Shown here: piece after piece, positions 1-64,000 of the stretch | Layout of the letters: every line of letters starts with the position of its first letter | Position numbering within the stretch: the first letter of the stretch is position 1 | Sequence record: AJ697969.1 | Direction: 5' to 3' (one strand) | DNA: 64,000 bases | From: Pseudomonas phage EL | Position numbers and translations under genes: made by a program | Notes under the pieces: generated by a model | What the model was told of the DNA's origin: nothing | The model's database searches: none | What the model saw: the letters and a program-made list of their open reading frames with translations, nothing else

Positions 1-30
1 AGAGCCTTCTTTCTTTAGGGAGTTAACAGT

Positions 31-438
31 ATGGCGCGGTTTTGCGTAGGGACAATGGACAGTAAGTTAGGGTGGGAGACTCAGTCTCCTGATACCGCTA
101 TTTCACGTCATGTGACCTATTGGTTTACCAGTCGAGAGAACCAAGGTAAACTGATTGGAGGTGTGCCTAGTTTCTACATGATCTTTAAAGACTTCGCTCA
201 ATACCCCGATCAAATGGTGGAACAAGTCCAGGACAAATTCAAGGCGTACCTGGAGGAATTGTTCGACGAAGTCATGGTGGGTGTAAGTCGACAAAATGTT
301 ACTGGGAGTGTCAATAATTACAGGCTCATACTGACCGCTCGTGTCGTAGTGGACAATATGAAGTATGACTTGGCGCAAACCATTCTGATCACCGGTGAAC
401 TGTACAAAGTTCTGGACTTAGAGAGACTTAAACGATGA
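31..438 (+). CDS. hypothetical protein
   Basis: 135-aa ORF with an AGGGAG RBS 9 nt upstream; its stop overlaps the next start (ATGA); protein-like composition. Confidence 0.6.
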   Translation: MARFCVGTMDSKLGWETQSPDTAISRHVTYWFTSRENQGKLIGGVPSFYMIFKDFAQYPDQMVEQVQDKFKAYLEELFDEVMVGVSRQNVTGSVNNYRLILTARVVVDNMKYDLAQTILITGELYKVLDLERLKR

Positions 439-1268
439 CTGACAAACACAACGAAGACTTCCGGGGTAAAGTTCCTGATCATATCCAAGAGATGCACCTG
501 GAGAATGACCTTGGTTGGTTGAAGGACTTGAAAGTCCACGAACTGGATGGTAAACTCCTGCTGGGTGAGCCGGGGGAAGAACTCCCCTTTAACGTGAGTC
601 ATGTGATTGAAGAGAAGGAATTCGTTCAGAAATGGTTGATTCCCTTTGCGCTGGGGAATTCCACCGGAGTGAACTACTTCCCCTTCCAGGAATGGTGCTC
701 CTTTACCTTTAACGGAACCCGGTCTGTATTGGTGGTTGCCCGGGATGCTGAAACCGGTAAATACGAACCGACTCTCTTGGTTCCGCCGATTATTTCCAAC
801 TCCCTGACTGCGGATGACCGGTACAAGCTCCGGATGGCCTCGCTGGCTATTTACAATATCAGTGAAGACAACCGCCAGAAAGAGAATCTGAACGCCAGCT
901 TGAAGGTTGCGAATGCCTTGGCGGATAGCAAAATAGGTCTGGAAGCTAAACCCACGACCTTGACGGATTTGATTACTCCGGCCTTCTTTGAGAAGTTCTC
1001 GGTCGTTCCGGAAGTGGAGCGTAAGGTTTACTGGATCCGGGATGTTATCCGGAAAGGAACTGAAACCAATCCCGACGACCTGACTCGTGCCCGGGAGTTG
1101 TTCTTTAAAGAACACAAAGGTGAAACCCTGACTCAGGAAGAGTTGAAATTCCTAAACCAACTGAGTTTAGGGGATTATGAGATTGAAGACCGTCTGGCTG
1201 ACGCACCGAGTGAACAGGCGGATAGCGAATCGCCAGACGATCCCAACTTCGATCCGTTGGCGTGTTAA
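435..1268 (+). CDS. hypothetical protein (acidic C-terminus)
   Basis: 277-aa ORF translationally coupled to the upstream gene; no recognisable motif. Confidence 0.65.
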   Translation: MTDKHNEDFRGKVPDHIQEMHLENDLGWLKDLKVHELDGKLLLGEPGEELPFNVSHVIEEKEFVQKWLIPFALGNSTGVNYFPFQEWCSFTFNGTRSVLVVARDAETGKYEPTLLVPPIISNSLTADDRYKLRMASLAIYNISEDNRQKENLNASLKVANALADSKIGLEAKPTTLTDLITPAFFEKFSVVPEVERKVYWIRDVIRKGTETNPDDLTRARELFFKEHKGETLTQEELKFLNQLSLGDYEIEDRLADAPSEQADSESPDDPNFDPLAC

Positions 1269-1290
1269 GGTAGTAAGGGGTAGATTATTC

Positions 1291-2406
1291 ATGCGGATTC
1301 TTTGGACTTCCGACCACCATACGCTGCACCAGACAACCCCCACTACTCATGTACTGGGGAATATGTCGACGTTTTACTTTAAAGATCACGATCTGAACAA
1401 TATTGATCTGTCGATCTTTGGTGGGGACCTCACAGAACGCATGGTAGAGGCCCCTAATCCTGATTTCATTAAACTCAAGGAATGGGCCAAGGTTTACCTG
1501 AACGCGTGTGACAAGGCCCATACAGCCGTTCTAGTACTGGAAGGAACCCACTCCCACGACAGGGGTCAGCCTAAACACTTGGAGACGCTGGCTCCCGAGG
1601 GAATGGATTTCCGGTATGTGGATGCCTTGTCCATTCAGTATTACCCCCAATTCAACAATCTCAGTATTCTCTGTGTTCCTGACAACATGGGAACCCTGAC
1701 ACCTGATGAGATTTGGGACAAGACTGTCGCATTGCTCAATGAACACAAACTGAAGCAAGTGGACTTGATTGTGTTTCATGGTGCGTGGGAGCATCAATTG
1801 CCGGTGCAAGTACGACACAAGGCTCACCAGTTAGCCCGATGGGAAACCATTGTTAAGTACTTCATTCTGTCGGGTCATATCCACGTCCCCTCTGAAGTGG
1901 GTAAGATGCGGTGTTCGGGTTCCTTTGACCGTACAGCCCACGGGGAAGAACACCCGAAAGGGGGGTATTTGGTTGAGCTTGACCTGGAGAAGGAAACCGC
2001 CACTTCAACCTTCCAGGAAAATAAGAACGCCCTTCCGTATTTAACTCTGAAAGTCAAGGAAGACATTACGACCGAACAATTGGTCTTGGACCTCCAGCAG
2101 TTCATCCGCCGGAAGAAACTCCCGTACCACAGCCAAATCCGGGTCATGGGTGGTGCAGCGGATATCGTTAAACCGGTTATACGTATCTTTGAGAAAGAAT
2201 TCCCCTACTTTGGCTTTAAAGCGGAGAATGCGAAAGCCAAAGAACAGCATGTCCAAGACGACCTGTTCAATAACCAAACGTACGACTACCCTCAGTTAAC
2301 GAAAAAGAACTTGGCATCAGCCCTGTTACCTGAATGTCAAGGTGTCTTCGAGAAGGAAGGGATCTCTGATGAAGAAGCCTTGAAAGTCCTGGAGGAATTC
2401 CTATGA
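1291..2406 (+). CDS. calcineurin-like metallophosphoesterase, SbcD/Mre11-like
   Basis: N-terminus MRILWTSDHH (motif I D-x-H); GGDLTER (motif II GDxxD); EGTHSHD (motif III GNH[DE]); FHGAWEH; SGHIH (GHxH). ATG at 1291 chosen over the track start 1177 because it follows the upstream stop and a GGGG RBS. Confidence 0.6.
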   Translation: MRILWTSDHHTLHQTTPTTHVLGNMSTFYFKDHDLNNIDLSIFGGDLTERMVEAPNPDFIKLKEWAKVYLNACDKAHTAVLVLEGTHSHDRGQPKHLETLAPEGMDFRYVDALSIQYYPQFNNLSILCVPDNMGTLTPDEIWDKTVALLNEHKLKQVDLIVFHGAWEHQLPVQVRHKAHQLARWETIVKYFILSGHIHVPSEVGKMRCSGSFDRTAHGEEHPKGGYLVELDLEKETATSTFQENKNALPYLTLKVKEDITTEQLVLDLQQFIRRKKLPYHSQIRVMGGAADIVKPVIRIFEKEFPYFGFKAENAKAKEQHVQDDLFNNQTYDYPQLTKKNLASALLPECQGVFEKEGISDEEALKVLEEFL

Positions 2407-3200
2407 GAAGTACAGGTGCTTTGGGAATGTCCGTAGGGACATCGTTGGCGTTTGAGAGTGATGCGGCTTCTCTAATACGTAATTCGGATACCATCCTGCT
2501 GAACCTTATGACGCTAATACGGAATGCGTATGACGCGTATGAGACCAAAGAGGAAAAGGATCAACTGACATCAGATCAACTGGTAGAGGCGGTTACCAGT
2601 GATCTGAAGATCCTGGCAAAATGGATGGAAGAGACGCGTAAAAGTAAACCGGTTGAACTGGTGGTGTATTATCCCACCTATACGGGTCTTAAGACCCGTT
2701 TCCGTCATGCGGATCTCAAACTCCCTACGACGAAGAATCAAATCCGGTACGATACCCTCTCGAAAGAGGCAGCAAAGAAGCTGTATACGAAATACGAGAA
2801 ACTGTTGTCTAAGACAGACATCGGTATGCCTGAATTCAAAGGGCGGGGTATTGTATTGACGCACCACGTGGTGGACCTCGCGGTATCGAACAGTGTTGGA
2901 CGTTTAATACTGTTGGAGTCGTATACGGGTAAAACCAAACCCTTTACCCAGTGGTACACTAAACTGACGGGAGGGGAGGATCTGTTTTACATGCCGTTTA
3001 ACCGGTTCACCATCCAGATCTTTGGTGACCGTTCAACCAATTTCATGTCGTCCTCAACAGGGATTAAGGAGCTGGTGAAGAAACTGGCGCTGGATAATAA
3101 GTGGACATCTGCCACAACACTGGGACGAATCAGAAGTCATATCAACAACCTGCCACAAGGGGTAGATCGAGCCGGTCTACAACTGATGCTGAACGGTTAG
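2403..3200 (+). CDS. hypothetical protein
   Basis: 265-aa ORF with an ATGA overlap onto the upstream gene. Confidence 0.6.
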   Translation: MRSTGALGMSVGTSLAFESDAASLIRNSDTILLNLMTLIRNAYDAYETKEEKDQLTSDQLVEAVTSDLKILAKWMEETRKSKPVELVVYYPTYTGLKTRFRHADLKLPTTKNQIRYDTLSKEAAKKLYTKYEKLLSKTDIGMPEFKGRGIVLTHHVVDLAVSNSVGRLILLESYTGKTKPFTQWYTKLTGGEDLFYMPFNRFTIQIFGDRSTNFMSSSTGIKELVKKLALDNKWTSATTLGRIRSHINNLPQGVDRAGLQLMLNG

Positions 3201-3269
3201 TCTCCCATCTATTCTCACTGAAAATTCTATCTTTATTGGTTAGGAATTTCGAATTTAAGGTAACCTCTC

Positions 3270-3968
3270 ATGAGTGACAATCAACATCGCAAGTTTACCC
3301 CCCGTAAGAAAACCCTCCTGAATGACTGGAAACAGCCTCATCCAACGACCTTGGAACCTTTGCCGGGAGCAAAGTACCCGGCGCAGGGGATGTTCGAGTG
3401 CAAGAACAGTGGGGCGTTTCCCATTGTCTTCAAGATCAACGACGGCATCTTTGAGAAAGGTTCCAACAGTAACCACAAAGAAGTCGAACTGAACTATTCG
3501 GATCGGGGCGCGCTCTTCGAAGCGATTATTGAGGCCTCGAATGATGCGAACTTTGGGTTCCGTCAGATCCCGATTTCGAAGAAGCAGATGATCTTCTCGG
3601 GTGGGAGCGCGCGTCAATCGGAGAACCCGATTGTTCAAGCGACCTTTACCATCATCCGGGATAAGAACGGTGTTATCCACCTGGGGTACACCAAAGGGGA
3701 TTACAAAGTCCCGCTGGTTTTCCGTGGTTCCAACTTCACGACGGTATACGTCAAGAATGAAGCCGGTGAACGCGTTGAAGACCAGGGTCTGATGTCCCGT
3801 TGGGTAGCTCGGGCCTGGGTGCGTTTCCACCAGGATCTCCTGAATGAGATCGAGCAGGCGGCTTGGGAACCCCCGAAACCGCGTGACGGTGGGGTAAATA
3901 ACAACCGGCAGCCTTCCAATGACTCCAGTTCTGCCACCCACGATGACTTCGATGACGTGGAATTCTAA
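3270..3968 (+). CDS. hypothetical protein, possible SSB-like (acidic C-terminal tip DDFDDVEF after a G/N/Q/P/S-rich linker)
   Basis: 232-aa ORF; the C-terminus ...RDGGVNNNRQPSNDSSSATHDDFDDVEF resembles the disordered linker plus acidic amphipathic tip (DDDIPF-type) of bacterial and phage SSBs; the OB fold is not verifiable by eye. Confidence 0.4.
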   Translation: MSDNQHRKFTPRKKTLLNDWKQPHPTTLEPLPGAKYPAQGMFECKNSGAFPIVFKINDGIFEKGSNSNHKEVELNYSDRGALFEAIIEASNDANFGFRQIPISKKQMIFSGGSARQSENPIVQATFTIIRDKNGVIHLGYTKGDYKVPLVFRGSNFTTVYVKNEAGERVEDQGLMSRWVARAWVRFHQDLLNEIEQAAWEPPKPRDGGVNNNRQPSNDSSSATHDDFDDVEF

Positions 3969-3981
3969 TTAGACCAAAAAG

Positions 3982-4008
3982 GGTAGGAGGGGTTGCCCCT
4001 CCTACCCG
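3982..4008 (+). terminator. hairpin terminator (12-bp perfect stem GGGTAGGAGGGG / CCCCTCCTACCC)
   Basis: perfect inverted repeat 14 nt after a stop codon, followed by a T-rich tract. Confidence 0.6.
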
Positions 4009-4020
4009 GTCTATTCGTTT

Positions 4021-4049
4021 GGTTAGAATATTTTAAACCTACATTATCT
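4021..4049 (+). promoter_or_regulatory. promoter-like motif, copy 1 (TGGTTAGAATATTTTAAACCTACATTATC)
   Basis: 23-nt core GAATATTTTAAACCTACATTATC is identical to the copy at 58598-58619; variants occur at 8996 and 52861; it lies between a terminator and the next gene start. Confidence 0.5.
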
Positions 4050-4085
4050 TCCCGTAATCCTGGACTATTCTGTTTGGAGTGAACC

Positions 4086-5639
4086 ATGTTTAACATCGAG
4101 GTTAAGCGGAAATCCAAGAAGACGATTAAAGCCATCATTGTTTCGTTGAATGAGAAGAGCCTCCGCTTTAACGGTGATGCAACAATCAAACTTGAACGGG
4201 TGATTAAAGAAAAGGATGCGAGTGATCCTAATCTCTTCAGTTGTTTCAACGAGTATGTGGAGAACATCTTCGATACGGATAAGAAGATTGAACTCTTTAA
4301 GTTGTATGAAAAGGCGTATCAGATTGCCGAAAGTCCTACGTATAAGGACTACCGGGTTGAAATCGCTGAAATTAAACCGATTATCAATGCTATTCTAAAC
4401 CTCATTGATGTTCCCAAGTACTGTAGCTTCATCCAGTATTCCGAACACATGGTCGTTCCTCCTGACCTGAGCGTTGCCTCCAGTAAGGGGGATTACCCGG
4501 AACAAACAACCATTACGGATTACGATTATAAAGAGTTGGTTAAGCTGACCTTTGTGATCCGTTCGGTTTATCCGATCATCTTCTCGTTAATTGCTCGCTT
4601 CGATGCGGCAATGGGAACAGGGTACAGTGAGCAGGTGTGTGGGAGTCTGATTAAAGATAACGCCCACATCGTTAACCTGTATGGGTGGAAGAAGCTTCAG
4701 ACCTATGTGAACTTTGCCTTTGGTAAACGAGGTATACCCCAGCAAGCAGACAGCATTGGGAGTGTAGAGTATTTCGTGGAGCGGGTGCTGTATGATACCC
4801 TCTTCTCCCGGCTGTGCTGTGCGGTCATCCCCGAAACCGAAGAAGGGAAGCACCTGGCCACCGCCATTAACGCTTCGGTACGCCATCATGGATCGATTGG
4901 GGGTGGGTTTAAAGCCAAGGATGCCCGGGAAGGTGAGGATGATAAGCGGTCCCTGTTGGAACGGTATCATATCAACGAAGAGATCAAGGCGGCAAATGAA
5001 ACCGTAGACGCTGAGTATTTCAGTTTAGGGTTGTTTGACGAGAATGACAATGAACGGTACGTGGATCGGTTCAAGATCCCGTGTCTGGGCCTAGGTATAA
5101 AGAATCCCCAGCTGGTGGAACAGGTCTACGACAACATGCCCCCGAACTGGGACATCACGTTGGACAATCATGTCATTACGTTGCTTCAACTGACGTTCGT
5201 CGATGCGATCTCTCCTATGATCTTCTGGAGTTGTGACGGGCATCAACTGCGGGCAGCCATTGCCTTGGCTCAGGTCCGTTTGAGCGAACAAGGGTATCAT
5301 TACCTTCCGTCGGTACTGGGAGCGAGTAATAATCCCGGAGGCATGCGATCCCTTTCGGATGGTTTGCGGTTGAACACCGAAGATAAAGAATTCCTGGTCA
5401 GTATTTGTGACATCCAAAGTCGTAATGACGAAGGACGGTCCTTTAATGAAGCCGTGGAGGTCGCAACGGAGTTCTTGGAAACCTTTGGGAATGGGCAATG
5501 GAAATCGAACCTGGAATATGGGGTATTGGATGATCCTGAAGTCTATCAACGGGTAGAACGCGCTGCGTTGTTCGACCTGGAGATTGATTTGGAAATCAAG
5601 AATGAGTTCATGCGGTTAGTTAGACAAGTCAATACCTGA
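4086..5639 (+). CDS. hypothetical protein
   Basis: 517-aa ORF with GGAGTGAACC-ATG RBS context. Confidence 0.7.
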   Translation: MFNIEVKRKSKKTIKAIIVSLNEKSLRFNGDATIKLERVIKEKDASDPNLFSCFNEYVENIFDTDKKIELFKLYEKAYQIAESPTYKDYRVEIAEIKPIINAILNLIDVPKYCSFIQYSEHMVVPPDLSVASSKGDYPEQTTITDYDYKELVKLTFVIRSVYPIIFSLIARFDAAMGTGYSEQVCGSLIKDNAHIVNLYGWKKLQTYVNFAFGKRGIPQQADSIGSVEYFVERVLYDTLFSRLCCAVIPETEEGKHLATAINASVRHHGSIGGGFKAKDAREGEDDKRSLLERYHINEEIKAANETVDAEYFSLGLFDENDNERYVDRFKIPCLGLGIKNPQLVEQVYDNMPPNWDITLDNHVITLLQLTFVDAISPMIFWSCDGHQLRAAIALAQVRLSEQGYHYLPSVLGASNNPGGMRSLSDGLRLNTEDKEFLVSICDIQSRNDEGRSFNEAVEVATEFLETFGNGQWKSNLEYGVLDDPEVYQRVERAALFDLEIDLEIKNEFMRLVRQVNT

Positions 5640-5673
5640 AAGTATCATCCGTAACTAGACAGAGGAAACAAAC

Positions 5674-7110
5674 ATGTCCGAAATGTTGGTGACATTGACC
5701 CGAGCCATTTTTGGTATGGGGAATAGCAACCACGATCACGTTCATCGTCATAACCAACTCAACCTGGACAGCACTGAGGTGGATGACCTCATCATGGAAC
5801 AGGTCAATGGAGGTGTTACCGCGGGTACCCTGAACCGCATTGCTGCCTCCAGCGGTAACCTGTCCCAGCGTCCTCAAGGCTACGTCTCCGTCGAAGAAGG
5901 CTTCGGCGTACGGCGTGGAATTGGACAACTCACGTTCGTTATTGAAAGCAATTCAAACTTCCATTCGGAAATGTGTGTGGTGGGGTACCTCTTTGGAGGC
6001 ACTGCGTCGGAACAAGGTATCTCGGATGACACCATGTTCGTTCCGGTACGGACTTGGTCAACCTTGACGACCAATACCCATGACAGTCAAGGCTTCCCGA
6101 TGACCAAGCGGATGATCGACAGTTCCCATCAGTTCCTCATGGGATCGGTGGATCAGAACAAAGACCTGAAAGCCGTACGTCCGTTGGATGTCGGGAATGA
6201 AGCCTTGGGGTTTGCCGCCAGTGAAGAAGATGGTTCTGAGATGATGTATGCCGGGACGGTGGGGAGCGACCTCAAGAACAACACCTTGATGTCGAAGACC
6301 CTCAACCTCAACCCCACGCATTATTCCCGGGAGTTGCTCAAACTGGCCACCAATGCAGGGTTCCACTCCTCCAATGGCAGTTCGTTGGAAGTGGAACTGT
6401 CCAACGGATTGATCGGCGAATCGATTGGAGAACTCTCCCCGCTCGAAAACCCTTTCATGCGGGCAATGATGCAATCCACCGGTCAGTACATGTTGGGTGG
6501 GTTCCAGGGGTTCAGTATTGGGGAAATCTATCAGGTCTTCGATAACCTGTTGGATGTCATGAACCTCAACCTGTTGAATCCCAGTTCCTTTGCGGAAGAC
6601 AACACCCTGCTCACCAGCAGTGAATATGGGTCTGCGGGTAACCATGAGGTGATTGCTACGGAACTGGCGATGATGTCGGTTCACCTGATGTTGCAGTGTG
6701 GTCTCTCCAGCCTACGGTTCTCCGCCACCAATAACCTCATGGAATATAGCACGATCATGGATGATGGTGTGGGTGTCGCTTTCGTCATCGGTGAAGCCAT
6801 GTCCATGTTGGACAATGACATGTTCGTGGAAAACCGGGTGGAGGACTTCAAGCGTCTGATTGCCCAACACTTCTTCTCGAAATACTCGGGACCTCATGTT
6901 CATTTGAGAACCTTGATGAATATTGAAGTGGAGTGTTACATGTTTGGTGAGATCGTTATTACGATTTCGTTCAATGGGGAAGCCAACGAGAAAACCTTCA
7001 CCAACGCTACCTACTACATTAATCATACCAGCAGCAGCATTGCCGGTAATGAAAACGGCCTGTTGGAAGCCAAGAACTTCCTGACCGGTATTCGTGAATA
7101 CTTCAGCTAA
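5674..7110 (+). CDS. hypothetical protein
   Basis: 478-aa ORF with an AGAGGAAAC RBS. Confidence 0.7.
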   Translation: MSEMLVTLTRAIFGMGNSNHDHVHRHNQLNLDSTEVDDLIMEQVNGGVTAGTLNRIAASSGNLSQRPQGYVSVEEGFGVRRGIGQLTFVIESNSNFHSEMCVVGYLFGGTASEQGISDDTMFVPVRTWSTLTTNTHDSQGFPMTKRMIDSSHQFLMGSVDQNKDLKAVRPLDVGNEALGFAASEEDGSEMMYAGTVGSDLKNNTLMSKTLNLNPTHYSRELLKLATNAGFHSSNGSSLEVELSNGLIGESIGELSPLENPFMRAMMQSTGQYMLGGFQGFSIGEIYQVFDNLLDVMNLNLLNPSSFAEDNTLLTSSEYGSAGNHEVIATELAMMSVHLMLQCGLSSLRFSATNNLMEYSTIMDDGVGVAFVIGEAMSMLDNDMFVENRVEDFKRLIAQHFFSKYSGPHVHLRTLMNIEVECYMFGEIVITISFNGEANEKTFTNATYYINHTSSSIAGNENGLLEAKNFLTGIREYFS

Positions 7111-7124
7111 GAGGATAACCGCTC

Positions 7125-8561
7125 ATGCACGAAACCAATGAACTGAACAAACTGTACGAAGCGATGTGTTTGTCGTGGGGCGCGCAGGTTAAAGAACAGG
7201 GACGACTCGTCTTTATGATCGATGGGGAAGAATTCCCACTCCGTATTGATGGGATGACCCTCCACCTTCCGCTGAGCGAAGTCCTGGATGGGAACTGCGT
7301 GGATAAGGTCTTCTTCCACCCGGCCTGTGAAAACATCGTGTCGAAAGAAACGGAAGTGTTCAAGATCATCCGGCGGATGACCTGTATGAAACTGCTGGAT
7401 ACCTTCCGTCGTATTCCGATGGTGTTATTCACCGTTGCAGGCCATAAGCCCAAGAGTACCTGGAACCAACGTATCCACGACATGCTGGAGCCCCTTAAAG
7501 GTGCCAAGCGTGCGGTACGGGATGAACTCAACGCATTGTTCAGCCGTATGCATGTGGAAGTGGAAGAGAATGGGTTGGATAACCGTTTCATTCACTTCAA
7601 GGTATCTAAGGGCGGTGGTACCAGTAAGACCACGGGTCAACGGATCTATTACAAGACCCGTCCGGAGTTTCCGTTCTATACGGAAATCGTTCGTCGTCTG
7701 GCACGTTCGGATGGTCAATCGGATAACCAGACCATTGAAATCAATAACCACACGGTCTCCCGAGCGGCACTTCGTCTGGCCGCCCATATCTTCCAGAACG
7801 TCCTTCCGGCGGTAAACAGTCCCAGTGACTATGAGTTTGAATCGACTTCCCCGGTGGCGTCTCGTCTAGTGTCCTACATGGGGTGCTATGCGGAAATCGC
7901 AGATCAATTGAATAAGATCCAGAATACCTTCCGATCTGATTTCGATAAAGCCGGGTTGTACCCGATTGATCTGAGCTGGACGGAACGCCTGGAAGAACTA
8001 CCGGATATTTATCGCCAAGTCCCAGTACTGGATTACAACAGCCACAACACCCATGATGAAGTCCAGCATCAAGCAGTGAGTCGGAATGACATGGGTGGTC
8101 TGCTGTCGGTTACCAGTACCAACCAACAGGGTGTTTCTCAACATCAATCCCAACCGCAGCACGTTGCAGGAATGAGCGGGGACTATGACGTATCACCTCC
8201 GCAGATGCAAGCGGGAGACCGGTATGTCCGTACTGAGATCGATTACGTCGGTCAACGCGTTCTCCACCATGCGGTTAACCAAACCACCAATAACCCGGTC
8301 GTCTACATCTGTAGCCGTAAAGGGAACTTCCTGCAACGCTCTGAAACCAACATGATGCTCCAGCAAATGGGTATGTTGGGTGGGATGGGTGGTATGATGG
8401 GTGGAACGATGCTGGCCAACGGGATGGTTCAACTGCCGAACGGTATGATCGTGAATCCGCAGATGATGGGGGGTGTTTCGATGCCCACACCTACCGCCGC
8501 ACCGAGTGTATACCCGGACGCCGGTATGGGGTTTGACCTGGGAGCCCCAGGTATCTTCTAA
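7125..8561 (+). CDS. hypothetical protein with Gly/Met-rich low-complexity C-terminal tail
   Basis: 478-aa ORF; the C-terminus reads MMLQQMGMLGGMGGMMGGTMLANGMVQLPNGMIVNPQMMGGVSMP. Confidence 0.7.
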   Translation: MHETNELNKLYEAMCLSWGAQVKEQGRLVFMIDGEEFPLRIDGMTLHLPLSEVLDGNCVDKVFFHPACENIVSKETEVFKIIRRMTCMKLLDTFRRIPMVLFTVAGHKPKSTWNQRIHDMLEPLKGAKRAVRDELNALFSRMHVEVEENGLDNRFIHFKVSKGGGTSKTTGQRIYYKTRPEFPFYTEIVRRLARSDGQSDNQTIEINNHTVSRAALRLAAHIFQNVLPAVNSPSDYEFESTSPVASRLVSYMGCYAEIADQLNKIQNTFRSDFDKAGLYPIDLSWTERLEELPDIYRQVPVLDYNSHNTHDEVQHQAVSRNDMGGLLSVTSTNQQGVSQHQSQPQHVAGMSGDYDVSPPQMQAGDRYVRTEIDYVGQRVLHHAVNQTTNNPVVYICSRKGNFLQRSETNMMLQQMGMLGGMGGMMGGTMLANGMVQLPNGMIVNPQMMGGVSMPTPTAAPSVYPDAGMGFDLGAPGIF

Positions 8562-8578
8562 GCAACAATAACCTTACC

Positions 8579-8608
8579 AGTACCTAGCGGGATATCCCGC
8601 TAGGTACT
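8579..8608 (+). terminator. rho-independent terminator (perfect 30-nt palindrome AGTACCTAGCGGGATATCCCGCTAGGTACT plus T-run)
   Basis: perfect palindrome 18 nt after the stop, followed by GTGTTTTCTCTATTTTATT. Confidence 0.75.
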
Positions 8609-8636
8609 GTGTTTTCTCTATTTTATTCCAGTATTT

Positions 8637-8966
8637 TTACGCTTGGGTCGTATTACTACGTGCAACGGCCTGGGTCAAATGGGCCTCGTCAATTATCTTG
8701 TAACTTTGCATGCCCGCACAATCCATAAAGGGATCTTCAATCCCATTCAGATAGGCGGTGACCCACAGCATATGGTTTTCAACCCCTTGAACCCTCAGGA
8801 ACCGATAGAAGTCATACCGATAGGCATACAGTTGTGCGTGAGAGACGATTGGAATCTCCTGGGTTTGACGGAGGAGTATTTCCCGTTCGGACCGCACCAA
8901 GACTTTGAACCGTTCAGTAAAGAAGAAATCACGTCCTTCACTGAAGTTAACAATAGACAGTGGCAT
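8637..8966 (-). CDS. hypothetical small protein, divergent from tnpB
   Basis: 109-aa minus-strand ORF with an ATG start and an AAGGA RBS; protein-like composition; no HUH/Y1 (TnpA) motif found; a competing plus-strand ORF 8643-8993 has a TTG start only. Confidence 0.35.
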   Translation of the reverse strand: MPLSIVNFSEGRDFFFTERFKVLVRSEREILLRQTQEIPIVSHAQLYAYRYDFYRFLRVQGVENHMLWVTAYLNGIEDPFMDCAGMQSYKIIDEAHLTQAVARSNTTQA

Positions 8967-8995
8967 GGAGAAGATCCTTATCGATGCAGCTAACC

Positions 8996-9017
8996 ATTTT
9001 TGAACCTATATTATTTC
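8996..9017 (+). promoter_or_regulatory. promoter-like motif, copy 3 (ATTTTTGAACCTATATTATTTC), 28 nt upstream of tnpB
   Basis: matches the ATTTTAAACCTACATTATCTTC core of copies 1 and 2 at 18 of 22 positions. Confidence 0.4.
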
Positions 9018-9044
9018 TGTGACCCGACATAAGGAATTATCCCA

Positions 9045-10187
9045 ATGGAATACTTAACGACCCAACGAAGTCGATTGTATCCCAACCTGGATACTCGTCT
9101 GGTATTAAACAAAACCATAGGGTGTTCACGTTTCATATGGAACGCTCTACTGGGTAATCATAAGGAAGAATACGGTCTTTGGGTAGAGGATCCAGAAACT
9201 CATCCTAAACCGAGTTGTTCTTTAAGTTCCTTTAATCAAAAGCTGAACGAACTTAAAGTTGAATACCCCTGGTTAAATGAGGTCAGTTCTGTTGCTTTAC
9301 AACAAACAGTTCTTCATTTAACCAAGGCTTTTAGTGAGTTCTTCCAGGGTATTCATGGTTATCCAAAATTTAAATCTAAACGAGATCCCGGTGGATTTAA
9401 CCTCAGTAGTGCAGCGGGAACTTTAGCCAAGGACGGCAAGATTCGAATCCCCAAGATAAAGGGATACACCACCTGTCGACCTAAGCTCCCGTTGGATCAG
9501 GAAATTAGGAACTACAGCATTGTCAAAGACCGGGTTGGGAATTACTTTGTCAATTGCTTAGTAACTAAACCTTGTCTACCGAATACGGCTAAAGGTCAAG
9601 GACTGGTGGGGGTTGATCTGGGGATTAAATCCTTAGCGGTGGCGAAGCGGTCTACAGGTGAAATCTTTACCTTGGAGAATCCTCGAACCTACATGAAGTA
9701 CCACCGTAGACGTGTACGACTTCAACGGCGATTAGCCAAGAAACAGAAAGGGAGTCAAAACCGTAATAAAGCTAGAATTAAACTGGCCAAACTAGAACGT
9801 AAGGTCGGCAATATTCGCAAGAACACCCTGGATACCTTCACCTCTAAACTGATTAGCGAAAACCAAGTAATCAGTATTGAGGATTTGAATGTTAAAGGGA
9901 TGCTGAAAAACAGCCGGTTGGCTAAGCATATCCAAGACTGTGGATTTAGCACCCTCCGGAGGATGTTGGAACACAAGGCTAAACGGTATGAATCACCGGT
10001 TATTATTAGCCTGGTCCATCGATTTTACCCCAGCACCCAGTGTTGTTCAGCGTGTGGTATTAAACGTGAGATCAAACTGACCCTTAATGACCGGGAATGG
10101 ACCTGCGCTGAATGCGGGACCTCTCACGACAGAGACATCAATGCTGCAACGAATATCCTGTATGAAGGACTTCGGTTAGTGGTCTGA
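9045..10187 (+). CDS. tnpB: TnpB (IS200/IS605-family OrfB, RuvC-like nuclease with zinc ribbon)
   Basis: N-terminus RLYPNLDTRLVLNKTIGCSRFIWNALL (OrfB N-domain); RuvC-I VGVDLGIKSLA; RuvC-II ISIEDLNVKGM; zinc ribbon CCSACGIKREIKLTLNDREWTCAECG; RuvC-III HDRDINAATNI. Confidence 0.85.
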   Translation: MEYLTTQRSRLYPNLDTRLVLNKTIGCSRFIWNALLGNHKEEYGLWVEDPETHPKPSCSLSSFNQKLNELKVEYPWLNEVSSVALQQTVLHLTKAFSEFFQGIHGYPKFKSKRDPGGFNLSSAAGTLAKDGKIRIPKIKGYTTCRPKLPLDQEIRNYSIVKDRVGNYFVNCLVTKPCLPNTAKGQGLVGVDLGIKSLAVAKRSTGEIFTLENPRTYMKYHRRRVRLQRRLAKKQKGSQNRNKARIKLAKLERKVGNIRKNTLDTFTSKLISENQVISIEDLNVKGMLKNSRLAKHIQDCGFSTLRRMLEHKAKRYESPVIISLVHRFYPSTQCCSACGIKREIKLTLNDREWTCAECGTSHDRDINAATNILYEGLRLVV

Positions 10188-10361
10188 TAGAAAATTTACT
10201 CTTTGGAGTAACTACCGAAGCCTACTCGGGATGTTAAGCCTGTGGAGCATCAGTGCGGTTAAGCTGAGCAATGAAGCAGGAAGTTTGAGGTTAAAACATT
10301 GGGATAAAGACAGTCTTAACTCATTATTGAAAAGACTGCTGTTGACTGTAATGGAGCCGTT
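9045..10361 (+). mobile_element. solo tnpB element (IS1341-like; TnpA absent) with 174-nt structured 3' non-coding region (candidate omega-RNA / right end)
   Basis: intact tnpB with no Y1 transposase in the window; the 3' region 10188-10361 contains an imperfect hairpin (GACAGTCTT...AAGACTGCT) and has no long ORF; element boundaries are not determinable from a single copy. Confidence 0.45.
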
Positions 10362-12668
10362 ATGAGTAAAGAAAAATTGAATCAGGACCTGAAAGGTGTA
10401 AGTAGTGAGATCCGTGCCGCACTGGGTGCAGAGGATACGGATCTTACCCCTGACAGTGCAGCGGGTCAATTCCTCCAGGAAGTCCGTTACAAGTATCCCT
10501 GCGGGGAGAATCAAATCCATCCTGCTTTAGTGGGTGTCAGCAGTAACCTGATTCTCTTCCCGCACGAAGCCTCCGCGGGTCGTCTCTATATGGCGGGTAA
10601 CATGATCCCTAAATCCGTGCCGACCGAAGGAGCGGGTGAACGGATGATGGTAACCGGGTACGAATTTGAGGAACATTACGGTGGAACGGCTCGTAAGGTC
10701 GAAGCCCCTGCGAATATGCTGGTGGAAGAGATCTTCTTCGTTCAGAGTCTGGTTCCGGGTAAGGATACGGATGACTGGAATTCGATTTACGTGGTCTTTA
10801 AGAACGACGAACAGAACGCCTACGACCTTCTGGAGCTACCTCGGTATAACACCCATAACCACTACGTTGGGTTCGAATATAAATACGATAAAGAGAAACT
10901 CCGTAAGCTCCGTAAAGGTGCCACTTTCGCTAAAGGGACCGTCTTCGCTAAGAGTCCCCGTATCAGTGAGAATGGGGAATGGTGTTTTGCAATGCCGACC
11001 TTGGTAGCCGCCTATTCGGACCAAAGGACTGAGGAGGATGGCGTGCTTATCACCCGTTCCTATGCGGAACGTTCGGCTTGTATGTTCAAGCACGAGTTCA
11101 GCTATGAATGGAATGAGGATGAATGGATTCCTCTGATGCTGTACGGAACGGACGAGAACCCCCAACCGCTCCCTGAGTCGGGTGATAACATCCGTGAGGA
11201 TGGGATCGTCATGGGCTTCCGTCGCCGCATCAAAGAGAACGCGCTGGTTTCCCTGACCAAGAAGTCCCTACGAGAACCGGATCTGGTGTACGACAAGTTG
11301 TTCTATGCGCCGGTGGATGCGGTTGTGATGTCAGTCACTGTTCGGTCGGATCGGATGAAGAACCGGTCCAATAACCGGGGAACGGATTACATCGAACAAC
11401 ACCACAATGCCATGCTGGACCGCTATGAGAAACGCCAGAATGAAATGTGGAACAATGTGATCCGGTGGTACGAAGGGAAGATCGCTGCCAACCGCGGGGA
11501 AGACATTCCCATTACCTTTGACCTCGATACCTTCATTCGGAACGCGTATGGTAACTATACCCGCAATGGGTTGGGTCGTATTAACCCGTTGGCCCGAGTG
11601 GAACGGTGGGATAAACTGAAAGATTGGAACGTGACCATCGAACTGAAGGAACGGGTCAAAGGTCGTGTTAAATTCAAGTACGCGGGTTTGAACGGTGACA
11701 AAGGGGTGTGTGTACGGGTCATTGAAGACGACGAAGCTCCCACCTATCCGGATGGGACTCGGGCGGAGTTCATTAAAGATAACGTACCGGCGTTCCGTCG
11801 CCAGATCTTTTCGTTGCTCATGGAACTGAGTATCAACTATGTGAACATGAACGTTCAACGGGAAGTCAGACACCTACGGCTACAAGGGGATTATGAAGGC
11901 GCTTTCCAGGCGTTGATGACGTTCTATGAAACCGGTTTCCCTGAATTCAGTGAATTGGTTGCTCATGCGTTGGTTACGGAGGAGGAGAAACGTGAGCACG
12001 TCGACGATGTCTGTCGCCGGAAGATTTCCGTGCATGTGGTCAGTAACACGAAGTTGTATGGCGTGAACCTGATCAACGCCCTGCGTCGTCAATACCCGTA
12101 TAAGCCGCAGAAAGCCATTATCGTGAACGCACTGGGAGAACGGGTGGAAACCGAGAACCCTATCCTTATCAGCTGTCAGGACATTATGCTCCTGGATAAG
12201 TTTGGTACGGACATGAGTGCGCAGAGTATGCCGAAGGCTAACCTCTTTGGTATGCCAGCGAAGATGAACGAAGGCAGTAAATACGCCACCCCCATGAAAG
12301 ACAGTAATAACAAGAATACCGGTGAAACCGAAGGCCGGTTGCAAGTCAGTCACGCGGGCGGGCAGGAAATGATCAAGCAACTGGCTCTGGCGTATTCCCC
12401 CGAGAACCAGAAAAAAGCCTCCCAACGGGTTATTCGTGCGGATGATCCGTTTGAGATTCCTCGGTTGATTAAACCGGAGGAGTATTTGGGGAATCGGGCG
12501 TTGAAAATGGCGGTGGGAATGTTGTCGGATTCGGGTTATCGGCTGCGAGCTGAACTACCCAGTGATCGTCGGGAATATCCAACCTTTAACATGGATGAAA
12601 TCCCAGGGTTAGATGACGAGACCTTGAAGCAGCTTCAGTCATCCGAGAAACCCACTCAAGAACCTTAA
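10362..12668 (+). CDS. multisubunit RNA polymerase beta-subunit homolog, N-terminal/middle fragment
   Basis: the segment RLYMAGNMIPKSVPTEGAGERMMVTG aligns to RpoB fork-loop-2 / beta-D-loop ([14 protein letters not shown]...[12 protein letters not shown]); 768 aa; followed immediately by the second beta fragment. Confidence 0.55.
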   Translation: MSKEKLNQDLKGVSSEIRAALGAEDTDLTPDSAAGQFLQEVRYKYPCGENQIHPALVGVSSNLILFPHEASAGRLYMAGNMIPKSVPTEGAGERMMVTGYEFEEHYGGTARKVEAPANMLVEEIFFVQSLVPGKDTDDWNSIYVVFKNDEQNAYDLLELPRYNTHNHYVGFEYKYDKEKLRKLRKGATFAKGTVFAKSPRISENGEWCFAMPTLVAAYSDQRTEEDGVLITRSYAERSACMFKHEFSYEWNEDEWIPLMLYGTDENPQPLPESGDNIREDGIVMGFRRRIKENALVSLTKKSLREPDLVYDKLFYAPVDAVVMSVTVRSDRMKNRSNNRGTDYIEQHHNAMLDRYEKRQNEMWNNVIRWYEGKIAANRGEDIPITFDLDTFIRNAYGNYTRNGLGRINPLARVERWDKLKDWNVTIELKERVKGRVKFKYAGLNGDKGVCVRVIEDDEAPTYPDGTRAEFIKDNVPAFRRQIFSLLMELSINYVNMNVQREVRHLRLQGDYEGAFQALMTFYETGFPEFSELVAHALVTEEEKREHVDDVCRRKISVHVVSNTKLYGVNLINALRRQYPYKPQKAIIVNALGERVETENPILISCQDIMLLDKFGTDMSAQSMPKANLFGMPAKMNEGSKYATPMKDSNNKNTGETEGRLQVSHAGGQEMIKQLALAYSPENQKKASQRVIRADDPFEIPRLIKPEEYLGNRALKMAVGMLSDSGYRLRAELPSDRREYPTFNMDEIPGLDDETLKQLQSSEKPTQEP

Positions 12669-12707
12669 CCCCATGATAGACTCACGGTATGGAGAGGAAT
12701 GTAACTC

Positions 12708-15700
12708 ATGGTAATGAAGATCAAACTCCGTGAATGGGCTAATTTACCAGAAGAAACTGTTCTCCGTTGGTTAAACACCCGCCGGTGGGTGGAGGTCACG
12801 GATGACCTGGACCAAGTCGCTCTAACGGATACCTACGCTCTGATCATTACCTGGCATGGAATGATCATCCACCGGCATTATAACGATGTCCCCTATTCCA
12901 TTAAGGAGATGGTACCCAGTAACAAGGTGGAAGGGGGTGAAGACACCGTCTATAACGATGGAACCAACGCGACGCCTATTAACCAGTTCTTAAAGGTCAT
13001 TCTTCCTACGATTATTGACCCGGTGGAAGTGGACGGGATTAAACGGCTTATTCATATCTGGCAGAATAAGCTGAATAACCTGCTGGTGGTGATGAGTGAA
13101 CGTTACGTTATTTCAGCCACCGCTGAATCCGTAGCGGAGTTCATGGAAGATGAAGGGATCTCTGGAATACGGGACCGTGTCCTGAGCAAGGAGATTTCAA
13201 TTGATGAGGGTGAGCGGGAGTTTGCGGATTATGTCCGGACCGCTCATTCCATTGCCAACAACACCCTCACCCTGCTGTCGCGTACGGGCGGGGTGGCCAT
13301 TAACCAGGCGTATCAGAAGACGATCATCCGGGGTAAAGTCTTTGACCTGAACAACTCGATCATGCCGAATGCGATTACGGTTCCGTATGCGCATGGGATT
13401 ACCAACCTGGCTGATATGCTGGGTGAACGGAATGCAGCAGGTAAAGCCGGGGTTTTGTCTTCAAAGATAAAAATCCCTGGTGGATGGAAGACCATGGGTA
13501 ACATCCGGGTGGGTGATGAAGTCGTTACACCCGATGGAGGTACCGCTAAGGTGCTGGCAGTTCACCCACAAGGTGTAACCAAGGTTGTACGGGTGCACTT
13601 CAAAGACGGTCGATATACTGACGTTAGTCCAGATCACCTGTGGAAGGTTAGACGTCATCATTGGTGCAACGATAAAGCCATGGCTAAACTCACTCGGGAG
13701 GAAGTGGAAGAACGTGTATGGCGAGTCATCACCACCAATGAGTTGAAAGACTATATTGGTCTGTCAACTAAGGTATACGTCCAACTGATTGAACCTGAAA
13801 GAAATGCCGATAAACCCTTCAAAATTCACCCGTATGTGCTCGGTGTCTTGTTGGGGGATGGATGCATTAGTCAAAAGGCTGTGGATATCACCAAACCTTA
13901 TCAACAGCTATTCGATAAGGTCCAATCGCTATTGCCAGAACATTTGGAATGTGTTTGGCGACCCAACCGTAAAGGTGATGGAGAACCTAAAACGTTTGGG
14001 ATCCGTTTTAAAGATCGTCGGTCCGAACAGCACATCAACTGGCATATCCGTGATGGCCTGAAGGAACTGGGCTTGTATGGAATGCGGTCGTGGGGAAAAG
14101 TCATTCCCGAAGAATATCTTCACGGATCGGCTAAACAACGTTTGGAGCTCCTCCAAGGACTGTTGGACACAGACGGAACTGTGGACAAACACAAATCGGT
14201 TAGCTTTAGCTCTTCGTCTAAGTTACTCTCCCTCGGAGTGCAATACTTGGTCAGAAGCCTAGGGGGGATGGCACGTCTCCAAGAACGTACTCCCCACTAC
14301 ACCCACAATGGAGAAAAAAGGGAAGGTCGTACGGACTATCGGGTTTATATCCGATACCCTCGACCAGAAGAACTCTTCACCCTAGACCACAAACGGGAAC
14401 GTGCGGTCTCGCACCAGCATACGGAAACCCTGAGACTGCAAGTAACTCATATTGAAGAACGTCCTGATGAGGAGACACAATGCATTACGATCGATCATCC
14501 TGATCATCTGTACATTACAGACGACTTCATTGTCACCCACAACAGCCTAACCAATAACGGCAAGGCCCTGAAATCATCGGAATGGTTCCACCGGAAGGTA
14601 CACATCCTGTCCGCTGTGGTGGCGGATATCGATCATTTCATGGACTGTGGAACGACCACTACAGTGCCGATCCGAATTCCCAATATGCAAGCGGCAATGG
14701 CACTGTTGGGTAAATTCAGGGTAACCGATACAGGAGAATTAGAACTCATTGATCAAACCACGGTGTGGTCAATTAAGCCAGGGGAGTGGGTTAATATTCG
14801 TAGTGTGGCCTTCTGTAATCACTACAATAGTGCTTCACCCTGCCGGGTATGCTACGGGATGATGGCGAGCTCTATCCCGTATAACGTGATGATGAAGAAA
14901 GGGGCTGATGTCGGGATGTGGTGTACCACCTCGATCTGTAACCCCATCGGCCAGGGAATGCTCTCCACCAAGCATTTCATTAGGAATGCAACGACCCGTA
15001 AGTTCGTTCCTGCGACTAAGGATAAGAACGTTATCTATTCCAATGGTGACGATATTTTCCTGACTAAGGAACTCTGTGCACCGGGCACTGAATTGGTGCT
15101 CAAAGCCGATATTGTAAACATCCTCTCGGATATCCGTTCCTTGGATGTTCTGGACAACTTGAGCCTGGATAAACTCCCGTACTTCTCTGAAGTCACATTC
15201 CGCTATGAAGTCGAAGACATCATGATGGGGGGTAAAACCCTCCAGCAGCATGCGGCTTGTACCTCGGTGTCGTCTCGGAATGCCCGGTTCTCGTTGGAGT
15301 TCCTGAACTATCTCCTGAGTAAAGGTTGGGCGAACGAAGGTAAGAAACATATTACCGTTGATTTGAGTGAATGGAATACGCTCAGTCCTATCTTCACACT
15401 GCCGTATGTTCGTGAAGACTTGGACATGCACCGGGCTCGGGTAGAGAACTTCATCACGTTCAATAAACGCAATAACGCCTGGAGACAGCAGATCGTTACA
15501 CCCCGTCTCTTTGGTGAGGTCTTAGCGGAATACTGGGGATTGATCAACCAGGAAACGAAAGGGATTAACATCATCCATCCTGAGGTCTTGCTCTATTCCA
15601 CGTTGTGTCGGGATCCCATGCGCGGGGATTATTCCCTGGCGAATGGTAAAGGACCTAAGTATTTCGTGAACTTCCAGGAGTGTATCAAAGGCAGGGGGGC

Positions 15701-15818
15701 GGGTATGCTCATGATCTACGAGAACCAGCAAAATGTGCTAAGTGATCCTAAGACATTCCGTGTGGTAAACCGTCAGGGGAGTCCGCTGGAGTGCTTCTTT
15801 AGCTTAGCGGTGAGTTGA
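12708..15818 (+). CDS. RNA polymerase beta-subunit homolog, C-terminal fragment, interrupted by an intein (precursor 1036 aa)
   Basis: the N-extein ends GERNAAGKAGVLS (candidate counterpart of RpoB GRHGNKGVIS); the C-extein contains NPIGQG (compare RpoB NIGQ); it sits next to the beta N-fragment; it contains a full intein (see separate feature). The beta assignment of this half is weaker than for 10362-12668. Confidence 0.5.
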   Translation: MVMKIKLREWANLPEETVLRWLNTRRWVEVTDDLDQVALTDTYALIITWHGMIIHRHYNDVPYSIKEMVPSNKVEGGEDTVYNDGTNATPINQFLKVILPTIIDPVEVDGIKRLIHIWQNKLNNLLVVMSERYVISATAESVAEFMEDEGISGIRDRVLSKEISIDEGEREFADYVRTAHSIANNTLTLLSRTGGVAINQAYQKTIIRGKVFDLNNSIMPNAITVPYAHGITNLADMLGERNAAGKAGVLSSKIKIPGGWKTMGNIRVGDEVVTPDGGTAKVLAVHPQGVTKVVRVHFKDGRYTDVSPDHLWKVRRHHWCNDKAMAKLTREEVEERVWRVITTNELKDYIGLSTKVYVQLIEPERNADKPFKIHPYVLGVLLGDGCISQKAVDITKPYQQLFDKVQSLLPEHLECVWRPNRKGDGEPKTFGIRFKDRRSEQHINWHIRDGLKELGLYGMRSWGKVIPEEYLHGSAKQRLELLQGLLDTDGTVDKHKSVSFSSSSKLLSLGVQYLVRSLGGMARLQERTPHYTHNGEKREGRTDYRVYIRYPRPEELFTLDHKRERAVSHQHTETLRLQVTHIEERPDEETQCITIDHPDHLYITDDFIVTHNSLTNNGKALKSSEWFHRKVHILSAVVADIDHFMDCGTTTTVPIRIPNMQAAMALLGKFRVTDTGELELIDQTTVWSIKPGEWVNIRSVAFCNHYNSASPCRVCYGMMASSIPYNVMMKKGADVGMWCTTSICNPIGQGMLSTKHFIRNATTRKFVPATKDKNVIYSNGDDIFLTKELCAPGTELVLKADIVNILSDIRSLDVLDNLSLDKLPYFSEVTFRYEVEDIMMGGKTLQQHAACTSVSSRNARFSLEFLNYLLSKGWANEGKKHITVDLSEWNTLSPIFTLPYVREDLDMHRARVENFITFNKRNNAWRQQIVTPRLFGEVLAEYWGLINQETKGINIIHPEVLLYSTLCRDPMRGDYSLANGKGPKYFVNFQECIKGRGAGMLMIYENQQNVLSDPKTFRVVNRQGSPLECFFSLAVS
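13446..14543 (+). other. intein 1: Hint splicing domain with inserted LAGLIDADG homing endonuclease; class-3-like (WCT) intein
   Basis: block A-like KIKIPGGWKTMGNIRVGDEVVTPDG; block B SPDHLW (Trp at B:12); LAGLIDADG motifs PYVLGVLLGDGCIS (~13828-13870) and RLELLQGLLDTDGTVD (~14143-14190); block F ETQCITIDHPDH (Cys at F:4); block G DDFIVTHN (Thr at G:5), +1 Ser at 14544. The N-terminal boundary is ambiguous between 13446 (A) and 13461 (S) because there is no N-terminal Cys. Confidence 0.75.
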
Positions 15819-15845
15819 GTGGGTGACCCCGTTCGTTAGTGTGGA

Positions 15846-15881
15846 CCTCTTAAGGGGGTCCTCGGAATCCCCCTTAAGAGG
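15846..15881 (+). terminator. hairpin (13-bp stem CCTCTTAAGGGGG / CCCCCTTAAGAGG, 10-nt loop) between the RNAP-beta gene and the helicase gene
   Basis: perfect inverted repeat 28 nt after the stop; there is no T-run and it abuts the next start codon, so it may act as terminator/attenuator or an RNA processing site. Confidence 0.45.
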
Positions 15882-15887
15882 TTGATT

Positions 15888-18170
15888 ATGCGAGCAACAG
15901 CAACTATCAGCAAAGCGAATCATTACTTCAGAATCAACGGGTTCTATGAGGAATTCGCGGTTCGGGTAATCCTACCGTTTTGTAAACTGAATCTCTGCAA
16001 GATGGCTAAGAAGCCAATACCGGGTACCCGGAAGCAGGCGTGGTTTGTTCAACACGTCTTTGCTCGGTCGAATTATGACAAGAGTGAATACCGGCTACCC
16101 ATTGAAACCCTTAAAGAGTTTGTGGAATTTGCGGGCTACCGGGGGTATAAAGAATCCCGCTTGAAGATTCAGGATGAACCGGAGATCGAAGGCAAGGATG
16201 TTGTATTCGAATTCAATCCAGGGTTTGATCAGTTCAGGGAAGGTCAAGGTGAATGGATTGAGTACATGCTGAGCGATGGGCACCTGAAGGTCAATAACGC
16301 CTCCACAGGCTTTGGGAAGATGCAACCGCTGTACGCGAAGATCAAAGTCCCGGGTGGTTGGAAGACAATGAGGGAGATGACCGTCGGTACCGAGGTCATT
16401 GCAGCGGATGGTACGGTCACTCAGGTGACTGGTGTTTACCCACACGGTAAACAACCCATTTACCGTTTGCACTTCGAAGACGGGCGTTATACCGATGCAG
16501 GACTGGATCACCTGTGGAAAGTGTTCACAGAGGAGACTCAGGCATGGACAGTCGTTAATACCCGTTCCGTACAGACCCTGTTGGCGAAAGAGCCGGATGG
16601 GGTATTTATCCCTCTGTGTGAGCCTGAAGACGGTCCGGAGAAGCCCTTTGTAACGGACCAATTGGAAGGTTCCCGCCAACAACGGTTGGAACACCTACGA
16701 CGACTCATGGATGAGAAAGGGTATGTGCGTGATGACGGTAGTCTGTCCTTTTCCAGTGAGGATGAGGTGGAAAGCACTACGGTTCAATACCTGGTTAGGA
16801 GTCTAGGGGGTATTGCCCGAAAGGTACCGTCTACAGGACTGTACCGCCGCAGGCAATACCGGGTGTACATCAAGCACCCTCGTCCTGAGGAACTCTTTAC
16901 CCTGACGAATAAGGGTGGCTACCTGACATCAAAGTCGGGTAACCAGTCCCTTAAGCTCCGGGTGAACCGCATTGAATTCATTGGGGAACATGAAGCCCAG
17001 TGCATCTCTGTAGCACACCCGGATCGTCTGTACATCACGGATGACTTCATCGTCACCCACAACACCTATATGGCCATCCACAGCATGGTGAAGATTGGTA
17101 AACGGACCTTAATCACCATGCAACCCCGTTACCAGATCAATTGGGTACGGGAACTCAACAAGATCGTTAAACTCATTCCAGGGGATCTCTTAATCTGGGA
17201 GAATACCCTGGAATCGTTGTATGAGTGTTTAGAAGACGGGAAGTTTGATCCTAAGATCATTATTATTCCGATGTCTCGTATTGAGGTCTTCCTCCGTAAA
17301 GGGAAAGAGACCCGAGACGGGTTACACATGGATGATTTGATCAAACGGATCAATCCGGGATTAAGGATCATTGATGAAGGGCATGAAGCGATTCATCAGA
17401 TCTTCTTGTCCTTAATGTTTGGGAATATCAAGAAACTCTTCCTGCTCTCAGCCACCTTGAAAGCAGACGATCCCTTTACGAACAAGATGTACCAGTACTT
17501 GTTCCCTAAACGGTTACGGTTAAAGGAGGCGGAACCCGAGCATTACATCGATGTAGTGGCGTACCTGTATCGCCTCAACACCCGTCGTTATCATCTCAAG
17601 ACGGAGCAGTTTGGAGCGTATAACGATAAGACGTTTGAAAAGAGCATCTTAAAGTCGGGTGTACTCCTGGCATTCTACTTTAAATTGGTCAATAAGGCCT
17701 TTAAGGAGTATTACCTCAATGTGAGGCGTGAAGGAACGAAGTGTTTGTTCTTCTTCTCCAGGGTCAGTATGTGCGATGCCATGTTGGAACTGTTCAGGAA
17801 AGAATATCCCGGCTGGGATTTCGAAACCTTTACTGGGGACGATTCCAAGCTGAAAGATAAGAAGGACAAGTACTTAAAGCACGAGATCATCATTACAACT
17901 CCGAACAGTTGTGGAACAGGTAAGGATATCGGGGGGTTGGTGACGGTGATCTGCGCCCACACGGTTGCGTCGACTCAGGCTAATAAGCAGATCATTGGAC
18001 GACTCAGGGCGTTGTCGGGTAAGTTCAATAATGAGATCGACCCTGCCTTTGTGTTCCTGGTGTGTTTGGACTTAGCGAAGCACGTGGAATATTTAGCCAA
18101 ACGGGAACAGGTGTTCTTTGAGAAACAGAAGACCTTCAAGCGTATCAATTCGGAATGCTCCCTGGACTGA
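15888..18170 (+). CDS. SF2 (DExH-box) helicase/ATPase interrupted by an intein
   Basis: motif I NASTGFGK (completed to GFGKT if the intein is excised at K|T); motif II RIIDEGHEA (DEGH); motif III LFLLSATL (SAT). ATG at 15888 preferred over the TTG at 15882. Confidence 0.6.
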   Translation: MRATATISKANHYFRINGFYEEFAVRVILPFCKLNLCKMAKKPIPGTRKQAWFVQHVFARSNYDKSEYRLPIETLKEFVEFAGYRGYKESRLKIQDEPEIEGKDVVFEFNPGFDQFREGQGEWIEYMLSDGHLKVNNASTGFGKMQPLYAKIKVPGGWKTMREMTVGTEVIAADGTVTQVTGVYPHGKQPIYRLHFEDGRYTDAGLDHLWKVFTEETQAWTVVNTRSVQTLLAKEPDGVFIPLCEPEDGPEKPFVTDQLEGSRQQRLEHLRRLMDEKGYVRDDGSLSFSSEDEVESTTVQYLVRSLGGIARKVPSTGLYRRRQYRVYIKHPRPEELFTLTNKGGYLTSKSGNQSLKLRVNRIEFIGEHEAQCISVAHPDRLYITDDFIVTHNTYMAIHSMVKIGKRTLITMQPRYQINWVRELNKIVKLIPGDLLIWENTLESLYECLEDGKFDPKIIIIPMSRIEVFLRKGKETRDGLHMDDLIKRINPGLRIIDEGHEAIHQIFLSLMFGNIKKLFLLSATLKADDPFTNKMYQYLFPKRLRLKEAEPEHYIDVVAYLYRLNTRRYHLKTEQFGAYNDKTFEKSILKSGVLLAFYFKLVNKAFKEYYLNVRREGTKCLFFFSRVSMCDAMLELFRKEYPGWDFETFTGDDSKLKDKKDKYLKHEIIITTPNSCGTGKDIGGLVTVICAHTVASTQANKQIIGRLRALSGKFNNEIDPAFVFLVCLDLAKHVEYLAKREQVFFEKQKTFKRINSECSLD
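16320..17063 (+). other. intein 2: mini-intein related to intein 1 with degenerate homing-endonuclease remnant; class-3-like (WCT)
   Basis: AKIKVPGGWKTMREMTVGTEV; GLDHLW (Trp); a single LAGLIDADG-like remnant RLEHLRRLMDEKGYVRDDG; YLVRSLGGIAR...YRVYIKHPRPEELFTL almost identical to intein 1; EAQCISVAHPDRLYITDDFIVTHN (Cys at F:4, Thr at G:5), +1 Thr at 17064. The N-boundary is 16320 (M, which yields a perfect GFGKT P-loop) or 16335 (A). Confidence 0.7.
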
Positions 18171-18210
18171 GGTCCCAGGGGGTTTCCCTTTATGTCGGGG
18201 TACCGCTACT

Positions 18211-18636
18211 ATGCCGCTATTCAAACGTCAGCCCATGCTGATCATTTCATGCCCTAACATCGGACAGATCAGCTGGGTAGCCACCCAGTTGGTCGAGGAC
18301 TCCCTTTACCACATCTTTGCGGATGGTTCACTCGTTGAAGATGATATTCTGGAAGAATGGTTAGAAACCGAAACCGAAAACATCCTTTTTGATGAAGAGG
18401 GACAGGTTAAAATGTCCCCCCTACTGCACGAGCAGGAATATTGGAACCTGGTTAAGGATCCTCACGCCATGACCGAGTTTTACATGGACGAAGCCCTCGG
18501 TATTCTGGATCACCTTTTCCAGTTAAATAAGGACAAGCTCGCAGAGGTGTCAAATACGCTCTCTGTTGAACGTTACTGGGTAATCCGACATCTCCCTAAC
18601 CATTGGCTCATAAAACTCTATGGTGACCCTAAATGA
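18211..18636 (+). CDS. hypothetical protein
   Basis: the ORF track gives 18118-18636; the first ATG not overlapping the helicase gene is 18211 (MPLFKRQ...). Confidence 0.5.
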   Translation: MPLFKRQPMLIISCPNIGQISWVATQLVEDSLYHIFADGSLVEDDILEEWLETETENILFDEEGQVKMSPLLHEQEYWNLVKDPHAMTEFYMDEALGILDHLFQLNKDKLAEVSNTLSVERYWVIRHLPNHWLIKLYGDPK

Positions 18637-19013
18637 CCTATTCCTGCAACCCTCACAGCCGTACTGTTAAGTCCCAGAACATCAGAACCCCCGGAATGGA
18701 GTTTTTGCGTCAGAAATTCATCCTGAAGATTCTGGTAACCGAACGGGTTCGATGCTTCATGGATGAAGTGAACTTTGATATGTCGGGTGAATTTATCCGT
18801 AAGTTCATTACAGTGCCTCCGGAGTATACGGAACCTGAAACCATCGAACAGTACATCCAAACCGAAGTCCTGGACATCATGGAAGCGTTTAAGCAGTATG
18901 AGGAGAACGCAGTGTACCAGGAGGATTTAAAAGCCCTGTTGCCGTATAAAGGCCATCGGTGGCATCTGGTGTCTTCAACAGACTCCGGAGTCCTGATTAC
19001 AGTCGAGGCGTAG
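18633..19013 (+). CDS. hypothetical protein
   Basis: 126-aa ORF with an ATGA overlap onto the upstream gene. Confidence 0.55.
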   Translation: MTYSCNPHSRTVKSQNIRTPGMEFLRQKFILKILVTERVRCFMDEVNFDMSGEFIRKFITVPPEYTEPETIEQYIQTEVLDIMEAFKQYEENAVYQEDLKALLPYKGHRWHLVSSTDSGVLITVEA

Positions 19014-19018
19014 GGTGT

Positions 19019-19498
19019 ATGAAGTCTGTTATCATTAACCTCGATCCTGATACCCGAGCGGAGCTGTATGCGGATGTTTCCAATACACTCATGGATTTCA
19101 TCCTGATAGAAGCCTTAACGATCGCTTTAAAGGACTATTCGTCATCCGTAGAAACGCTCCAAGACGCAATAGCGGATCCTGAATACTACAAAAATGATCC
19201 GGATACGAACATTGAACAGTCAATTGAATTACTGCTCGATGTACTGAAAGAGCTAGACCGACAGGACGGAGAAGATGTTGAGTCTCCCTTCTACGACGTG
19301 TCCAGTTATTCGGATTGGCTCAGGGATAAACTGTGTTTAGCCATTAGCTCCATAACAGATGCTAATAGCCCCTTGGATTTCATGATGTTGAATGATGTCC
19401 TCACTCTTCCTGAACTCAGTAAACAGTTCAACTTCCAAGGGAAACACCTGAATAACCGTGTTGTCATGTTGCTAACCGGAGTCGATGACCATCTCTAG
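19019..19498 (+). CDS. hypothetical acidic protein
   Basis: ATG at 19019 (MKSVIINLDPD...), the first start after the upstream stop; the track version 18959 overlaps the preceding gene. Confidence 0.55.
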   Translation: MKSVIINLDPDTRAELYADVSNTLMDFILIEALTIALKDYSSSVETLQDAIADPEYYKNDPDTNIEQSIELLLDVLKELDRQDGEDVESPFYDVSSYSDWLRDKLCLAISSITDANSPLDFMMLNDVLTLPELSKQFNFQGKHLNNRVVMLLTGVDDHL

Positions 19499-19511
19499 AC
19501 AGTACACATAT

Positions 19512-19543
19512 ACTACCTCCCTTCCGCAAGGAAGGGAGGTAGT
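19512..19543. terminator. bidirectional terminator: 14-bp perfect stem with GCAA (GNRA) tetraloop, flanked by an A-run and a T-run
   Basis: ACTACCTCCCTTCC-GCAA-GGAAGGGAGGTAGT followed by TCGTTTATTTATTTATTT; lies between convergent genes. Confidence 0.75.
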
Positions 19544-19557
19544 AGTCGTTTATTTAT

Positions 19558-20859
19558 TTATTTCAATGCCATCTCCAAGTCTAAGAGGTTCGTACGGCTG
19601 CCCGCTGTGTGGTGTGCCTTCATGCGCTGCAATAAAAATGCAGTAGGAATCAAGACCACCTCAGAGCTGAGACGATGCCCTAAAGCCCCTAGACCTTCCC
19701 CACAACAGGTCTTACAATAGTAACCGTCCTTTAGGGTACAGAACTGAGGGACTCTGGCTTGTACGGGTTTATTAACGTAACGATCCAGGTTTTCAGCGGT
19801 GAGCTGTATCAGGACTTTCCCATCCTGGATCCACGTTCCTACCCAGTATCCTTTATTGGTTGGTAGGATCGTAACGGTTTCGGTCACCGGGGTACCGCAA
19901 TCCACGACATCCTCGCTAACGGCCGTACGGCCTATTAGACGCAACGTTTCCTTAACCCTAGCCCCACCTTCACCGGTGGACATAGAACGGCTGTAAGAGC
20001 CCTCTACGGCCGTGTTAATGTAGTCTGCCAAGAAGTTCGGATCCCAACCCTCCGCCAGGGAGTTAGGGAGCAGTACCCAACCGTCTCCTGAGGCATTGGG
20101 TTCAATACCGAAGGAAATGAACATCCGTTTACGCGAGTTGTCAATAAACTTCTTTGCAATAAAGAACTTACGGCTAGGACCAGACATTACGATCTTCATG
20201 TCCAGCGCCACACACTGATCAATAATCGAGGTAGCAACAACCGGATCATTGAGTTCGTCTTTATGCTCTTTAAAGAGACGATCCCTGAGTTTAATGACTT
20301 CAGGACTCACCGTTAGGGCATCTACTCCACCCGGTTTAATGAAGTGAGACCCTAACCCTTCCAGGAACTGGCAGTTATGGGAGAACTTCAAACACTGGTC
20401 TACACTGGCCTTCCCTTCAGGTACCGCTTCCCCCGGTGGGGGATTATCCACCATGAGAGTTTCCAAGATCTTCAAGATAACCGGTTTGGTGAACTCCTGG
20501 TTAAGGTAGGGTTGGGTCTTCCCGAAGCATTCCCAGAAGAGGATAACGTTGAAGAGTAAGAGTCCAAAGGTAGTCGTGACCGCTTTACCTTGCAACACGG
20601 GATGGAAGTCTCCCGGGAGTTCCAGGATTTCATCCATGTAGAACAGGGGTTCATTCACCTCCCCATTTACGGTATGGGTAGAACCCTCTACCACGACATT
20701 GAACCGATTATCCTCCACAAAGACAGCATAGGGGTATTTCTTGAACTGTCCAGAGGAATCTTCGTCTTCAAACTGGATAGTAATAATCGATTGAATAGCC
20801 GCCTTTTCGTTATAGGCTCGGTTATTCAGAAAGAGTTTAAGGTAGTCGAGTTTAGTCAT
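19558..20859 (-). CDS. hypothetical protein (433 aa; C-terminal Cys cluster CKTCCGEGLGALGH)
   Basis: long minus-strand ORF with an ATGA overlap onto the upstream minus gene. Confidence 0.65.
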   Translation of the reverse strand: MTKLDYLKLFLNNRAYNEKAAIQSIITIQFEDEDSSGQFKKYPYAVFVEDNRFNVVVEGSTHTVNGEVNEPLFYMDEILELPGDFHPVLQGKAVTTTFGLLLFNVILFWECFGKTQPYLNQEFTKPVILKILETLMVDNPPPGEAVPEGKASVDQCLKFSHNCQFLEGLGSHFIKPGGVDALTVSPEVIKLRDRLFKEHKDELNDPVVATSIIDQCVALDMKIVMSGPSRKFFIAKKFIDNSRKRMFISFGIEPNASGDGWVLLPNSLAEGWDPNFLADYINTAVEGSYSRSMSTGEGGARVKETLRLIGRTAVSEDVVDCGTPVTETVTILPTNKGYWVGTWIQDGKVLIQLTAENLDRYVNKPVQARVPQFCTLKDGYYCKTCCGEGLGALGHRLSSEVVLIPTAFLLQRMKAHHTAGSRTNLLDLEMALK

Positions 20860-21785
20860 GGGAGTTCCACTCGCTGAATAAGGTCTTCAATACGGGTCAA
20901 CGTCAGAGGGTCTTCAATGACCGAATAGAGGTATTGGGTCATCTTATCCTTAAGCCATTCGTTATTGATTTCAGACACCAGGAAGAACCCAATAACCTCC
21001 TTGGCATACTGAAGGGTACTGTCTTCCGTTTGTTGAGCCAGGAGAACTTCCAAGTTACGACTGTAGAAACTCAGGAAGCTCTTTACACTCCCTCCCAGTT
21101 GTCCGTTCTTCTTAACGTGTTCAAAGGCCAGAGTTCCTTCAATAAGGGTTGCATTCGCCCGAATACGCTGTTCAATAGGGGTGGGAACGTTCTCAATCTC
21201 CTCGGGGTTAAAGAGAGCGTCCTTAATGGCTTTAAGGGTGACTTCTGAAACATCCTCAATAAAGGTTTCGTACTCTGACAGATCGAGGTCTTCACCCAGG
21301 TAGAGTTGCATCACCAGGAACAGTCGGTTCACAGGGGGGATGTCATACGCCTCCAAGACGTGTTTAAGACCAATCAGGTCTTCGTACTCCTGCAACTCCA
21401 TAAAGAACGACAACAACCGAGTTAAAGCAGGGAGGTTGTCTTCACCCAGGAAATCGTGATTGAAAACGAACCCTAGCTGTTCCAGCACATCGATTATATT
21501 GGTCGTTAGGATCAAATACACCTGATGCTTCTTAGCCGGGATTTCCAAAGCTTCATTAATCAACAGATCAGTCAGTTGACTGGGCATCAAGGACTCAGGT
21601 TGACTGAGCATAATTAAATTAAACGATTCATCCAATTCTTTAGCCTGATTGGCGGGTATGGCGTTCCGGAGTTCTGACCAGAGACCCCCTACCAGGGTGT
21701 CAGCCAGGTACGCTCCCTCTTCCAGGGTAACAGATTCTTCATGCTCAATAATCATTGGGTTAACTCTCGTAAAGTGCGTTTCCAA
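20856..21785 (-). CDS. hypothetical protein
   Basis: 309-aa minus-strand ORF heading the minus block. Confidence 0.65.
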   Translation of the reverse strand: METHFTRVNPMIIEHEESVTLEEGAYLADTLVGGLWSELRNAIPANQAKELDESFNLIMLSQPESLMPSQLTDLLINEALEIPAKKHQVYLILTTNIIDVLEQLGFVFNHDFLGEDNLPALTRLLSFFMELQEYEDLIGLKHVLEAYDIPPVNRLFLVMQLYLGEDLDLSEYETFIEDVSEVTLKAIKDALFNPEEIENVPTPIEQRIRANATLIEGTLAFEHVKKNGQLGGSVKSFLSFYSRNLEVLLAQQTEDSTLQYAKEVIGFFLVSEINNEWLKDKMTQYLYSVIEDPLTLTRIEDLIQRVELP

Positions 21786-21800
21786 AGGGAATCATAGCAT

Positions 21801-22670
21801 ATGTCGACTAAACAGCAACAGCGTCGGGTTAAGAAACTCAATAAACGCAAGCAAGTGAGTAAGCAAAAACAACGGGCTAAGAACATCCAGGACGCTTACC
21901 TCCGACAGGACTTTGGTAAAGGCTACCAGGGGGAGGCCCTGAGTAAGGATGCCTTGTACGATAAGGTCAGGGGTGAAAACAAAGCCTTCTCGGTACGCGA
22001 CCTTATTAATAACCGTCAACGTCTGGCTGAGCTGGCTGAACAGATGAAGCTGACGGGTGATGAGGACATCCCTCAGCTCTTCAGTGGGGAAGAACTCCTC
22101 AACGCTATCAACGACATGATTACCGTCACCATTAAGCTCCACAGTGGGGTGATCGTGTACAACCGTCTGGTTGAAGAACGCCGCTTTGATATCAGTGAGG
22201 ATGACCGTGCCTTACTGGAGAACTACGAACGCAAAGTGGTGGAGTTTGCGGAAGATGTCTCAGTCGTCACGACCCTGCATGAAGCAGGTCAACAACCCGA
22301 GGATTACTTTGAAGTCGTCCTTAACCTGGCCGATGTCATGGCAGCCCTCAGTGAGGAGTTTGGGGAACCGGTTCTGGATCTCATTACCCAACAGGGTGAT
22401 CTGATCGAAGCCTATGCCGTTGAACACAAACCTGAAGGACTGTCTGTCTACGATTACATGTGTCAACTTCATAGTGAACGTATTACGGTTATCCAACAGT
22501 TGTACGGTGAGAGCCGGCTGAATGACGTCTTTAACGAATTGCACACCCTGGAGCAGGAACTCCCAGATTCCCCTGAAGAGATCCCAGGTGATAACCTCCC
22601 CTTCCCTGAGAAGGAAGAGGTTGGCGAATTCATCGCTATTTCCAACGATCCTGTCATTAACCCCCAGTAA
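21801..22670 (+). CDS. hypothetical protein with basic K/R/Q-rich N-terminus and acidic C-terminus
   Basis: 289-aa ORF; MSTKQQQRRVKKLNKRKQVSKQKQRAKN. Confidence 0.65.
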   Translation: MSTKQQQRRVKKLNKRKQVSKQKQRAKNIQDAYLRQDFGKGYQGEALSKDALYDKVRGENKAFSVRDLINNRQRLAELAEQMKLTGDEDIPQLFSGEELLNAINDMITVTIKLHSGVIVYNRLVEERRFDISEDDRALLENYERKVVEFAEDVSVVTTLHEAGQQPEDYFEVVLNLADVMAALSEEFGEPVLDLITQQGDLIEAYAVEHKPEGLSVYDYMCQLHSERITVIQQLYGESRLNDVFNELHTLEQELPDSPEEIPGDNLPFPEKEEVGEFIAISNDPVINPQ

Positions 22671-22682
22671 GGGACTGTTTGT

Positions 22683-24407
22683 ATGTCTGAGAATGTAACC
22701 CCGAACGAAAACCCTGAACTGACTCCCCCTTCGGAGTTGAGCAAAGCTGTTGAACAAACGATTCCCAAAACGGAGCCTTCCAGCCACTTTGGCTTCATGG
22801 ATACCCACACGCCTCAGAATACACCCATGAAGGAGGTGGTGGAACCGCTCAACCCCATTACCAAAGAACTGGTTGAAGACGATCGAGCTAAGGGGTTCAC
22901 CAGTATCTTCCTGGGGGTTGGTAAAGAAGAGAATGAGAAAGCGGCTGAACTGATTACCAACTGGAGTGCGTGGAACACGTTCAAAGAATTGAATAAGGTA
23001 GGGGAGGTTTCCCCAACAGTCTTTGCATCAGCTAAGCAAGACTGGGATGCCTTTGTTCAAGAGAACTACCCGGATGTGAATCCCAATGAGTTGGAGAAGA
23101 CCGCTAGTGATCTGTTCAAGTTCATGAACAGTCTTCAGGAGAACCTCCAACTTCGTACCCGCATGGTGCGGGAAGAGAATATTACCAACGCCTCGCGCCG
23201 GTGTGATAAACTCACCACGACCGATATCGTTGGTAAAACCCCGTCGGTGAATAAGAAAGGGTTGAGTATTGCAGATCGCATGATTCGCTCGACCATTCGT
23301 TCGTCGGGGGGTGTATACCAGTATAACCAACTGCTGCGTAATTCGTTCCTGAGTATTACGTGGGAACGTCCTCAGAAGCTGGAAGTCGCCGATCTCATCA
23401 ACAACATTAACCGCCGTATTCGGGGGTATGTACGACGGGTCGGTGGGAACGCCATGGCGTTGTCTTACATCGCGGGATATATTGAGATCTGGGATTGGTT
23501 GAAGCCCCGCTTGGTCAGCAGCAGTGTCAAAGGCCTGGCGGATTTCGATGACCTCAGCAAGGTGATCCGTATTACGGACATGCCGGTGATCTGTGCAGGT
23601 CTCTTGGCGTCGATCACGGATGACGGCGTCCAAATGGACCTCCGCTGCATGAACCCCAGCTGTGACTGGTATCAGTTCGATCTCATTGATCCGACTAAGT
23701 TGGTGCAGCGTCGTCCGTCGATTGAAACCGATGAAGAAGCCGCCTTCTTTGGTAATATCTTCAGTGGGCGTGAACAACACACCGTCGATGAAATCCTCAA
23801 GATGATCGAACAGTCCACCTACGGGATGGACAATCGGTACGTGTACAACGAGGATCAATCCATTCGTCTGAAAGTAGGACCTCCCAGTCTGTCGGATGCC
23901 TTCGCTACCTTCGACTATTTCGTAGGGCGTGTAGATAAGCAGTTGGCGGATATTAGCAACAAAGTCAACACGGAACAAGACCTGGAAGAGCAACGTCTCC
24001 TTCTGCTTAACAGCTTGAGTGGGGCGGAGTACATGCACTGGGTGGAAGAGTTCGCTATTATGCCACCTCCGGGTGAGGACAGTGAACCCCAGGTCATTAA
24101 GCGGGCCAAGGAAGACCCTAACGAGTTCAATAAAGGTCTTATGGACTCCCTGCTGACCGATGAGGTGATGAATAAGAACTTGGTGTTGTTCGTCTACAAT
24201 AAAGCGCCTTATCTGACCCGGACCTTTATTGGTGTCCGTAACTTCGTGTGTCCGAAGTGCGGTACGGAGTCGGATGCTCACCAAGAGGATCGTAAACTCG
24301 GGTATACCCCGATCGATGCCTTTATGAGTTTTTTTATCCATTCCCAGCTGATGTTGATGAATCTGGCGATGGAGCGTCAAAAGGTAAACAACGAAGCCCT
24401 CTCCTGA
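22683..24407 (+). CDS. hypothetical protein with C-terminal zinc-ribbon-like CxxC pairs
   Basis: 574 aa; CMNPSCDWY ... CPKCGTESDAH. Confidence 0.7.
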   Translation: MSENVTPNENPELTPPSELSKAVEQTIPKTEPSSHFGFMDTHTPQNTPMKEVVEPLNPITKELVEDDRAKGFTSIFLGVGKEENEKAAELITNWSAWNTFKELNKVGEVSPTVFASAKQDWDAFVQENYPDVNPNELEKTASDLFKFMNSLQENLQLRTRMVREENITNASRRCDKLTTTDIVGKTPSVNKKGLSIADRMIRSTIRSSGGVYQYNQLLRNSFLSITWERPQKLEVADLINNINRRIRGYVRRVGGNAMALSYIAGYIEIWDWLKPRLVSSSVKGLADFDDLSKVIRITDMPVICAGLLASITDDGVQMDLRCMNPSCDWYQFDLIDPTKLVQRRPSIETDEEAAFFGNIFSGREQHTVDEILKMIEQSTYGMDNRYVYNEDQSIRLKVGPPSLSDAFATFDYFVGRVDKQLADISNKVNTEQDLEEQRLLLLNSLSGAEYMHWVEEFAIMPPPGEDSEPQVIKRAKEDPNEFNKGLMDSLLTDEVMNKNLVLFVYNKAPYLTRTFIGVRNFVCPKCGTESDAHQEDRKLGYTPIDAFMSFFIHSQLMLMNLAMERQKVNNEALS

Positions 24408-24502
24408 TTGGCGGTAAAGCGATTCACAATCCGGAGTTCTCGGCGGTTTACTTAAACCTCCAGAAGCAAGATCTCAGTGGTCTCAAGGAAGAGACTATCC
24501 TG

Positions 24503-24877
24503 TTGAACAACCAAGCGTTGCATGACATCAACATGGGATATGTCTCACCCCGTAATCTCCCCCCTCACCAATCGATTAAGTTCTTTCCGTCTGAAGTCAG
24601 GTATTACCACCCCTTCTCGTATGAGAGTATAGGGGAGTATTACGGGACTTTTCGGCTGGATGAATACCTGCCCTTAAGGGATTACTTGGAATTGCCCGCT
24701 AACTGTGCAGACACGTTGGTTAAGGCCGTTCAAAAGGGACGGGAAAAACGGTTGGTAATGGAGAAAGAGCATCTGAAGGAAGAGGAAGAGAAACAGGCGA
24801 AGAATGGGGGTAAACGAACCGCCTCGGAGTCGGTTTCTATGGATGCATTACTGGATCAATTGTCTAAACTTCGTTAA
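24503..24877 (+). CDS. hypothetical protein
   Basis: 124-aa ORF. Confidence 0.5.
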   Translation: MNNQALHDINMGYVSPRNLPPHQSIKFFPSEVRYYHPFSYESIGEYYGTFRLDEYLPLRDYLELPANCADTLVKAVQKGREKRLVMEKEHLKEEEEKQAKNGGKRTASESVSMDALLDQLSKLR

Positions 24878-24886
24878 GAGAATGGG

Positions 24887-24915
24887 TAACCTGGGGGCCT
24901 AGAGCCCCCAGGTTA
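24887..24915 (+). terminator. hairpin terminator (TAACCTGGGGG / CCCCCAGGTTA)
   Basis: 11-bp perfect stem 10 nt after the stop. Confidence 0.55.
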
Positions 24916-24979
24916 TCTTATGACATACATGGTGACACCTCGTCTCTATACCGCTGTCTAACTGAAAAGGGCCCTCCTA

Positions 24980-25588
24980 ATGTCCAACGATTACAAAGCA
25001 CCTGAGGTTACTGACCTCGGTAAGAAAGAAGAAAGTCCGAAGACCCAACCTACGCCTTCCATCCCCAATACGGTGGCTAAGGCTCAGGGTGCTAAATTCG
25101 AACCCGTACCTCTCCGTATTGGCATTGGCCAAATGGTCAATGGCAAAGGTAATGCGGTCACGGATATCATGAAAGAACGGATTGACCGTCACCTGACCTA
25201 CCTGGCCGGTAAGAAAGGCTTCACCAGTGATAGTGAACGGGAGGATGAACAAACCTCCTTTATCGAGATCATTGGTTCTACACTGACCCTTCCGTTTCCC
25301 CAGTACGTCATCGTTACTGACTACCTGTTGGCGGTTATCCGGGAGAACCGGGAAATCTTTGCCAACGGTACGGCATTCCGCTTTACCTACAAGCTCCGTA
25401 AGGAGTACCCGATAGAGAACGTTAAACTCTATCACACCTACATGACCTTCCTGACGTTCATCGCGGGTAACTGGGAAGCTCGTCATCGCCTTAACCGCAT
25501 CATTGATCTGGGAACGGCTATCCGCGATCTTCCTCGTAAGGGCAAAGAGAACGCCACCCAGTACTTCAATAAGCTGCAAAACGTTTGA
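24980..25588 (+). CDS. hypothetical protein
   Basis: 202-aa ORF; the plus strand is preferred over the antisense 533-aa shadow ORF. Confidence 0.6.
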   Translation: MSNDYKAPEVTDLGKKEESPKTQPTPSIPNTVAKAQGAKFEPVPLRIGIGQMVNGKGNAVTDIMKERIDRHLTYLAGKKGFTSDSEREDEQTSFIEIIGSTLTLPFPQYVIVTDYLLAVIRENREIFANGTAFRFTYKLRKEYPIENVKLYHTYMTFLTFIAGNWEARHRLNRIIDLGTAIRDLPRKGKENATQYFNKLQNV

Positions 25589-25624
25589 TTTCCCTTTAGA
25601 CTCTTTATCCAAGGAACGCTTCCA

Positions 25625-26701
25625 ATGGACAGTGTTGTACTTACCGAAGAAGACGGTAATGGTTATGAAATCCCGGATCTCCCTCATATCGGGATTGTGT
25701 ATGATGCGCTTAACGATACCCTGGATCAAGTGGATCGGGGTGTTGCAGGTACGGAAAGCCTGACCGCCTCCCAACAGTACCTGGTGGGTGCACTCGCTGC
25801 GAACCGACCTGGTTACTCGGTGACCGGTAACGAAGGCTTTATGGCCAATATCGGTGCAGGTCTTAAAGCCGCGTATGACTACGTGGTGAAGATGTTCAAG
25901 AGCCTCTGGGACTTCTTCTTCAAGCGTGATGTCTCTCAGAAGACCTCGGATGCTAAGAAGGAGATTGATGACCTCCAGACAAAACTGGAGGTGGTTCAGA
26001 CCGGGGGTAAGACGGAAGCGGAAACCCAGGAAGCCCTGCACTCCATGAAGGTCCAGGTTAAGGAACAGGCACAATCTGGCTTTAACATCGACGGGGTAGA
26101 CGCAGAAGAATGGGTGGAGAAAGAGACGAAGGCCTCCGCTACCCATGAGGAGAAGAAAGTCGCGGTTAAGACCCTGGCCAGAGAGCTTCCTAAGGTCAAC
26201 ACCCGGGGCAAGAAACGCCTCCAAGGTGTCATTGAGCGGATGATCAAAACTCAGCAATATTTGGTCAGTGTGATTGATATCGCCGATAAAGAAGCTCGGG
26301 AAACCCTGAATGAAAACCTCATGCGGGTAACGGACTCTATGAAACTCCTCCGCACCAATGTTCATCAGTCTACTGAGCAACTGAGTCGAGTGAAAGACGT
26401 CAAAGACCTGACGGCTGTACACAACGTCATGAACGGTGTTATTAAAGAGATCGATACCTTTAAGAATGCTGCTCAGGCCGTGCAGAGTGTTCGCGGCAAA
26501 ATGGCTGACAAGATTAAGATCGTTGAACAGCAATTGGCCGAGGTGGCTAAAGGTGGAGGTGACACCAAAGCGACTCAAGCAGCGCTGGATGAACTCCGCA
26601 AGATCATGAACTTCCTGGTTAAATGCGGTAAATGTATTACTAACATCATTGAAGACAGTGTGAAGCTCCAGAAAGCCTTTAATGGTGTCTTCGGGCTGTA
26701 A
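25625..26701 (+). CDS. paralog-family protein (probable virion/head protein); coiled-coil rich
   Basis: contains the family motif TGNE-GFMANIGAGLKAAYDYVVKMFKSLWDFFF shared with 30459, 41677 and 43061. Confidence 0.6.
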   Translation: MDSVVLTEEDGNGYEIPDLPHIGIVYDALNDTLDQVDRGVAGTESLTASQQYLVGALAANRPGYSVTGNEGFMANIGAGLKAAYDYVVKMFKSLWDFFFKRDVSQKTSDAKKEIDDLQTKLEVVQTGGKTEAETQEALHSMKVQVKEQAQSGFNIDGVDAEEWVEKETKASATHEEKKVAVKTLARELPKVNTRGKKRLQGVIERMIKTQQYLVSVIDIADKEARETLNENLMRVTDSMKLLRTNVHQSTEQLSRVKDVKDLTAVHNVMNGVIKEIDTFKNAAQAVQSVRGKMADKIKIVEQQLAEVAKGGGDTKATQAALDELRKIMNFLVKCGKCITNIIEDSVKLQKAFNGVFGL

Positions 26702-26710
26702 CCCTGGTAA

Positions 26711-26752
26711 CCCTTACTACCCCTCTCCCCGTGAAGGGAGAGGGGTAGTAAG
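26711..26752. terminator. bidirectional terminator, 18-bp perfect stem (CCTTACTACCCCTCTCCC / GGGAGAGGGGTAGTAAGG)
   Basis: lies between a convergent plus gene (stop 26701) and a minus gene (stop 26758). Confidence 0.75.
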
Positions 26753-26757
26753 GTCTA

Positions 26758-28563
26758 TTATGCGGTGTCTTGCACGGGTTCTTCCGTATCGATGTTAATA
26801 CGGGATTTACGGTTACGAGCGTTCGCTTGCATCTCCTTAAGCAGTTCCTCTCGACCTGTTTCCACCATTAACCGTTCAAACTCATCCTTCAATTGATCTA
26901 ATTGAGGGAATCTAAACAAATCATGGCATAATCCAATGGCGTTCGCTTCTGCACTGCTCGCAAAGTTCACCCCAATCTGCCTGAACTTATTGCCGTCAGC
27001 GCCTTGAATCCGAAACACTTCCATTTGTGTGGTACGATTCCCGACGTTCAATGCCAAGGTCGCGTGAGGGTACGCACCTTCAACATCGATATCGGACGAA
27101 TCTGTACGCCCAGTGCTGTATACATCAGCGAGTCCATGGAAGAGCTGAGCGCCGACATCCGCATTCTTCTCGGTATCGAGTAACGCAATCCAGTTTGACA
27201 ACGGAGGCAGTTTATCAATAATGGATTGATCGCGTTTACGAGGGGTACTCCCCCACACAAACCCATACCGGCGTGCAAAGAAACTCAAGGTATCACTGAC
27301 CAACTTGGGTTGAGAGACGTAGTTAAAATACTCCGAATACTTCAACAACATAGGAAGTGACAATGACAAGTCATTGGTCTTCTCATTGATCTCTTCAATA
27401 ACGAAGTCATCCCCAATGTTGTACATGCAATACAGATACGGCCATTTCCGTTGCATGTAACGGTGCCACTGAGGCGTACCCGGTCGGATATGAGCACCTT
27501 CTTCGGTATACAGTTTACCCGGTACGTTCACATGCTTCGCTGCTCCTTCTAACGAAACATCAGGAAGTTTACCTTCAGACGGTTGACGCTTAATGCAGAA
27601 GAACGACATCGCGTCTAACCATTGCCAGGTGGCCATGGTTCGAACAGTGGGCCATTTCTCTTGAGGTTCCAAGGGCATTTTAGAACCGTCTTCCTTGACT
27701 TTGTGGGTTCTCCCTAAGTTCAGCTCGTAATACCGAAATTCCTTAGGAATACTGGGATCGCAATACACATCCTCCAATCGATACCCTTCATTCCTAAGGG
27801 CTTCCTCATTCTTGGTCATGTCGTATTCAGCATTCCAACTGGCGACCCAGTCCGGTTGCCATTCGTGCATCTTGTTGATACACGCCACCACCACTTGACC
27901 TGGGGTATCAAAGAGTTCGTATTGAACCACACACTGACGCCGTTTAAGGTGTTCACTCAACCACTTGCCTTCAGCGTCTTTAAGGTGCTTAAGAATCGTG
28001 GCGTCATCCGGTTCTTTAAACCAACTCCGTACGGCTGCAAAATACGCCTTACGCTTCATGGTAACCGAGGCCATCATAATGGGGTTACCGGGAGCATCCA
28101 TGTCGGTTTCAACGTCGTACGCTGCTACGGTAAAGGGTTCCTTCTCCTGATGTTCTCCATATTTCTTAAAGAACTGGTGTTTAATGTGCACCGGAGGGGT
28201 TTGGTCTAAGCCGAAGACGTAAGGACTTTCTTTAGCTTCCGCTAGACTGGCTTTATAATCTGCTCGTCCATAGAGCTGTTTAATCACATTAAAGGCAATC
28301 TGTGCCCGGGGAGCCTTGTACTCCCGACACCAGGATTCTTCAATGTAATCTTTATGCTGTTTGTACTTCCGTTTGTTCTCTTTAACAATGTAGTACGGTT
28401 GCTTATAATCCTTAATCGAAATAAACGATTGACTTCGACCACCATCTTCATGAATATTGGTGATCTTTACACACGTTAAATCACTGCCCCTGTTGAACCT
28501 GCTGACCGAGTAATTACTGTGTTTGCAGACTTTAGCGACAATGGGTGAAGTATTCTCGACCAT
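26758..28563 (-). CDS. family B DNA polymerase, N-terminal fragment (3'-5' exonuclease Exo I-III plus polymerase motif A); C-terminal motifs absent
   Basis: Exo I AAYDVETDM; Exo II WNAEYDM; Exo III YNIGDD; motif A-like DVEGAYPHATLALNVGN (compare DxxSLYPSII). The ORF ends about 100 aa later with no YGDTDS. Confidence 0.55.
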   Translation of the reverse strand: MVENTSPIVAKVCKHSNYSVSRFNRGSDLTCVKITNIHEDGGRSQSFISIKDYKQPYYIVKENKRKYKQHKDYIEESWCREYKAPRAQIAFNVIKQLYGRADYKASLAEAKESPYVFGLDQTPPVHIKHQFFKKYGEHQEKEPFTVAAYDVETDMDAPGNPIMMASVTMKRKAYFAAVRSWFKEPDDATILKHLKDAEGKWLSEHLKRRQCVVQYELFDTPGQVVVACINKMHEWQPDWVASWNAEYDMTKNEEALRNEGYRLEDVYCDPSIPKEFRYYELNLGRTHKVKEDGSKMPLEPQEKWPTVRTMATWQWLDAMSFFCIKRQPSEGKLPDVSLEGAAKHVNVPGKLYTEEGAHIRPGTPQWHRYMQRKWPYLYCMYNIGDDFVIEEINEKTNDLSLSLPMLLKYSEYFNYVSQPKLVSDTLSFFARRYGFVWGSTPRKRDQSIIDKLPPLSNWIALLDTEKNADVGAQLFHGLADVYSTGRTDSSDIDVEGAYPHATLALNVGNRTTQMEVFRIQGADGNKFRQIGVNFASSAEANAIGLCHDLFRFPQLDQLKDEFERLMVETGREELLKEMQANARNRKSRINIDTEEPVQDTA

Positions 28564-28647
28564 TCCTTAACCCTGCATTTTATGATTGCTTTGGAGACTA
28601 TACCAATAGGGGTATAGGTCGGTATTTACAGTAGGAGTAACCCGTTA

Positions 28648-30009
28648 ATGTTGGACATGAGTTTTATTACCCGAAAGGTAGCGGGTACGGAGTTCATTGA
28701 GTTCCAGAATGCCACCTTTAAAGACGAATTAACCGCTTGTTTGGATCAGTACATTACGATTACTGATAAGCGTGTGGTATTATCCCCTGATTGCCAAGTG
28801 GACGTACTGGGACTCATTAAGAAACACACCGGCTTTAGCAACATAAAGCTGGAGTTGAACGACAGTGGTAACCTGTACATCGACGCGGGGTATTTCTCCC
28901 CGAACCATGTTCTGAACAACACGGGTACTGATGTGTTGATTCCAGCCTCTAAGACTACCCTGTATCGGTGGTTTGTGGAGAACAAGAACAAGATCTTTAA
29001 AGGAGGTGTTGATTACCGCTCCGGTAAAGTGACTGGTTCGTTCCAAGACGTCCCCTTGACTATTGGGATCAATGTCAACCTGCATCAGTTCTTCCCGTTG
29101 GATAAGATCACCAAATGGAAAGTCTCCATGGGGGGCGCGCTAGCGGGTGGTATTGCTCACGAACTGGGACATGCCTTTGGGGGGTGTGCGCTCCTGCTGA
29201 CTCACCTGGAAGACAACCTGGTAGCCCGAGCTGGCTTGGATCAGTACCGTAAAGCCACCAAAGCAGAAGAACGGGTGATTATCCTGAAAGACACCGCTGC
29301 TATTCTGGATGTCCCAGAAGCCAAGTTGGAGGAACTGAAGAGCTTTGCCGCCCAAGAAGATGGAGAGAACTACCTCCTCTACTACACCAAACTGCTCTCT
29401 CAACGGAATAACCGTCGTGCCCTGTCAGTTGGGGTTCCTGAGATGACCAGTGAAGTGATTGCGGATATGTACGCCATTCGTATGGGCTTCAGTAAGGAAG
29501 TGATTGCTGGGATCAGCGCTTTGGTGGACCGTGGTGTTTTTACCATCGCGACGGAGACCTTCCTGTTCGGTGCCGTTGCAACACTCTTCTTGTTTTGGCC
29601 TACAGCCGCTGTCACTATCATTGTTACCGGGGGAACGACGGCGCTGGGGGGTATGTTGTGGGGGGTCTTTGCCCTCAGTTCGGCCTTCGCGTATTTCCAA
29701 GCCGGGTATTCCGGGGTCTACAATTCCGACCACCGCCGTATGGAAGATGCTCTGCGTCAATTGATTGCTAAACTGAAAGCCAGTAAAACTGTTTCCAGTG
29801 AGGAACGGGTACGGTTGATTGACGACATCACCAAAGCCCTGGAAGCGGTTAAGAAACTTAAACCCTGGTACGACAACACTGTCCTCTACCGCTTTATTGG
29901 TTGGGTTTTCTCAGGCAGCGATTTCCGTAAGCAAGAAATCGAACACTTTACTCAATCCCTTAATAACCATGAACTGGCAGTCTTGTCCAGTCAACTGAAA
30001 ACGCTCTAA
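28648..30009 (+). CDS. membrane-associated zinc metalloprotease (HExxH; HtpX/M48-like or ImmA-like)
   Basis: GGIAHELGHAFGG, followed by two hydrophobic helices (TFLFGAVATLFLFWPTAAVTIIVTGG and LGGMLWGVFALSSAFAYF). Confidence 0.55.
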   Translation: MLDMSFITRKVAGTEFIEFQNATFKDELTACLDQYITITDKRVVLSPDCQVDVLGLIKKHTGFSNIKLELNDSGNLYIDAGYFSPNHVLNNTGTDVLIPASKTTLYRWFVENKNKIFKGGVDYRSGKVTGSFQDVPLTIGINVNLHQFFPLDKITKWKVSMGGALAGGIAHELGHAFGGCALLLTHLEDNLVARAGLDQYRKATKAEERVIILKDTAAILDVPEAKLEELKSFAAQEDGENYLLYYTKLLSQRNNRRALSVGVPEMTSEVIADMYAIRMGFSKEVIAGISALVDRGVFTIATETFLFGAVATLFLFWPTAAVTIIVTGGTTALGGMLWGVFALSSAFAYFQAGYSGVYNSDHRRMEDALRQLIAKLKASKTVSSEERVRLIDDITKALEAVKKLKPWYDNTVLYRFIGWVFSGSDFRKQEIEHFTQSLNNHELAVLSSQLKTL

Positions 30010-30019
30010 GGAGTTTATA

Positions 30020-30466
30020 ATGTCTCACCTCGCCCATGTAAACGATTACCGGGGTTACCTGACCAGTCAAGGGGTTACGTGCCCGTATGCGTTGACCACG
30101 GCCTGCCAGGAAGCCTACATCCGCGCCATTCTCAAACGCCATGCTCGTTCCCAGGACAGTTTCACCCTGGCAGAAGACGAAGAGAATAGCATCTGGGTGC
30201 AGCTCGATAAGTGGAATTCGGTGTATCCGATCAATGCTTCCTTCATCGTGGAATCGGTTAAACTCCGTCTGACCCGTATTCGCGGCTGTCTGATGAAAGA
30301 AGGTAAAACACCCGGTAATGCGGAATTCGATGTGTATCTGGATGTGAAGCGAACCTGTCCCGAGTCGGGTGACACCACGGTGGATAAACTCGATGCCACG
30401 GACAATGATCTGTTCTGTGAGCTGGTTCATTTCCTCTACAATGAATTGGTGAAAGGCAATGAGTAA
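30020..30466 (+). CDS. hypothetical protein
   Basis: 148-aa ORF. Confidence 0.55.
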   Translation: MSHLAHVNDYRGYLTSQGVTCPYALTTACQEAYIRAILKRHARSQDSFTLAEDEENSIWVQLDKWNSVYPINASFIVESVKLRLTRIRGCLMKEGKTPGNAEFDVYLDVKRTCPESGDTTVDKLDATDNDLFCELVHFLYNELVKGNE

Positions 30467-31976
30467 TCCAGTGAGTTCGTATTTCCAATTGAGTGATCCG
30501 GTTGACGGCGTGCTCCCAGGTGATGATAAACAACTCATTGACCTGGATGAGTACTACGAAGAAACCGGTCAACCCGTGGTGGATGCGATGGTCCAAGGGA
30601 GTGAGAGCCTCGCGCTCAATCGCTTCTCTCGGGACATTGCTATCCAACTCAAACTGAAGAATGCGTATGAAATGGATCCTTTCCCAACGGAACGTAATGC
30701 CGTGATGGGAGCGGAAGGGTTTATCTCTACCATTACGGAAGGGTTCAAGAAGTTCATTGAAGGGATCATCAAGTACATCAAGATGGCCTTTAAATGGGTT
30801 ATGGAACACATTAAAGGTCTCCTGGGCTTCCGTAAGAGCGCGCGTATTAACCAGGCGATTAATGACTCCTTTGAGAACCTCCGGGAGGAGTTCCGTCAGA
30901 CCTTGAACGGTCTGGGCTTCCCAAGTGCGAATTACAACCTGGAGAAGTTCATTGGGGAGTTCCCTAATGCCACCGACCGCATTGGTCAACTGACGATCCT
31001 CCGTACAAAGTTCGAAACCGATGAAGAGAGTATCGAGGCTCTTCGTAAAGTCTTCCCACTCTTCGAACAAATCATTGGTAAACTAACGGAGGCTTCTGAC
31101 AAGGCAATACGTGCGTCTGAAAACCTTAAAAGGACCATCCGTAACGAATACAACGCTACCCGGGGTCGGGCTCACCTCCGAGAGTACGTAGACGGTGCGA
31201 ACTCCCCTGAGGTTAACCGAGTCCAGAAAGCGGTGTTGGAAACCCTGACCTTCGTTAAACCGGATGGTTTAGTGGAACAGATCGGTCAGCTCCTGGAAAC
31301 CCTCTACAAGGTGAAGTTCGAAAACGAGGCGTTGAATGAAGGGTTCCATACCGTCCGAGAGACCCTTAAAGAGAACATTCAGGCTCAACGGGTGAAGTTG
31401 ACTCGGGTGAACACTCCGGTGATCATGGATCTCGTTCAGCAGCTCAACGCAGCGTATCTGACGATCTCGGATAAGGCGATCGACATGTCTCGGATTCGTC
31501 TGAGTGAGTTGGGTAATCTGGTGGATGTAACCGATGCTGAGAAGGTCAAGAGCATTGCGGGATACTACCAAGTCCCTGGACTCCTCAGTGATTACCAGGG
31601 CGTGGCGGTTGCCATGCGTAACTTCAGCCAATATTGCCAATCTGTAACCAGTCAGCTGTTGGCGGTTGAAAACCAAGTAGCAGCGTTGGTGGGTTGGTAT
31701 CACCGTTCTCACATGTGGTATTACCATGGTCTGCTGGATGACATTGAAAAGCTTCGTGAAATCAATATCCAAGCTCGCGAGGCGGGGCACTCTCCTGTGG
31801 CGAATGCGGAGGGTTATCCGACATTGACGTTGGATTTTATTCCGGAAGCGGATGCAAAGACCTTCCTGGAGAAGATGAGTGGGACGATGAAAATCGTGAT
31901 TGAAAACGACATTGGTGAGCTTCGTTCCAAGTACAATGCCTTGGCACGACAAACTGGATGGGGGAGACCCGTATGA
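30459..31976 (+). CDS. paralog-family protein (probable virion/head protein)
   Basis: family motif GAE-GFISTITEGFKKFIEGIIKYIKMAFKWV. Confidence 0.6.
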   Translation: MSNPVSSYFQLSDPVDGVLPGDDKQLIDLDEYYEETGQPVVDAMVQGSESLALNRFSRDIAIQLKLKNAYEMDPFPTERNAVMGAEGFISTITEGFKKFIEGIIKYIKMAFKWVMEHIKGLLGFRKSARINQAINDSFENLREEFRQTLNGLGFPSANYNLEKFIGEFPNATDRIGQLTILRTKFETDEESIEALRKVFPLFEQIIGKLTEASDKAIRASENLKRTIRNEYNATRGRAHLREYVDGANSPEVNRVQKAVLETLTFVKPDGLVEQIGQLLETLYKVKFENEALNEGFHTVRETLKENIQAQRVKLTRVNTPVIMDLVQQLNAAYLTISDKAIDMSRIRLSELGNLVDVTDAEKVKSIAGYYQVPGLLSDYQGVAVAMRNFSQYCQSVTSQLLAVENQVAALVGWYHRSHMWYYHGLLDDIEKLREINIQAREAGHSPVANAEGYPTLTLDFIPEADAKTFLEKMSGTMKIVIENDIGELRSKYNALARQTGWGRPV

Positions 31977-32704
31977 ATCGTGAAGTGTGTGAACTGGGTA
32001 TTAAAGCCCTGCACGAACTGGAATTGATCCGTAAGACCAGTGAGGACGACCTCGCTCTGCTGAAAGAAGGGATAGGACCTGAAGCCGCTTATGCCATCAT
32101 TGACCGGTACTGGTCGGGTGAACAGGCGGAAAAAATGAAGGTTCGTGTTACGGCTCAGTTCCCTAAGGACAACGGGGGTATTATCCTCAGCACGTCGTTG
32201 GGTGAACAGGCTGGTTATATCCTGGCTCTGGGGGCTACCAAGGCCTTCTTTGCGGTGGCGTTCCCCAGGATCGGGGCTCGACTGGAACAGGTGTTCTCGT
32301 CCATTAACCAAGCAGACCTGAATGACCCCGTCGCCCTGGAGAAGTACAACGAACTCCGTAAGGAACCAGCCCGGTTCTTTGAGTACTTTGCTAACGGGTT
32401 TTTCGAAGGGAAAGAGAAGGTTGCAGACGGTGAGATTACCTGTTGGACTCAACTGCGTGATCACGCCCGTTGTGTGGATGACGGAGATTACCTCTTCCTG
32501 GATGACTATGACTTCGAATTGAAGCAGGTTAAGGAGAACTTCTACCAGTATTACCTCTCACCCTCTTCGATCAAAGAGCAATCTCTGGCCGGTATCGATT
32601 ACTACACCCAACAACTTGGTGTTCGGGTGCGGTTGGCTAAGTTGTTCTCGTGTTTCTTGGACGAGTTGATTGAGGGTAATCTTCCCTCTAAAGACACCGA
32701 GTAA
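31973..32704 (+). CDS. hypothetical protein
   Basis: ATG 31973 with a GGGGGAG RBS; the track start is 31958. Confidence 0.55.
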   Translation: MNREVCELGIKALHELELIRKTSEDDLALLKEGIGPEAAYAIIDRYWSGEQAEKMKVRVTAQFPKDNGGIILSTSLGEQAGYILALGATKAFFAVAFPRIGARLEQVFSSINQADLNDPVALEKYNELRKEPARFFEYFANGFFEGKEKVADGEITCWTQLRDHARCVDDGDYLFLDDYDFELKQVKENFYQYYLSPSSIKEQSLAGIDYYTQQLGVRVRLAKLFSCFLDELIEGNLPSKDTE

Positions 32705-32716
32705 CGTAAAGGTGCT

Positions 32717-32748
32717 CCTACCCACTCCCTTAACGGGGAGTGGGTAGG
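32717..32748. terminator. bidirectional terminator CCTACCCACTCCC-TTAACG-GGGAGTGGGTAGG (near-identical to the hairpin at 58536)
   Basis: 13-bp perfect stem between convergent genes. Confidence 0.7.
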
Positions 32749-32758
32749 GGTATACGTC

Positions 32759-35689
32759 TTAAATGGTGGTCGTCATTCTGACGTCATGGGGTTGGAAGAT
32801 GATATCAATGGCTTCCTGTATCGATACCAATCCATCGCTGGTTAAGGCGAGTCGTTTACGGATGCTGAAACCAGTGAGGTCATCCAAGTTACTGATGACA
32901 TCCACGGTACTGTCGCCCGCAAACGCACTCAACTTAACACTCACCACCTCTTCACTCACATTCTCCTTTAAGGCTTCTGCAAGGTCTAAGGTACTGACTG
33001 TTGTCTTATCAAACAACGCCATATTGAGTTGGCGAGGAGTGCTCTCCTCCAAGGCGGCGCGGAGGTTGGGGTTACGGTAGCCATTTTCCGTGAGGTAGTA
33101 GGTGACCGAGAATGCCAGATCCTGCCGAAGGGTGGATTCATAGTTACTGTTGATCACCACCCGCTGATACCCCAGCTTACTCCGAGGTTGATAGAACAGG
33201 TCAGTTTGGTCAATCGCTTCCGAGCTAAAGGCCAGCATGTCTTGGTTAATACCGTTGACAAAGAAGTCCTTCGTGTATTTAGCAAATTGGATATCGTATT
33301 CGTCTTTGCTGAACTGATAGTTCGCATCGAAGGCAATGAAGTCCCAATAGTACTTCAGTTTACGGGGTTCCAACTCAACCGGAACACCATTCTCGTAAAC
33401 GATATCAATCCCCCTCCGGTACAACAACCGCATTGTACCATCCGGGTTATAGACGATGTCACCCGCCTTATGTTCGATCACTGGTTTCCCTTCACTGTCG
33501 AACACAATCTGACCATTCTCCCGTTTCACCTGGGTAGTCTCATACCGTTCCGGGACATCCGCTTCGTAGTGCTTGTACTGGGCTTCACCCACCAGGGGAC
33601 GAATCCGACTGTACAGGTTACCCAACCGACGACCGAACTCAACTTTGTAATGGGTTTCAATCACCCCCACCATCGGGATATCAAAGATGGTCTCATCAAT
33701 CTTGTCATCGATTTGAGACTGAGTCACCTCTTTATCCCCCGCCCGGGTAAAGATAAAGGTGACATCTGTGGTCAGTTCACTACCGGTCTTACTCTGCTGA
33801 CTTCCAAACTGCCAGAAGTTAGTAAAGTACAAGACGTCTGCCACATCCACATCAAACTGGGTGTTTAAGGTGAACTCCCAGACCCGTTCCTTATTGGGCA
33901 ACACTCCCACCAGTTTACCTGCTACACTGGCCAGGCTGTTACTGTCCAGTGGGTTAATGGACAGTTGGACCCCTACACTGGTATTCGGCAATTCCTTATA
34001 CGAATCCCCCGATTGAGTCACCAAGGTGATGAGATACCCGGTTTCTCGGTGTTCAATGGTGATTTGTCCTACGCCCAGTTCCAGACCCAACGCCGCGTTA
34101 TCGTCCACAAAGGTTTGATACCGAATGATCGGAGAGTCCAAATGATAGGTCCTGAGGACGGCTTGCTTGTTCGTGGTATCCAGTACGTAGTAGAAAGGGG
34201 TATAGACCAGGGTATTCTCCGCCATCATGTCCACCTGCTGTTCAGGGGTCATGTTGAAGTAGGCATCCCGAGTCAACTTGTTCACCAGAACACTGGTGGG
34301 TTTATTGATGTTGAACAACACATTGTGAGGAATAGTCACCCGTTCCCCGTTGTCCAATACCACCCCGCTAGCCACCAGGTCTTCGACTGACGCTAAATAG
34401 CTCCCGACGTAACACGCCATCGGTGCGTAGAAGCCTTTGTTATCCTGAATAGGCAATTCCTTCGTTAATGCAAAGGAACGCTTCGTCATGTAGTCAATGA
34501 CCTTAACCGAACTGTACCCGCGGTTCTCCGCCGCCCCTTTCAGGTTGTTTTCGGTAATCGGGAGGGTGCGTTGTTGGCGACCGTCGATCACCCGTTGTTT
34601 AATTTCCGTAAAGGGAATGGGATCTGTACCGCCCGAGACAATCGCATCCATCTTCCAGGCAACACCCCCCGCATTCACCAGAGGGACTGAATAGGGATCC
34701 AACTTATCAGACCCATACCGATAGTCCCGGTAGGCGGGTTTAATGTCCATCGGGGACACCGTGGTAAGGTCTTTGGTTAACGCCCCTTTGGTGGTATACG
34801 TGTAGATGTTGATAATCCCCCGGCCAATGTCATTCCCTGACGTGATGTACACATCTGGGATCTCATACGAGAACCGTTTATTCACGGTATCGATACTGAG
34901 GGCTAGGGTTACATTCAACGGATCAAAGACATCTTGGTCGTAGGACACCCGGATCTCTTTCAGTTCCCCATTCCGTTGCAACATCGCACGAACCCCATAC
35001 AGGTTGTCCGTGTACTCAATAATCCCCCGACAGCCAGAGGCTTCGTTAGACGTGAGGTTCTCCGTGGCCTTACAGCTCAATTGAGCTACGGGAATCGATA
35101 CCATCACATACCGACGGTCATCCACTTGCTTGAAGGTACGGTCCAAGAGGTTCGTGGAAATAGGAATAAAGGGGTTAGGCGAGCTGTCGTCGTAAACGAT
35201 CTTCCACCCATTCCGTTCGTTGTACTGGATCCGTATCCCATTGACGACCCAGAAGTCGTATCCGTTGACATTCAAAATGGTATCCTTGGGTACGAGGATC
35301 TCTTTATACACCACGGTGTTCTTACCGACGGTTTGACGACGGTCCACAGCAATCTTCAGGAAGTTCTCAATATCCATGGTGAGAATCATCACTGAAGTCG
35401 AGGGATTCGCAAACAACCCAAACCGCTCTTCATCCGACATGTTCATGCTCAGCTCACTGACATTCCGAGCGTGCAGCAGGAACTTACGGCTGTTGACATC
35501 CAAGAGGCGGTTAATGAAGCCATGCGACGTACCCAGGATTAAATCCATGGCCAAGACAAAGGGGTGACTCTTACTGTTGAGTTTAACGGTCCCGTTGAAC
35601 CAGTTATTCTCGATCTCATTCACAATGAGGTTAATACCCCGAATGGGGTTGTTTGCAATACGTTCCAATTCATCTTGACTAATAGCCAT
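32759..35689 (-). CDS. large hypothetical protein (976 aa), probable structural
   Basis: long minus-strand ORF; no motif recognised. Confidence 0.7.
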   Translation of the reverse strand: MAISQDELERIANNPIRGINLIVNEIENNWFNGTVKLNSKSHPFVLAMDLILGTSHGFINRLLDVNSRKFLLHARNVSELSMNMSDEERFGLFANPSTSVMILTMDIENFLKIAVDRRQTVGKNTVVYKEILVPKDTILNVNGYDFWVVNGIRIQYNERNGWKIVYDDSSPNPFIPISTNLLDRTFKQVDDRRYVMVSIPVAQLSCKATENLTSNEASGCRGIIEYTDNLYGVRAMLQRNGELKEIRVSYDQDVFDPLNVTLALSIDTVNKRFSYEIPDVYITSGNDIGRGIINIYTYTTKGALTKDLTTVSPMDIKPAYRDYRYGSDKLDPYSVPLVNAGGVAWKMDAIVSGGTDPIPFTEIKQRVIDGRQQRTLPITENNLKGAAENRGYSSVKVIDYMTKRSFALTKELPIQDNKGFYAPMACYVGSYLASVEDLVASGVVLDNGERVTIPHNVLFNINKPTSVLVNKLTRDAYFNMTPEQQVDMMAENTLVYTPFYYVLDTTNKQAVLRTYHLDSPIIRYQTFVDDNAALGLELGVGQITIEHRETGYLITLVTQSGDSYKELPNTSVGVQLSINPLDSNSLASVAGKLVGVLPNKERVWEFTLNTQFDVDVADVLYFTNFWQFGSQQSKTGSELTTDVTFIFTRAGDKEVTQSQIDDKIDETIFDIPMVGVIETHYKVEFGRRLGNLYSRIRPLVGEAQYKHYEADVPERYETTQVKRENGQIVFDSEGKPVIEHKAGDIVYNPDGTMRLLYRRGIDIVYENGVPVELEPRKLKYYWDFIAFDANYQFSKDEYDIQFAKYTKDFFVNGINQDMLAFSSEAIDQTDLFYQPRSKLGYQRVVINSNYESTLRQDLAFSVTYYLTENGYRNPNLRAALEESTPRQLNMALFDKTTVSTLDLAEALKENVSEEVVSVKLSAFAGDSTVDVISNLDDLTGFSIRKRLALTSDGLVSIQEAIDIIFQPHDVRMTTTI

Positions 35690-36762
35690 TAGCGTTTACC
35701 CCACAATTCCAGTTCCATAGTCGCCAGATTAATCCAGGGATACGAGCCGTAACCCGACAAGTACCGTTCCCTGAACGGAAGTTTGTAGTAATACTGATTC
35801 CTGACCCGAGGGTGCAGGTTAGGGTTGACCCTCAACGTGGTACGGTTAAAGGCATCTGCAATTTGGATATTGTTAAACCGGAATCCCTGACAATCAAAGG
35901 AGATATCCAGTTCATCAAGCCCTTGACCCCTCAGACTGTTCTGAGTACGGTCAATGGTACTGTACGCCCCCGACGGGAAGGTCGTAGGCCACCCACCCCC
36001 ACAGCAGAAGATCCATTCGATATTCCGCATGTTCTTGTTCATGATGAGGTGGTAAATACGGGTGGTGTAGTCCTTATAGTTCTGGAACAACGCATTGGGG
36101 TACGGTTCCATCCCTTCATCCCCGAGGGTCACCGCTTCAATGTAGTGAACCCACACTTCGTACATATACGCCAATACGTTGTGTTTAATGCCGTGATAGG
36201 TTTGTCTCAGGGTATAGTCGTAGTTGACTTTCAAGACCCCATCGACCCACGCATACACTTCTTTACGGAACCCAGGCTCACTTTTGCCCGACGGTAACGA
36301 GAGATCAGGAAACCCTGAACTGACTTTAAGAAAGTTCGTTGCGGGTGGGATCCAAGGGTTCAAGGGATCCAGGGGAGTAATATCGTTCGCATTCGCCGCT
36401 CCCCAAACCGGATCCAGTAACCCTTTTACGTACGCGTTCAAACTGTTCCGTTGAGGACGGTACAATGAGACCAATTGAGGATGAAGGATTACATTCTCAT
36501 CCGACAGATTCAGCATGGGACGCGACATAAACGCTAATCCTATGGTGTCGTCTGGGATGGGCGCTAACTGATTGCCAGGCCCTAGAATACGAAATCCACG
36601 TAACAGGTTTGTCAAGGCGTTATCAAAACCAGGACCGCCATTCTCACGGAACGCGTAATTCCACCATTCCAGGATGGTTTCTTTCGTGACTTCTCTGCTG
36701 GGTGGCGTATTCCCAGGTGTTCTGTCCAACCAAGCGTCGTAATTATTCGGGTCTTCAGCCAT
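35689..36762 (-). CDS. hypothetical protein
   Basis: 357-aa minus-strand ORF overlapping the downstream minus gene by 1 nt. Confidence 0.65.
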   Translation of the reverse strand: MAEDPNNYDAWLDRTPGNTPPSREVTKETILEWWNYAFRENGGPGFDNALTNLLRGFRILGPGNQLAPIPDDTIGLAFMSRPMLNLSDENVILHPQLVSLYRPQRNSLNAYVKGLLDPVWGAANANDITPLDPLNPWIPPATNFLKVSSGFPDLSLPSGKSEPGFRKEVYAWVDGVLKVNYDYTLRQTYHGIKHNVLAYMYEVWVHYIEAVTLGDEGMEPYPNALFQNYKDYTTRIYHLIMNKNMRNIEWIFCCGGGWPTTFPSGAYSTIDRTQNSLRGQGLDELDISFDCQGFRFNNIQIADAFNRTTLRVNPNLHPRVRNQYYYKLPFRERYLSGYGSYPWINLATMELELWGKR

Positions 36763-36795
36763 TGTTTATTACCTTAAAGTGATCAGGGGTTTATC

Positions 36796-37890
36796 ATGAT
36801 AGGACAAGTATTGTCTCTAGGTTCCTTCTTCTTGGACATCGCCAAGCAGCTGTATCCTGAGAGCAAGGATATCGCCTCGGCGGCCCAAGTAACGGACCGG
36901 GCCAAACATTCATACAATGTGATTTCCACGAGCTCGGTACAACGTAGTGCAGCCCGCACTATTTTGAATCCGATGGTCGCCATTGAGGGGTCCCTTATCC
37001 ACCAGGAATACACCCCGGATCTCATGACGGTGGTGACCCTACGGGATATTACCGCAACACTGACTCACCTGGCGTTGCAGAATTCCGTAGAAGTGGGGGT
37101 TAAGGTGGAGAACCTAATCGGGAGCATCAGTCCCAACCGCGGTGGGATGATGAGTCTCTTCTCGGGACTGGAAGCGATGGATAACAACATCAAACCCAAA
37201 GACCCAGCTACCCCGAACCAAGTTCAGGTCAATAGCAAGACCTACAGTGAACTGATGGAGTTCACCCCCCTGGCGGTGGGTAAAGTGGTGAACGCCACGC
37301 TCTACGGAGCGAATGGTAACAAGATCGAAGTTCCCCTCACCATTCGTCAGATCCCGATTCCGGTGACCCATGAGAACCTGGTGACCCTCTTCTCTGCCGC
37401 TAAACCCGATGAAGGGTTGAAGATGCGATGGATCATGAAGAAGAGTGGTGAGATCACCACGCCTCAGTGGTTCGATGGCAGTGACATCGTTAAAGCCCGT
37501 TTTAAAGCGAAAATGGGTGATACCTCCGGGTATTACAAGGAAGCCATGAAACGGGATACCCAGAATAAACTGGAAGCGATTCGTACGGGGATCATTAGCA
37601 TGAACTCCATGGCGAACACGGTCATCATCACTCAAGATACGGCGACTCAGCTCGAACTGGAAATCGGTCGTAAGTTTGCGGACCCGGTTAGCCGTGAAAA
37701 AATCTTCGAGAGTATTTCGGCGAATACCCTCGTTATCGTGAATGATGACCGGGGTATTTTCACGTTCTACACCGATGGTCAAACCATGCCGGAAGTTTAC
37801 ACACGTCGAGACTTGTCCGTTAAGTCCAAGAAAGAAGGCTCTGCGAACACGCTACAAGATCTCGTTAAACTGCTCAACGGGGGTCTCTAA
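36796..37890 (+). CDS. hypothetical protein
   Basis: 364-aa ORF. Confidence 0.65.
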   Translation: MIGQVLSLGSFFLDIAKQLYPESKDIASAAQVTDRAKHSYNVISTSSVQRSAARTILNPMVAIEGSLIHQEYTPDLMTVVTLRDITATLTHLALQNSVEVGVKVENLIGSISPNRGGMMSLFSGLEAMDNNIKPKDPATPNQVQVNSKTYSELMEFTPLAVGKVVNATLYGANGNKIEVPLTIRQIPIPVTHENLVTLFSAAKPDEGLKMRWIMKKSGEITTPQWFDGSDIVKARFKAKMGDTSGYYKEAMKRDTQNKLEAIRTGIISMNSMANTVIITQDTATQLELEIGRKFADPVSREKIFESISANTLVIVNDDRGIFTFYTDGQTMPEVYTRRDLSVKSKKEGSANTLQDLVKLLNGGL

Positions 37891-38774
37891 TGAATATCTT
37901 TGAATACGTGAAGGGTGTTAAGACGTTCAAGAAGAACGAACTGATAACCAAGCTCACTACCCTCACGGTGGCCAGTAACGACCTGATTTCGAACCTCGAA
38001 CGAATGGTAGCGAATAAGGTGGATTTGAGCCATGAAATCAATCAGTGGGTGATTACCAAGAGTATTGTTCGTGAACTGGACAATAACGGGTACCGGGGTG
38101 TAGGCTTGGTGGGTGCTACCCGGGGATCGTGTGAAACGATTATCAGTTTGGTCCCCGGGTTAACGAAACGGGTGAATGGGTATAAAGACGAAGTCTGGGA
38201 CGGTAAGCTCCTGACCTTGCGTCAAGTCAATATCCTGAACCTGATGGAACACGTGGAGTATTGGTTGAAATACACCAATATGGTCTACAGTGTTCTGCTG
38301 GACTTGAACAACCAGTCAGTCACCACCCCTGAGAAGGCCTTGGATAAGGCCGACTTGAAACTGGTGAATGGGACCCTGGAGTTCTACAAGTCGGTTACCT
38401 TGGACCTCCTGAAAGGGTCTCGTCGTCTCCTGGAGGGTCTGGATGATCTTCCGGATGTGGAAGTCAGTGAAACCTCGTTGGCTGTTCTGGAAGCCACTGA
38501 TCCTAAAGCCGCTCCGGATTACCTGAAGCGAGGCTTTGGGGTCCATCTGCTGAATCCGAAGTATTGGATCGGTTTGGCGAACATGAACCTGAACATTGCA
38601 CGTATCGAGAAGATGCGTCGGGACAACGAACTCTTCGCCATGAAGATCTCGAAAGCTGTGAACATGAAGAACGGTGTCAACGACGCCGAAATCGATCGTC
38701 AGATCGAGGTGCTTCAGGACGAGATCATCAAGAACGTTAACACCATTGAAACCATCGAGAGACGCTATGAATAG
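37890..38774 (+). CDS. hypothetical protein
   Basis: 294-aa ORF overlapping the upstream stop. Confidence 0.65.
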   Translation: MNIFEYVKGVKTFKKNELITKLTTLTVASNDLISNLERMVANKVDLSHEINQWVITKSIVRELDNNGYRGVGLVGATRGSCETIISLVPGLTKRVNGYKDEVWDGKLLTLRQVNILNLMEHVEYWLKYTNMVYSVLLDLNNQSVTTPEKALDKADLKLVNGTLEFYKSVTLDLLKGSRRLLEGLDDLPDVEVSETSLAVLEATDPKAAPDYLKRGFGVHLLNPKYWIGLANMNLNIARIEKMRRDNELFAMKISKAVNMKNGVNDAEIDRQIEVLQDEIIKNVNTIETIERRYE

Positions 38775-39279
38775 TTTTCGTCGCTCCCCCAATGGGTTTG
38801 TGAACGCAAAGCTGACGGATGCGGAGATGACAGAGGCCTTTACCAACCTCAATCTCCTCCGGAAGGATGCGTACAGTGATTTCGAATTGGTCATCAAAGG
38901 TCATGTGGCCATTGAAACCATTCGGGATGTCAGTCGGCTGGTGGGTCCCAGTTTCCGTCAGTTTATGGAAGCCAACTACGACAGTGGCCGTGGACCTATT
39001 GCAGGGTTGATCAAAGACATTGTTCATTACCTCAATGGGCGTATGGGTCACCACTCGCTGATTACGTCGCTCCGTATTGAAGAGCGTAAACTCCTGAGTG
39101 CGTCGAAAGTGCGTAAAGCGACCTACCGTCAAACCCAAACCACGGGCAGTCCGCTTCCGCTCCTGGAAGACGACTACATCGTCCACGACTACGATCTCTA
39201 TCGCCTAATGTCCGGTATCAGTCCTTCCAATGTAGGGCGGACCTTGTTGCTACTGGGCGGTGAGAATTACTACAGCTGA
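38767..39279 (+). CDS. hypothetical protein
   Basis: ATG at 38767 (MNSFRRSPNG...) overlapping the upstream stop; the track start 38674 is an upstream extension. Confidence 0.55.
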   Translation: MNSFRRSPNGFVNAKLTDAEMTEAFTNLNLLRKDAYSDFELVIKGHVAIETIRDVSRLVGPSFRQFMEANYDSGRGPIAGLIKDIVHYLNGRMGHHSLITSLRIEERKLLSASKVRKATYRQTQTTGSPLPLLEDDYIVHDYDLYRLMSGISPSNVGRTLLLLGGENYYS

Positions 39280-39301
39280 CCCTTAGGTGGAGAAGAGTGC
39301 A

Positions 39302-40597
39302 ATGAATGATGATGAAAAGACGTTGGCTGCTGAAATGGCTGCGGTCAGTGCAGTCAAATCCCAGGAGATCGTGGAAGCCGCCCGTTCCACGGCGGAACTG
39401 TCGGAGTACCAGAACAGCCTCGATGATCTGTTCGATCGCGTGATTGAAGTCCAACGCACGTTGAACACTCTGGAAGCCCACGAGGTGACACCGGAGTTGG
39501 CTGAACAGCTCGATAAAGAACTGATTGCGGCAGAAGCCCTCCCAGAGGCCGTAGAAGGGGCGGAAGCCTTGGGGTTTACCCTTCTCCCTAAGGCATACCT
39601 TGCGACGCGTCTAGCGGGCTGTGAGAGCTTCCTGAGCGACTTCTTTAAGAGCTCCCGGGAAGTAGTCAGTTTGATTGGAACCTTCTTCCGGGATTCGTAC
39701 GTTCTCTTTATGGAATCCCAGGAGAGTCTGAGTAAGCAGATTGACCTGCTGGAAACCCGGTTGTCCTCTGTCGAGAAGTTTGGCAGTCAAGGTACCTTTA
39801 TCCTGGGTCACCGTCTCTTTAACCGGTTTAAGATCAACGGTAAAGTGGATGAGAACTGGTCCGGTAACCTGACCAAGCTCAACCAAACCCTGTCGGGTCT
39901 GAGTAATAACTATTACCTCAACAGCAAGAATGCGTTGGCGGCATCATTCAGTTACTTCGGTGGGTTTGCAGGTCTGACCCAAGTGGAAGTGGATGAACGC
40001 CTCTGCATGATGCCGGTGAGTCTACCATCAACGCCGTTTAAGGAATGTACTTATCCGGATAAACGCCGTTCGGGACCTAACGTGGTGGCTAAACGGTCGG
40101 TCGAGCTGATGGGTGGTGCGTACTTCTACGATGTTCGCAGTACCGTTAAACCGGTGATCCTGAAGAACCCTGACGACATTCAAGACTTTGTGATCCGTTA
40201 CACTGAAATTGATCACACCGGTTTCGATAACAACGAAGAGTATACCCTTCGGGATGTTGGGGCTGAAGTGAAGGCGTTGTCGAGTGAAGACATTAAGACT
40301 GTCATCAAACTCCTGCGTCAGCTCTTGAAAGACTGGGGTAAGGTCTTTGAAATGGCGGAGACCTACCGCGTAACGGATTCGGATTACAACGACATCATTA
40401 AAGGTTTCCTGGAAGCCGATATCAGTGATGAGGCGAAGACGGTGTTGTCGAAGACGTTCGCTAAAGTCGTTCGTAAGAACCAAACCGAGCTCTTGGGTAT
40501 TCGCGCTGAGGTCTCGAACTACCTCACTCTGATTGTCAACGGGATGGTGTCTATCTGTAACGATTCCATTGGGCTTTACGAAGAAAGCCTGGACTAA
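39302..40597 (+). CDS. paralog-family-like protein with acidic N-terminal region
   Basis: motif AGCE-SFLSDFFKSSREVVSLIGTFF; ATG 39302 with a GGAGAAG RBS (the track GTG is at 39287). Confidence 0.6.
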   Translation: MNDDEKTLAAEMAAVSAVKSQEIVEAARSTAELSEYQNSLDDLFDRVIEVQRTLNTLEAHEVTPELAEQLDKELIAAEALPEAVEGAEALGFTLLPKAYLATRLAGCESFLSDFFKSSREVVSLIGTFFRDSYVLFMESQESLSKQIDLLETRLSSVEKFGSQGTFILGHRLFNRFKINGKVDENWSGNLTKLNQTLSGLSNNYYLNSKNALAASFSYFGGFAGLTQVEVDERLCMMPVSLPSTPFKECTYPDKRRSGPNVVAKRSVELMGGAYFYDVRSTVKPVILKNPDDIQDFVIRYTEIDHTGFDNNEEYTLRDVGAEVKALSSEDIKTVIKLLRQLLKDWGKVFEMAETYRVTDSDYNDIIKGFLEADISDEAKTVLSKTFAKVVRKNQTELLGIRAEVSNYLTLIVNGMVSICNDSIGLYEESLD

Positions 40598-40610
40598 GCG
40601 GGGTGAGGGT

Positions 40611-41624
40611 ATGAGCGCGGGTTATAAAAGCCAATACGTTGATGCCCTCGAACAACACCAGGACCTGATGCAGGCTCACTCAGAACTCCTTGAGTTGGGC
40701 AGTATCATGGGAATGGATGATGTCGAGGGCAGTGAGGCGTTGAAAGAAGCCGCCATGGACAGTTTGTCTTCGGTAGGTCGGGGTTTGTTCAGTGTGAGTA
40801 AATGGGTCGGGGGTAAAGCGATTGATGGCTTTATTCGTGGTATGACGACCGCAGGTAATCAACTGAACAAGAGTTTCAATGACAACCAAGGACTTATTAA
40901 AAATGTCCTTAAAGACGCTGGTAAGGTGGCTGACAAAGATATTCAGGTTACTGGCAAGAAGATTGGACTGATTACCGCGACCGGTAATCCTGACCGTATT
41001 CTCCACGACATGGAACTCCTGGTTAAGGACCTCGAAGTCGTTGAACAGCACGCCAAAGACCTGATGGGGTTCTTGGACCGTGAATTGGTGACCTTGAGGC
41101 AGTTGAAATCGGCTAAGAAGTCCGAAGACATTCACAAGGTCATTGACGCGTTCAACGGGTTGGAATACCCGGTTATGAAGTTCGCTGACCGGTTGGATAA
41201 GGCGTATAAGTCTGAGGTGCTACCGGGTGGTCGTTTCTTCCTCTTCAAACAGGAAGAAGACGATAAACCTGCGGTGTATTCCATTGGGGGTGAACCGCAT
41301 GAAGGGGAAGGGGTGACCCTGAACCTGTCTAAAACCGAGGTCACTGACATTCTGAATAAACTCGGGAAGGTCAATGCGTTGCACTTGCGGGTTAAGGCAT
41401 CGTATGAGAGTTATCTCGGATTCATCAAATCTTGGGCAGAAATGGTCAAAGGTGTTGATGGTAACTTGAGTCAATTGGATCAAGTGAGTAAGACGGTAAT
41501 AGGCGAAGCTGAGAAGCTAATGGCCGGGAACATGGGGGCTCTCGCATTTTATAGCGGATTCACTCCTCGTGTGGTCGGTTATACCGATAAGTACATTCAT
41601 GGTGTACTTGGGGTATTCGCTTGA
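40611..41624 (+). CDS. hypothetical protein (weak paralog-family resemblance)
   Basis: ATG 40611 after the upstream stop; GLFSVSKWVGGKAIDGFIRGM. Confidence 0.6.
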   Translation: MSAGYKSQYVDALEQHQDLMQAHSELLELGSIMGMDDVEGSEALKEAAMDSLSSVGRGLFSVSKWVGGKAIDGFIRGMTTAGNQLNKSFNDNQGLIKNVLKDAGKVADKDIQVTGKKIGLITATGNPDRILHDMELLVKDLEVVEQHAKDLMGFLDRELVTLRQLKSAKKSEDIHKVIDAFNGLEYPVMKFADRLDKAYKSEVLPGGRFFLFKQEEDDKPAVYSIGGEPHEGEGVTLNLSKTEVTDILNKLGKVNALHLRVKASYESYLGFIKSWAEMVKGVDGNLSQLDQVSKTVIGEAEKLMAGNMGALAFYSGFTPRVVGYTDKYIHGVLGVFA

Positions 41625-41676
41625 TTTGTTTATAAACAATCATTCCATTTCGTTAACGAAACAAAGGAAACAACTC

Positions 41677-42933
41677 ATGAGTATTCTCGATCGCTACACT
41701 GGCATGGAAGAGCTTCTGGAGAACGGCGCGGACAACCTCGAAGATGGTGTGACCGAAGCCGCTGTCGAAGAAGTTCGTGCTGACATCGCCGAGGTTGTGG
41801 CAGAGGTAGAACAGGTCGCGGCTGAAGTCGAAGAACTGCGTGATGACCTGGAAGAGCACGAAGAAGTCGTCGAAGAACTGGCTGAAGAAGTCGAAGGCCT
41901 GGAAAGCATGCTGAGCTCGGGTCAGTTCAGCTCCGTTGGTTTCGCTCACAGCTACAACAAGGCCCTGCGCCTGAACGCCAAGCTGGGCGGCCAATCCTTC
42001 GAACGCCTGGGTGCGGAATCCATCTCCGACGCTGCCACCGCCAAGATCGCTTCGGTGACTGGCGTTGAAGCCTTCATGGACACCGTGAAGAACGCCGGTA
42101 AGAAAGCCGCCGAGTTCATCAAGGCGATCTTCAACACCGTCATCAACTTCTTCGTGGGTCTGTTCAGCACCGCTGCCGGTATCGACCGTCGTCGCGCACA
42201 GCTCGCCGACAAACTCGGTAAAGCCGACAAGCTGAAAGAGAAAATCAAGCTGGGCAAATGGAACATCGGTGTCGACTACGCCAAGAACGGCGCGGACATC
42301 CTGGACAAAGGTCCGTTCACCAAAGTCCTGAGCGATTCCCTGCCGGCCTTCATCGACATCGGCAAGAACCTCGACGGCGTCAACGCCTCCCAGTTCAAGA
42401 CTGCGTACAACAGCCTGGTCGCTGACGTCAAAGCCGTTGTGAAAGAAACCGGCGGAAATGCCACTGAGAAAGGTTCCGGTGACAAGCGTCAAGTCCTGGC
42501 TGCACGTGCCGGCTTCGGCATCTATCTCACCTTCGAAGAGAAGGTCGATACCGATGAAGAAGTCCTGGCTGCCGCGCGTTCCATCAAGCTGTCCTTCGGC
42601 AAGAACAAGGACGCCTCCGAGTTCGCCAAAGGTGAAGCGGCTGTCAAGGCAACCAAAGCACAACTGGAAAGCCTGCTGAAAACTGTGAGCAGTACCGTAT
42701 CCGTTCTGAAAGACAGCAAGATCAGCCAGAAGTTCTCCAAGGCTGAACGTGACCGTGTCGTCGGCACCCTGAACGCCAAAGGTGGTGACAAGGACGCCAA
42801 GGCCGGCACCGACAAGGCGATCAAACTGGTGCGCGCGCTGTACAGCACCGGTGCGAGCCTGACCCAGTCGGTCAACCGTCTGCTGGCTTACCAAGCCAAG
42901 CAATCGCTGGATCTGGTTGCGGCTCACCTGTAA
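41677..42933 (+). CDS. abundant paralog-family protein with acidic coiled-coil N-terminus (probable major internal head / scaffold-like protein)
   Basis: strongly optimised GC3-rich codon usage (ctg, cgt, ggt, aac, ttc, gaa) unlike neighbouring genes; motif TGVE-AFMDTVKNAGKKAAEFIKAIFNTVINFF; AAGGAAAC RBS; the track start 41569 precedes the bias change. Confidence 0.7.
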   Translation: MSILDRYTGMEELLENGADNLEDGVTEAAVEEVRADIAEVVAEVEQVAAEVEELRDDLEEHEEVVEELAEEVEGLESMLSSGQFSSVGFAHSYNKALRLNAKLGGQSFERLGAESISDAATAKIASVTGVEAFMDTVKNAGKKAAEFIKAIFNTVINFFVGLFSTAAGIDRRRAQLADKLGKADKLKEKIKLGKWNIGVDYAKNGADILDKGPFTKVLSDSLPAFIDIGKNLDGVNASQFKTAYNSLVADVKAVVKETGGNATEKGSGDKRQVLAARAGFGIYLTFEEKVDTDEEVLAAARSIKLSFGKNKDASEFAKGEAAVKATKAQLESLLKTVSSTVSVLKDSKISQKFSKAERDRVVGTLNAKGGDKDAKAGTDKAIKLVRALYSTGASLTQSVNRLLAYQAKQSLDLVAAHL

Positions 42934-42964
42934 GGTCGAGTGTTAGGATCTATTCCTAGAGGTA

Positions 42965-42996
42965 CTACAGGTAGGGGGATCTCCCCCTACCTGTAG
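42965..42996 (+). terminator. hairpin terminator (CTACAGGTAGGGGGA / TCCCCCTACCTGTAG)
   Basis: 15-nt arms 32 nt after the stop. Confidence 0.6.
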
Positions 42997-43060
42997 CCTT
43001 TATGTCGCAATACTGTAATTTCGATGCTATGTACTCAACTTGACTATTAGGTTGTTAACG

Positions 43061-44107
43061 ATGAATACGCATCCTGTAGCGCCCCTCCGATACGTGAATT
43101 CACCGACGGTGTATGAAGAGTATGAGGAGGATAGGGAGGGTTATAATCTAGTCAACGACGAAACGACTATGGTTGCACTCTCCAGAGAGAACGACAAGAT
43201 CAGTGGATTAGAAAGTGTCTACAACTACGTTCTCCACCGACATCAGAATCGGTTGACTGCTTCGACCGGTACTGAGGGGTTTATTGATTCCGTTAAACAC
43301 GGTATCGGTAAACTCATTCAAGTGGTTAAGGATTTCTTTAAGTGGATTTGGAGTTTCTTTGGGACCAAAGGGAAAGCCCTGAAAGACAAAGGAGATGAAC
43401 TGGAGGTCGCTCTTAAAGCCAATGGTGTACGGGAGGATGACATTCCGTATCCCAAAGCCGCCTTTTATATCTTCCCTAAAACGACCAAGTTACCGTCGAA
43501 TGTGGCGTGGGTGGGTAGCGTCATCGGGGATATTGAGCGTGGGATTAAGACGATTGAACGGTACAGTGCAAGTGTGGGGAACTTCTGTAAGGAATTAGGT
43601 CGTCTGATTGACCATTCGAAATACGCAGAATTCACCACCAAACAGAAGGCCTTCTACCAAGAGGTTAAGGGTCTGTTAGGAGTGAACGCGAACCAGGAAG
43701 CCACCCTGGTGGTTAAAGATGACCTGGTCGTGGGTAAGAACACCGTGGAAGTGACGATTAACCTGACGCGGGGGCTGGGTGTCCTGTCGGCTGATCGAGT
43801 GAAGAACGCGACCTTTAAGACTAATGTTTCGCAGGTGCGCGAACTCCTGGTCAAGCACAATCGTCTAACAGAATCCCTCAAGGACATGAACACTAAAGTC
43901 CATTCGTTGGAGAATGACTTTGTAACGGCGCTAATGGCAAGTTTGGACGTTAAAGAGGCGTCTCCTGAAGCTCAGGCTGCCATTAAGGAGATGAAAGCCG
44001 TGATTCGTAAAGCCATGGCGAGTCTTAAAGTCATGGAGACGGAAGTGTATCGGAGTGCTAACGCTGTTTACGCGGTGTTGGAAGCCGCTGTGAAGAGAAG
44101 GAGCTAA
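43061..44107 (+). CDS. paralog-family protein (probable virion/head protein)
   Basis: motif TGTE-GFIDSVKHGIGKLIQVVKDFFKWIWSFF; ATG at 43061. Confidence 0.65.
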   Translation: MNTHPVAPLRYVNSPTVYEEYEEDREGYNLVNDETTMVALSRENDKISGLESVYNYVLHRHQNRLTASTGTEGFIDSVKHGIGKLIQVVKDFFKWIWSFFGTKGKALKDKGDELEVALKANGVREDDIPYPKAAFYIFPKTTKLPSNVAWVGSVIGDIERGIKTIERYSASVGNFCKELGRLIDHSKYAEFTTKQKAFYQEVKGLLGVNANQEATLVVKDDLVVGKNTVEVTINLTRGLGVLSADRVKNATFKTNVSQVRELLVKHNRLTESLKDMNTKVHSLENDFVTALMASLDVKEASPEAQAAIKEMKAVIRKAMASLKVMETEVYRSANAVYAVLEAAVKRRS

Positions 44108-44112
44108 AGGTC

Positions 44113-44598
44113 ATGCAGCTTAGCTTATTGAATCAATCTGTTGTGGTGAAAGCCGCGCTGGGTGATTACACGGACATTAACCCTCGGTTTGGGATTACCA
44201 CGAGGATTAACGATACTGTGTTCAAATACGCCCCTCATGGAGAACTGCGTCAGAGTGTTCTGATTGAGCGCTTGGATCTTGGAGAATTCCTGAAGGGGAT
44301 TCCCCAGGACATTAGCCAGGTGACGTATAAGGAGACCCCTGAGATCGTTGTGAGTCTTCTCCAGGAAAAGCTGGGGGTGTTCCCAGAGGAACAGGAACCA
44401 ATTGTTCAACCCAGCACCCCCCTCGTCCTCAAGGAGGATGATCCTCATACCACGTACTTTGAACTCTGGCGGAGTTTTGTAGGGTTACCCGGTCTCTACC
44501 GTCACGAAGTCGACTTGGGCCTGGTTAACGACACTCTCATAATTGACGCACGTTACTCGACGATTTACAAGGGTAATGTCACCGTTAAGGTTAAGTAA
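44113..44598 (+). CDS. hypothetical protein
   Basis: 161-aa ORF. Confidence 0.55.
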   Translation: MQLSLLNQSVVVKAALGDYTDINPRFGITTRINDTVFKYAPHGELRQSVLIERLDLGEFLKGIPQDISQVTYKETPEIVVSLLQEKLGVFPEEQEPIVQPSTPLVLKEDDPHTTYFELWRSFVGLPGLYRHEVDLGLVNDTLIIDARYSTIYKGNVTVKVK

Positions 44599-44605
44599 GG
44601 GGACG

Positions 44606-46015
44606 ATGATGAACGCAGCCTATCGTTTAGGTTTGCTGGGGATGATCCTGGGGGAAGTGGGTAAGGACGTTCTCTCCGAGGAGAAGACCCCCGAATTGGT
44701 TAACTACCTGGAAAAACATGGGGTTAGTCAATTAACTGAAGAACACATCATGGGTCAGATTGTCAACACACTGAATATTATCAGTCGTGAGTTTGACTAT
44801 TACGACGCCAGTGAGTTGAAAGTGAATACTGTCCTGGACCGTTACCTGAAGGAAACCCTGAGCAGTATTGAGAATGGAATCTATCAATTCCCTCGGGATA
44901 TTTCCATGCTGATTTGTTCGTTGGGGAATAAGGGTGGGGCGTTTACGGAGACGGAAGGAGTAGGTGAACTGATCAGCACGGGTAAAGGGTTGGTCAATTA
45001 CCTGCTGGAACAGGATGAGGGTAGTTTGAGGAATACCCCAGCTGAGGTGTATTCTGCTACCGCTCGTAAACTGGAATACATTGACAAGATTCTGAGTTTG
45101 GTGGACATCTTTGTAACCTCTCGTCAGGGGCTGTTGGCGGGCTTGGAAGAATATGCGCCGATGGACTACACCTACCTCCATCCGATTGAGGTCAATCATT
45201 GGGGGGTTCCTGGGTTGGAGTGTGCGGGAGGTGATACCTGTGAATGCGGGTGTGTGCTCGACCACCCATTGCATGTTCTCCAGGGCTTGGAAGATTACCT
45301 GGATGGTATTCAAAGCACCGACCGTGATTATTTCCTGACCGTTGCTGAAATGAACGGGGTTAAACTCCGTTCCATTGAAGGGAGTGAGGGTCAAGTTTTC
45401 GACTCCATTAAAGCGGTTGCTCGGAATGCGTACCAAGCGGCTTTGAGTGGGTGGGAACAACTGAAAGCCTGGTACGAGTCGTCTGAGAAAGAGAAAGCTG
45501 ACAACGACGCGGTAGCAAAGACTGGGGAGGACAATAAGAAAGCAGTCCAAACCATGCCCACTAAGAATGTCACTATCAATGACAAGGCGCGTGAGGGGAT
45601 TAAGACCCTGGCGGAGAAGGTGGATGTCTCTGGGGCAATGTCTCAGGTTGTGAATCGGCTTCGGACACCCACGGACGTAGGGGGTGTGATCGATGGATTG
45701 TTGGGTCTTCTTAAGAAAGAAGAAGTCAACGGTGAGAAACTCCGGGCTGATAAGAAAGCGGTTGATACCACCCTGGCTGAATTGAGAAAAGCCTCACAGC
45801 AGACCAGTGGGAATGATGAAGACAAAGAAGCAGTTAGTGCGGCTAAGGCAGCGGTGCAGGAAACGGTTAAAGCTGCTAAAGAAGCCGTCGCGGAGGCCAA
45901 GAAGAAGATTGGTGAACACGATAAGTTGGTTAAAGGTCTTCGTAAAGCCATTAAAGGTATTACACCCCACATCTTTATTAAAGAGGGTGGGAACACTGGG
46001 GGGACGAACACATGA
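44606..46015 (+). CDS. hypothetical protein (C-terminal Lys/Ala-rich coiled region)
   Basis: ATG 44606 after the upstream stop with a GGGGACG RBS. Confidence 0.6.
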   Translation: MMNAAYRLGLLGMILGEVGKDVLSEEKTPELVNYLEKHGVSQLTEEHIMGQIVNTLNIISREFDYYDASELKVNTVLDRYLKETLSSIENGIYQFPRDISMLICSLGNKGGAFTETEGVGELISTGKGLVNYLLEQDEGSLRNTPAEVYSATARKLEYIDKILSLVDIFVTSRQGLLAGLEEYAPMDYTYLHPIEVNHWGVPGLECAGGDTCECGCVLDHPLHVLQGLEDYLDGIQSTDRDYFLTVAEMNGVKLRSIEGSEGQVFDSIKAVARNAYQAALSGWEQLKAWYESSEKEKADNDAVAKTGEDNKKAVQTMPTKNVTINDKAREGIKTLAEKVDVSGAMSQVVNRLRTPTDVGGVIDGLLGLLKKEEVNGEKLRADKKAVDTTLAELRKASQQTSGNDEDKEAVSAAKAAVQETVKAAKEAVAEAKKKIGEHDKLVKGLRKAIKGITPHIFIKEGGNTGGTNT

Positions 46016-46767
46016 AGACACTTCATCCACGTGTCTTGGAACAGATTCAAGCACAATTGCCCAAAGACAGCGTTATCCTGGGTACTCAGCCTGGTGATGA
46101 AGACGTCGGGTATGTGGTGGTTCAGTTGAATAACGACGAAACCATGCTCCCTATCCCGAAGAAGGATATTGGAGATTACATGGGGGTCAGTATTCCTGAA
46201 CTCCCGGTGGGTGACCAGGAGCCGTTGGCTCAGGTGTTTAAACGGCTCAGTAATGCGTTTAAACTCTTCCTCGTGGAAGGGGTGGACTATACGGTTCCAG
46301 AAGGGAAGGTAGACCTGCCCAAGAACGCACCCTCTCCTTTCCAGATAGTCACCCTGGAGATCGCTCCGACCAGTATCCTGTGGAAAGGACGCCTGGTCCT
46401 TAAACTGCTCAATAAAGCCCGCTTAGGACCTTCAGGGGTTCTTAAAGCCACCGACTTGGATACCCCTCGTCTCCAGATGGCGTTAAGTTCTAAAATCTTC
46501 CAGGGGAATGGGAACCTCTTTACGGAGAACCGGTCTCGGTTGTCTGACACCTTCTGTCAGCAGGTGGTTGATTACCTGAACATCGTTAAGATCCAGTCGG
46601 TTACGGTGGATCGGCTGAAAGGGGGAGAACTGATCGATAACGTATCGGATTGTTTCTCAGGCTTGGTGATCATTAAGCTTGAGGAGGGTCCTCATCTGTT
46701 TATTCGGTACCGTTCCGAAGGGGAAGAAGATCCTCAACCATCGCCCGGTGACGTAGACCCGGAATAA
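46012..46767 (+). CDS. hypothetical protein
   Basis: 251-aa ORF with an ATGA overlap onto the upstream gene. Confidence 0.6.
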   Translation: MKTLHPRVLEQIQAQLPKDSVILGTQPGDEDVGYVVVQLNNDETMLPIPKKDIGDYMGVSIPELPVGDQEPLAQVFKRLSNAFKLFLVEGVDYTVPEGKVDLPKNAPSPFQIVTLEIAPTSILWKGRLVLKLLNKARLGPSGVLKATDLDTPRLQMALSSKIFQGNGNLFTENRSRLSDTFCQQVVDYLNIVKIQSVTVDRLKGGELIDNVSDCFSGLVIIKLEEGPHLFIRYRSEGEEDPQPSPGDVDPE

Positions 46768-46784
46768 CCAACGTCTGGTACTGG

Positions 46785-46815
46785 GGAGGGAGAAGGGGGG
46801 AACCCCTCTCCCTCC
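46785..46815 (+). terminator. hairpin (GGAGGGAGAAGGGG / CCCCTCTCCCTCC, one bulge)
   Basis: lies 18 nt after the stop. Confidence 0.5.
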
Positions 46816-46826
46816 TAGACCACATC

Positions 46827-48335
46827 GTGCAGGCAGTGAATATGCTTAAAACTTTTGTTGAATGCGAAGAAAACTACGACGCTTATTTGCGTCCTGCGAT
46901 TTATGATTCCATTAAGGCTGTATTGAACTTCTACGGGCTAGACTCCGCCACCGCCATTTACTACAACGGTGAGAATGAGATTGCGAAGACCGTAGGGAGC
47001 AATATGAGTGACGGTCCTCATGCAGATCGGTACACGGATGGAATTTTCAGGAACAAGATCTTTATTGTTCCTGAGGTGAACCGTAGTGAAGCTTGGACGA
47101 ACCGTCGTCAGATGGTGGAGCGTCCCGTACTGTACAACAAGGAACTGGGTATCCTGTTGTGCCCTACGTTTGAGAACAAACGGATTGATGTCAAAGTCGT
47201 CTCGATGTTCAACTCAGAGAACACCGCCCGGCAAATGAAAGACCGTATGAATCGGCTCAAGGAGAACCAAGTCGTTGACTTCACCTTCTCCCCAACGACC
47301 CATATGGTCATTAATCCTCCTATTCTGGAATTCCTAGAGGTGATTTACGACCTCTTGAAGAAGAACAACCCGTCGGTACCCGACCCGTCTGAATGGTTGG
47401 GTAAGATGTGGCAATTTCCGGTGCGTGTGATCAGTAACGTAGCGGGTAACCACAAACGGGTAGTTATCCCGCTTAAACAGAACCGGGTCGGCATTCAGTT
47501 CTCCGAACCCTTTGTAGCGAAGACGAATAAGAGCGCGACTTATGGTCGGTGGGAAGTGGAGTTTACGTACAGCTTCTTCTTCAATGATTTCATTGGGTGG
47601 GAGTTTGAGTATCCCCTGAACATTTATCAGGATGAAATACCCAGTCAGTATATTCCGAGGGTCCAACCTCAACATGAATTACCGGAGTTCATTAAAGCCG
47701 CTCCTGAAGTAGAAGCCGGACGGGAGATTATGTTCCCGGAAGGGTTCAGACACACCCCCTTCTATTTGAAGCTGCCTAAGCATGACCCTTGGGCGTGGCC
47801 TAACTTCGATTGGATGCAACCGGTGATCCAAGCACGACTCAAAGTCGAGGATGAACCCACTCAGGTACTTTGTAACCTATTTGATATTCCTGACTTTGTT
47901 TGGTACGACAATGCTAAGGCGTATTTACTTCGTCGTCATGCGATTGCCTTCCAGCATTTTGAAACCCCTTTTCTGATTCAAGTCTTTGAAAATGACCAGT
48001 TAATTGCCCCTGAACACCTGACCCTGGATGAGAAGGGGTCTATAACGCTTCACAGCAGGCCTGTTTTAAACAAAACATATCGAGTAGTGGTAACCCTCGA
48101 CTATGCGATAAGAGACTATTCTGACGCATTCTGGAGCGATTTAATCGATCATCCTGAAGACTGGGGTATTTTGCCTCAAATCTTTGATTGGTTCGATTTC
48201 AGTGAAGTGCCTGAACCGTGGTACTTACACATCAACTACCTCCGGAAACACATCCATAAGGGATGGGGTCGTTGGACCGAGCGCTTTAACCGATATGAGA
48301 TGGGCTTTGGTTTGTGGGCCTACCGGAACGATTAA
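46827..48335 (+). CDS. hypothetical protein
   Basis: 502-aa ORF (alternative ATG at 46842). Confidence 0.65.
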   Translation: MQAVNMLKTFVECEENYDAYLRPAIYDSIKAVLNFYGLDSATAIYYNGENEIAKTVGSNMSDGPHADRYTDGIFRNKIFIVPEVNRSEAWTNRRQMVERPVLYNKELGILLCPTFENKRIDVKVVSMFNSENTARQMKDRMNRLKENQVVDFTFSPTTHMVINPPILEFLEVIYDLLKKNNPSVPDPSEWLGKMWQFPVRVISNVAGNHKRVVIPLKQNRVGIQFSEPFVAKTNKSATYGRWEVEFTYSFFFNDFIGWEFEYPLNIYQDEIPSQYIPRVQPQHELPEFIKAAPEVEAGREIMFPEGFRHTPFYLKLPKHDPWAWPNFDWMQPVIQARLKVEDEPTQVLCNLFDIPDFVWYDNAKAYLLRRHAIAFQHFETPFLIQVFENDQLIAPEHLTLDEKGSITLHSRPVLNKTYRVVVTLDYAIRDYSDAFWSDLIDHPEDWGILPQIFDWFDFSEVPEPWYLHINYLRKHIHKGWGRWTERFNRYEMGFGLWAYRND

Positions 48336-48350
48336 GAAGGAAATGAAACC

Positions 48351-49646
48351 ATGTCTCTGGATATTAACCCTATCGGAAGGGATATTCCGATTGAACCTGA
48401 AACGCCCCGGATCTACAGTGAGACGTATCGACATTCCATTGTGGATTCCGTTTGGCAACCCGAACAGAGCCTGCTCTCTGAAGTTGAAGGTCGTCCTCGT
48501 CTCTGTCAGTACTTCCGTCAATTCCTGAATCCAGGTGAAGAACCTAAACCCTTCTACCCTGGAAACACCGATACGTATCAGAGTTACGTGCGTATTGACC
48601 GGTTACCCCTCAAGATCGATGGGGATGAGACGTTTAACTTTGATCCTCAGACCGGTGAATCCACCAAGATCTTTAACTTCTGGTTTACCACCGATGCCAA
48701 CCCTATTCGTCATGATGTGTTTATTGTGGATATTGGGGATGGTCGAGCAGGGCTCTTTGCGTGTACGGAACAACCGGAAATTCGTAATTTTACCGCAAAT
48801 AAGGTGTACTTCGTTACCGCGGTATTGAGGGGTATCCTCGACCAGGAGACGGATGCCATTCTCCAAGGACGGGTGGTCCAACACCGGGTGTATTCCAAAG
48901 ATTCTGTACTCCATGGAGGGGCTTCCCTGATTACTAAAGGGGAAGAGGAGGTTGGACAGAAACTCTTCCAGTGGAATCAAACCATCGCCAGTCATATCCT
49001 GAAACGGTTCTACTGGAACCCTGAACGCACCATCGTGTTCGATAAGAAGGGGACCAATGAGAAGGATAAGGTGTATGACCCTTATCTGGTGAACTTCCTG
49101 TCTGCGTTCATTACCCCGGACATGCGACAGAACTACCCACCCATTAACCAGTTCTCGGTTCAGTACGGGGGATTGGAGTACAGCCGGTGGGGAACGAACA
49201 ACATTTGGGAAGTGTTATTGAGGGGGGATTTGAATCTCTTGAAGGTGTGCGACAACAAAGCCGCCTTGGTGGAAGTGACCCGGTTAATGAACAGCCGGCT
49301 GTACGGTAACCTGGCGTCGAGTAAGATCCGGTGGTTCGTGACCACCAACCCTAAGGACTTCATTGCGTATCGGGTTCATTTCAATATGGATGGGTATCCC
49401 ATTGTTATTCCCGGGAAACAAGAGGACATTACGTACCTCTTTAGTCAAGGCTTTTACCAAGGGAAACCCGAAGGCGCCTTTGAGAACCTCCTGTACCGAA
49501 CCCTCACCACGAAAATCACGGATCATAAAGAACTCTTAGCCTATTGCGAAGGGTACTTTGATAAGGAACCGGTGGAACAACTGTACGAAGGGGCTATTCT
49601 GCTGATGCTGCTGAAGTACGCGCGTAAATTTGGAGGTCCGCTATGA
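48351..49646 (+). CDS. hypothetical protein
   Basis: 431-aa ORF. Confidence 0.65.
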   Translation: MSLDINPIGRDIPIEPETPRIYSETYRHSIVDSVWQPEQSLLSEVEGRPRLCQYFRQFLNPGEEPKPFYPGNTDTYQSYVRIDRLPLKIDGDETFNFDPQTGESTKIFNFWFTTDANPIRHDVFIVDIGDGRAGLFACTEQPEIRNFTANKVYFVTAVLRGILDQETDAILQGRVVQHRVYSKDSVLHGGASLITKGEEEVGQKLFQWNQTIASHILKRFYWNPERTIVFDKKGTNEKDKVYDPYLVNFLSAFITPDMRQNYPPINQFSVQYGGLEYSRWGTNNIWEVLLRGDLNLLKVCDNKAALVEVTRLMNSRLYGNLASSKIRWFVTTNPKDFIAYRVHFNMDGYPIVIPGKQEDITYLFSQGFYQGKPEGAFENLLYRTLTTKITDHKELLAYCEGYFDKEPVEQLYEGAILLMLLKYARKFGGPL

Positions 49647-50377
49647 GCATGCCCTTAAGTCGGTATAACACCATACGCACCCGACTAATCGAACTCTACA
49701 ACATTCTGAATAACCGGTCCTTCGATGTGTGGGTAACGCCCGCAATGCTCATGAGTTTGGAAGAACTCCGGGATCGGGAAGAATACTCCCAGGAGGGGTT
49801 CGTTGGAGATCCGAATTACTACAACGAATACCAAGTTCGACGGATGAGTGTTCCCAGGATCATTGATATCCTACCTAACTTGTCCAGTGAGAAGGATTTG
49901 GGATTCAGGGAACCTCAGATTGTGATTCCGTTGATCTACGAATCCATTCAGGAGTACATTTGCCTCTGGTGTGAACTCTTTAAGAAAGCACCGGAGTTTC
50001 CAACACCCTCCATTGATGAACTCCGTAAGCTGGAACTCCTGGCGTATACCCTCTTTAATTTCTACAAACGGATTAAACCGTACCTGGATAAGAAGAAACT
50101 ACGGGAACTGGGGGGTGATGTTCAAGAGACCGATAAACGGAACCTAATGCAGTTGTCAGCGCTGTTTAGTATCAACGCCATGGGAACCCCCAAAGCTGAG
50201 ATCAGTTTCGTCAGTCATTTGGATGAACTCTTCGGGGACGATACGTTGAACCCGGGTCTCTCACTCAGTGAACAGCCGTATATCACGAACAAAGCTGTAG
50301 CGGATAGTTTAGCCACGCATGATACACCTGAGGATCTCGGTCCTTGGTTGTTCAATAAACCGACAGGATTACTGTGA
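49643..50377 (+). CDS. hypothetical protein
   Basis: 244-aa ORF with an ATGA overlap onto the upstream gene. Confidence 0.6.
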   Translation: MSMPLSRYNTIRTRLIELYNILNNRSFDVWVTPAMLMSLEELRDREEYSQEGFVGDPNYYNEYQVRRMSVPRIIDILPNLSSEKDLGFREPQIVIPLIYESIQEYICLWCELFKKAPEFPTPSIDELRKLELLAYTLFNFYKRIKPYLDKKKLRELGGDVQETDKRNLMQLSALFSINAMGTPKAEISFVSHLDELFGDDTLNPGLSLSEQPYITNKAVADSLATHDTPEDLGPWLFNKPTGLL

Positions 50378-51717
50378 GTATGGAATTACCACGTCCATTA
50401 GCTAACTTAATCGCCTTAGCAAACTCGGTGAATACGCAACGGTCGGATAAGAAGATCCGACTGTTTGCAACGATCATTACTCCGGTGGAACAGATTGAAC
50501 TGATTATCCCCACGGGGATGGCTCGGTTGTCGATGTATTCAGCGAACTGTTCCGATGACTGGCGTATTCAGGGCAACTTGCAACCCGGGGTTTACCTGAA
50601 CCGAATCCTGCCCTATAAGGACAATCTCTTTATTGAAGTGGTCGAACGTCAAGGCCTTCATCAAACCATGAGTCGGTTCCGGTGTATCCCCTTGAGTGAC
50701 TCGAACCCTGAGATGGCCGGTAACAGTGTCCATTTGGCTCACCTGGAAGGTAAGGACAGTATTAACCTGATAACGGTTAAGTTCCAGATGATTGAACTGG
50801 GGTACGCTTTGCTGAAGAATGAGATGGTGTCTGACAAGCACTTAATGACCACCTTGGACGATGCACTCCACTACCAACTCACCAAATACGGTAAGCAACT
50901 TCAGTTGACGGGTAAGGATGCCTTTAGAGGGGTGGACATTGAGCGTCCTATCGATAACCCTCGGGTCTTTAAGTTGATTGATATACCGTCTGCGGTGCCT
51001 TTACCCCAGTTAGGGATGTGGATGCAGACCCATGAGGAGTTTGGGATCTATACCAAAGGCTTTGGGATGTATTACCAGAAAGGCCTTTGGATGATTTACC
51101 CGCTCTTCAAGATCGGTCGGTATGAGAACGGTAAACGGGTACTGAGTATTTATCGACTACCGCCTGATGCAGTCCCTACCCTCCACGCCACGTACTTTAC
51201 CCAGGACCGGGTTACAACGATTCTGGCAACCGGTACAGGCCGTCATGTAGATGGAGCAGACATTGATCGTCAGAATGAGGGTACGGGTAAACGGTTGATC
51301 AGTTCGGATGCGGTCATGGGTGAAGTGGGTAACTACTACGCTAAGGGTCAGTCAGCATCAACCCGTCCTGATTCCCTCTCCGAATACCAAACCGCTAAGC
51401 GGAGCAGTGGGGAGGAGATTATACCCTTTGAACCGACCCCTACCAATAACCTCTGTAAGCACTTATCTGTGAACGCTTACAACGATGGGTCGTTGGAAAC
51501 GATTCAGTGGAATAATTCGAACAGGGACTTACTAGAACCAGGTATGCCTGTACGGTTCTTCTTTATGAGTGGAGATGATCGCTTGAAGTACAAGGAGGGT
51601 ACTCTGATTGGTGCTCGTACTGAACTCATGAAGGATACGGAAAGTCCAGATATTATCTTTAGGGAACATTCTGCTTTAACCCTCTTCTTGAATGATAAGG
51701 TGTTTGATGCTCCTTAG
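50374..51717 (+). CDS. hypothetical protein
   Basis: 447-aa ORF with an ATGA overlap onto the upstream gene. Confidence 0.65.
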   Translation: MSMELPRPLANLIALANSVNTQRSDKKIRLFATIITPVEQIELIIPTGMARLSMYSANCSDDWRIQGNLQPGVYLNRILPYKDNLFIEVVERQGLHQTMSRFRCIPLSDSNPEMAGNSVHLAHLEGKDSINLITVKFQMIELGYALLKNEMVSDKHLMTTLDDALHYQLTKYGKQLQLTGKDAFRGVDIERPIDNPRVFKLIDIPSAVPLPQLGMWMQTHEEFGIYTKGFGMYYQKGLWMIYPLFKIGRYENGKRVLSIYRLPPDAVPTLHATYFTQDRVTTILATGTGRHVDGADIDRQNEGTGKRLISSDAVMGEVGNYYAKGQSASTRPDSLSEYQTAKRSSGEEIIPFEPTPTNNLCKHLSVNAYNDGSLETIQWNNSNRDLLEPGMPVRFFFMSGDDRLKYKEGTLIGARTELMKDTESPDIIFREHSALTLFLNDKVFDAP

Positions 51718-52066
51718 GTAATTTATCACTTAATGTATTTATTGTATTGTAAACTGGCTGACAAGCGGGTGGGGAAAGGGGTTTATTTCCTAATAAAGAG
51801 TGGAGTAGTTACGGAGTAACTACGACTTCCTTGTTCTATCTTTTGATCTTTCTCTATTCTCTTTAGATCTTTCTTTTGATTTATACGGAATACAGAGAGG
51901 GAAGAGAGGGAATACCCCTTATACCCCCGAAAAAAAGGGGGGATGAGGAATAAGGAGAGAGAACCGTAGGTTAATCAGTATTCCAACACGTTCTGATTAA
52001 TACATTCAGCAAGCAGAGCTGAGAAGATTGCTCTGCCATTACCGATTCACTACCGGAGTAACTACC
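51718..52066. promoter_or_regulatory. 350-bp non-coding region with AT-rich tract, iteron-like direct repeats, homopolymer hairpins and inverted repeats (candidate origin / regulatory hub)
   Basis: AT-rich 51718-51760; hairpin GTAGTTAC-GGA-GTAACTAC 51805-51823; GATCTTTCT twice 21 bp apart (51845, 51866); TACCCCC twice; CCCCCG-A7-GGGGGG 51925-51943; inverted repeats TTAATCAG/CTGATTAA 51972-52001 and GCAGAGC/GCTCTGC 52014-52037. Confidence 0.45.
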
Positions 52067-52312
52067 ATGACTGGGGATTTCGACCATCTCAGTAACCGTC
52101 AACTGGCAGACTTACTGGCGGGTTACCATTTGTACGGCACTAAGCGGACGAGCGAGATACCCGGGCCTGTAATGCTCAAACTCATCCGAAAACGCCTCCG
52201 GGCAACTGAACCTCTACCTGATATCATTCCCTGTCTCGACGACGGCAAAGACGAACGTGTGCTCGGTCTGTTTGGTGAACGCATCACGGTTAAAGGAAAA
52301 GAAAAACAATGA
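52067..52312 (+). CDS. hypothetical small protein
   Basis: ATG 52067 with a GGAGTAACTACC RBS context; 81 aa. Confidence 0.4.
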   Translation: MTGDFDHLSNRQLADLLAGYHLYGTKRTSEIPGPVMLKLIRKRLRATEPLPDIIPCLDDGKDERVLGLFGERITVKGKEKQ

Positions 52313-52749
52313 CACATCGTGGGAATAATGAAATTAAGAATACATTTGATCTCTTACACGTGAGTGTAGAGGATCAAACGAATGCGGGGATATTAATACG
52401 GTTATTGGAAAGGGAGGCGAAGATTACCTTTGCTAAGGCGGATACGTTGTTTGTGATGCTGGTAAGGCGTCTAGCAGCGCTTAGGCGAGGCGATCAGGTA
52501 GAAAGGAGTACGGTAGAGGCGGGTAAGGGCAATCGGCTCTATTGGAAGCTTACAGAAGCGTACAGAGTACTTCAAGATAAACCCCCTACTGATCCTCCGT
52601 TGTGTAAAGTCCCTGACGGGTTGGAAGATGTCTTCTTAGCCTTTACGAAGACAGAACCGTTGTATCAAGAAGGCCCCGGGTATTACGGGGCGGTGTATGC
52701 AGGTGACCGCTTACTGACCGCACCCCCGCCTGTAGACTTTGAGTCATGA
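52309..52749 (+). CDS. hypothetical protein
   Basis: 146-aa ORF with an ATGA overlap onto the upstream gene. Confidence 0.5.
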   Translation: MTHRGNNEIKNTFDLLHVSVEDQTNAGILIRLLEREAKITFAKADTLFVMLVRRLAALRRGDQVERSTVEAGKGNRLYWKLTEAYRVLQDKPPTDPPLCKVPDGLEDVFLAFTKTEPLYQEGPGYYGAVYAGDRLLTAPPPVDFES

Positions 52750-52797
52750 AAACAGTAAATGTTTACGGGTATACCCACTCACTACCCCCTTACTGAC

Positions 52798-52828
52798 CTC
52801 CCTACCTAAGCCGAGCTTAGGTAGGGGG
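52798..52828 (+). terminator. hairpin terminator (CCCTACCTAAG / CTTAGGTAGGG)
   Basis: lies about 50 nt after the stop. Confidence 0.55.
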
Positions 52829-52860
52829 TGTTATACCGCATTTAAGCTAAAGGGGAACTC

Positions 52861-52874
52861 AAACCTATATTACC
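52861..52874 (+). promoter_or_regulatory. promoter-like motif, copy 4 (AAACCTATATTACC)
   Basis: core variant located 33 nt after a terminator hairpin and 40 nt before the TAGGAGA RBS of the ORF at 52916. Confidence 0.4.
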
Positions 52875-53016
52875 GGCGTGATTATACCCAATGGATCATT
52901 TAGGAGATTCGGTTTATGCATTACCAAGTGGTGTTTGAACAAGACCTATTGGGTAAAACCCATACACATGACACCGGTCTGTTCATTAACGGTGAATCCA
53001 AACGGTTTTTACCACG

Positions 53017-53622
53017 TTGTTGGATCATAACGAATCGGTGTTGTATGACGTGTACGACGGACACCTGGTGATTATCCGTGAAACCAGCGAGGGGGAAGTG
53101 GAGGAATACCTAAGCGATCGGTCGTATGATTACCAGACGTTACCGTTGTTGGTGGTGATTGCGTGCTATAAGCACAATAAGCGGGTGGTGAAGATGGGGC
53201 GGAGTACCCATACCCTGATGTTCCACGACAACAAGGACGGGCGGTTTGAAGCCGTATTAGAAGCCGGTAAAGTCACCCTCCACGATAAGGAGGGGTTAGT
53301 CTTTACCCAAGACGGGGATTATTACCTGTCTCTACCGGAAGAACACGTGGCGAATATCATGCTGGAACGGTTGAATCACAGCTTGAAGTTCTTTGACGAG
53401 AAATACAAGGTTCGGTTTAAAATAGGACGGAACTATGCGTATTTCCCGTTAACGGAAGTCTTTGCAGACCCTGAGGTTCGGAATATACGACTGCGGTTGG
53501 ATAACCTAACGATTACTCAACAGAGCTGGGATCGTATTCGGGAGCAGCTCATGGACCTGTTGGAAGATTACACCCAACCTACTCGAACTGTTCGTATGGA
53601 TCTACCCATTAAGGGGGACTAA
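53017..53622 (+). CDS. hypothetical protein (start uncertain; TTG start or -1 frameshift from the upstream 46-codon ORF 52916-53056)
   Basis: the 201-aa ORF opens with TTG and has no RBS; a strongly RBS-preceded ATG at 52916 is in the +1-offset frame and overlaps by 40 nt. Confidence 0.45.
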   Translation: MLDHNESVLYDVYDGHLVIIRETSEGEVEEYLSDRSYDYQTLPLLVVIACYKHNKRVVKMGRSTHTLMFHDNKDGRFEAVLEAGKVTLHDKEGLVFTQDGDYYLSLPEEHVANIMLERLNHSLKFFDEKYKVRFKIGRNYAYFPLTEVFADPEVRNIRLRLDNLTITQQSWDRIREQLMDLLEDYTQPTRTVRMDLPIKGD

Positions 53623-53981
53623 TGGCGTATCAGGAATATGGATCTACGTTCGTTCACGACGGTAAAGTCTACCACCTCAATGACTTCCTCCGTCGAAGTG
53701 AAACACTCCCCGTTAAAACGGTTCCCTTAAAGGACTTTGAATGGCTCCTGGCGTATGCCGTTGAAGAGGATAAGGACAGGATTAAGCGAGCGGACTATTC
53801 CTTTCCGTTGTTGATTACGGAATGGGAAGGGGAGTGGGTGATCATTGATGGCTGGCACCGGTTCCTTAAAGCCCATTGGGATGGGCAATCCGCCTTGAAC
53901 GTTAAGGTCATTCCAACGGACTGGTTTAAAGGTAAAGGAAGGCCCTTTAAACTAAAGGGTTACCGTAATCGCGTTACATAA
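53622..53981 (+). CDS. ParB/Srx-like nuclease-domain protein (DGxHR motif)
   Basis: PLLITEWEGEWVIIDGWHRFLKA fits the ParB-N/Srx signature Y/W-x-hydrophobic-x-DG-x-HR; 119 aa. Confidence 0.4.
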   Translation: MAYQEYGSTFVHDGKVYHLNDFLRRSETLPVKTVPLKDFEWLLAYAVEEDKDRIKRADYSFPLLITEWEGEWVIIDGWHRFLKAHWDGQSALNVKVIPTDWFKGKGRPFKLKGYRNRVT

Positions 53982-53990
53982 CGTGACATA

Positions 53991-54026
53991 CCCCTACCCC
54001 CTAGCGCTCAGGCTAGGGGGTAGGGG
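53991..54026. terminator. bidirectional terminator (CCCCTACCCCCTAGC / GCTAGGGGGTAGGGG)
   Basis: 15-bp perfect stem plus a T-rich tract, between convergent genes. Confidence 0.7.
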
Positions 54027-54046
54027 GTCTATTATTCATTTTGTCT

Positions 54047-55579
54047 TTACATGGCGTCCCAATCTTTCACGACATCACCATTCTCATTAAAGCGTTGTTG
54101 CAAAGACCGTCTAAAGGCGGGTTTACCATTAATGTCATGTACAAGCCCTAACACGGGATCAAGATCATAGATAAAGAACCGCTTCTCAGGTGAACACCCT
54201 TCACCCCGTTGTTTACCAATGGAACAGGTAAAGTAATTCTTCATGGACGTCTTCGCCACATGAATGGTAATGACACCATCCACTTCGTTGGTAATCTTCG
54301 TAGACGTTTCTGTCATTGACTTACCAGAGACTTCCCGAGCGAAGTAGACCTCAGACTCATCATCCAGTTCTTTTAGTAGTTTCTTAGCTTCAGGGCTCAA
54401 CTGGTGAGGTGTTAAGAAACAAATACCCCGCGCAATCATAAATGACCGGACAGTGCGGAACAGTAATTGAAGTTTATCGGACTTATTCTCCCCAGGGAGT
54501 TTATCGAAATTCTGCAACGCCAAGTAATCATACCCGTACAGAATGATCTCGTGACCTTTGAGTTCCAATTGCCGTACCCGAGCGAACATCTTATCCCGGT
54601 TGTCTTTATGGGCTTCAATCTGGTTAATCACCAGGTACCACCCATTCTTCCGGAAGCAATCCGCAATAGCGGTTACAATGTCTACGCTTTCAGTCACCTG
54701 AAAGTCCCGGTCTTCTTTGTACTTGGTGGTTACCGCCAGCTTGTAGATCCGACGAATCACCAGCTCCATGGCATCCTCAGCCGATTCATACAGGATCGTT
54801 GGAATCTTAGCCTTATTCCGCAGCATGGGTTTGTTGTACATCCCCGCTGAAGCAATCAGGTGAGCCATACCGAAAGACTTACCTCGGTTCGTCATGGCTT
54901 CTAGGAGGTACATCTTACTTCGACGTAATCCTCCATCTGGTTCCAATCCTTGATTGAGACCTTGAATACCGGTTTTAATGATCCCTTCTACACTGTTCTC
55001 CGTCTTCGCCATCTCGATGATATCGAGCATACTTTCCGGCGTGCCTGTATTGACGGAACTCACCACTTCGGATTGACGTTCCCCATACGCGTTATTCACC
55101 CGCTCTTGGATCAAATCAATCAGTTTAGCAAAGTCTTCGGGTTTGGTATCAACGAGGTCCTTATACAGGACTTCTTTCATAGCCTTCTTGAACTGCTTCT
55201 CGAAGACCTCATCTTCCATACTGGAACGAATCTCTGTGATCTGTTTATACACCAGACGACGAGACAGTTCCTCTGTTTCCAGGTCTTCCAATCCAACATT
55301 CACCGCATCCCTGAGACTGTCATCATTCTTGCAGAAGATCGCTACCCGCTGCATCAGCAACGATTTTATAAGTGGATCGTCATTGGACTGGTCCAGCAGC
55401 CAGCTGATTGAAGACCGGATGCTGTCCCTGACACGTCGGTCTTGTGACATCACATCGGGATTTGGGGCTGGGAGTTCTTCCAGTAAGTCTGTCAGTTCTT
55501 CGATCAGGTTAGTGTCTTTTAGTTTTTTGGCCTGATAAATTGCTGATAACAGTTTTACTAACACCAGCAAATCGTTCAT
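54047..55579 (-). CDS. DnaB-family replicative helicase (RecA-like C-terminal domain)
   Basis: Walker A LEAMTNRGKSFGMAHL; ILYESAEDAMELV (compare DnaB FSLEMS H1a); Walker B-like IILYGYDYLALQ (compare IVIDYLQLM); ATG at 55579 with a GGGG RBS preferred over the track GTG start 55672, which would overlap the divergent gene. Confidence 0.65.
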   Translation of the reverse strand: MNDLLVLVKLLSAIYQAKKLKDTNLIEELTDLLEELPAPNPDVMSQDRRVRDSIRSSISWLLDQSNDDPLIKSLLMQRVAIFCKNDDSLRDAVNVGLEDLETEELSRRLVYKQITEIRSSMEDEVFEKQFKKAMKEVLYKDLVDTKPEDFAKLIDLIQERVNNAYGERQSEVVSSVNTGTPESMLDIIEMAKTENSVEGIIKTGIQGLNQGLEPDGGLRRSKMYLLEAMTNRGKSFGMAHLIASAGMYNKPMLRNKAKIPTILYESAEDAMELVIRRIYKLAVTTKYKEDRDFQVTESVDIVTAIADCFRKNGWYLVINQIEAHKDNRDKMFARVRQLELKGHEIILYGYDYLALQNFDKLPGENKSDKLQLLFRTVRSFMIARGICFLTPHQLSPEAKKLLKELDDESEVYFAREVSGKSMTETSTKITNEVDGVITIHVAKTSMKNYFTCSIGKQRGEGCSPEKRFFIYDLDPVLGLVHDINGKPAFRRSLQQRFNENGDVVKDWDAM

Positions 55580-55604
55580 GCTAACCCCTGAGAGTGTAAA
55601 GTAG

Positions 55605-56150
55605 ATGATTTTTAAATACCCTAACGGTTTACCGTTCGAGTTGTATGTGGTAACCGGGGAGTTGGTTGACACCCTGGTGGCTCAATCCATCCCGCTCTGT
55701 GGATTGAAAGAAATTTCTGCATACCATGACAAGATCACCTTTGGTGAAATGGCTAACTTTGTAGCTTTGCAGTATGCGGCGGCCAAAGTCTTTGGTGTAG
55801 AAATGCCTGACCCTACGGCGTACTTTGGTCATGGGTATAACGCGGGGATGGTAGCCGAAGCATTTAATGGGGTGGACAGTGATGCAATAGCCACCCTCCT
55901 TCGTACCGCCAATCATTTCCGATCGACGGTTAATGGTCAAGTGATTCTCATTGGAGTCGAGGTAGGGGACCATAAAGCCACCGCTAGCTGGGAGAAACTT
56001 CAAGCCAAAACAATCTCAACCGCCGTATTGGAAACACTTTATGCAAGGGTCGGTTATTTGGAAAGTCATTTCGGTCCCGTACCGAAAGCAGGTTTAGGGG
56101 AATTGACTCTGGCTGAAGTGTTCAAGCTGATCCACCTTCAAAACCCCTGA
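55605..56150 (+). CDS. hypothetical protein
   Basis: 181-aa ORF. Confidence 0.55.
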   Translation: MIFKYPNGLPFELYVVTGELVDTLVAQSIPLCGLKEISAYHDKITFGEMANFVALQYAAAKVFGVEMPDPTAYFGHGYNAGMVAEAFNGVDSDAIATLLRTANHFRSTVNGQVILIGVEVGDHKATASWEKLQAKTISTAVLETLYARVGYLESHFGPVPKAGLGELTLAEVFKLIHLQNP

Positions 56151-56190
56151 TTAAAAGGCTGCATGCATTTTATGTGCAGTTCTATTGCGC

Positions 56191-56206
56191 AACAAACATG
56201 TTTGTT
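56191..56206. promoter_or_regulatory. perfect 16-bp palindrome AACAAACATGTTTGTT, 27 nt upstream of the capsid-candidate start
   Basis: perfect dyad symmetry; the adjacent TGCATGCA palindrome at 56162-56169. Confidence 0.4.
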
Positions 56207-56232
56207 ACTCATCTCGAACAGGATTTATATCC

Positions 56233-58458
56233 ATGGCAAAGCAACTACGAACCTCCATTAATGGAGACAACAATCTTTTCAGCGATGTCTGCAAGTCCCT
56301 GGTAGCCGGTAGTCTTTCCAACATCACCGGTAACGAGAGCTTCGCAGACTTCCGTAGCACTCTTCAGAGCGCGGGCGGTCAGGAAGGTTTTCTGGTCAAC
56401 CGTCTGATTGGTCGTTCGCTCCCGAACGTCAGTGGTAACGAGAGCGCTGACCTGCACACGGGCTTCAACTCGGCTACTTACGACATCGTCCAAGGTATCC
56501 TGGAACGCAAGAGCCGTGACCTGATCCCCATGGACTGCGTTCGTATCTTCCAAGAAGCCGGTGATAACTTCGCCAAGGTGGAAGGTGCTGAAGGCTTCTC
56601 GATGCAGAACTTCGAGGGTCGTGAGCAAGAGATCCGTGCCGCCAACCTGACCCTGAACGCCCAGAGCCACCTTCAAACCGAAGGCGCTGAAGCCCTGTTC
56701 GCCACCGTCGGTGTGCGTTATCAAGACGAAGGCGCTGAGCTGATCGTTCGTGCAGCAGGTCTGGGTACCTACGCGTACGGCAACACCCCGTGGCAATCGG
56801 CTTCTGAACTGCGTCCGATCTTCGGCCTGCTCCGCAGTGGCGATATGTTCAAAGACGAAGCCCTGGCCGTCTACCCGGTATACCCGGACGATAACGCGAG
56901 CGAAGACCGTGCCTTCTTCGTGGCTGAGAGCGTCATCGCCCCGCGTCCTGTGAAATACGCGCAAGGTGATGCCTACGGTCGTGGTGAGCACGAAACCCAA
57001 ATGTTGGCGGTTCCGGTATCGATTCCGAACCTGCTCGCCCTGACCCAAGCGCCGGGCCAACGTCCGTGGAATTCCACCGACGAACTCGAATCCAACTCCA
57101 TCTCCGTGTCTCTCATCGCCGCAAGCGGTAAGCTGGACGGTACTGATATTTCGTTCTTCATCAAAACCGGTGCGATGTCGAACAACACCTTCGCACCAGC
57201 CAACAACGCCCAGACGAGCGATGAGCGCCAACTGAACCTGCAAGTCAAGCAACTGCCGGGCTTCTCGGTGAGCGACAAAGACGGCAAAGTGGTGGGTGAA
57301 ACCATTTTCGCCAGCTTCAAGTCCGCAGGTTACGAACCGCTGCTGGCCTTCCGCCTGACTGGTAGCTACCAACGCCAGACCAACGAGTTCAACCTGCAAC
57401 CGGGTACTGTGACCATCACCGCTGTTCGCAACATCACTACCGGTGTGGTCACCAAGATCGGCTTCGCTGACAGCACGGTTAAAGCCCTGATGCGCTCCTT
57501 CACCGAAGGTAAACTGATCGGTGCTATTACCACCCAGAACGTATCGAACACCAACCGCGGTAACTTCGGTTATCGGATTGAAGTGTACGATGCCAAGAAA
57601 CACCTGTCGGTGAAACGTCGTTCTCCGATCTCGGTGAAATACCCGATCTCGGCTGATGACGTCAACCAGGCCAGCCTGGACTTCGCACTGAGCCAGATGT
57701 CGGTGGTGATTAACAACCAATGCTCCGCTCACGCTTTCCAAGCGGCTGAGCAGCACCTCGAGTACGTCACCTCGATTACCGGTCAACCGGTGGTGGCCAA
57801 CGACCAAGGTTCGGAAGTGCTCGCGGGTCAGCACTTTGTAAGCCCGATCGCCATCAACCGTAGCTTCAAGCTGGTTGATGTGATCTCGGCTAACAGTTCT
57901 TCGGATGTGTTCGTGTCGGTGGCATCCGCCATTACCAACGAGATCGCTGATATCGTTGCGGCCCTGAACACCAAGTCCGGCTTGGCATCCATTGCGGAAT
58001 ACAGCACTGGTAATACCAAGAACGCCTGGACGGTGGTCGTCCATCAGAACTTGAGCCGTTTCATCTTCCGTTCGGGTGATGCACGGACCATTGGTCCGAT
58101 CAACAACCTGAAAGTGGTTGAAACCAACTTCGACAGCATGATCGGTAAGATGTACATCGTTCCGACCAACGATTCCAACAACGAAACCATTAACCCGCTG
58201 GCGGGTATTGGTGTTCTGGTATCGAAGGAGAACGTCGTTGTACAGGGTAACATCACGCGTGACAACAGCGACTTCGGTGTCGTGATGACCCTGCCGAGCT
58301 ACAAACACTGGCCGCTCAACGTGGTCATTGGTTCTCTGGTCATCGAAGATGCTGAAGACCTGCTGAGCGACAAAGGTCTCATCAACCAACTGGCCGTCAA
58401 ACGTGTCAAGGTTGAGAACATCGAGGATGCGAAACCCGACCCAAACGCCGGTCCGTGA
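56233..58458 (+). CDS. probable major capsid protein (742 aa)
   Basis: strongly optimised GC3-rich codon usage (the antisense strand stays open for 766 codons); the size fits jumbo-phage HK97-fold MCPs of about 750 aa; S/T/N/A/G-rich; the track start 56185 is upstream of the bias change. Confidence 0.5.
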   Translation: MAKQLRTSINGDNNLFSDVCKSLVAGSLSNITGNESFADFRSTLQSAGGQEGFLVNRLIGRSLPNVSGNESADLHTGFNSATYDIVQGILERKSRDLIPMDCVRIFQEAGDNFAKVEGAEGFSMQNFEGREQEIRAANLTLNAQSHLQTEGAEALFATVGVRYQDEGAELIVRAAGLGTYAYGNTPWQSASELRPIFGLLRSGDMFKDEALAVYPVYPDDNASEDRAFFVAESVIAPRPVKYAQGDAYGRGEHETQMLAVPVSIPNLLALTQAPGQRPWNSTDELESNSISVSLIAASGKLDGTDISFFIKTGAMSNNTFAPANNAQTSDERQLNLQVKQLPGFSVSDKDGKVVGETIFASFKSAGYEPLLAFRLTGSYQRQTNEFNLQPGTVTITAVRNITTGVVTKIGFADSTVKALMRSFTEGKLIGAITTQNVSNTNRGNFGYRIEVYDAKKHLSVKRRSPISVKYPISADDVNQASLDFALSQMSVVINNQCSAHAFQAAEQHLEYVTSITGQPVVANDQGSEVLAGQHFVSPIAINRSFKLVDVISANSSSDVFVSVASAITNEIADIVAALNTKSGLASIAEYSTGNTKNAWTVVVHQNLSRFIFRSGDARTIGPINNLKVVETNFDSMIGKMYIVPTNDSNNETINPLAGIGVLVSKENVVVQGNITRDNSDFGVVMTLPSYKHWPLNVVIGSLVIEDAEDLLSDKGLINQLAVKRVKVENIEDAKPDPNAGP

Positions 58459-58535
58459 GTCCTGCGAATTACGGGCGGCTTGAGTATCCCGAGTTGCCCT
58501 AGTAGGTACCTCACGGAAATTGCGTGTACCATTAG

Positions 58536-58569
58536 CCCTACCCACTCCCCTAACCGGGAGTGGGTAGGG
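58536..58569 (+). terminator. hairpin terminator CCCTACCCACTCCC-CTAACC-GGGAGTGGGTAGGG
   Basis: 14-bp perfect stem, near-identical to the hairpin at 32717. Confidence 0.65.
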
Positions 58570-58590
58570 TTATATTTGCAGTTATACCGT

Positions 58591-58619
58591 TTATTGGAAT
58601 ATTTTAAACCTACATTATC
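58591..58619 (+). promoter_or_regulatory. promoter-like motif, copy 2 (TTATTGGAATATTTTAAACCTACATTATC)
   Basis: 23-nt identity to copy 1; lies 22 nt after a terminator and about 70 nt before the next start; a TTGACA hexamer at 58665. Confidence 0.5.
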
Positions 58620-58690
58620 CTTGGGTACAAGACAATAGGTTATCTGACCGCGCACCAGATGATCTTGACACTAACTTGAGGATCCTCACC

Positions 58691-59827
58691 ATGAATGACG
58701 TTTCACCCTACCGGCATTTCCGGCTGACTTATGATATCACCAATATGAGCAGCAAACAGATTATTGTCAAGGCGAAAGGAGGGTTGAGTTACCTTATTCG
58801 CAAACCACTAGAGGCTTCGTGGTATCCCGGGGCGATGATCGATATCAAATTCGATCGTCTGTATGTCGGTGATTTCAGTTTTGATAAGTCAGCAGCGCGG
58901 AGTAAATTCGATCGTCTGTTGATTGATAAGATCCAAGCTCACCTGAGCTTTGTGTCGAGCAAAGAGTCGCACGTGGACATTCGGCAGTATCATGACTTCG
59001 GCGTCACGATCAAACTGAACAGGGATGTGGTTGAAGACCTGGAAGGTGAACCGATCCACAGTGATATCCTCGGTATCACGTTGTATAACCGGGAAGAGAA
59101 TACCGGCGATCTTTATCCCCTGAATACGCCAGACTACACCCTCAATGACCTGATGAAATGGGGAATCGGTGAGAGTGATGAGCCGGGAGGTCTTCATTAC
59201 TACGTGTATCTGAACGATCCCCTGAGTGTTCAAAACCCGTTGTACACCAATGTCATGGGTAAAGCGGTAATGGTCCCTACGGTCAGGGAGATGAATAAAG
59301 ATCATGGGTTGTATGTGGGATTGGTCTGCGGTAATTCACTACCGAAGAAGCTATTCTACACCTTTGACCATCTCTGCGATGAAACCCTGGGTTTCCTGGG
59401 TATCTTTAAGACCAAAGCAGAATGTGAGATGGGAGGGAACACGGAACGGGCAATGACTGCCGAGAAGAAAGTGGTTGAACTGAATAAACAACTGAGTTCA
59501 GCCAACAACGAGATTTCCAAACTGAAGGACTTGGTAGACGAGAATGTCCGTAAGAGTGTTGAGTTGGGTATCGAGCTGACCCACCTCAAAAGTGCTCATC
59601 GGTTGGAACTCATGCAAGCGAGAAATGAACGTCAACTGGAGGTGAATCGGCTGCAAATCAACAATGATGCGACCAAAGTACGGAGTGAAATGGACAAGAC
59701 CTTGAGTAAGGCGAATCTGGAGTTCACCCGCCAGCGGGCCAGCGCTAACAACTGGGGAGAAGTGGCTAAGGCGGTTGGGGCTATTGCAACCGTGTTTGCT
59801 GCGGGGTATAAACTATGTACTTCCTGA
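58691..59827 (+). CDS. hypothetical protein with long C-terminal coiled coil and hydrophobic C-terminal anchor
   Basis: ATG 58691 with a GAGGA RBS (the track TTG is at 58676); the C-terminus reads WGEVAKAVGAIATVFAAGYKLCTS. Confidence 0.6.
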   Translation: MNDVSPYRHFRLTYDITNMSSKQIIVKAKGGLSYLIRKPLEASWYPGAMIDIKFDRLYVGDFSFDKSAARSKFDRLLIDKIQAHLSFVSSKESHVDIRQYHDFGVTIKLNRDVVEDLEGEPIHSDILGITLYNREENTGDLYPLNTPDYTLNDLMKWGIGESDEPGGLHYYVYLNDPLSVQNPLYTNVMGKAVMVPTVREMNKDHGLYVGLVCGNSLPKKLFYTFDHLCDETLGFLGIFKTKAECEMGGNTERAMTAEKKVVELNKQLSSANNEISKLKDLVDENVRKSVELGIELTHLKSAHRLELMQARNERQLEVNRLQINNDATKVRSEMDKTLSKANLEFTRQRASANNWGEVAKAVGAIATVFAAGYKLCTS

Positions 59828-59844
59828 TATGGTAGGTAGGTAGG

Positions 59845-61557
59845 ATGGACCGGCAACTCATTAAACACATTGAAAATTCCATGCCGAAGTTCAATAAGTT
59901 ACTGGTGGATGGATTTCATCAGAAGGAGTTTAGTAATGCGTTAGGAGTGTTCGATCATTCCATGAGGGCCATTCTGAAAAGTGTTGAGAAACGGGGTGTC
60001 TTTTACAAGAAAACCGTACGAGCTTCACCTCGGGAGTTCATTGACTACTTGATCAACAGCAGTCGTAAAGTCTTCGATGTCCATAAGGAAAGCTTGTATC
60101 CGGTTAAGATCTGGATCCAGTATAAGGACCGAGGGGGTAAGTTAACGGACTTTTACACCTACACGATGCTCCCGTATACGGATAAGTACGGGGATCTGTG
60201 GTTGAGGGGATCGTTGTATAACCCTCAGATCGTACTCGCTGAACAGGGTCTACCCGTAACGAAAGAGAACGCCTTGTTCGTGAAAGTGCTGGGTTTCAAG
60301 TTTAAGATTGGAATCGAGCATTTCAATTTCTGTCAAGTCTTTACCGACACAGGGATTGAGACCCATCGTCACACGGATATCAACCTGGCGGCTAACCGGT
60401 TCTACAGTCCAACCGAATCCCGGAAGATCAAGGACAGTAAGACCCCTGTTCCGTTGTTGGCGTGGTATATCTTTGCGGACATGGGCTTCAGTACGGCCAT
60501 GGAGGAATATGCGGAGTGTGACTTCCGTATAGGCTCTCTGGATGCGCTGCTTAACGAATGCAAGGCAGAAGACCGGTGGGAAGTCTTTACCGGTCCTAAG
60601 CGTGCTTCGGATAATAAACCTTCGTTAGGTGATTATGTCAGTTTGGACATCGGTATTGCGGTACGGAACAAGTCTAGCAGTCGTAAGGAACTGAGCGCAG
60701 TCGGGTTACAGTACAGCTGTGCTTTATTGTTCATTGCGAACTGTTGTTCGTCGTACTTTGATATTGAACGGTTGGATGATCCGGACTATTGGAAGCTGAT
60801 CATAGGGCGGTGTTCCGTTAAGGCGGGTGACAGTGACGAGTACATCATGCGTTTGATGTATGAGCACTTCGATTCCATTCGGGAGTACCTGGATGAAGAT
60901 TCGATTAAGAAGTTCGCTGCTAAATCGATCGTAGTGACCAATATGTTTGATCTGTTCAACTACATCATTGCGAACCGCAGTGAGATTGTCCAGACCACCG
61001 ACCGTGCGTCAGCGTTCAATAAAGACTTGGCCAGTTTGGAATTCACGCTGGACAGTCTGCTGACGTCTGCCAATAACTTCAAGCACGATATCAAGAACAA
61101 CTCGGAAATCAACCAGAAAAAGGTGGCGAGGTTCTTGACTCACAATTTCCCTATTAAGGAGATCGACAATGCACAATACGCCAACCTTATCCTGGAACCC
61201 ACCCCTACGGATAATCCGTTCGTAGACTACGGGTTGGGCTGCATGCCCCAACACAAGGTCTATACCGGTGGTGGTAAGCGTAAACGGGGTGACTTCGACA
61301 CGTCAGATAGCTCAACCTTTACCCACGCGTCGCTTCCCTTTGTTCATAGTTTTTTACGGGTTACGAATCCTAATCCTGATGCACGGGGATTCCTTAATCC
61401 AAGCATTTATCTGATCAATAATCGTACAACGGGCTTAGACCCTCAATTTAAAGAACTCTACGAACGAACAGATAAACGCCTCAAGAAAAGAGAACCATGG
61501 CCATGGCAAACATCCTCCGTCCATCCGGACAAGTCAACCGAGGAACCGTCTCAATAG
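59845..61557 (+). CDS. hypothetical protein
   Basis: 570-aa ORF with a GGTAGGTAGGTAGG RBS region. Confidence 0.65.
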   Translation: MDRQLIKHIENSMPKFNKLLVDGFHQKEFSNALGVFDHSMRAILKSVEKRGVFYKKTVRASPREFIDYLINSSRKVFDVHKESLYPVKIWIQYKDRGGKLTDFYTYTMLPYTDKYGDLWLRGSLYNPQIVLAEQGLPVTKENALFVKVLGFKFKIGIEHFNFCQVFTDTGIETHRHTDINLAANRFYSPTESRKIKDSKTPVPLLAWYIFADMGFSTAMEEYAECDFRIGSLDALLNECKAEDRWEVFTGPKRASDNKPSLGDYVSLDIGIAVRNKSSSRKELSAVGLQYSCALLFIANCCSSYFDIERLDDPDYWKLIIGRCSVKAGDSDEYIMRLMYEHFDSIREYLDEDSIKKFAAKSIVVTNMFDLFNYIIANRSEIVQTTDRASAFNKDLASLEFTLDSLLTSANNFKHDIKNNSEINQKKVARFLTHNFPIKEIDNAQYANLILEPTPTDNPFVDYGLGCMPQHKVYTGGGKRKRGDFDTSDSSTFTHASLPFVHSFLRVTNPNPDARGFLNPSIYLINNRTTGLDPQFKELYERTDKRLKKREPWPWQTSSVHPDKSTEEPSQ

Positions 61558-63842
61558 ATCCTAATGCACCCATCCCCGGGGCTTCTGGTACGACGATGGG
61601 CCTCGGCGCCCGTCAAGGTATGTACAACCAGATGTCACCCTCCATGCAACTCCGTGGTGTTCTCGAACACGGCCTGCAAGGGAATAGTCAGGGTGGGGGT
61701 GGGGGTTCCATCCATTGGGAACGCTACGGTAACTCCCTCTATGAAGACGCTGCACTCCGGGAGATCCGGGAGAATGCGAATTCTGAAATAGACAGTAACC
61801 AACTCTTCTTGGAGAAGTTTTCCCGTGCTGGGGTGGAATTGATTCAGCAGCTAGGAAGACGACAAGGGGCGTTCTATAACGAATACCGGGAGACCTTAGA
61901 AAACTTTCGTTTTGTTCCCAAAACCCCGGTTAAATGTCCCATTCGGGATGAATTCGTTAACAACCTGAACAAGTACCCTGAAACCCTCCGCTTTATCTCA
62001 ACGGCCTCTGTGCCGATGTTTGTCCAGCGACTGATTGTCCTGGGTAAACAAGGGTCTTCGGAGTTGACGACGTCGGACTATATGGGATCCGCAGTCTTTG
62101 CCTATCGGTCTGTTTTAACCATGGAGATGATCTCCTGGTTGTGCAAGAGTCCGGCAGGTCGACAGTTCACGTATAGGTTGACCCCTGAAATCCAGAAAAT
62201 GATCGCTAACCTGGAGCATTTCAAGGATACGTTTAGCCTCGCCTGTAACACGTTAGGTTGTACGAATCCTTATGCGTCCCTGGTGTATGAGGTGAAGACG
62301 CCAACCACGACGGAGAGCCATCTCATCCACGAAGCACAAACCGCCTTCCTTCATTCTAACTTTGGAGCGAACAACGGCGTGGAATCCCAGAACGATCCAA
62401 CCACTGAAGACATCTTTGAAATGGTGAGGAAACGGGCTGAGCTGGCCAGACGGGACAACCAGGTGTATACTCGCCCTGAAGATCCTCGGTTCCAACCCCC
62501 AGAAGTCCAACGCTGGAATAAGGTCCGGAATGATCTTGAAAACCTGACCGTTAAGAACAAGGATGAGTTTGATCTCACCAGTTATTTCCATTACATCGGT
62601 AAACCCAAGCATTATCTGATTCCGGAAACGGATTGGAAGCGGATAAAGAAGGTTTATAAACGCCACCCTGAACAGTCTCCTCAAGAAGAGAGTATCCTCC
62701 CGGGTTGTTTCCGTATTGTGATTATTGACCTGGAAAAGGATAACGGCTGGTTCAGCACTGTTGTAAGGAGTCGTACACTCGATATGGTCACTGCTCTGTC
62801 TAGCCCTGAAAAGCTGTTGCCGTTGCTGGAAGCTACGGAAGACGGTAATGACGTGGTGGTCCTGCCGGTGGAGAAGGTGGTAGAAGATACCAAGTCCCTG
62901 GAGATCACGCTGGAGACCTGTGAAGAATTGGAAGGGATCCCAGTGGTTACGGTGTCTGAAGGCATCGTCAGCGCGACGTCTAAGAAGCTGATGGCGGCTG
63001 TGGTGACGACCAACACCGCCCTGAGTAAGAACATGCCAGGGACCAACGCCACGTCGTTCTCCGCTACGATCTGGGATACCTTCACCTGTTCCGATGCTCG
63101 GGATAAAGTCCGACTCAAGAACGATCTCCCGTTCCTGTTTAAAGACTTTAAGGAGGGCGATCACTCCCTGTCGTATTACCACCGGATGAAAGCGGTTAAG
63201 GAGTACTTGGATGAAGGGATTCTGGATGAGGAGTTGGGTGAGTTCATTCGGACTCGTCTGACCGCAACGGTGAATGCGTGGTTCGTCAGTTCCCTGGGGT
63301 ACGAACGCCTACCAAGCTCACGGAACCATCTGTCGGTAACCGACATCGTCGAAGACTTCGACGAGCTGGATAAGATCCTGGAAGAAGATCATCCTGAAGG
63401 GTACCGACGGTTCAATGAACCGGGAGGGCCGGGTAACTACCTGACGGAACAAATGAAACTGTTCGTTCCCGATGGGAAATACGATGGTGTGGAAAGTGAA
63501 GAGGGTGGTCTAATCCAAGAAGCTCAGAAGAAGTTGGAGTTACCGTTGGAACGCCGCTTCCACATCACGGTGATCAATAAGCGCAATGGCCCGTTGCCGG
63601 ATCCATCGGGAGAACCCTTGATCATTAAGCGCAGTCGATTCCCGGAGTACTTCGATCTCATAGAGAAAGGATTCAAGGGAACGATGAAAGAGACGGATAA
63701 CCTGGACGTTATTGATAAACTGATTCAATTCTCCGGAGGTGATCAACTCTGGTTATTCAGTTACTCAGCCGTCGATAAGAATGTCGCCACTCTTCGGGTG
63801 GTCAGTCGAAGAAGCCCCTTGGTCCTGTTGGATCTCTTCTGA
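61497..63842 (+). CDS. hypothetical protein (Gly-rich N-terminal segment)
   Basis: 781-aa ORF; the start is uncertain (61497, 61503 or 61596) and overlaps the upstream gene end. Confidence 0.65.
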   Translation: MAMANILRPSGQVNRGTVSIDPNAPIPGASGTTMGLGARQGMYNQMSPSMQLRGVLEHGLQGNSQGGGGGSIHWERYGNSLYEDAALREIRENANSEIDSNQLFLEKFSRAGVELIQQLGRRQGAFYNEYRETLENFRFVPKTPVKCPIRDEFVNNLNKYPETLRFISTASVPMFVQRLIVLGKQGSSELTTSDYMGSAVFAYRSVLTMEMISWLCKSPAGRQFTYRLTPEIQKMIANLEHFKDTFSLACNTLGCTNPYASLVYEVKTPTTTESHLIHEAQTAFLHSNFGANNGVESQNDPTTEDIFEMVRKRAELARRDNQVYTRPEDPRFQPPEVQRWNKVRNDLENLTVKNKDEFDLTSYFHYIGKPKHYLIPETDWKRIKKVYKRHPEQSPQEESILPGCFRIVIIDLEKDNGWFSTVVRSRTLDMVTALSSPEKLLPLLEATEDGNDVVVLPVEKVVEDTKSLEITLETCEELEGIPVVTVSEGIVSATSKKLMAAVVTTNTALSKNMPGTNATSFSATIWDTFTCSDARDKVRLKNDLPFLFKDFKEGDHSLSYYHRMKAVKEYLDEGILDEELGEFIRTRLTATVNAWFVSSLGYERLPSSRNHLSVTDIVEDFDELDKILEEDHPEGYRRFNEPGGPGNYLTEQMKLFVPDGKYDGVESEEGGLIQEAQKKLELPLERRFHITVINKRNGPLPDPSGEPLIIKRSRFPEYFDLIEKGFKGTMKETDNLDVIDKLIQFSGGDQLWLFSYSAVDKNVATLRVVSRRSPLVLLDLF

Positions 63843-63878
63843 ATACTTGATTTAATCGCGATTGAATTAAAACTATTA

Positions 63879-63910
63879 ACCTACCCTAGTGGATCTCCAC
63901 TAGGGTAGGT
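63879..63910 (+). terminator. hairpin terminator (ACCTACCCTAGTGGA / TCCACTAGGGTAGGT) plus T-rich tail
   Basis: 15-nt arms 37 nt after the stop, followed by ATTCCTTATTGGTTTATTTATTT. Confidence 0.65.
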
Positions 63911-64000
63911 ATTCCTTATTGGTTTATTTATTTAACTTACAGTTATTTTCAGATCTAAATAATCAGGGTGAATAGCAACAATCCTATTAATTGTTAACTG

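What the first reader, a model, noticed from the sequence alone, without database searches (positions are those of the whole stretch)
25625..44107. Family of six paralogous proteins sharing a conserved '[ST]G-x-E / [GA]F...' motif, one of them with extreme high-expression codon bias (probable processed head / inner-body proteins)
Four proteins share the block xG-x-E-[GA]-F-[MI]-x-x-[IV]-x-x-G-x-K-x-x-x-x-[FYV]-[IV]-x-x-[IVM]-x-x-x-[FW]-x-x-FF. These are TGNE-GFMANIGAGLKAAYDYVVKMFKSLWDFFF (25625), GAE-GFISTITEGFKKFIEGIIKYIKMAFKWV (30459), TGVE-AFMDTVKNAGKKAAEFIKAIFNTVINFF (41677) and TGTE-GFIDSVKHGIGKLIQVVKDFFKWIWSFF (43061). Two further proteins have weaker versions: 39302 (AGCE-SFLSDFFK...) and 40611. 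The motif is usually preceded by acidic, coiled-coil N-terminal regions. The S/A/G-x-E motif immediately before the conserved hydrophobic block matches the cleavage specificity reported for phiKZ-type prohead proteases, and the phiKZ inner-body proteins are a paralogous family. This suggests N-terminal propeptide removal at exactly this point.
Basis: partly seen in the sequence, partly recalled or inferred. Interest (0 to 1): 0.65.

Follow-up and report, generated by a model that had tools for sequence, protein, structure and literature searches.

The report
Phage EL internal head protein family
The window is Pseudomonas jumbo phage EL, and the flagged genes are its copies of the already known phiKZ-type internal head ("inner body"/ejection) proteins; the shared motif is very probably the head-protease cutting site plus the first helix of the mature protein, so this is a correct but largely known finding with a few new divergent members.

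Summary
All quoted motifs are present. Each of the four strong copies (gp50, gp54, gp63, gp64) is found by a profile of the other three at 16-25 bits, against at most 8.6 bits in 10,600 shuffles. gp63 has the strongest codon bias in the window, above the major capsid protein.

The window is phage EL. gp61, gp62 and gp63 are Pfam PF12699 (phiKZ_IP) proteins, and gp64 is a divergent full-length member. gp50 and gp54 share mainly the N-terminal module. I found a seventh copy in the window (gp66, module internal) and an eighth elsewhere in a 98.5%-identical genome.

The motif Glu of gp63 aligns exactly with mass-spectrometry-verified maturation cuts in Salmonella phage SPN3US gp53 and gp54. The same G-x-E|[GSA]-hydrophobic pattern recurs in the pro-regions of the capsid and portal proteins and in the C-terminal tail of the S80 protease. 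Cleavage at this point is therefore well supported by homology, but it has not been shown in EL.

The family, its paralogy and its processing are published. New here are the divergent members, the tandem G-x-E sites and the EL-type site consensus. Interest is low to moderate.

The parts
25625..26701 (+). EL gp50 (A), 358 aa. It has an acidic pro-region, candidate cuts GTE44|SL and GNE70|GF, then the helix GFMANIGAGLKAAYDYVVKMFKSLWDFFF. The predicted mature part is 32 kDa, pI 9.1.
   Evidence: Exact match to YP_418083. G68, E70, G71, F72 and WDFFFKRD are invariant in 19 orthologs. hhalign against the gp64 family gives E=7e-11, and against a PF12699 alignment E=6e-6. No Pfam hit. AF2 model is all-helical, pLDDT 83.
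25826..25921 (+). gp50 main site G-N-E|G-F plus amphipathic aromatic helix (aa 68-99)
30459..31976 (+). EL gp54 (B), 505 aa, labelled virion structural protein. Candidate cuts are GSE49|SL and GAE86|GF, followed by the helix GFISTITEGFKKFIEGIIKYIKMAFKWV. It is the positional counterpart of SPN3US gp47 and phiKZ gp86.
   Evidence: Exact match to YP_418087. G47, E49, G84, E86 and G87 are invariant in 22 orthologs. 6 of 22 orthologs hit PF12699 profile positions about 46-132, the best at 35.6 bits. hhalign against the gp50 family gives E=8e-7 over 210 columns. Synteny is stated in PMC5694885. No sequence homology to gp47.
30708..30827 (+). gp54 main site G-A-E|G-F plus helix (aa 84-123)
36796..37890 (+). 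EL gp58, the homolog by position of phiKZ gp89 and SPN3US gp50 (both known processed head proteins). Its candidate cut GLE126|AM is conserved as GIE|SF in a divergent relative. It is not a family member but a likely fellow protease substrate.
39302..40597 (+). EL gp61 (C), 431 aa, virion structural protein and a PF12699 member. Candidate cuts are GAE88|AL and GCE108|SF.
   Evidence: Pfam 165 bits. G-C-E is conserved in L004. Exact match to YP_418094.
40611..41624 (+). EL gp62 (D), 337 aa, a borderline PF12699 member with a short pro-region. Its candidate cut GSE42|AL is degenerate; in the L004 ortholog the site shifts to GTE, 3 residues upstream.
   Evidence: Pfam 24.4 bits, below the 27-bit cut-off, matching the mature domain. 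Orthologs in L004 and L005 carry PF12699. Alignment.
41677..42933 (+). EL gp63 (E), 418 aa, 'internal head protein' and probably the dominant paralog. Candidate cuts are GLE76|SM, GAE114|SI and GVE131|AF. The predicted mature part is 30.6 kDa, pI 9.7. It has the strongest codon bias in the window.
   Evidence: Pfam 166 bits. E131 aligns with verified SPN3US gp53 E125 and gp54 E137. Codon bias. Exact match to YP_418096.
42061..42171 (+). gp63 main site G-V-E|A-F plus helix AFMDTVKNAGKKAAEFIKAIFNTVINFFVGLF
43061..44107 (+). EL gp64 (F), 348 aa, a divergent full-length family member. Candidate cuts are GLE51|SV and GTE72|GF. The helix ends in the invariant KDFFKWIWSFF.
   Evidence: Ortholog alignment. 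hhalign against a PF12699 alignment gives E=1.4e-7 over 254 columns. No Pfam hit. The RefSeq model is 36 codons too short.
44609..46015 (+). EL gp66 (G), 468 aa from the RefSeq start. The module is internal: GSE|GQVFDSIKAVARNAYQAALSGWEQLKAWY, with the Glu codon at 45386-45388. It follows a roughly 260-aa N-terminal domain containing a Cys cluster, and is followed by a basic Lys/Ala/Glu-rich C-terminal part.
   Evidence: phrog_35992 hit at the module, E=1.5e-9. G-S-E-G-x-V-F-D is conserved in L004 and L005. hhalign against the gp50 family gives E=3.8e-5. The distant G-like protein P0262 has a canonical internal module. This is the weakest member: hhalign against the gp64 family gives only E=0.047.
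56233..56697 (+). N-terminal pro-region of the major capsid protein gp78, carrying four copies of the same site pattern: GNE35|SF, GQE51|GF, GAE120|GF and GAE153|AL. It is unrelated to the family and serves as independent evidence that the pattern is the protease site.
   Evidence: GAE120|GF lies 4 residues upstream of the column that holds the verified phiKZ E163|N164 and SPN3US ATE130 cuts (PMC11297242, PMC5694885).

Best explanation
The genes are the phage EL set of phiKZ-type internal head proteins, also called inner-body or ejection proteins (Pfam PF12699, 'paralog family A').

Anatomy. Each protein starts with an acidic pro-region, or in gp66 with an N-terminal domain. This region contains one to three sites of the form G-x-E|[G/S/A]-hydrophobic. 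Directly after the last site comes a strongly conserved, aromatic-rich amphipathic helix, which is the first helix of a helix-rich mature domain.

Proposed mechanism (inferred from phiKZ and SPN3US, not shown in EL):
1. The proteins are made late. gp63 is made in very large amounts.
2. They are incorporated into the prohead through the N-terminal region.
3. The Peptidase S80 prohead protease, encoded outside the window, cuts after the Glu of each site.
4. The N-terminal fragments leave or stay attached to the inner capsid wall.
5. The mature parts begin at the G/A/S-F helix and are basic in gp50, gp63, gp64 and gp66 (pI 9.1-9.7). They remain with the DNA and are ejected into the host.

gp61, gp62, gp63 and gp64 are full-length family members. 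gp50, gp54 and gp66 share mainly the N-terminal processing module.
For: Identity of the window: exact protein matches to phage EL.

Family:
- Pfam PF12699 scores are 165 and 166 bits for gp61 and gp63, and 24.4 bits for gp62.
- hhalign links: gp64 family to PF12699 alignment E=1.4e-7 over 254 columns; gp50 family to gp64 family 7e-11; gp50 family to PF12699 6e-6; gp54 family to gp50 family 8e-7; gp54 family to PF12699 6e-5.
- 6 of 22 gp54 orthologs hit PF12699.
- The gene order matches the phiKZ gp87-97 and SPN3US gp44-54 blocks.

Cleavage site:
- gp63 E131 is in the same alignment column as the MS-verified SPN3US gp53 E125 and gp54 E137 cuts, and as phiKZ gp93 SLE156, gp94 SQE214 and gp97 SLE532 (PMC10052503).
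- Across 143 cluster representatives found with a module profile, P3 Gly and P1 Glu are conserved in 145 of 148 matched stretches, P1' is G or S, and P2 is free. A second upstream G-x-E is 90-93% conserved.
- G.E[GAS][FLIWMV] occurs 20 times in the window proteins against 5.3 +/- 2.3 in shuffles.
- It occurs 37 times against 16.6 +/- 4.0 genome-wide in a 98.5%-identical phage. The sites sit in the capsid pro-region, the portal homolog (E231, E296), the C-terminal tail of the S80 protease (E209, E252) and the gp89-like protein.

Helix: the hydrophobic moment is 0.5-0.7, above shuffles. It is the most conserved segment in three families, with 0.64-0.78 identity against 0.35-0.59 for the rest.

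Abundance: codon bias of gp63. This parallels Goslar gp58 at about 2,150 copies and SPN3US gp53/54 at more than 600 copies (10.64898/2026.04.21.720040; PMC5694885).
Against: - There is no experimental datum for EL in hand. The EL virion proteome paper (Lecoutere 2009) and the phiKZ cleavage paper (Thomas 2012) could not be read.
- In the EL records only gp54, gp61 and gp63 of the seven carry virion labels. gp50, gp62, gp64 and gp66 are 'hypothetical'.
- The motifs of gp61, gp62 and gp66 are not significant by motif profile alone.
- The gp62 site is not positionally conserved in its ortholog.
- gp50 and gp54 match PF12699 only through the N-terminal part. The gp54 structure model was unusable (pLDDT 55). 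The gp50 model did not retrieve named PF12699 proteins at significant scores.
- [SAG]-x-E is a short pattern and common by chance, so the argument depends on conservation and context.
Confidence: 0.82

Rival explanations
1. The motif is conserved only because it is the first helix of a shared fold, that is, plain paralogy. Under this reading it is not the site actually cut in EL. Cleavage occurs only at the upstream sites, or not at all in the minor members gp50, gp62, gp64 and gp66, which might not even be virion proteins.
For: The EL records do not label gp50, gp62, gp64 or gp66 as virion proteins. Every protein also has an upstream G-x-E site that could be the real or only cut. In SPN3US only 9 of about 55 head proteins are cleaved, and processing of ejection proteins varies between phages (PMC10052503, PMC5694885).
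Against: The exact column holds verified maturation cuts in SPN3US gp53 and gp54. The conservation pattern is invariant P3 and P1 with a free P2, which is what a protease site predicts and a helix-capping motif does not. The same five-residue pattern appears in unrelated substrates: capsid, portal and protease.
Confidence: 0.1
2. The shared element is a portable cassette: pro-region, tandem G-x-E sites, then a helix. It has been grafted by recombination onto otherwise unrelated cargo proteins (gp54, gp66, perhaps gp50). Under this reading these proteins are not diverged duplicates of one ancestral internal head protein.
For: gp54 orthologs match only PF12699 profile positions about 46-132. hhalign of the gp54 and gp66 families to the PF12699 alignment covers only the module, or nothing. 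In gp66-type proteins the module is internal, behind a 200-270 aa unrelated N-terminal domain. Only 31 of 126 module-bearing representatives are recognised by Pfam PF12699.
Against: The gp54 family aligns with the gp50 family over 210 columns beyond the module (E=8e-7). A local PF12699-type HMM aligns gp50 over residues 36-305, though weakly at 14 bits. All members are helical, fast-evolving proteins, for which loss of detectable similarity after duplication is expected. Goslar paralogs invisible to Pfam still share the predicted fold (10.64898/2026.04.21.720040).
Confidence: 0.3
3. The conserved aromatic amphipathic helix, exposed as the new N-terminus by cleavage, is primarily a membrane-active element. 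It would act after ejection, for example in forming or docking to the early phage infection vesicle, rather than as a structural helix of the inner body.
For: The helices have high hydrophobic moment and 16-25% aromatic residues in EL. In SPN3US gp47 the equivalent segment directly after the ALE111 cut is a predicted transmembrane helix, KD19 2.58 (PMC5694885). phiKZ PF12699 proteins are injected and associate with a lipid compartment (10.1101/2024.03.24.586471).
Against: No EL helix reaches transmembrane hydrophobicity; KD19 is at most 1.5. hhalign and the AF2 model place the helix as part of the helical domain. The phiKZ equivalents are Lys-rich and poor in aromatics. There is no direct evidence.
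Confidence: 0.15

Closest known systems
Pfam PF12699 phiKZ_IP, also called 'paralog family A': phiKZ gp92-97, gp162 and gp163; SPN3US gp53 and gp54; Goslar gp53-58
   Same: These are paralogous, helix-rich, often high-copy proteins encoded in the syntenic operon downstream of the gp89, gp90 and gp91 homologs. They have a long acidic N-terminal region that the prohead protease cuts after Glu directly before a conserved amphipathic helix. One paralog dominates. gp61 and gp63 are bona fide members, and the cleavage column is shared.
   Different: In EL the site consensus is G-x-E|[GSA]-hydrophobic. SPN3US uses A-x-E, and phiKZ uses mostly S-x-E in its paralogs. The EL helices are aromatic-rich. 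Several EL members (gp50, gp54, gp64, gp66 and an eighth gene) fall below Pfam detection. Virion presence, copy number and injection are untested for EL here.
SPN3US gp47, phiKZ gp86 and 201phi2-1 gp148 (essential ejection or vertex-complex head protein)
   Same: The gene position between the gp46-like and gp48-like genes is the same. The architecture is also the same: an N-terminal propeptide with two A/G-x-E sites (gp47 AVE79, ALE111) followed immediately by a hydrophobic helix (PMC5694885). EL gp54 was already named there as the positional counterpart.
   Different: There is no detectable sequence similarity between the gp54 family and gp47 (hhalign E=0.088). The gp47 helix is a predicted transmembrane segment, whereas the gp54 helix is amphipathic. 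gp54 is linked to PF12699 and gp50 through its N-terminal module, a link not reported for gp47.
phiKZ gp175 / SPN3US gp245 prohead protease (Peptidase S80) and its S/A/G-x-E specificity
   Same: The EL-type genome encodes an S80 protease (PF20034, 249 bits). The candidate sites have Glu at P1 and a small residue at P3. They occur in the same substrate set: capsid, portal, the protease C-terminus, the gp89-like protein and the internal proteins.
   Different: The inferred EL preference is narrower: Gly at P3, G/S/A at P1' and a hydrophobic residue at P2'. It is derived only from sequence conservation and enrichment, not from mapped cuts.
T4 internal proteins IPI-III and Alt, with capsid targeting sequences cut by gp21
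   Same: These are proteins packaged inside the head with the DNA and injected. They are targeted by an N-terminal sequence that the prohead protease removes after a Glu. The mature parts are basic.
   Different: T4 targeting sequences are 10-20 residues long with a single cut. There is no homology. The jumbo-phage pro-regions are 40-130 residues or more, have several cuts, and in phiKZ partly persist as capsid-lining proteins (PMC5694885, PMC11297242).

Membership tests
Pfam PF12699 (phiKZ_IP) internal head proteins | Match to the Pfam HMM at or above the gathering score (27 bits) | tested here: inconclusive
   Met by gp61 (165.1 bits) and gp63 (166.2 bits). gp62 scores 24.4 bits, just below the cut-off. 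gp50, gp54, gp64 and gp66 have no hit. 6 of 22 gp54 orthologs hit, the best at 35.6 bits, but only on profile positions about 46-132.
Pfam PF12699 (phiKZ_IP) internal head proteins | Homology across the helix-rich mature domain | tested here: inconclusive
   The gp64 family is met: hhalign E=1.4e-7 over 254 columns from the motif to the C-terminus. The gp50 family matches over 107 N-terminal columns only. The gp54 family matches over 64 columns. gp66 has no match. Structure comparison could not settle the matter.
Pfam PF12699 (phiKZ_IP) internal head proteins | Location in the syntenic head operon downstream of the gp89, gp90 and gp91 homologs | tested here: met
   gp61-gp66 follow gp58, gp59 and gp60 in the same order as phiKZ gp89-97 and SPN3US gp50-54. 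The order is kept in the divergent contigs L004 and L005. gp50 and gp54 lie upstream in the same head-gene block. An eighth member lies about 90 kb away, as phiKZ gp162 and gp163 do.
Pfam PF12699 (phiKZ_IP) internal head proteins | [quoted passage not shown] | not testable with these tools
   Only sequence-level support is available. The gp63 site is in the same column as verified SPN3US cuts, conservation follows the pattern of a protease site, and the pattern is enriched in other substrates.
Pfam PF12699 (phiKZ_IP) internal head proteins | Presence in the virion (often at high copy) and ejection into the host | not testable with these tools
   Record labels only. gp54 and gp61 are 'virion structural protein' and gp63 is 'internal head protein'. 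gp50, gp62, gp64 and gp66 are 'hypothetical'. Codon bias suggests very high expression of gp63.
SPN3US gp47 / phiKZ gp86 ejection-protein family | Sequence homology to gp47 or gp86 | tested here: not met
   hhalign of the gp54 family against SPN3US gp47 gives E=0.088, probability 0.6%. phiKZ gp86 itself was not compared.
SPN3US gp47 / phiKZ gp86 ejection-protein family | Conserved gene position, and a propeptide cut directly before a hydrophobic helix | tested here: met
   The position is the same as gp47, between the gp46-like and gp48-like genes. gp54 has GSE49 and GAE86 followed by a helix, against gp47 AVE79 and ALE111 followed by a transmembrane helix.
Substrates of Peptidase S80 prohead proteases | An S80 protease is encoded by the phage | tested here: met
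   In the 98.5%-identical HHBS47_1 genome, positions 192833-193696 match PF20034 at 249 bits and phrog_3014 'head maturation protease'. The gene lies outside the window.
Substrates of Peptidase S80 prohead proteases | A [S/A/G]-x-E site at a position homologous to a mapped cut | tested here: met
   gp63 E131 aligns with SPN3US gp53 E125 and gp54 E137. Capsid GAE120 lies within 4 residues of the phiKZ E163 and SPN3US E130 column. Portal E296 lies near the SPN3US gp81 cut at residue 254, allowing for an offset of about +53.

The most novel reading that the evidence does not exclude
The roughly 100-residue unit is an acidic pro-region with two G-x-E|small-hydrophobic sites, followed by an aromatic amphipathic helix. 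Under the novel reading it is a self-contained, transferable 'package, cut and release' cassette of EL-like jumbo phages. It would be found on at least eight genes per genome and on about 230 protein clusters in public data, three quarters of them invisible to Pfam. It would be attached to different cargo domains, including internally in gp66-type proteins. The helix that becomes the new N-terminus after cleavage would be the functional business end, acting in protease docking, inner-body packing or membrane/vesicle engagement after ejection. It would not be just the first helix of a fold.
Probability: 0.25. Interest if true: 0.55.

Novelty: new member of a known kind. Interest (0 to 1): 0.3.

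Why it matters
PF12699 proteins are packed into jumbo-phage heads by the thousand and injected with the DNA. Their role is openly called an unsolved question of chimallivirus biology (10.64898/2026.04.21.720040).

For EL this analysis gives:
- a fuller parts list of eight module-bearing genes instead of the two or three that Pfam sees;
- predicted mature N-termini that mass spectrometry can test directly;
- a candidate recognition pattern for the EL protease;
- a defined N-terminal module that could be tried as a tag for loading foreign proteins into jumbo-phage heads.

None of this overturns current understanding. It extends a published picture from phiKZ, SPN3US and Goslar to EL.

Tried and rejected
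- Pairwise BLAST among the six proteins is only marginal (E 0.003-0.035), so profiles were needed.
- Motif-only HMMs do not pick up gp61, gp62 or gp66. I therefore do not claim their motifs are significant by themselves.
- The AlphaFold model of gp54 had pLDDT 55 and was discarded.
- The good gp50 model (pLDDT 83) retrieved only uncharacterised jumbo-phage proteins from BFVD (TM 0.63-0.70). It retrieved no named PF12699 protein at a significant score, so fold membership of gp50 stays open.
- The gp54 family shows no homology to SPN3US gp47.
- The solved-structure search found only phiKZ gp93 (8y6v). Its resolved part is residues 14-84, which is not the motif region (PMC11297242).
- P0297, an 850-aa hit of the module profile, is a false positive. 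It is a concatemeric microvirus-like sequence without any G-x-E site.
- The 707-aa gene at the end of L004 is not the capsid gene, so capsid-site conservation in the divergent clade was not tested.
- The key experimental papers could not be opened: Thomas 2012 (phiKZ cleavage sites), Thomas 2010 and Thomas & Black 2013. The EL virion-proteome paper (Lecoutere 2009) carries no PubMed Central id in the reference lists read and was not looked up. phiKZ paralog cut positions are therefore taken only from what later open papers quote.
- A transmembrane reading of the EL helices was rejected on hydrophobicity.

Full report
**What the window is.** The 20 kb around the finding is 97-98.5% identical to several 210-kb Pseudomonas aeruginosa jumbo phages. 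Eight tested proteins match phage EL proteins residue for residue (contig 211,215 bp), so the window is phage EL.

| Gene | Window start | Label in the EL records |
|---|---|---|
| gp50 | 25625 | hypothetical |
| gp54 | 30459 | virion structural protein |
| gp61 | 39302 | virion structural protein |
| gp62 | 40611 | hypothetical |
| gp63 | 41677 | internal head protein |
| gp64 | 43061 | hypothetical |

The block has the gene order of phiKZ gp84-97 and SPN3US gp44-54, including the two minus-strand genes in the middle.

**Checking the observation.** Every quoted string is present in the stated ORF. Pairwise BLAST between the four strong copies is only marginal (E 0.003-0.035 in a 53-protein database). 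Profiles settle the question. An HMM built from any three of gp50, gp54, gp63 and gp64 finds the fourth at 15.8-24.2 bits. The best of 10,600 shuffled window proteins scores 8.6 bits, and no other real window protein exceeds about 0.4 bits.

The 'weaker' motifs of gp61 (GCE|SF) and gp62 (GSE|AL) sit at the right place. They are not significant as motif matches when left out of the model (3.4 and 2.7 bits).

The codon-bias claim is correct and striking. gp63 has Nc 30.7 and GC3 0.70, ahead of the major capsid protein gp78 (Nc 34.2, phrog_3231). All other genes lie at 43-61. The bias of gp63 points the same way as that of the capsid gene (r=0.92), and its CAI is 0.77 against a window median of 0.38.

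The regions before the motif are acidic (pI 4.1-4.9). The parts after it are basic in gp50, gp63, gp64 and gp66 (pI 9.1-9.7).

**What the proteins are.**
- gp61 and gp63 are strong matches to Pfam PF12699, 'phiKZ-like phage internal head proteins' (165 and 166 bits). gp62 is just below the cut-off at 24.4 against 27 bits, matching through its mature domain.
- gp50, gp54 and gp64 have no Pfam hit, so I collected their homologs and compared profiles.
- The gp64 family matches an alignment of PF12699 members (EL, a divergent EL-like contig, SPN3US gp53/54, phiKZ gp92-95 and gp97) at E=1.4e-7 over 254 columns. The match begins exactly at the motif and runs to the C-terminus. gp64 is therefore a divergent full-length member.
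- The gp50 family matches the gp64 family at E=7e-11 over the N-terminal 86 columns, and the PF12699 alignment at E=6e-6 over 107 N-terminal columns.
- The gp54 family matches the gp50 family at E=8e-7 over 210 columns, and the PF12699 alignment at E=6e-5 over the motif region.
- 6 of 22 gp54 orthologs hit PF12699 individually, the best at 35.6 bits, always on profile positions about 46-132.
- A locally built PF12699-type HMM that excludes these proteins ranks gp50, gp64, gp54 and gp66 as the four best non-members among 53 window proteins.

- gp66 (44609-46015) carries the module internally...IEGSE|GQVFDSIKAVARNAYQAALSGWEQLKAWY. It hits the same PHROG as gp50 and gp64 at that spot (phrog_35992, E=1.5e-9). 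The site is conserved in two divergent relatives. A distant gp66-like protein has a textbook internal module, GIE|SY...GSE|GFMDTVKAG...FDFF. gp66 is still the weakest link: hhalign E=3.8e-5 to the gp50 family, 0.047 to the gp64 family, and nothing to PF12699.
- I scanned all six-frame ORFs of the 98.5%-identical HHBS47_1 genome with the module profile. It found the seven window genes plus one independent eighth gene at 154382-155437 on the minus strand. That gene encodes 351 aa with MGTE|GM...AGNE|GFLSSIGEGIKKAWEYIKNLFKSIF, and scored 56.8 bits there and 57.3 bits with a model that had no input from it. Nothing else was found; the next best E was 0.75. The eighth gene belongs to the gp50 PHROG.

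**Is the motif a cleavage site?** Four lines of evidence agree.
1. Homology to mapped cuts. In a MAFFT alignment of PF12699 members, gp63 E131 shares its column with SPN3US gp53 E125 and gp54 E137. Mass spectrometry identified both as the maturation cuts (PMC10052503). The column also holds phiKZ gp93 SLE156, gp94 SQE214 and gp97 SLE532. The residues after the SPN3US cuts (GWKETLKDLFERFVELCKAV..., SLWDDIKAFLQRIFDWL...) form the same kind of helix. In SPN3US gp47, the positional counterpart of gp54, the ALE111 cut is followed directly by a predicted transmembrane helix (PMC5694885).
2. Conservation pattern. A profile of the seven window modules finds 228 cluster representatives at E<=1e-3 among 1.84 billion proteins. 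In 148 matched stretches from the 143 newly retrieved representatives among the 150 best hits, the main site reads [T/A/S]-G-x-E-[G/S]-F. Gly and Glu are each present in 145 of 148 stretches, and P2 is freely variable. A second G-x-E-[S/G/A] site lies 20-40 residues upstream in 90-93% of stretches. Invariant P3 and P1 with a free P2 is what a protease site predicts.
3. The same pattern in unrelated substrates. G.E[GAS][FLIWMV] occurs 20 times in the window proteins against 5.3 +/- 2.3 in shuffles (maximum 13 of 500). Sixteen of the 20 lie in the six genes, in gp58 and in the capsid pro-region. Genome-wide in HHBS47_1 it occurs 37 times against 16.6 +/- 4.0 (maximum 27 of 300). The extra sites fall where biology predicts:
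   - two in the first 300 residues of the portal homolog (E231, E296; homologous to SPN3US gp81, whose propeptide is 254 residues);
   - two in the C-terminal tail of the Peptidase S80 head protease (E209 and E252 of 287 residues; S80 proteases remove their own C-terminus) (PMC10052503).

   Capsid GAE120|GF lies four residues from the column holding the verified phiKZ E163|N164 and SPN3US ATE130 cuts (PMC11297242, PMC5694885).
4. Selection. In the gp50, gp54 and gp64 families the 32 residues after the site are the most conserved stretch, with pairwise identity 0.64-0.78 against 0.35-0.59 for the rest. WDFFFKRD and KDFFKWIWSFF are invariant at about 30% overall identity.

**The helix.** All EL post-site segments have a helical hydrophobic moment of 0.5-0.7, above shuffled controls, and 16-25% aromatic residues (8% in gp62). 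None reaches transmembrane hydrophobicity, unlike SPN3US gp47. In the confident AlphaFold model of gp50 (pLDDT 83, pTM 0.80) the protein is all-helical and residues 76-100 form one helix.

**How it most likely works.** This is inferred from phiKZ, SPN3US and Goslar, and is not shown for EL.
1. The proteins are made late, gp63 in very large amounts. Compare Goslar gp58 at about 2,150 copies and SPN3US gp53/54 at more than 600 copies.
2. They enter the prohead through their N-terminal regions.
3. The S80 protease cuts at two or three G-x-E sites per protein.
4. The mature helix-rich, often basic, parts stay with the DNA and are ejected into the cell.
5. The N-terminal pieces are not necessarily waste. 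In phiKZ, residues 14-84 of gp93 and 19-134 of gp162 remain as fibre-like proteins cementing capsomers on the inner wall (PDB 8y6v found; PMC11297242).

**Comparison with what is known.** The following are all published:
- the family, its paralogy, its variable copy number between phages and its processing (PMC5694885, PMC10052503, 10.1101/2024.03.24.586471);
- the observation that neighbours invisible to Pfam share the fold (Goslar gp54-57, 10.64898/2026.04.21.720040);
- EL gp54 as the positional counterpart of gp47 and gp86 (PMC5694885).

What this analysis adds:
- the sequence links that tie gp50, gp54, gp64, gp66 and an eighth gene to the family through a defined N-terminal module;
- the tandem-site architecture;
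- an EL-type site consensus (Gly at P3, small P1', hydrophobic P2'), against A-x-E in SPN3US and S-x-E in the phiKZ paralogs;
- the fact that only 31 of 126 module-bearing cluster representatives are recognised by PF12699.

**Caveats.**
- No EL experiment was available.
- Four of the seven window proteins carry no virion label.
- The gp62 site is not positionally conserved in its ortholog.
- gp66 membership is weak.
- The gp54 family shows no homology to SPN3US gp47.
- Whether gp50, gp54 and gp66 are diverged duplicates or carry a transferred cassette is open.

**Verdict.** This is a known kind with new divergent members, of low to moderate interest.

Noticed in passing
window 43061-43168 (first 36 codons of gp64): The RefSeq/UniProt model of EL gp64 (YP_418097, Q2Z117) is 312 aa. 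The 348-aa ORF from ATG 43061 is the one conserved in relatives: M1, V6, A7, L9, R10, P15, T16 and D24 are invariant at about 31% overall identity. The database model therefore appears to lack 36 N-terminal residues of the pro-region.
   Followed up: partly
window 45218-45271 (gp66 aa 215-232 from ATG 44576): A cysteine cluster, ECAGGDTCECGCVLDH, is conserved in divergent orthologs as EC..(5)..C.CGC..DH. It lies about 40 residues upstream of the internal cleavage-type motif of gp66 and may be a metal-binding site. Its function is unknown.
   Followed up: no
HHBS47_1 (PQ287649.1) 154382-155437, minus strand; L008 42383-43438: An eighth module-bearing gene lies outside the window. It encodes 351 aa and belongs to the same PHROG as gp50, with GTE39|GM and GNE69|GF sites and a canonical helix. 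Its placement away from the main operon is analogous to phiKZ gp162 and gp163.
   Followed up: yes
window 56329-56697 (capsid gp78 aa 33-155): The capsid pro-region carries four G-x-E|[GSA]-hydrophobic sites (E35, E51, E120, E153), and a fifth in HHBS47_1. This suggests the roughly 120-153-residue propeptide is chopped into small pieces. The likely mature N-terminus is G121.
   Followed up: partly
HHBS47_1 192833-193696 (protease) and 95552-98524 minus strand (portal homolog): The Peptidase S80 head protease has two candidate self-cleavage sites in its C-terminal tail (GLE209|SL, GTE252|SF). The 990-aa portal homolog has GLE231|SL and GAE296|GL. Both match the processing known from SPN3US.
   Followed up: partly
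window 37165-37179 (gp58 aa 124-128): gp58 is the counterpart of the processed head proteins phiKZ gp89 and SPN3US gp50. It has a conserved GLE126|AM site, which is GIE|SF in the divergent contig L004.
   Followed up: partly
window 12708-15818 and 15888-18170: Two adjacent large genes share two similar stretches (51% identity over 143 aa and 39% over 128 aa) in a P-loop/helicase-like region. The first matches a 653-position PHROG labelled 'RNA polymerase beta subunit' across 1,034 residues, so it seems to hold a large insertion or to be mislabelled.
   Followed up: no
window 41653-42927 minus strand and 24977-26578 minus strand: Long antisense ORFs of 424 and 533 aa lie opposite gp63 and opposite gp49-gp50. 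They are most likely by-products of the composition of the sense genes (GC3-rich in gp63), not genes. A greedy longest-ORF caller picks the wrong strand at gp50.
   Followed up: partly
protein P0294 (metagenomic, 637 aa): In one relative the gp53-like and gp54-like genes are fused into a single ORF, with the cleavage module at aa 152-261. This may be a true fusion or a frameshift or assembly error.
   Followed up: no
loci L004 (234.5-kb contig) and L005: Metagenomic contigs from a divergent EL-like lineage keep the whole gp56-gp70 gene order. Their proteins are 31-58% identical to EL for gp61-gp64 and gp66. EL-like phages are therefore a broader environmental group than the P. aeruginosa isolates suggest.
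   Followed up: partly
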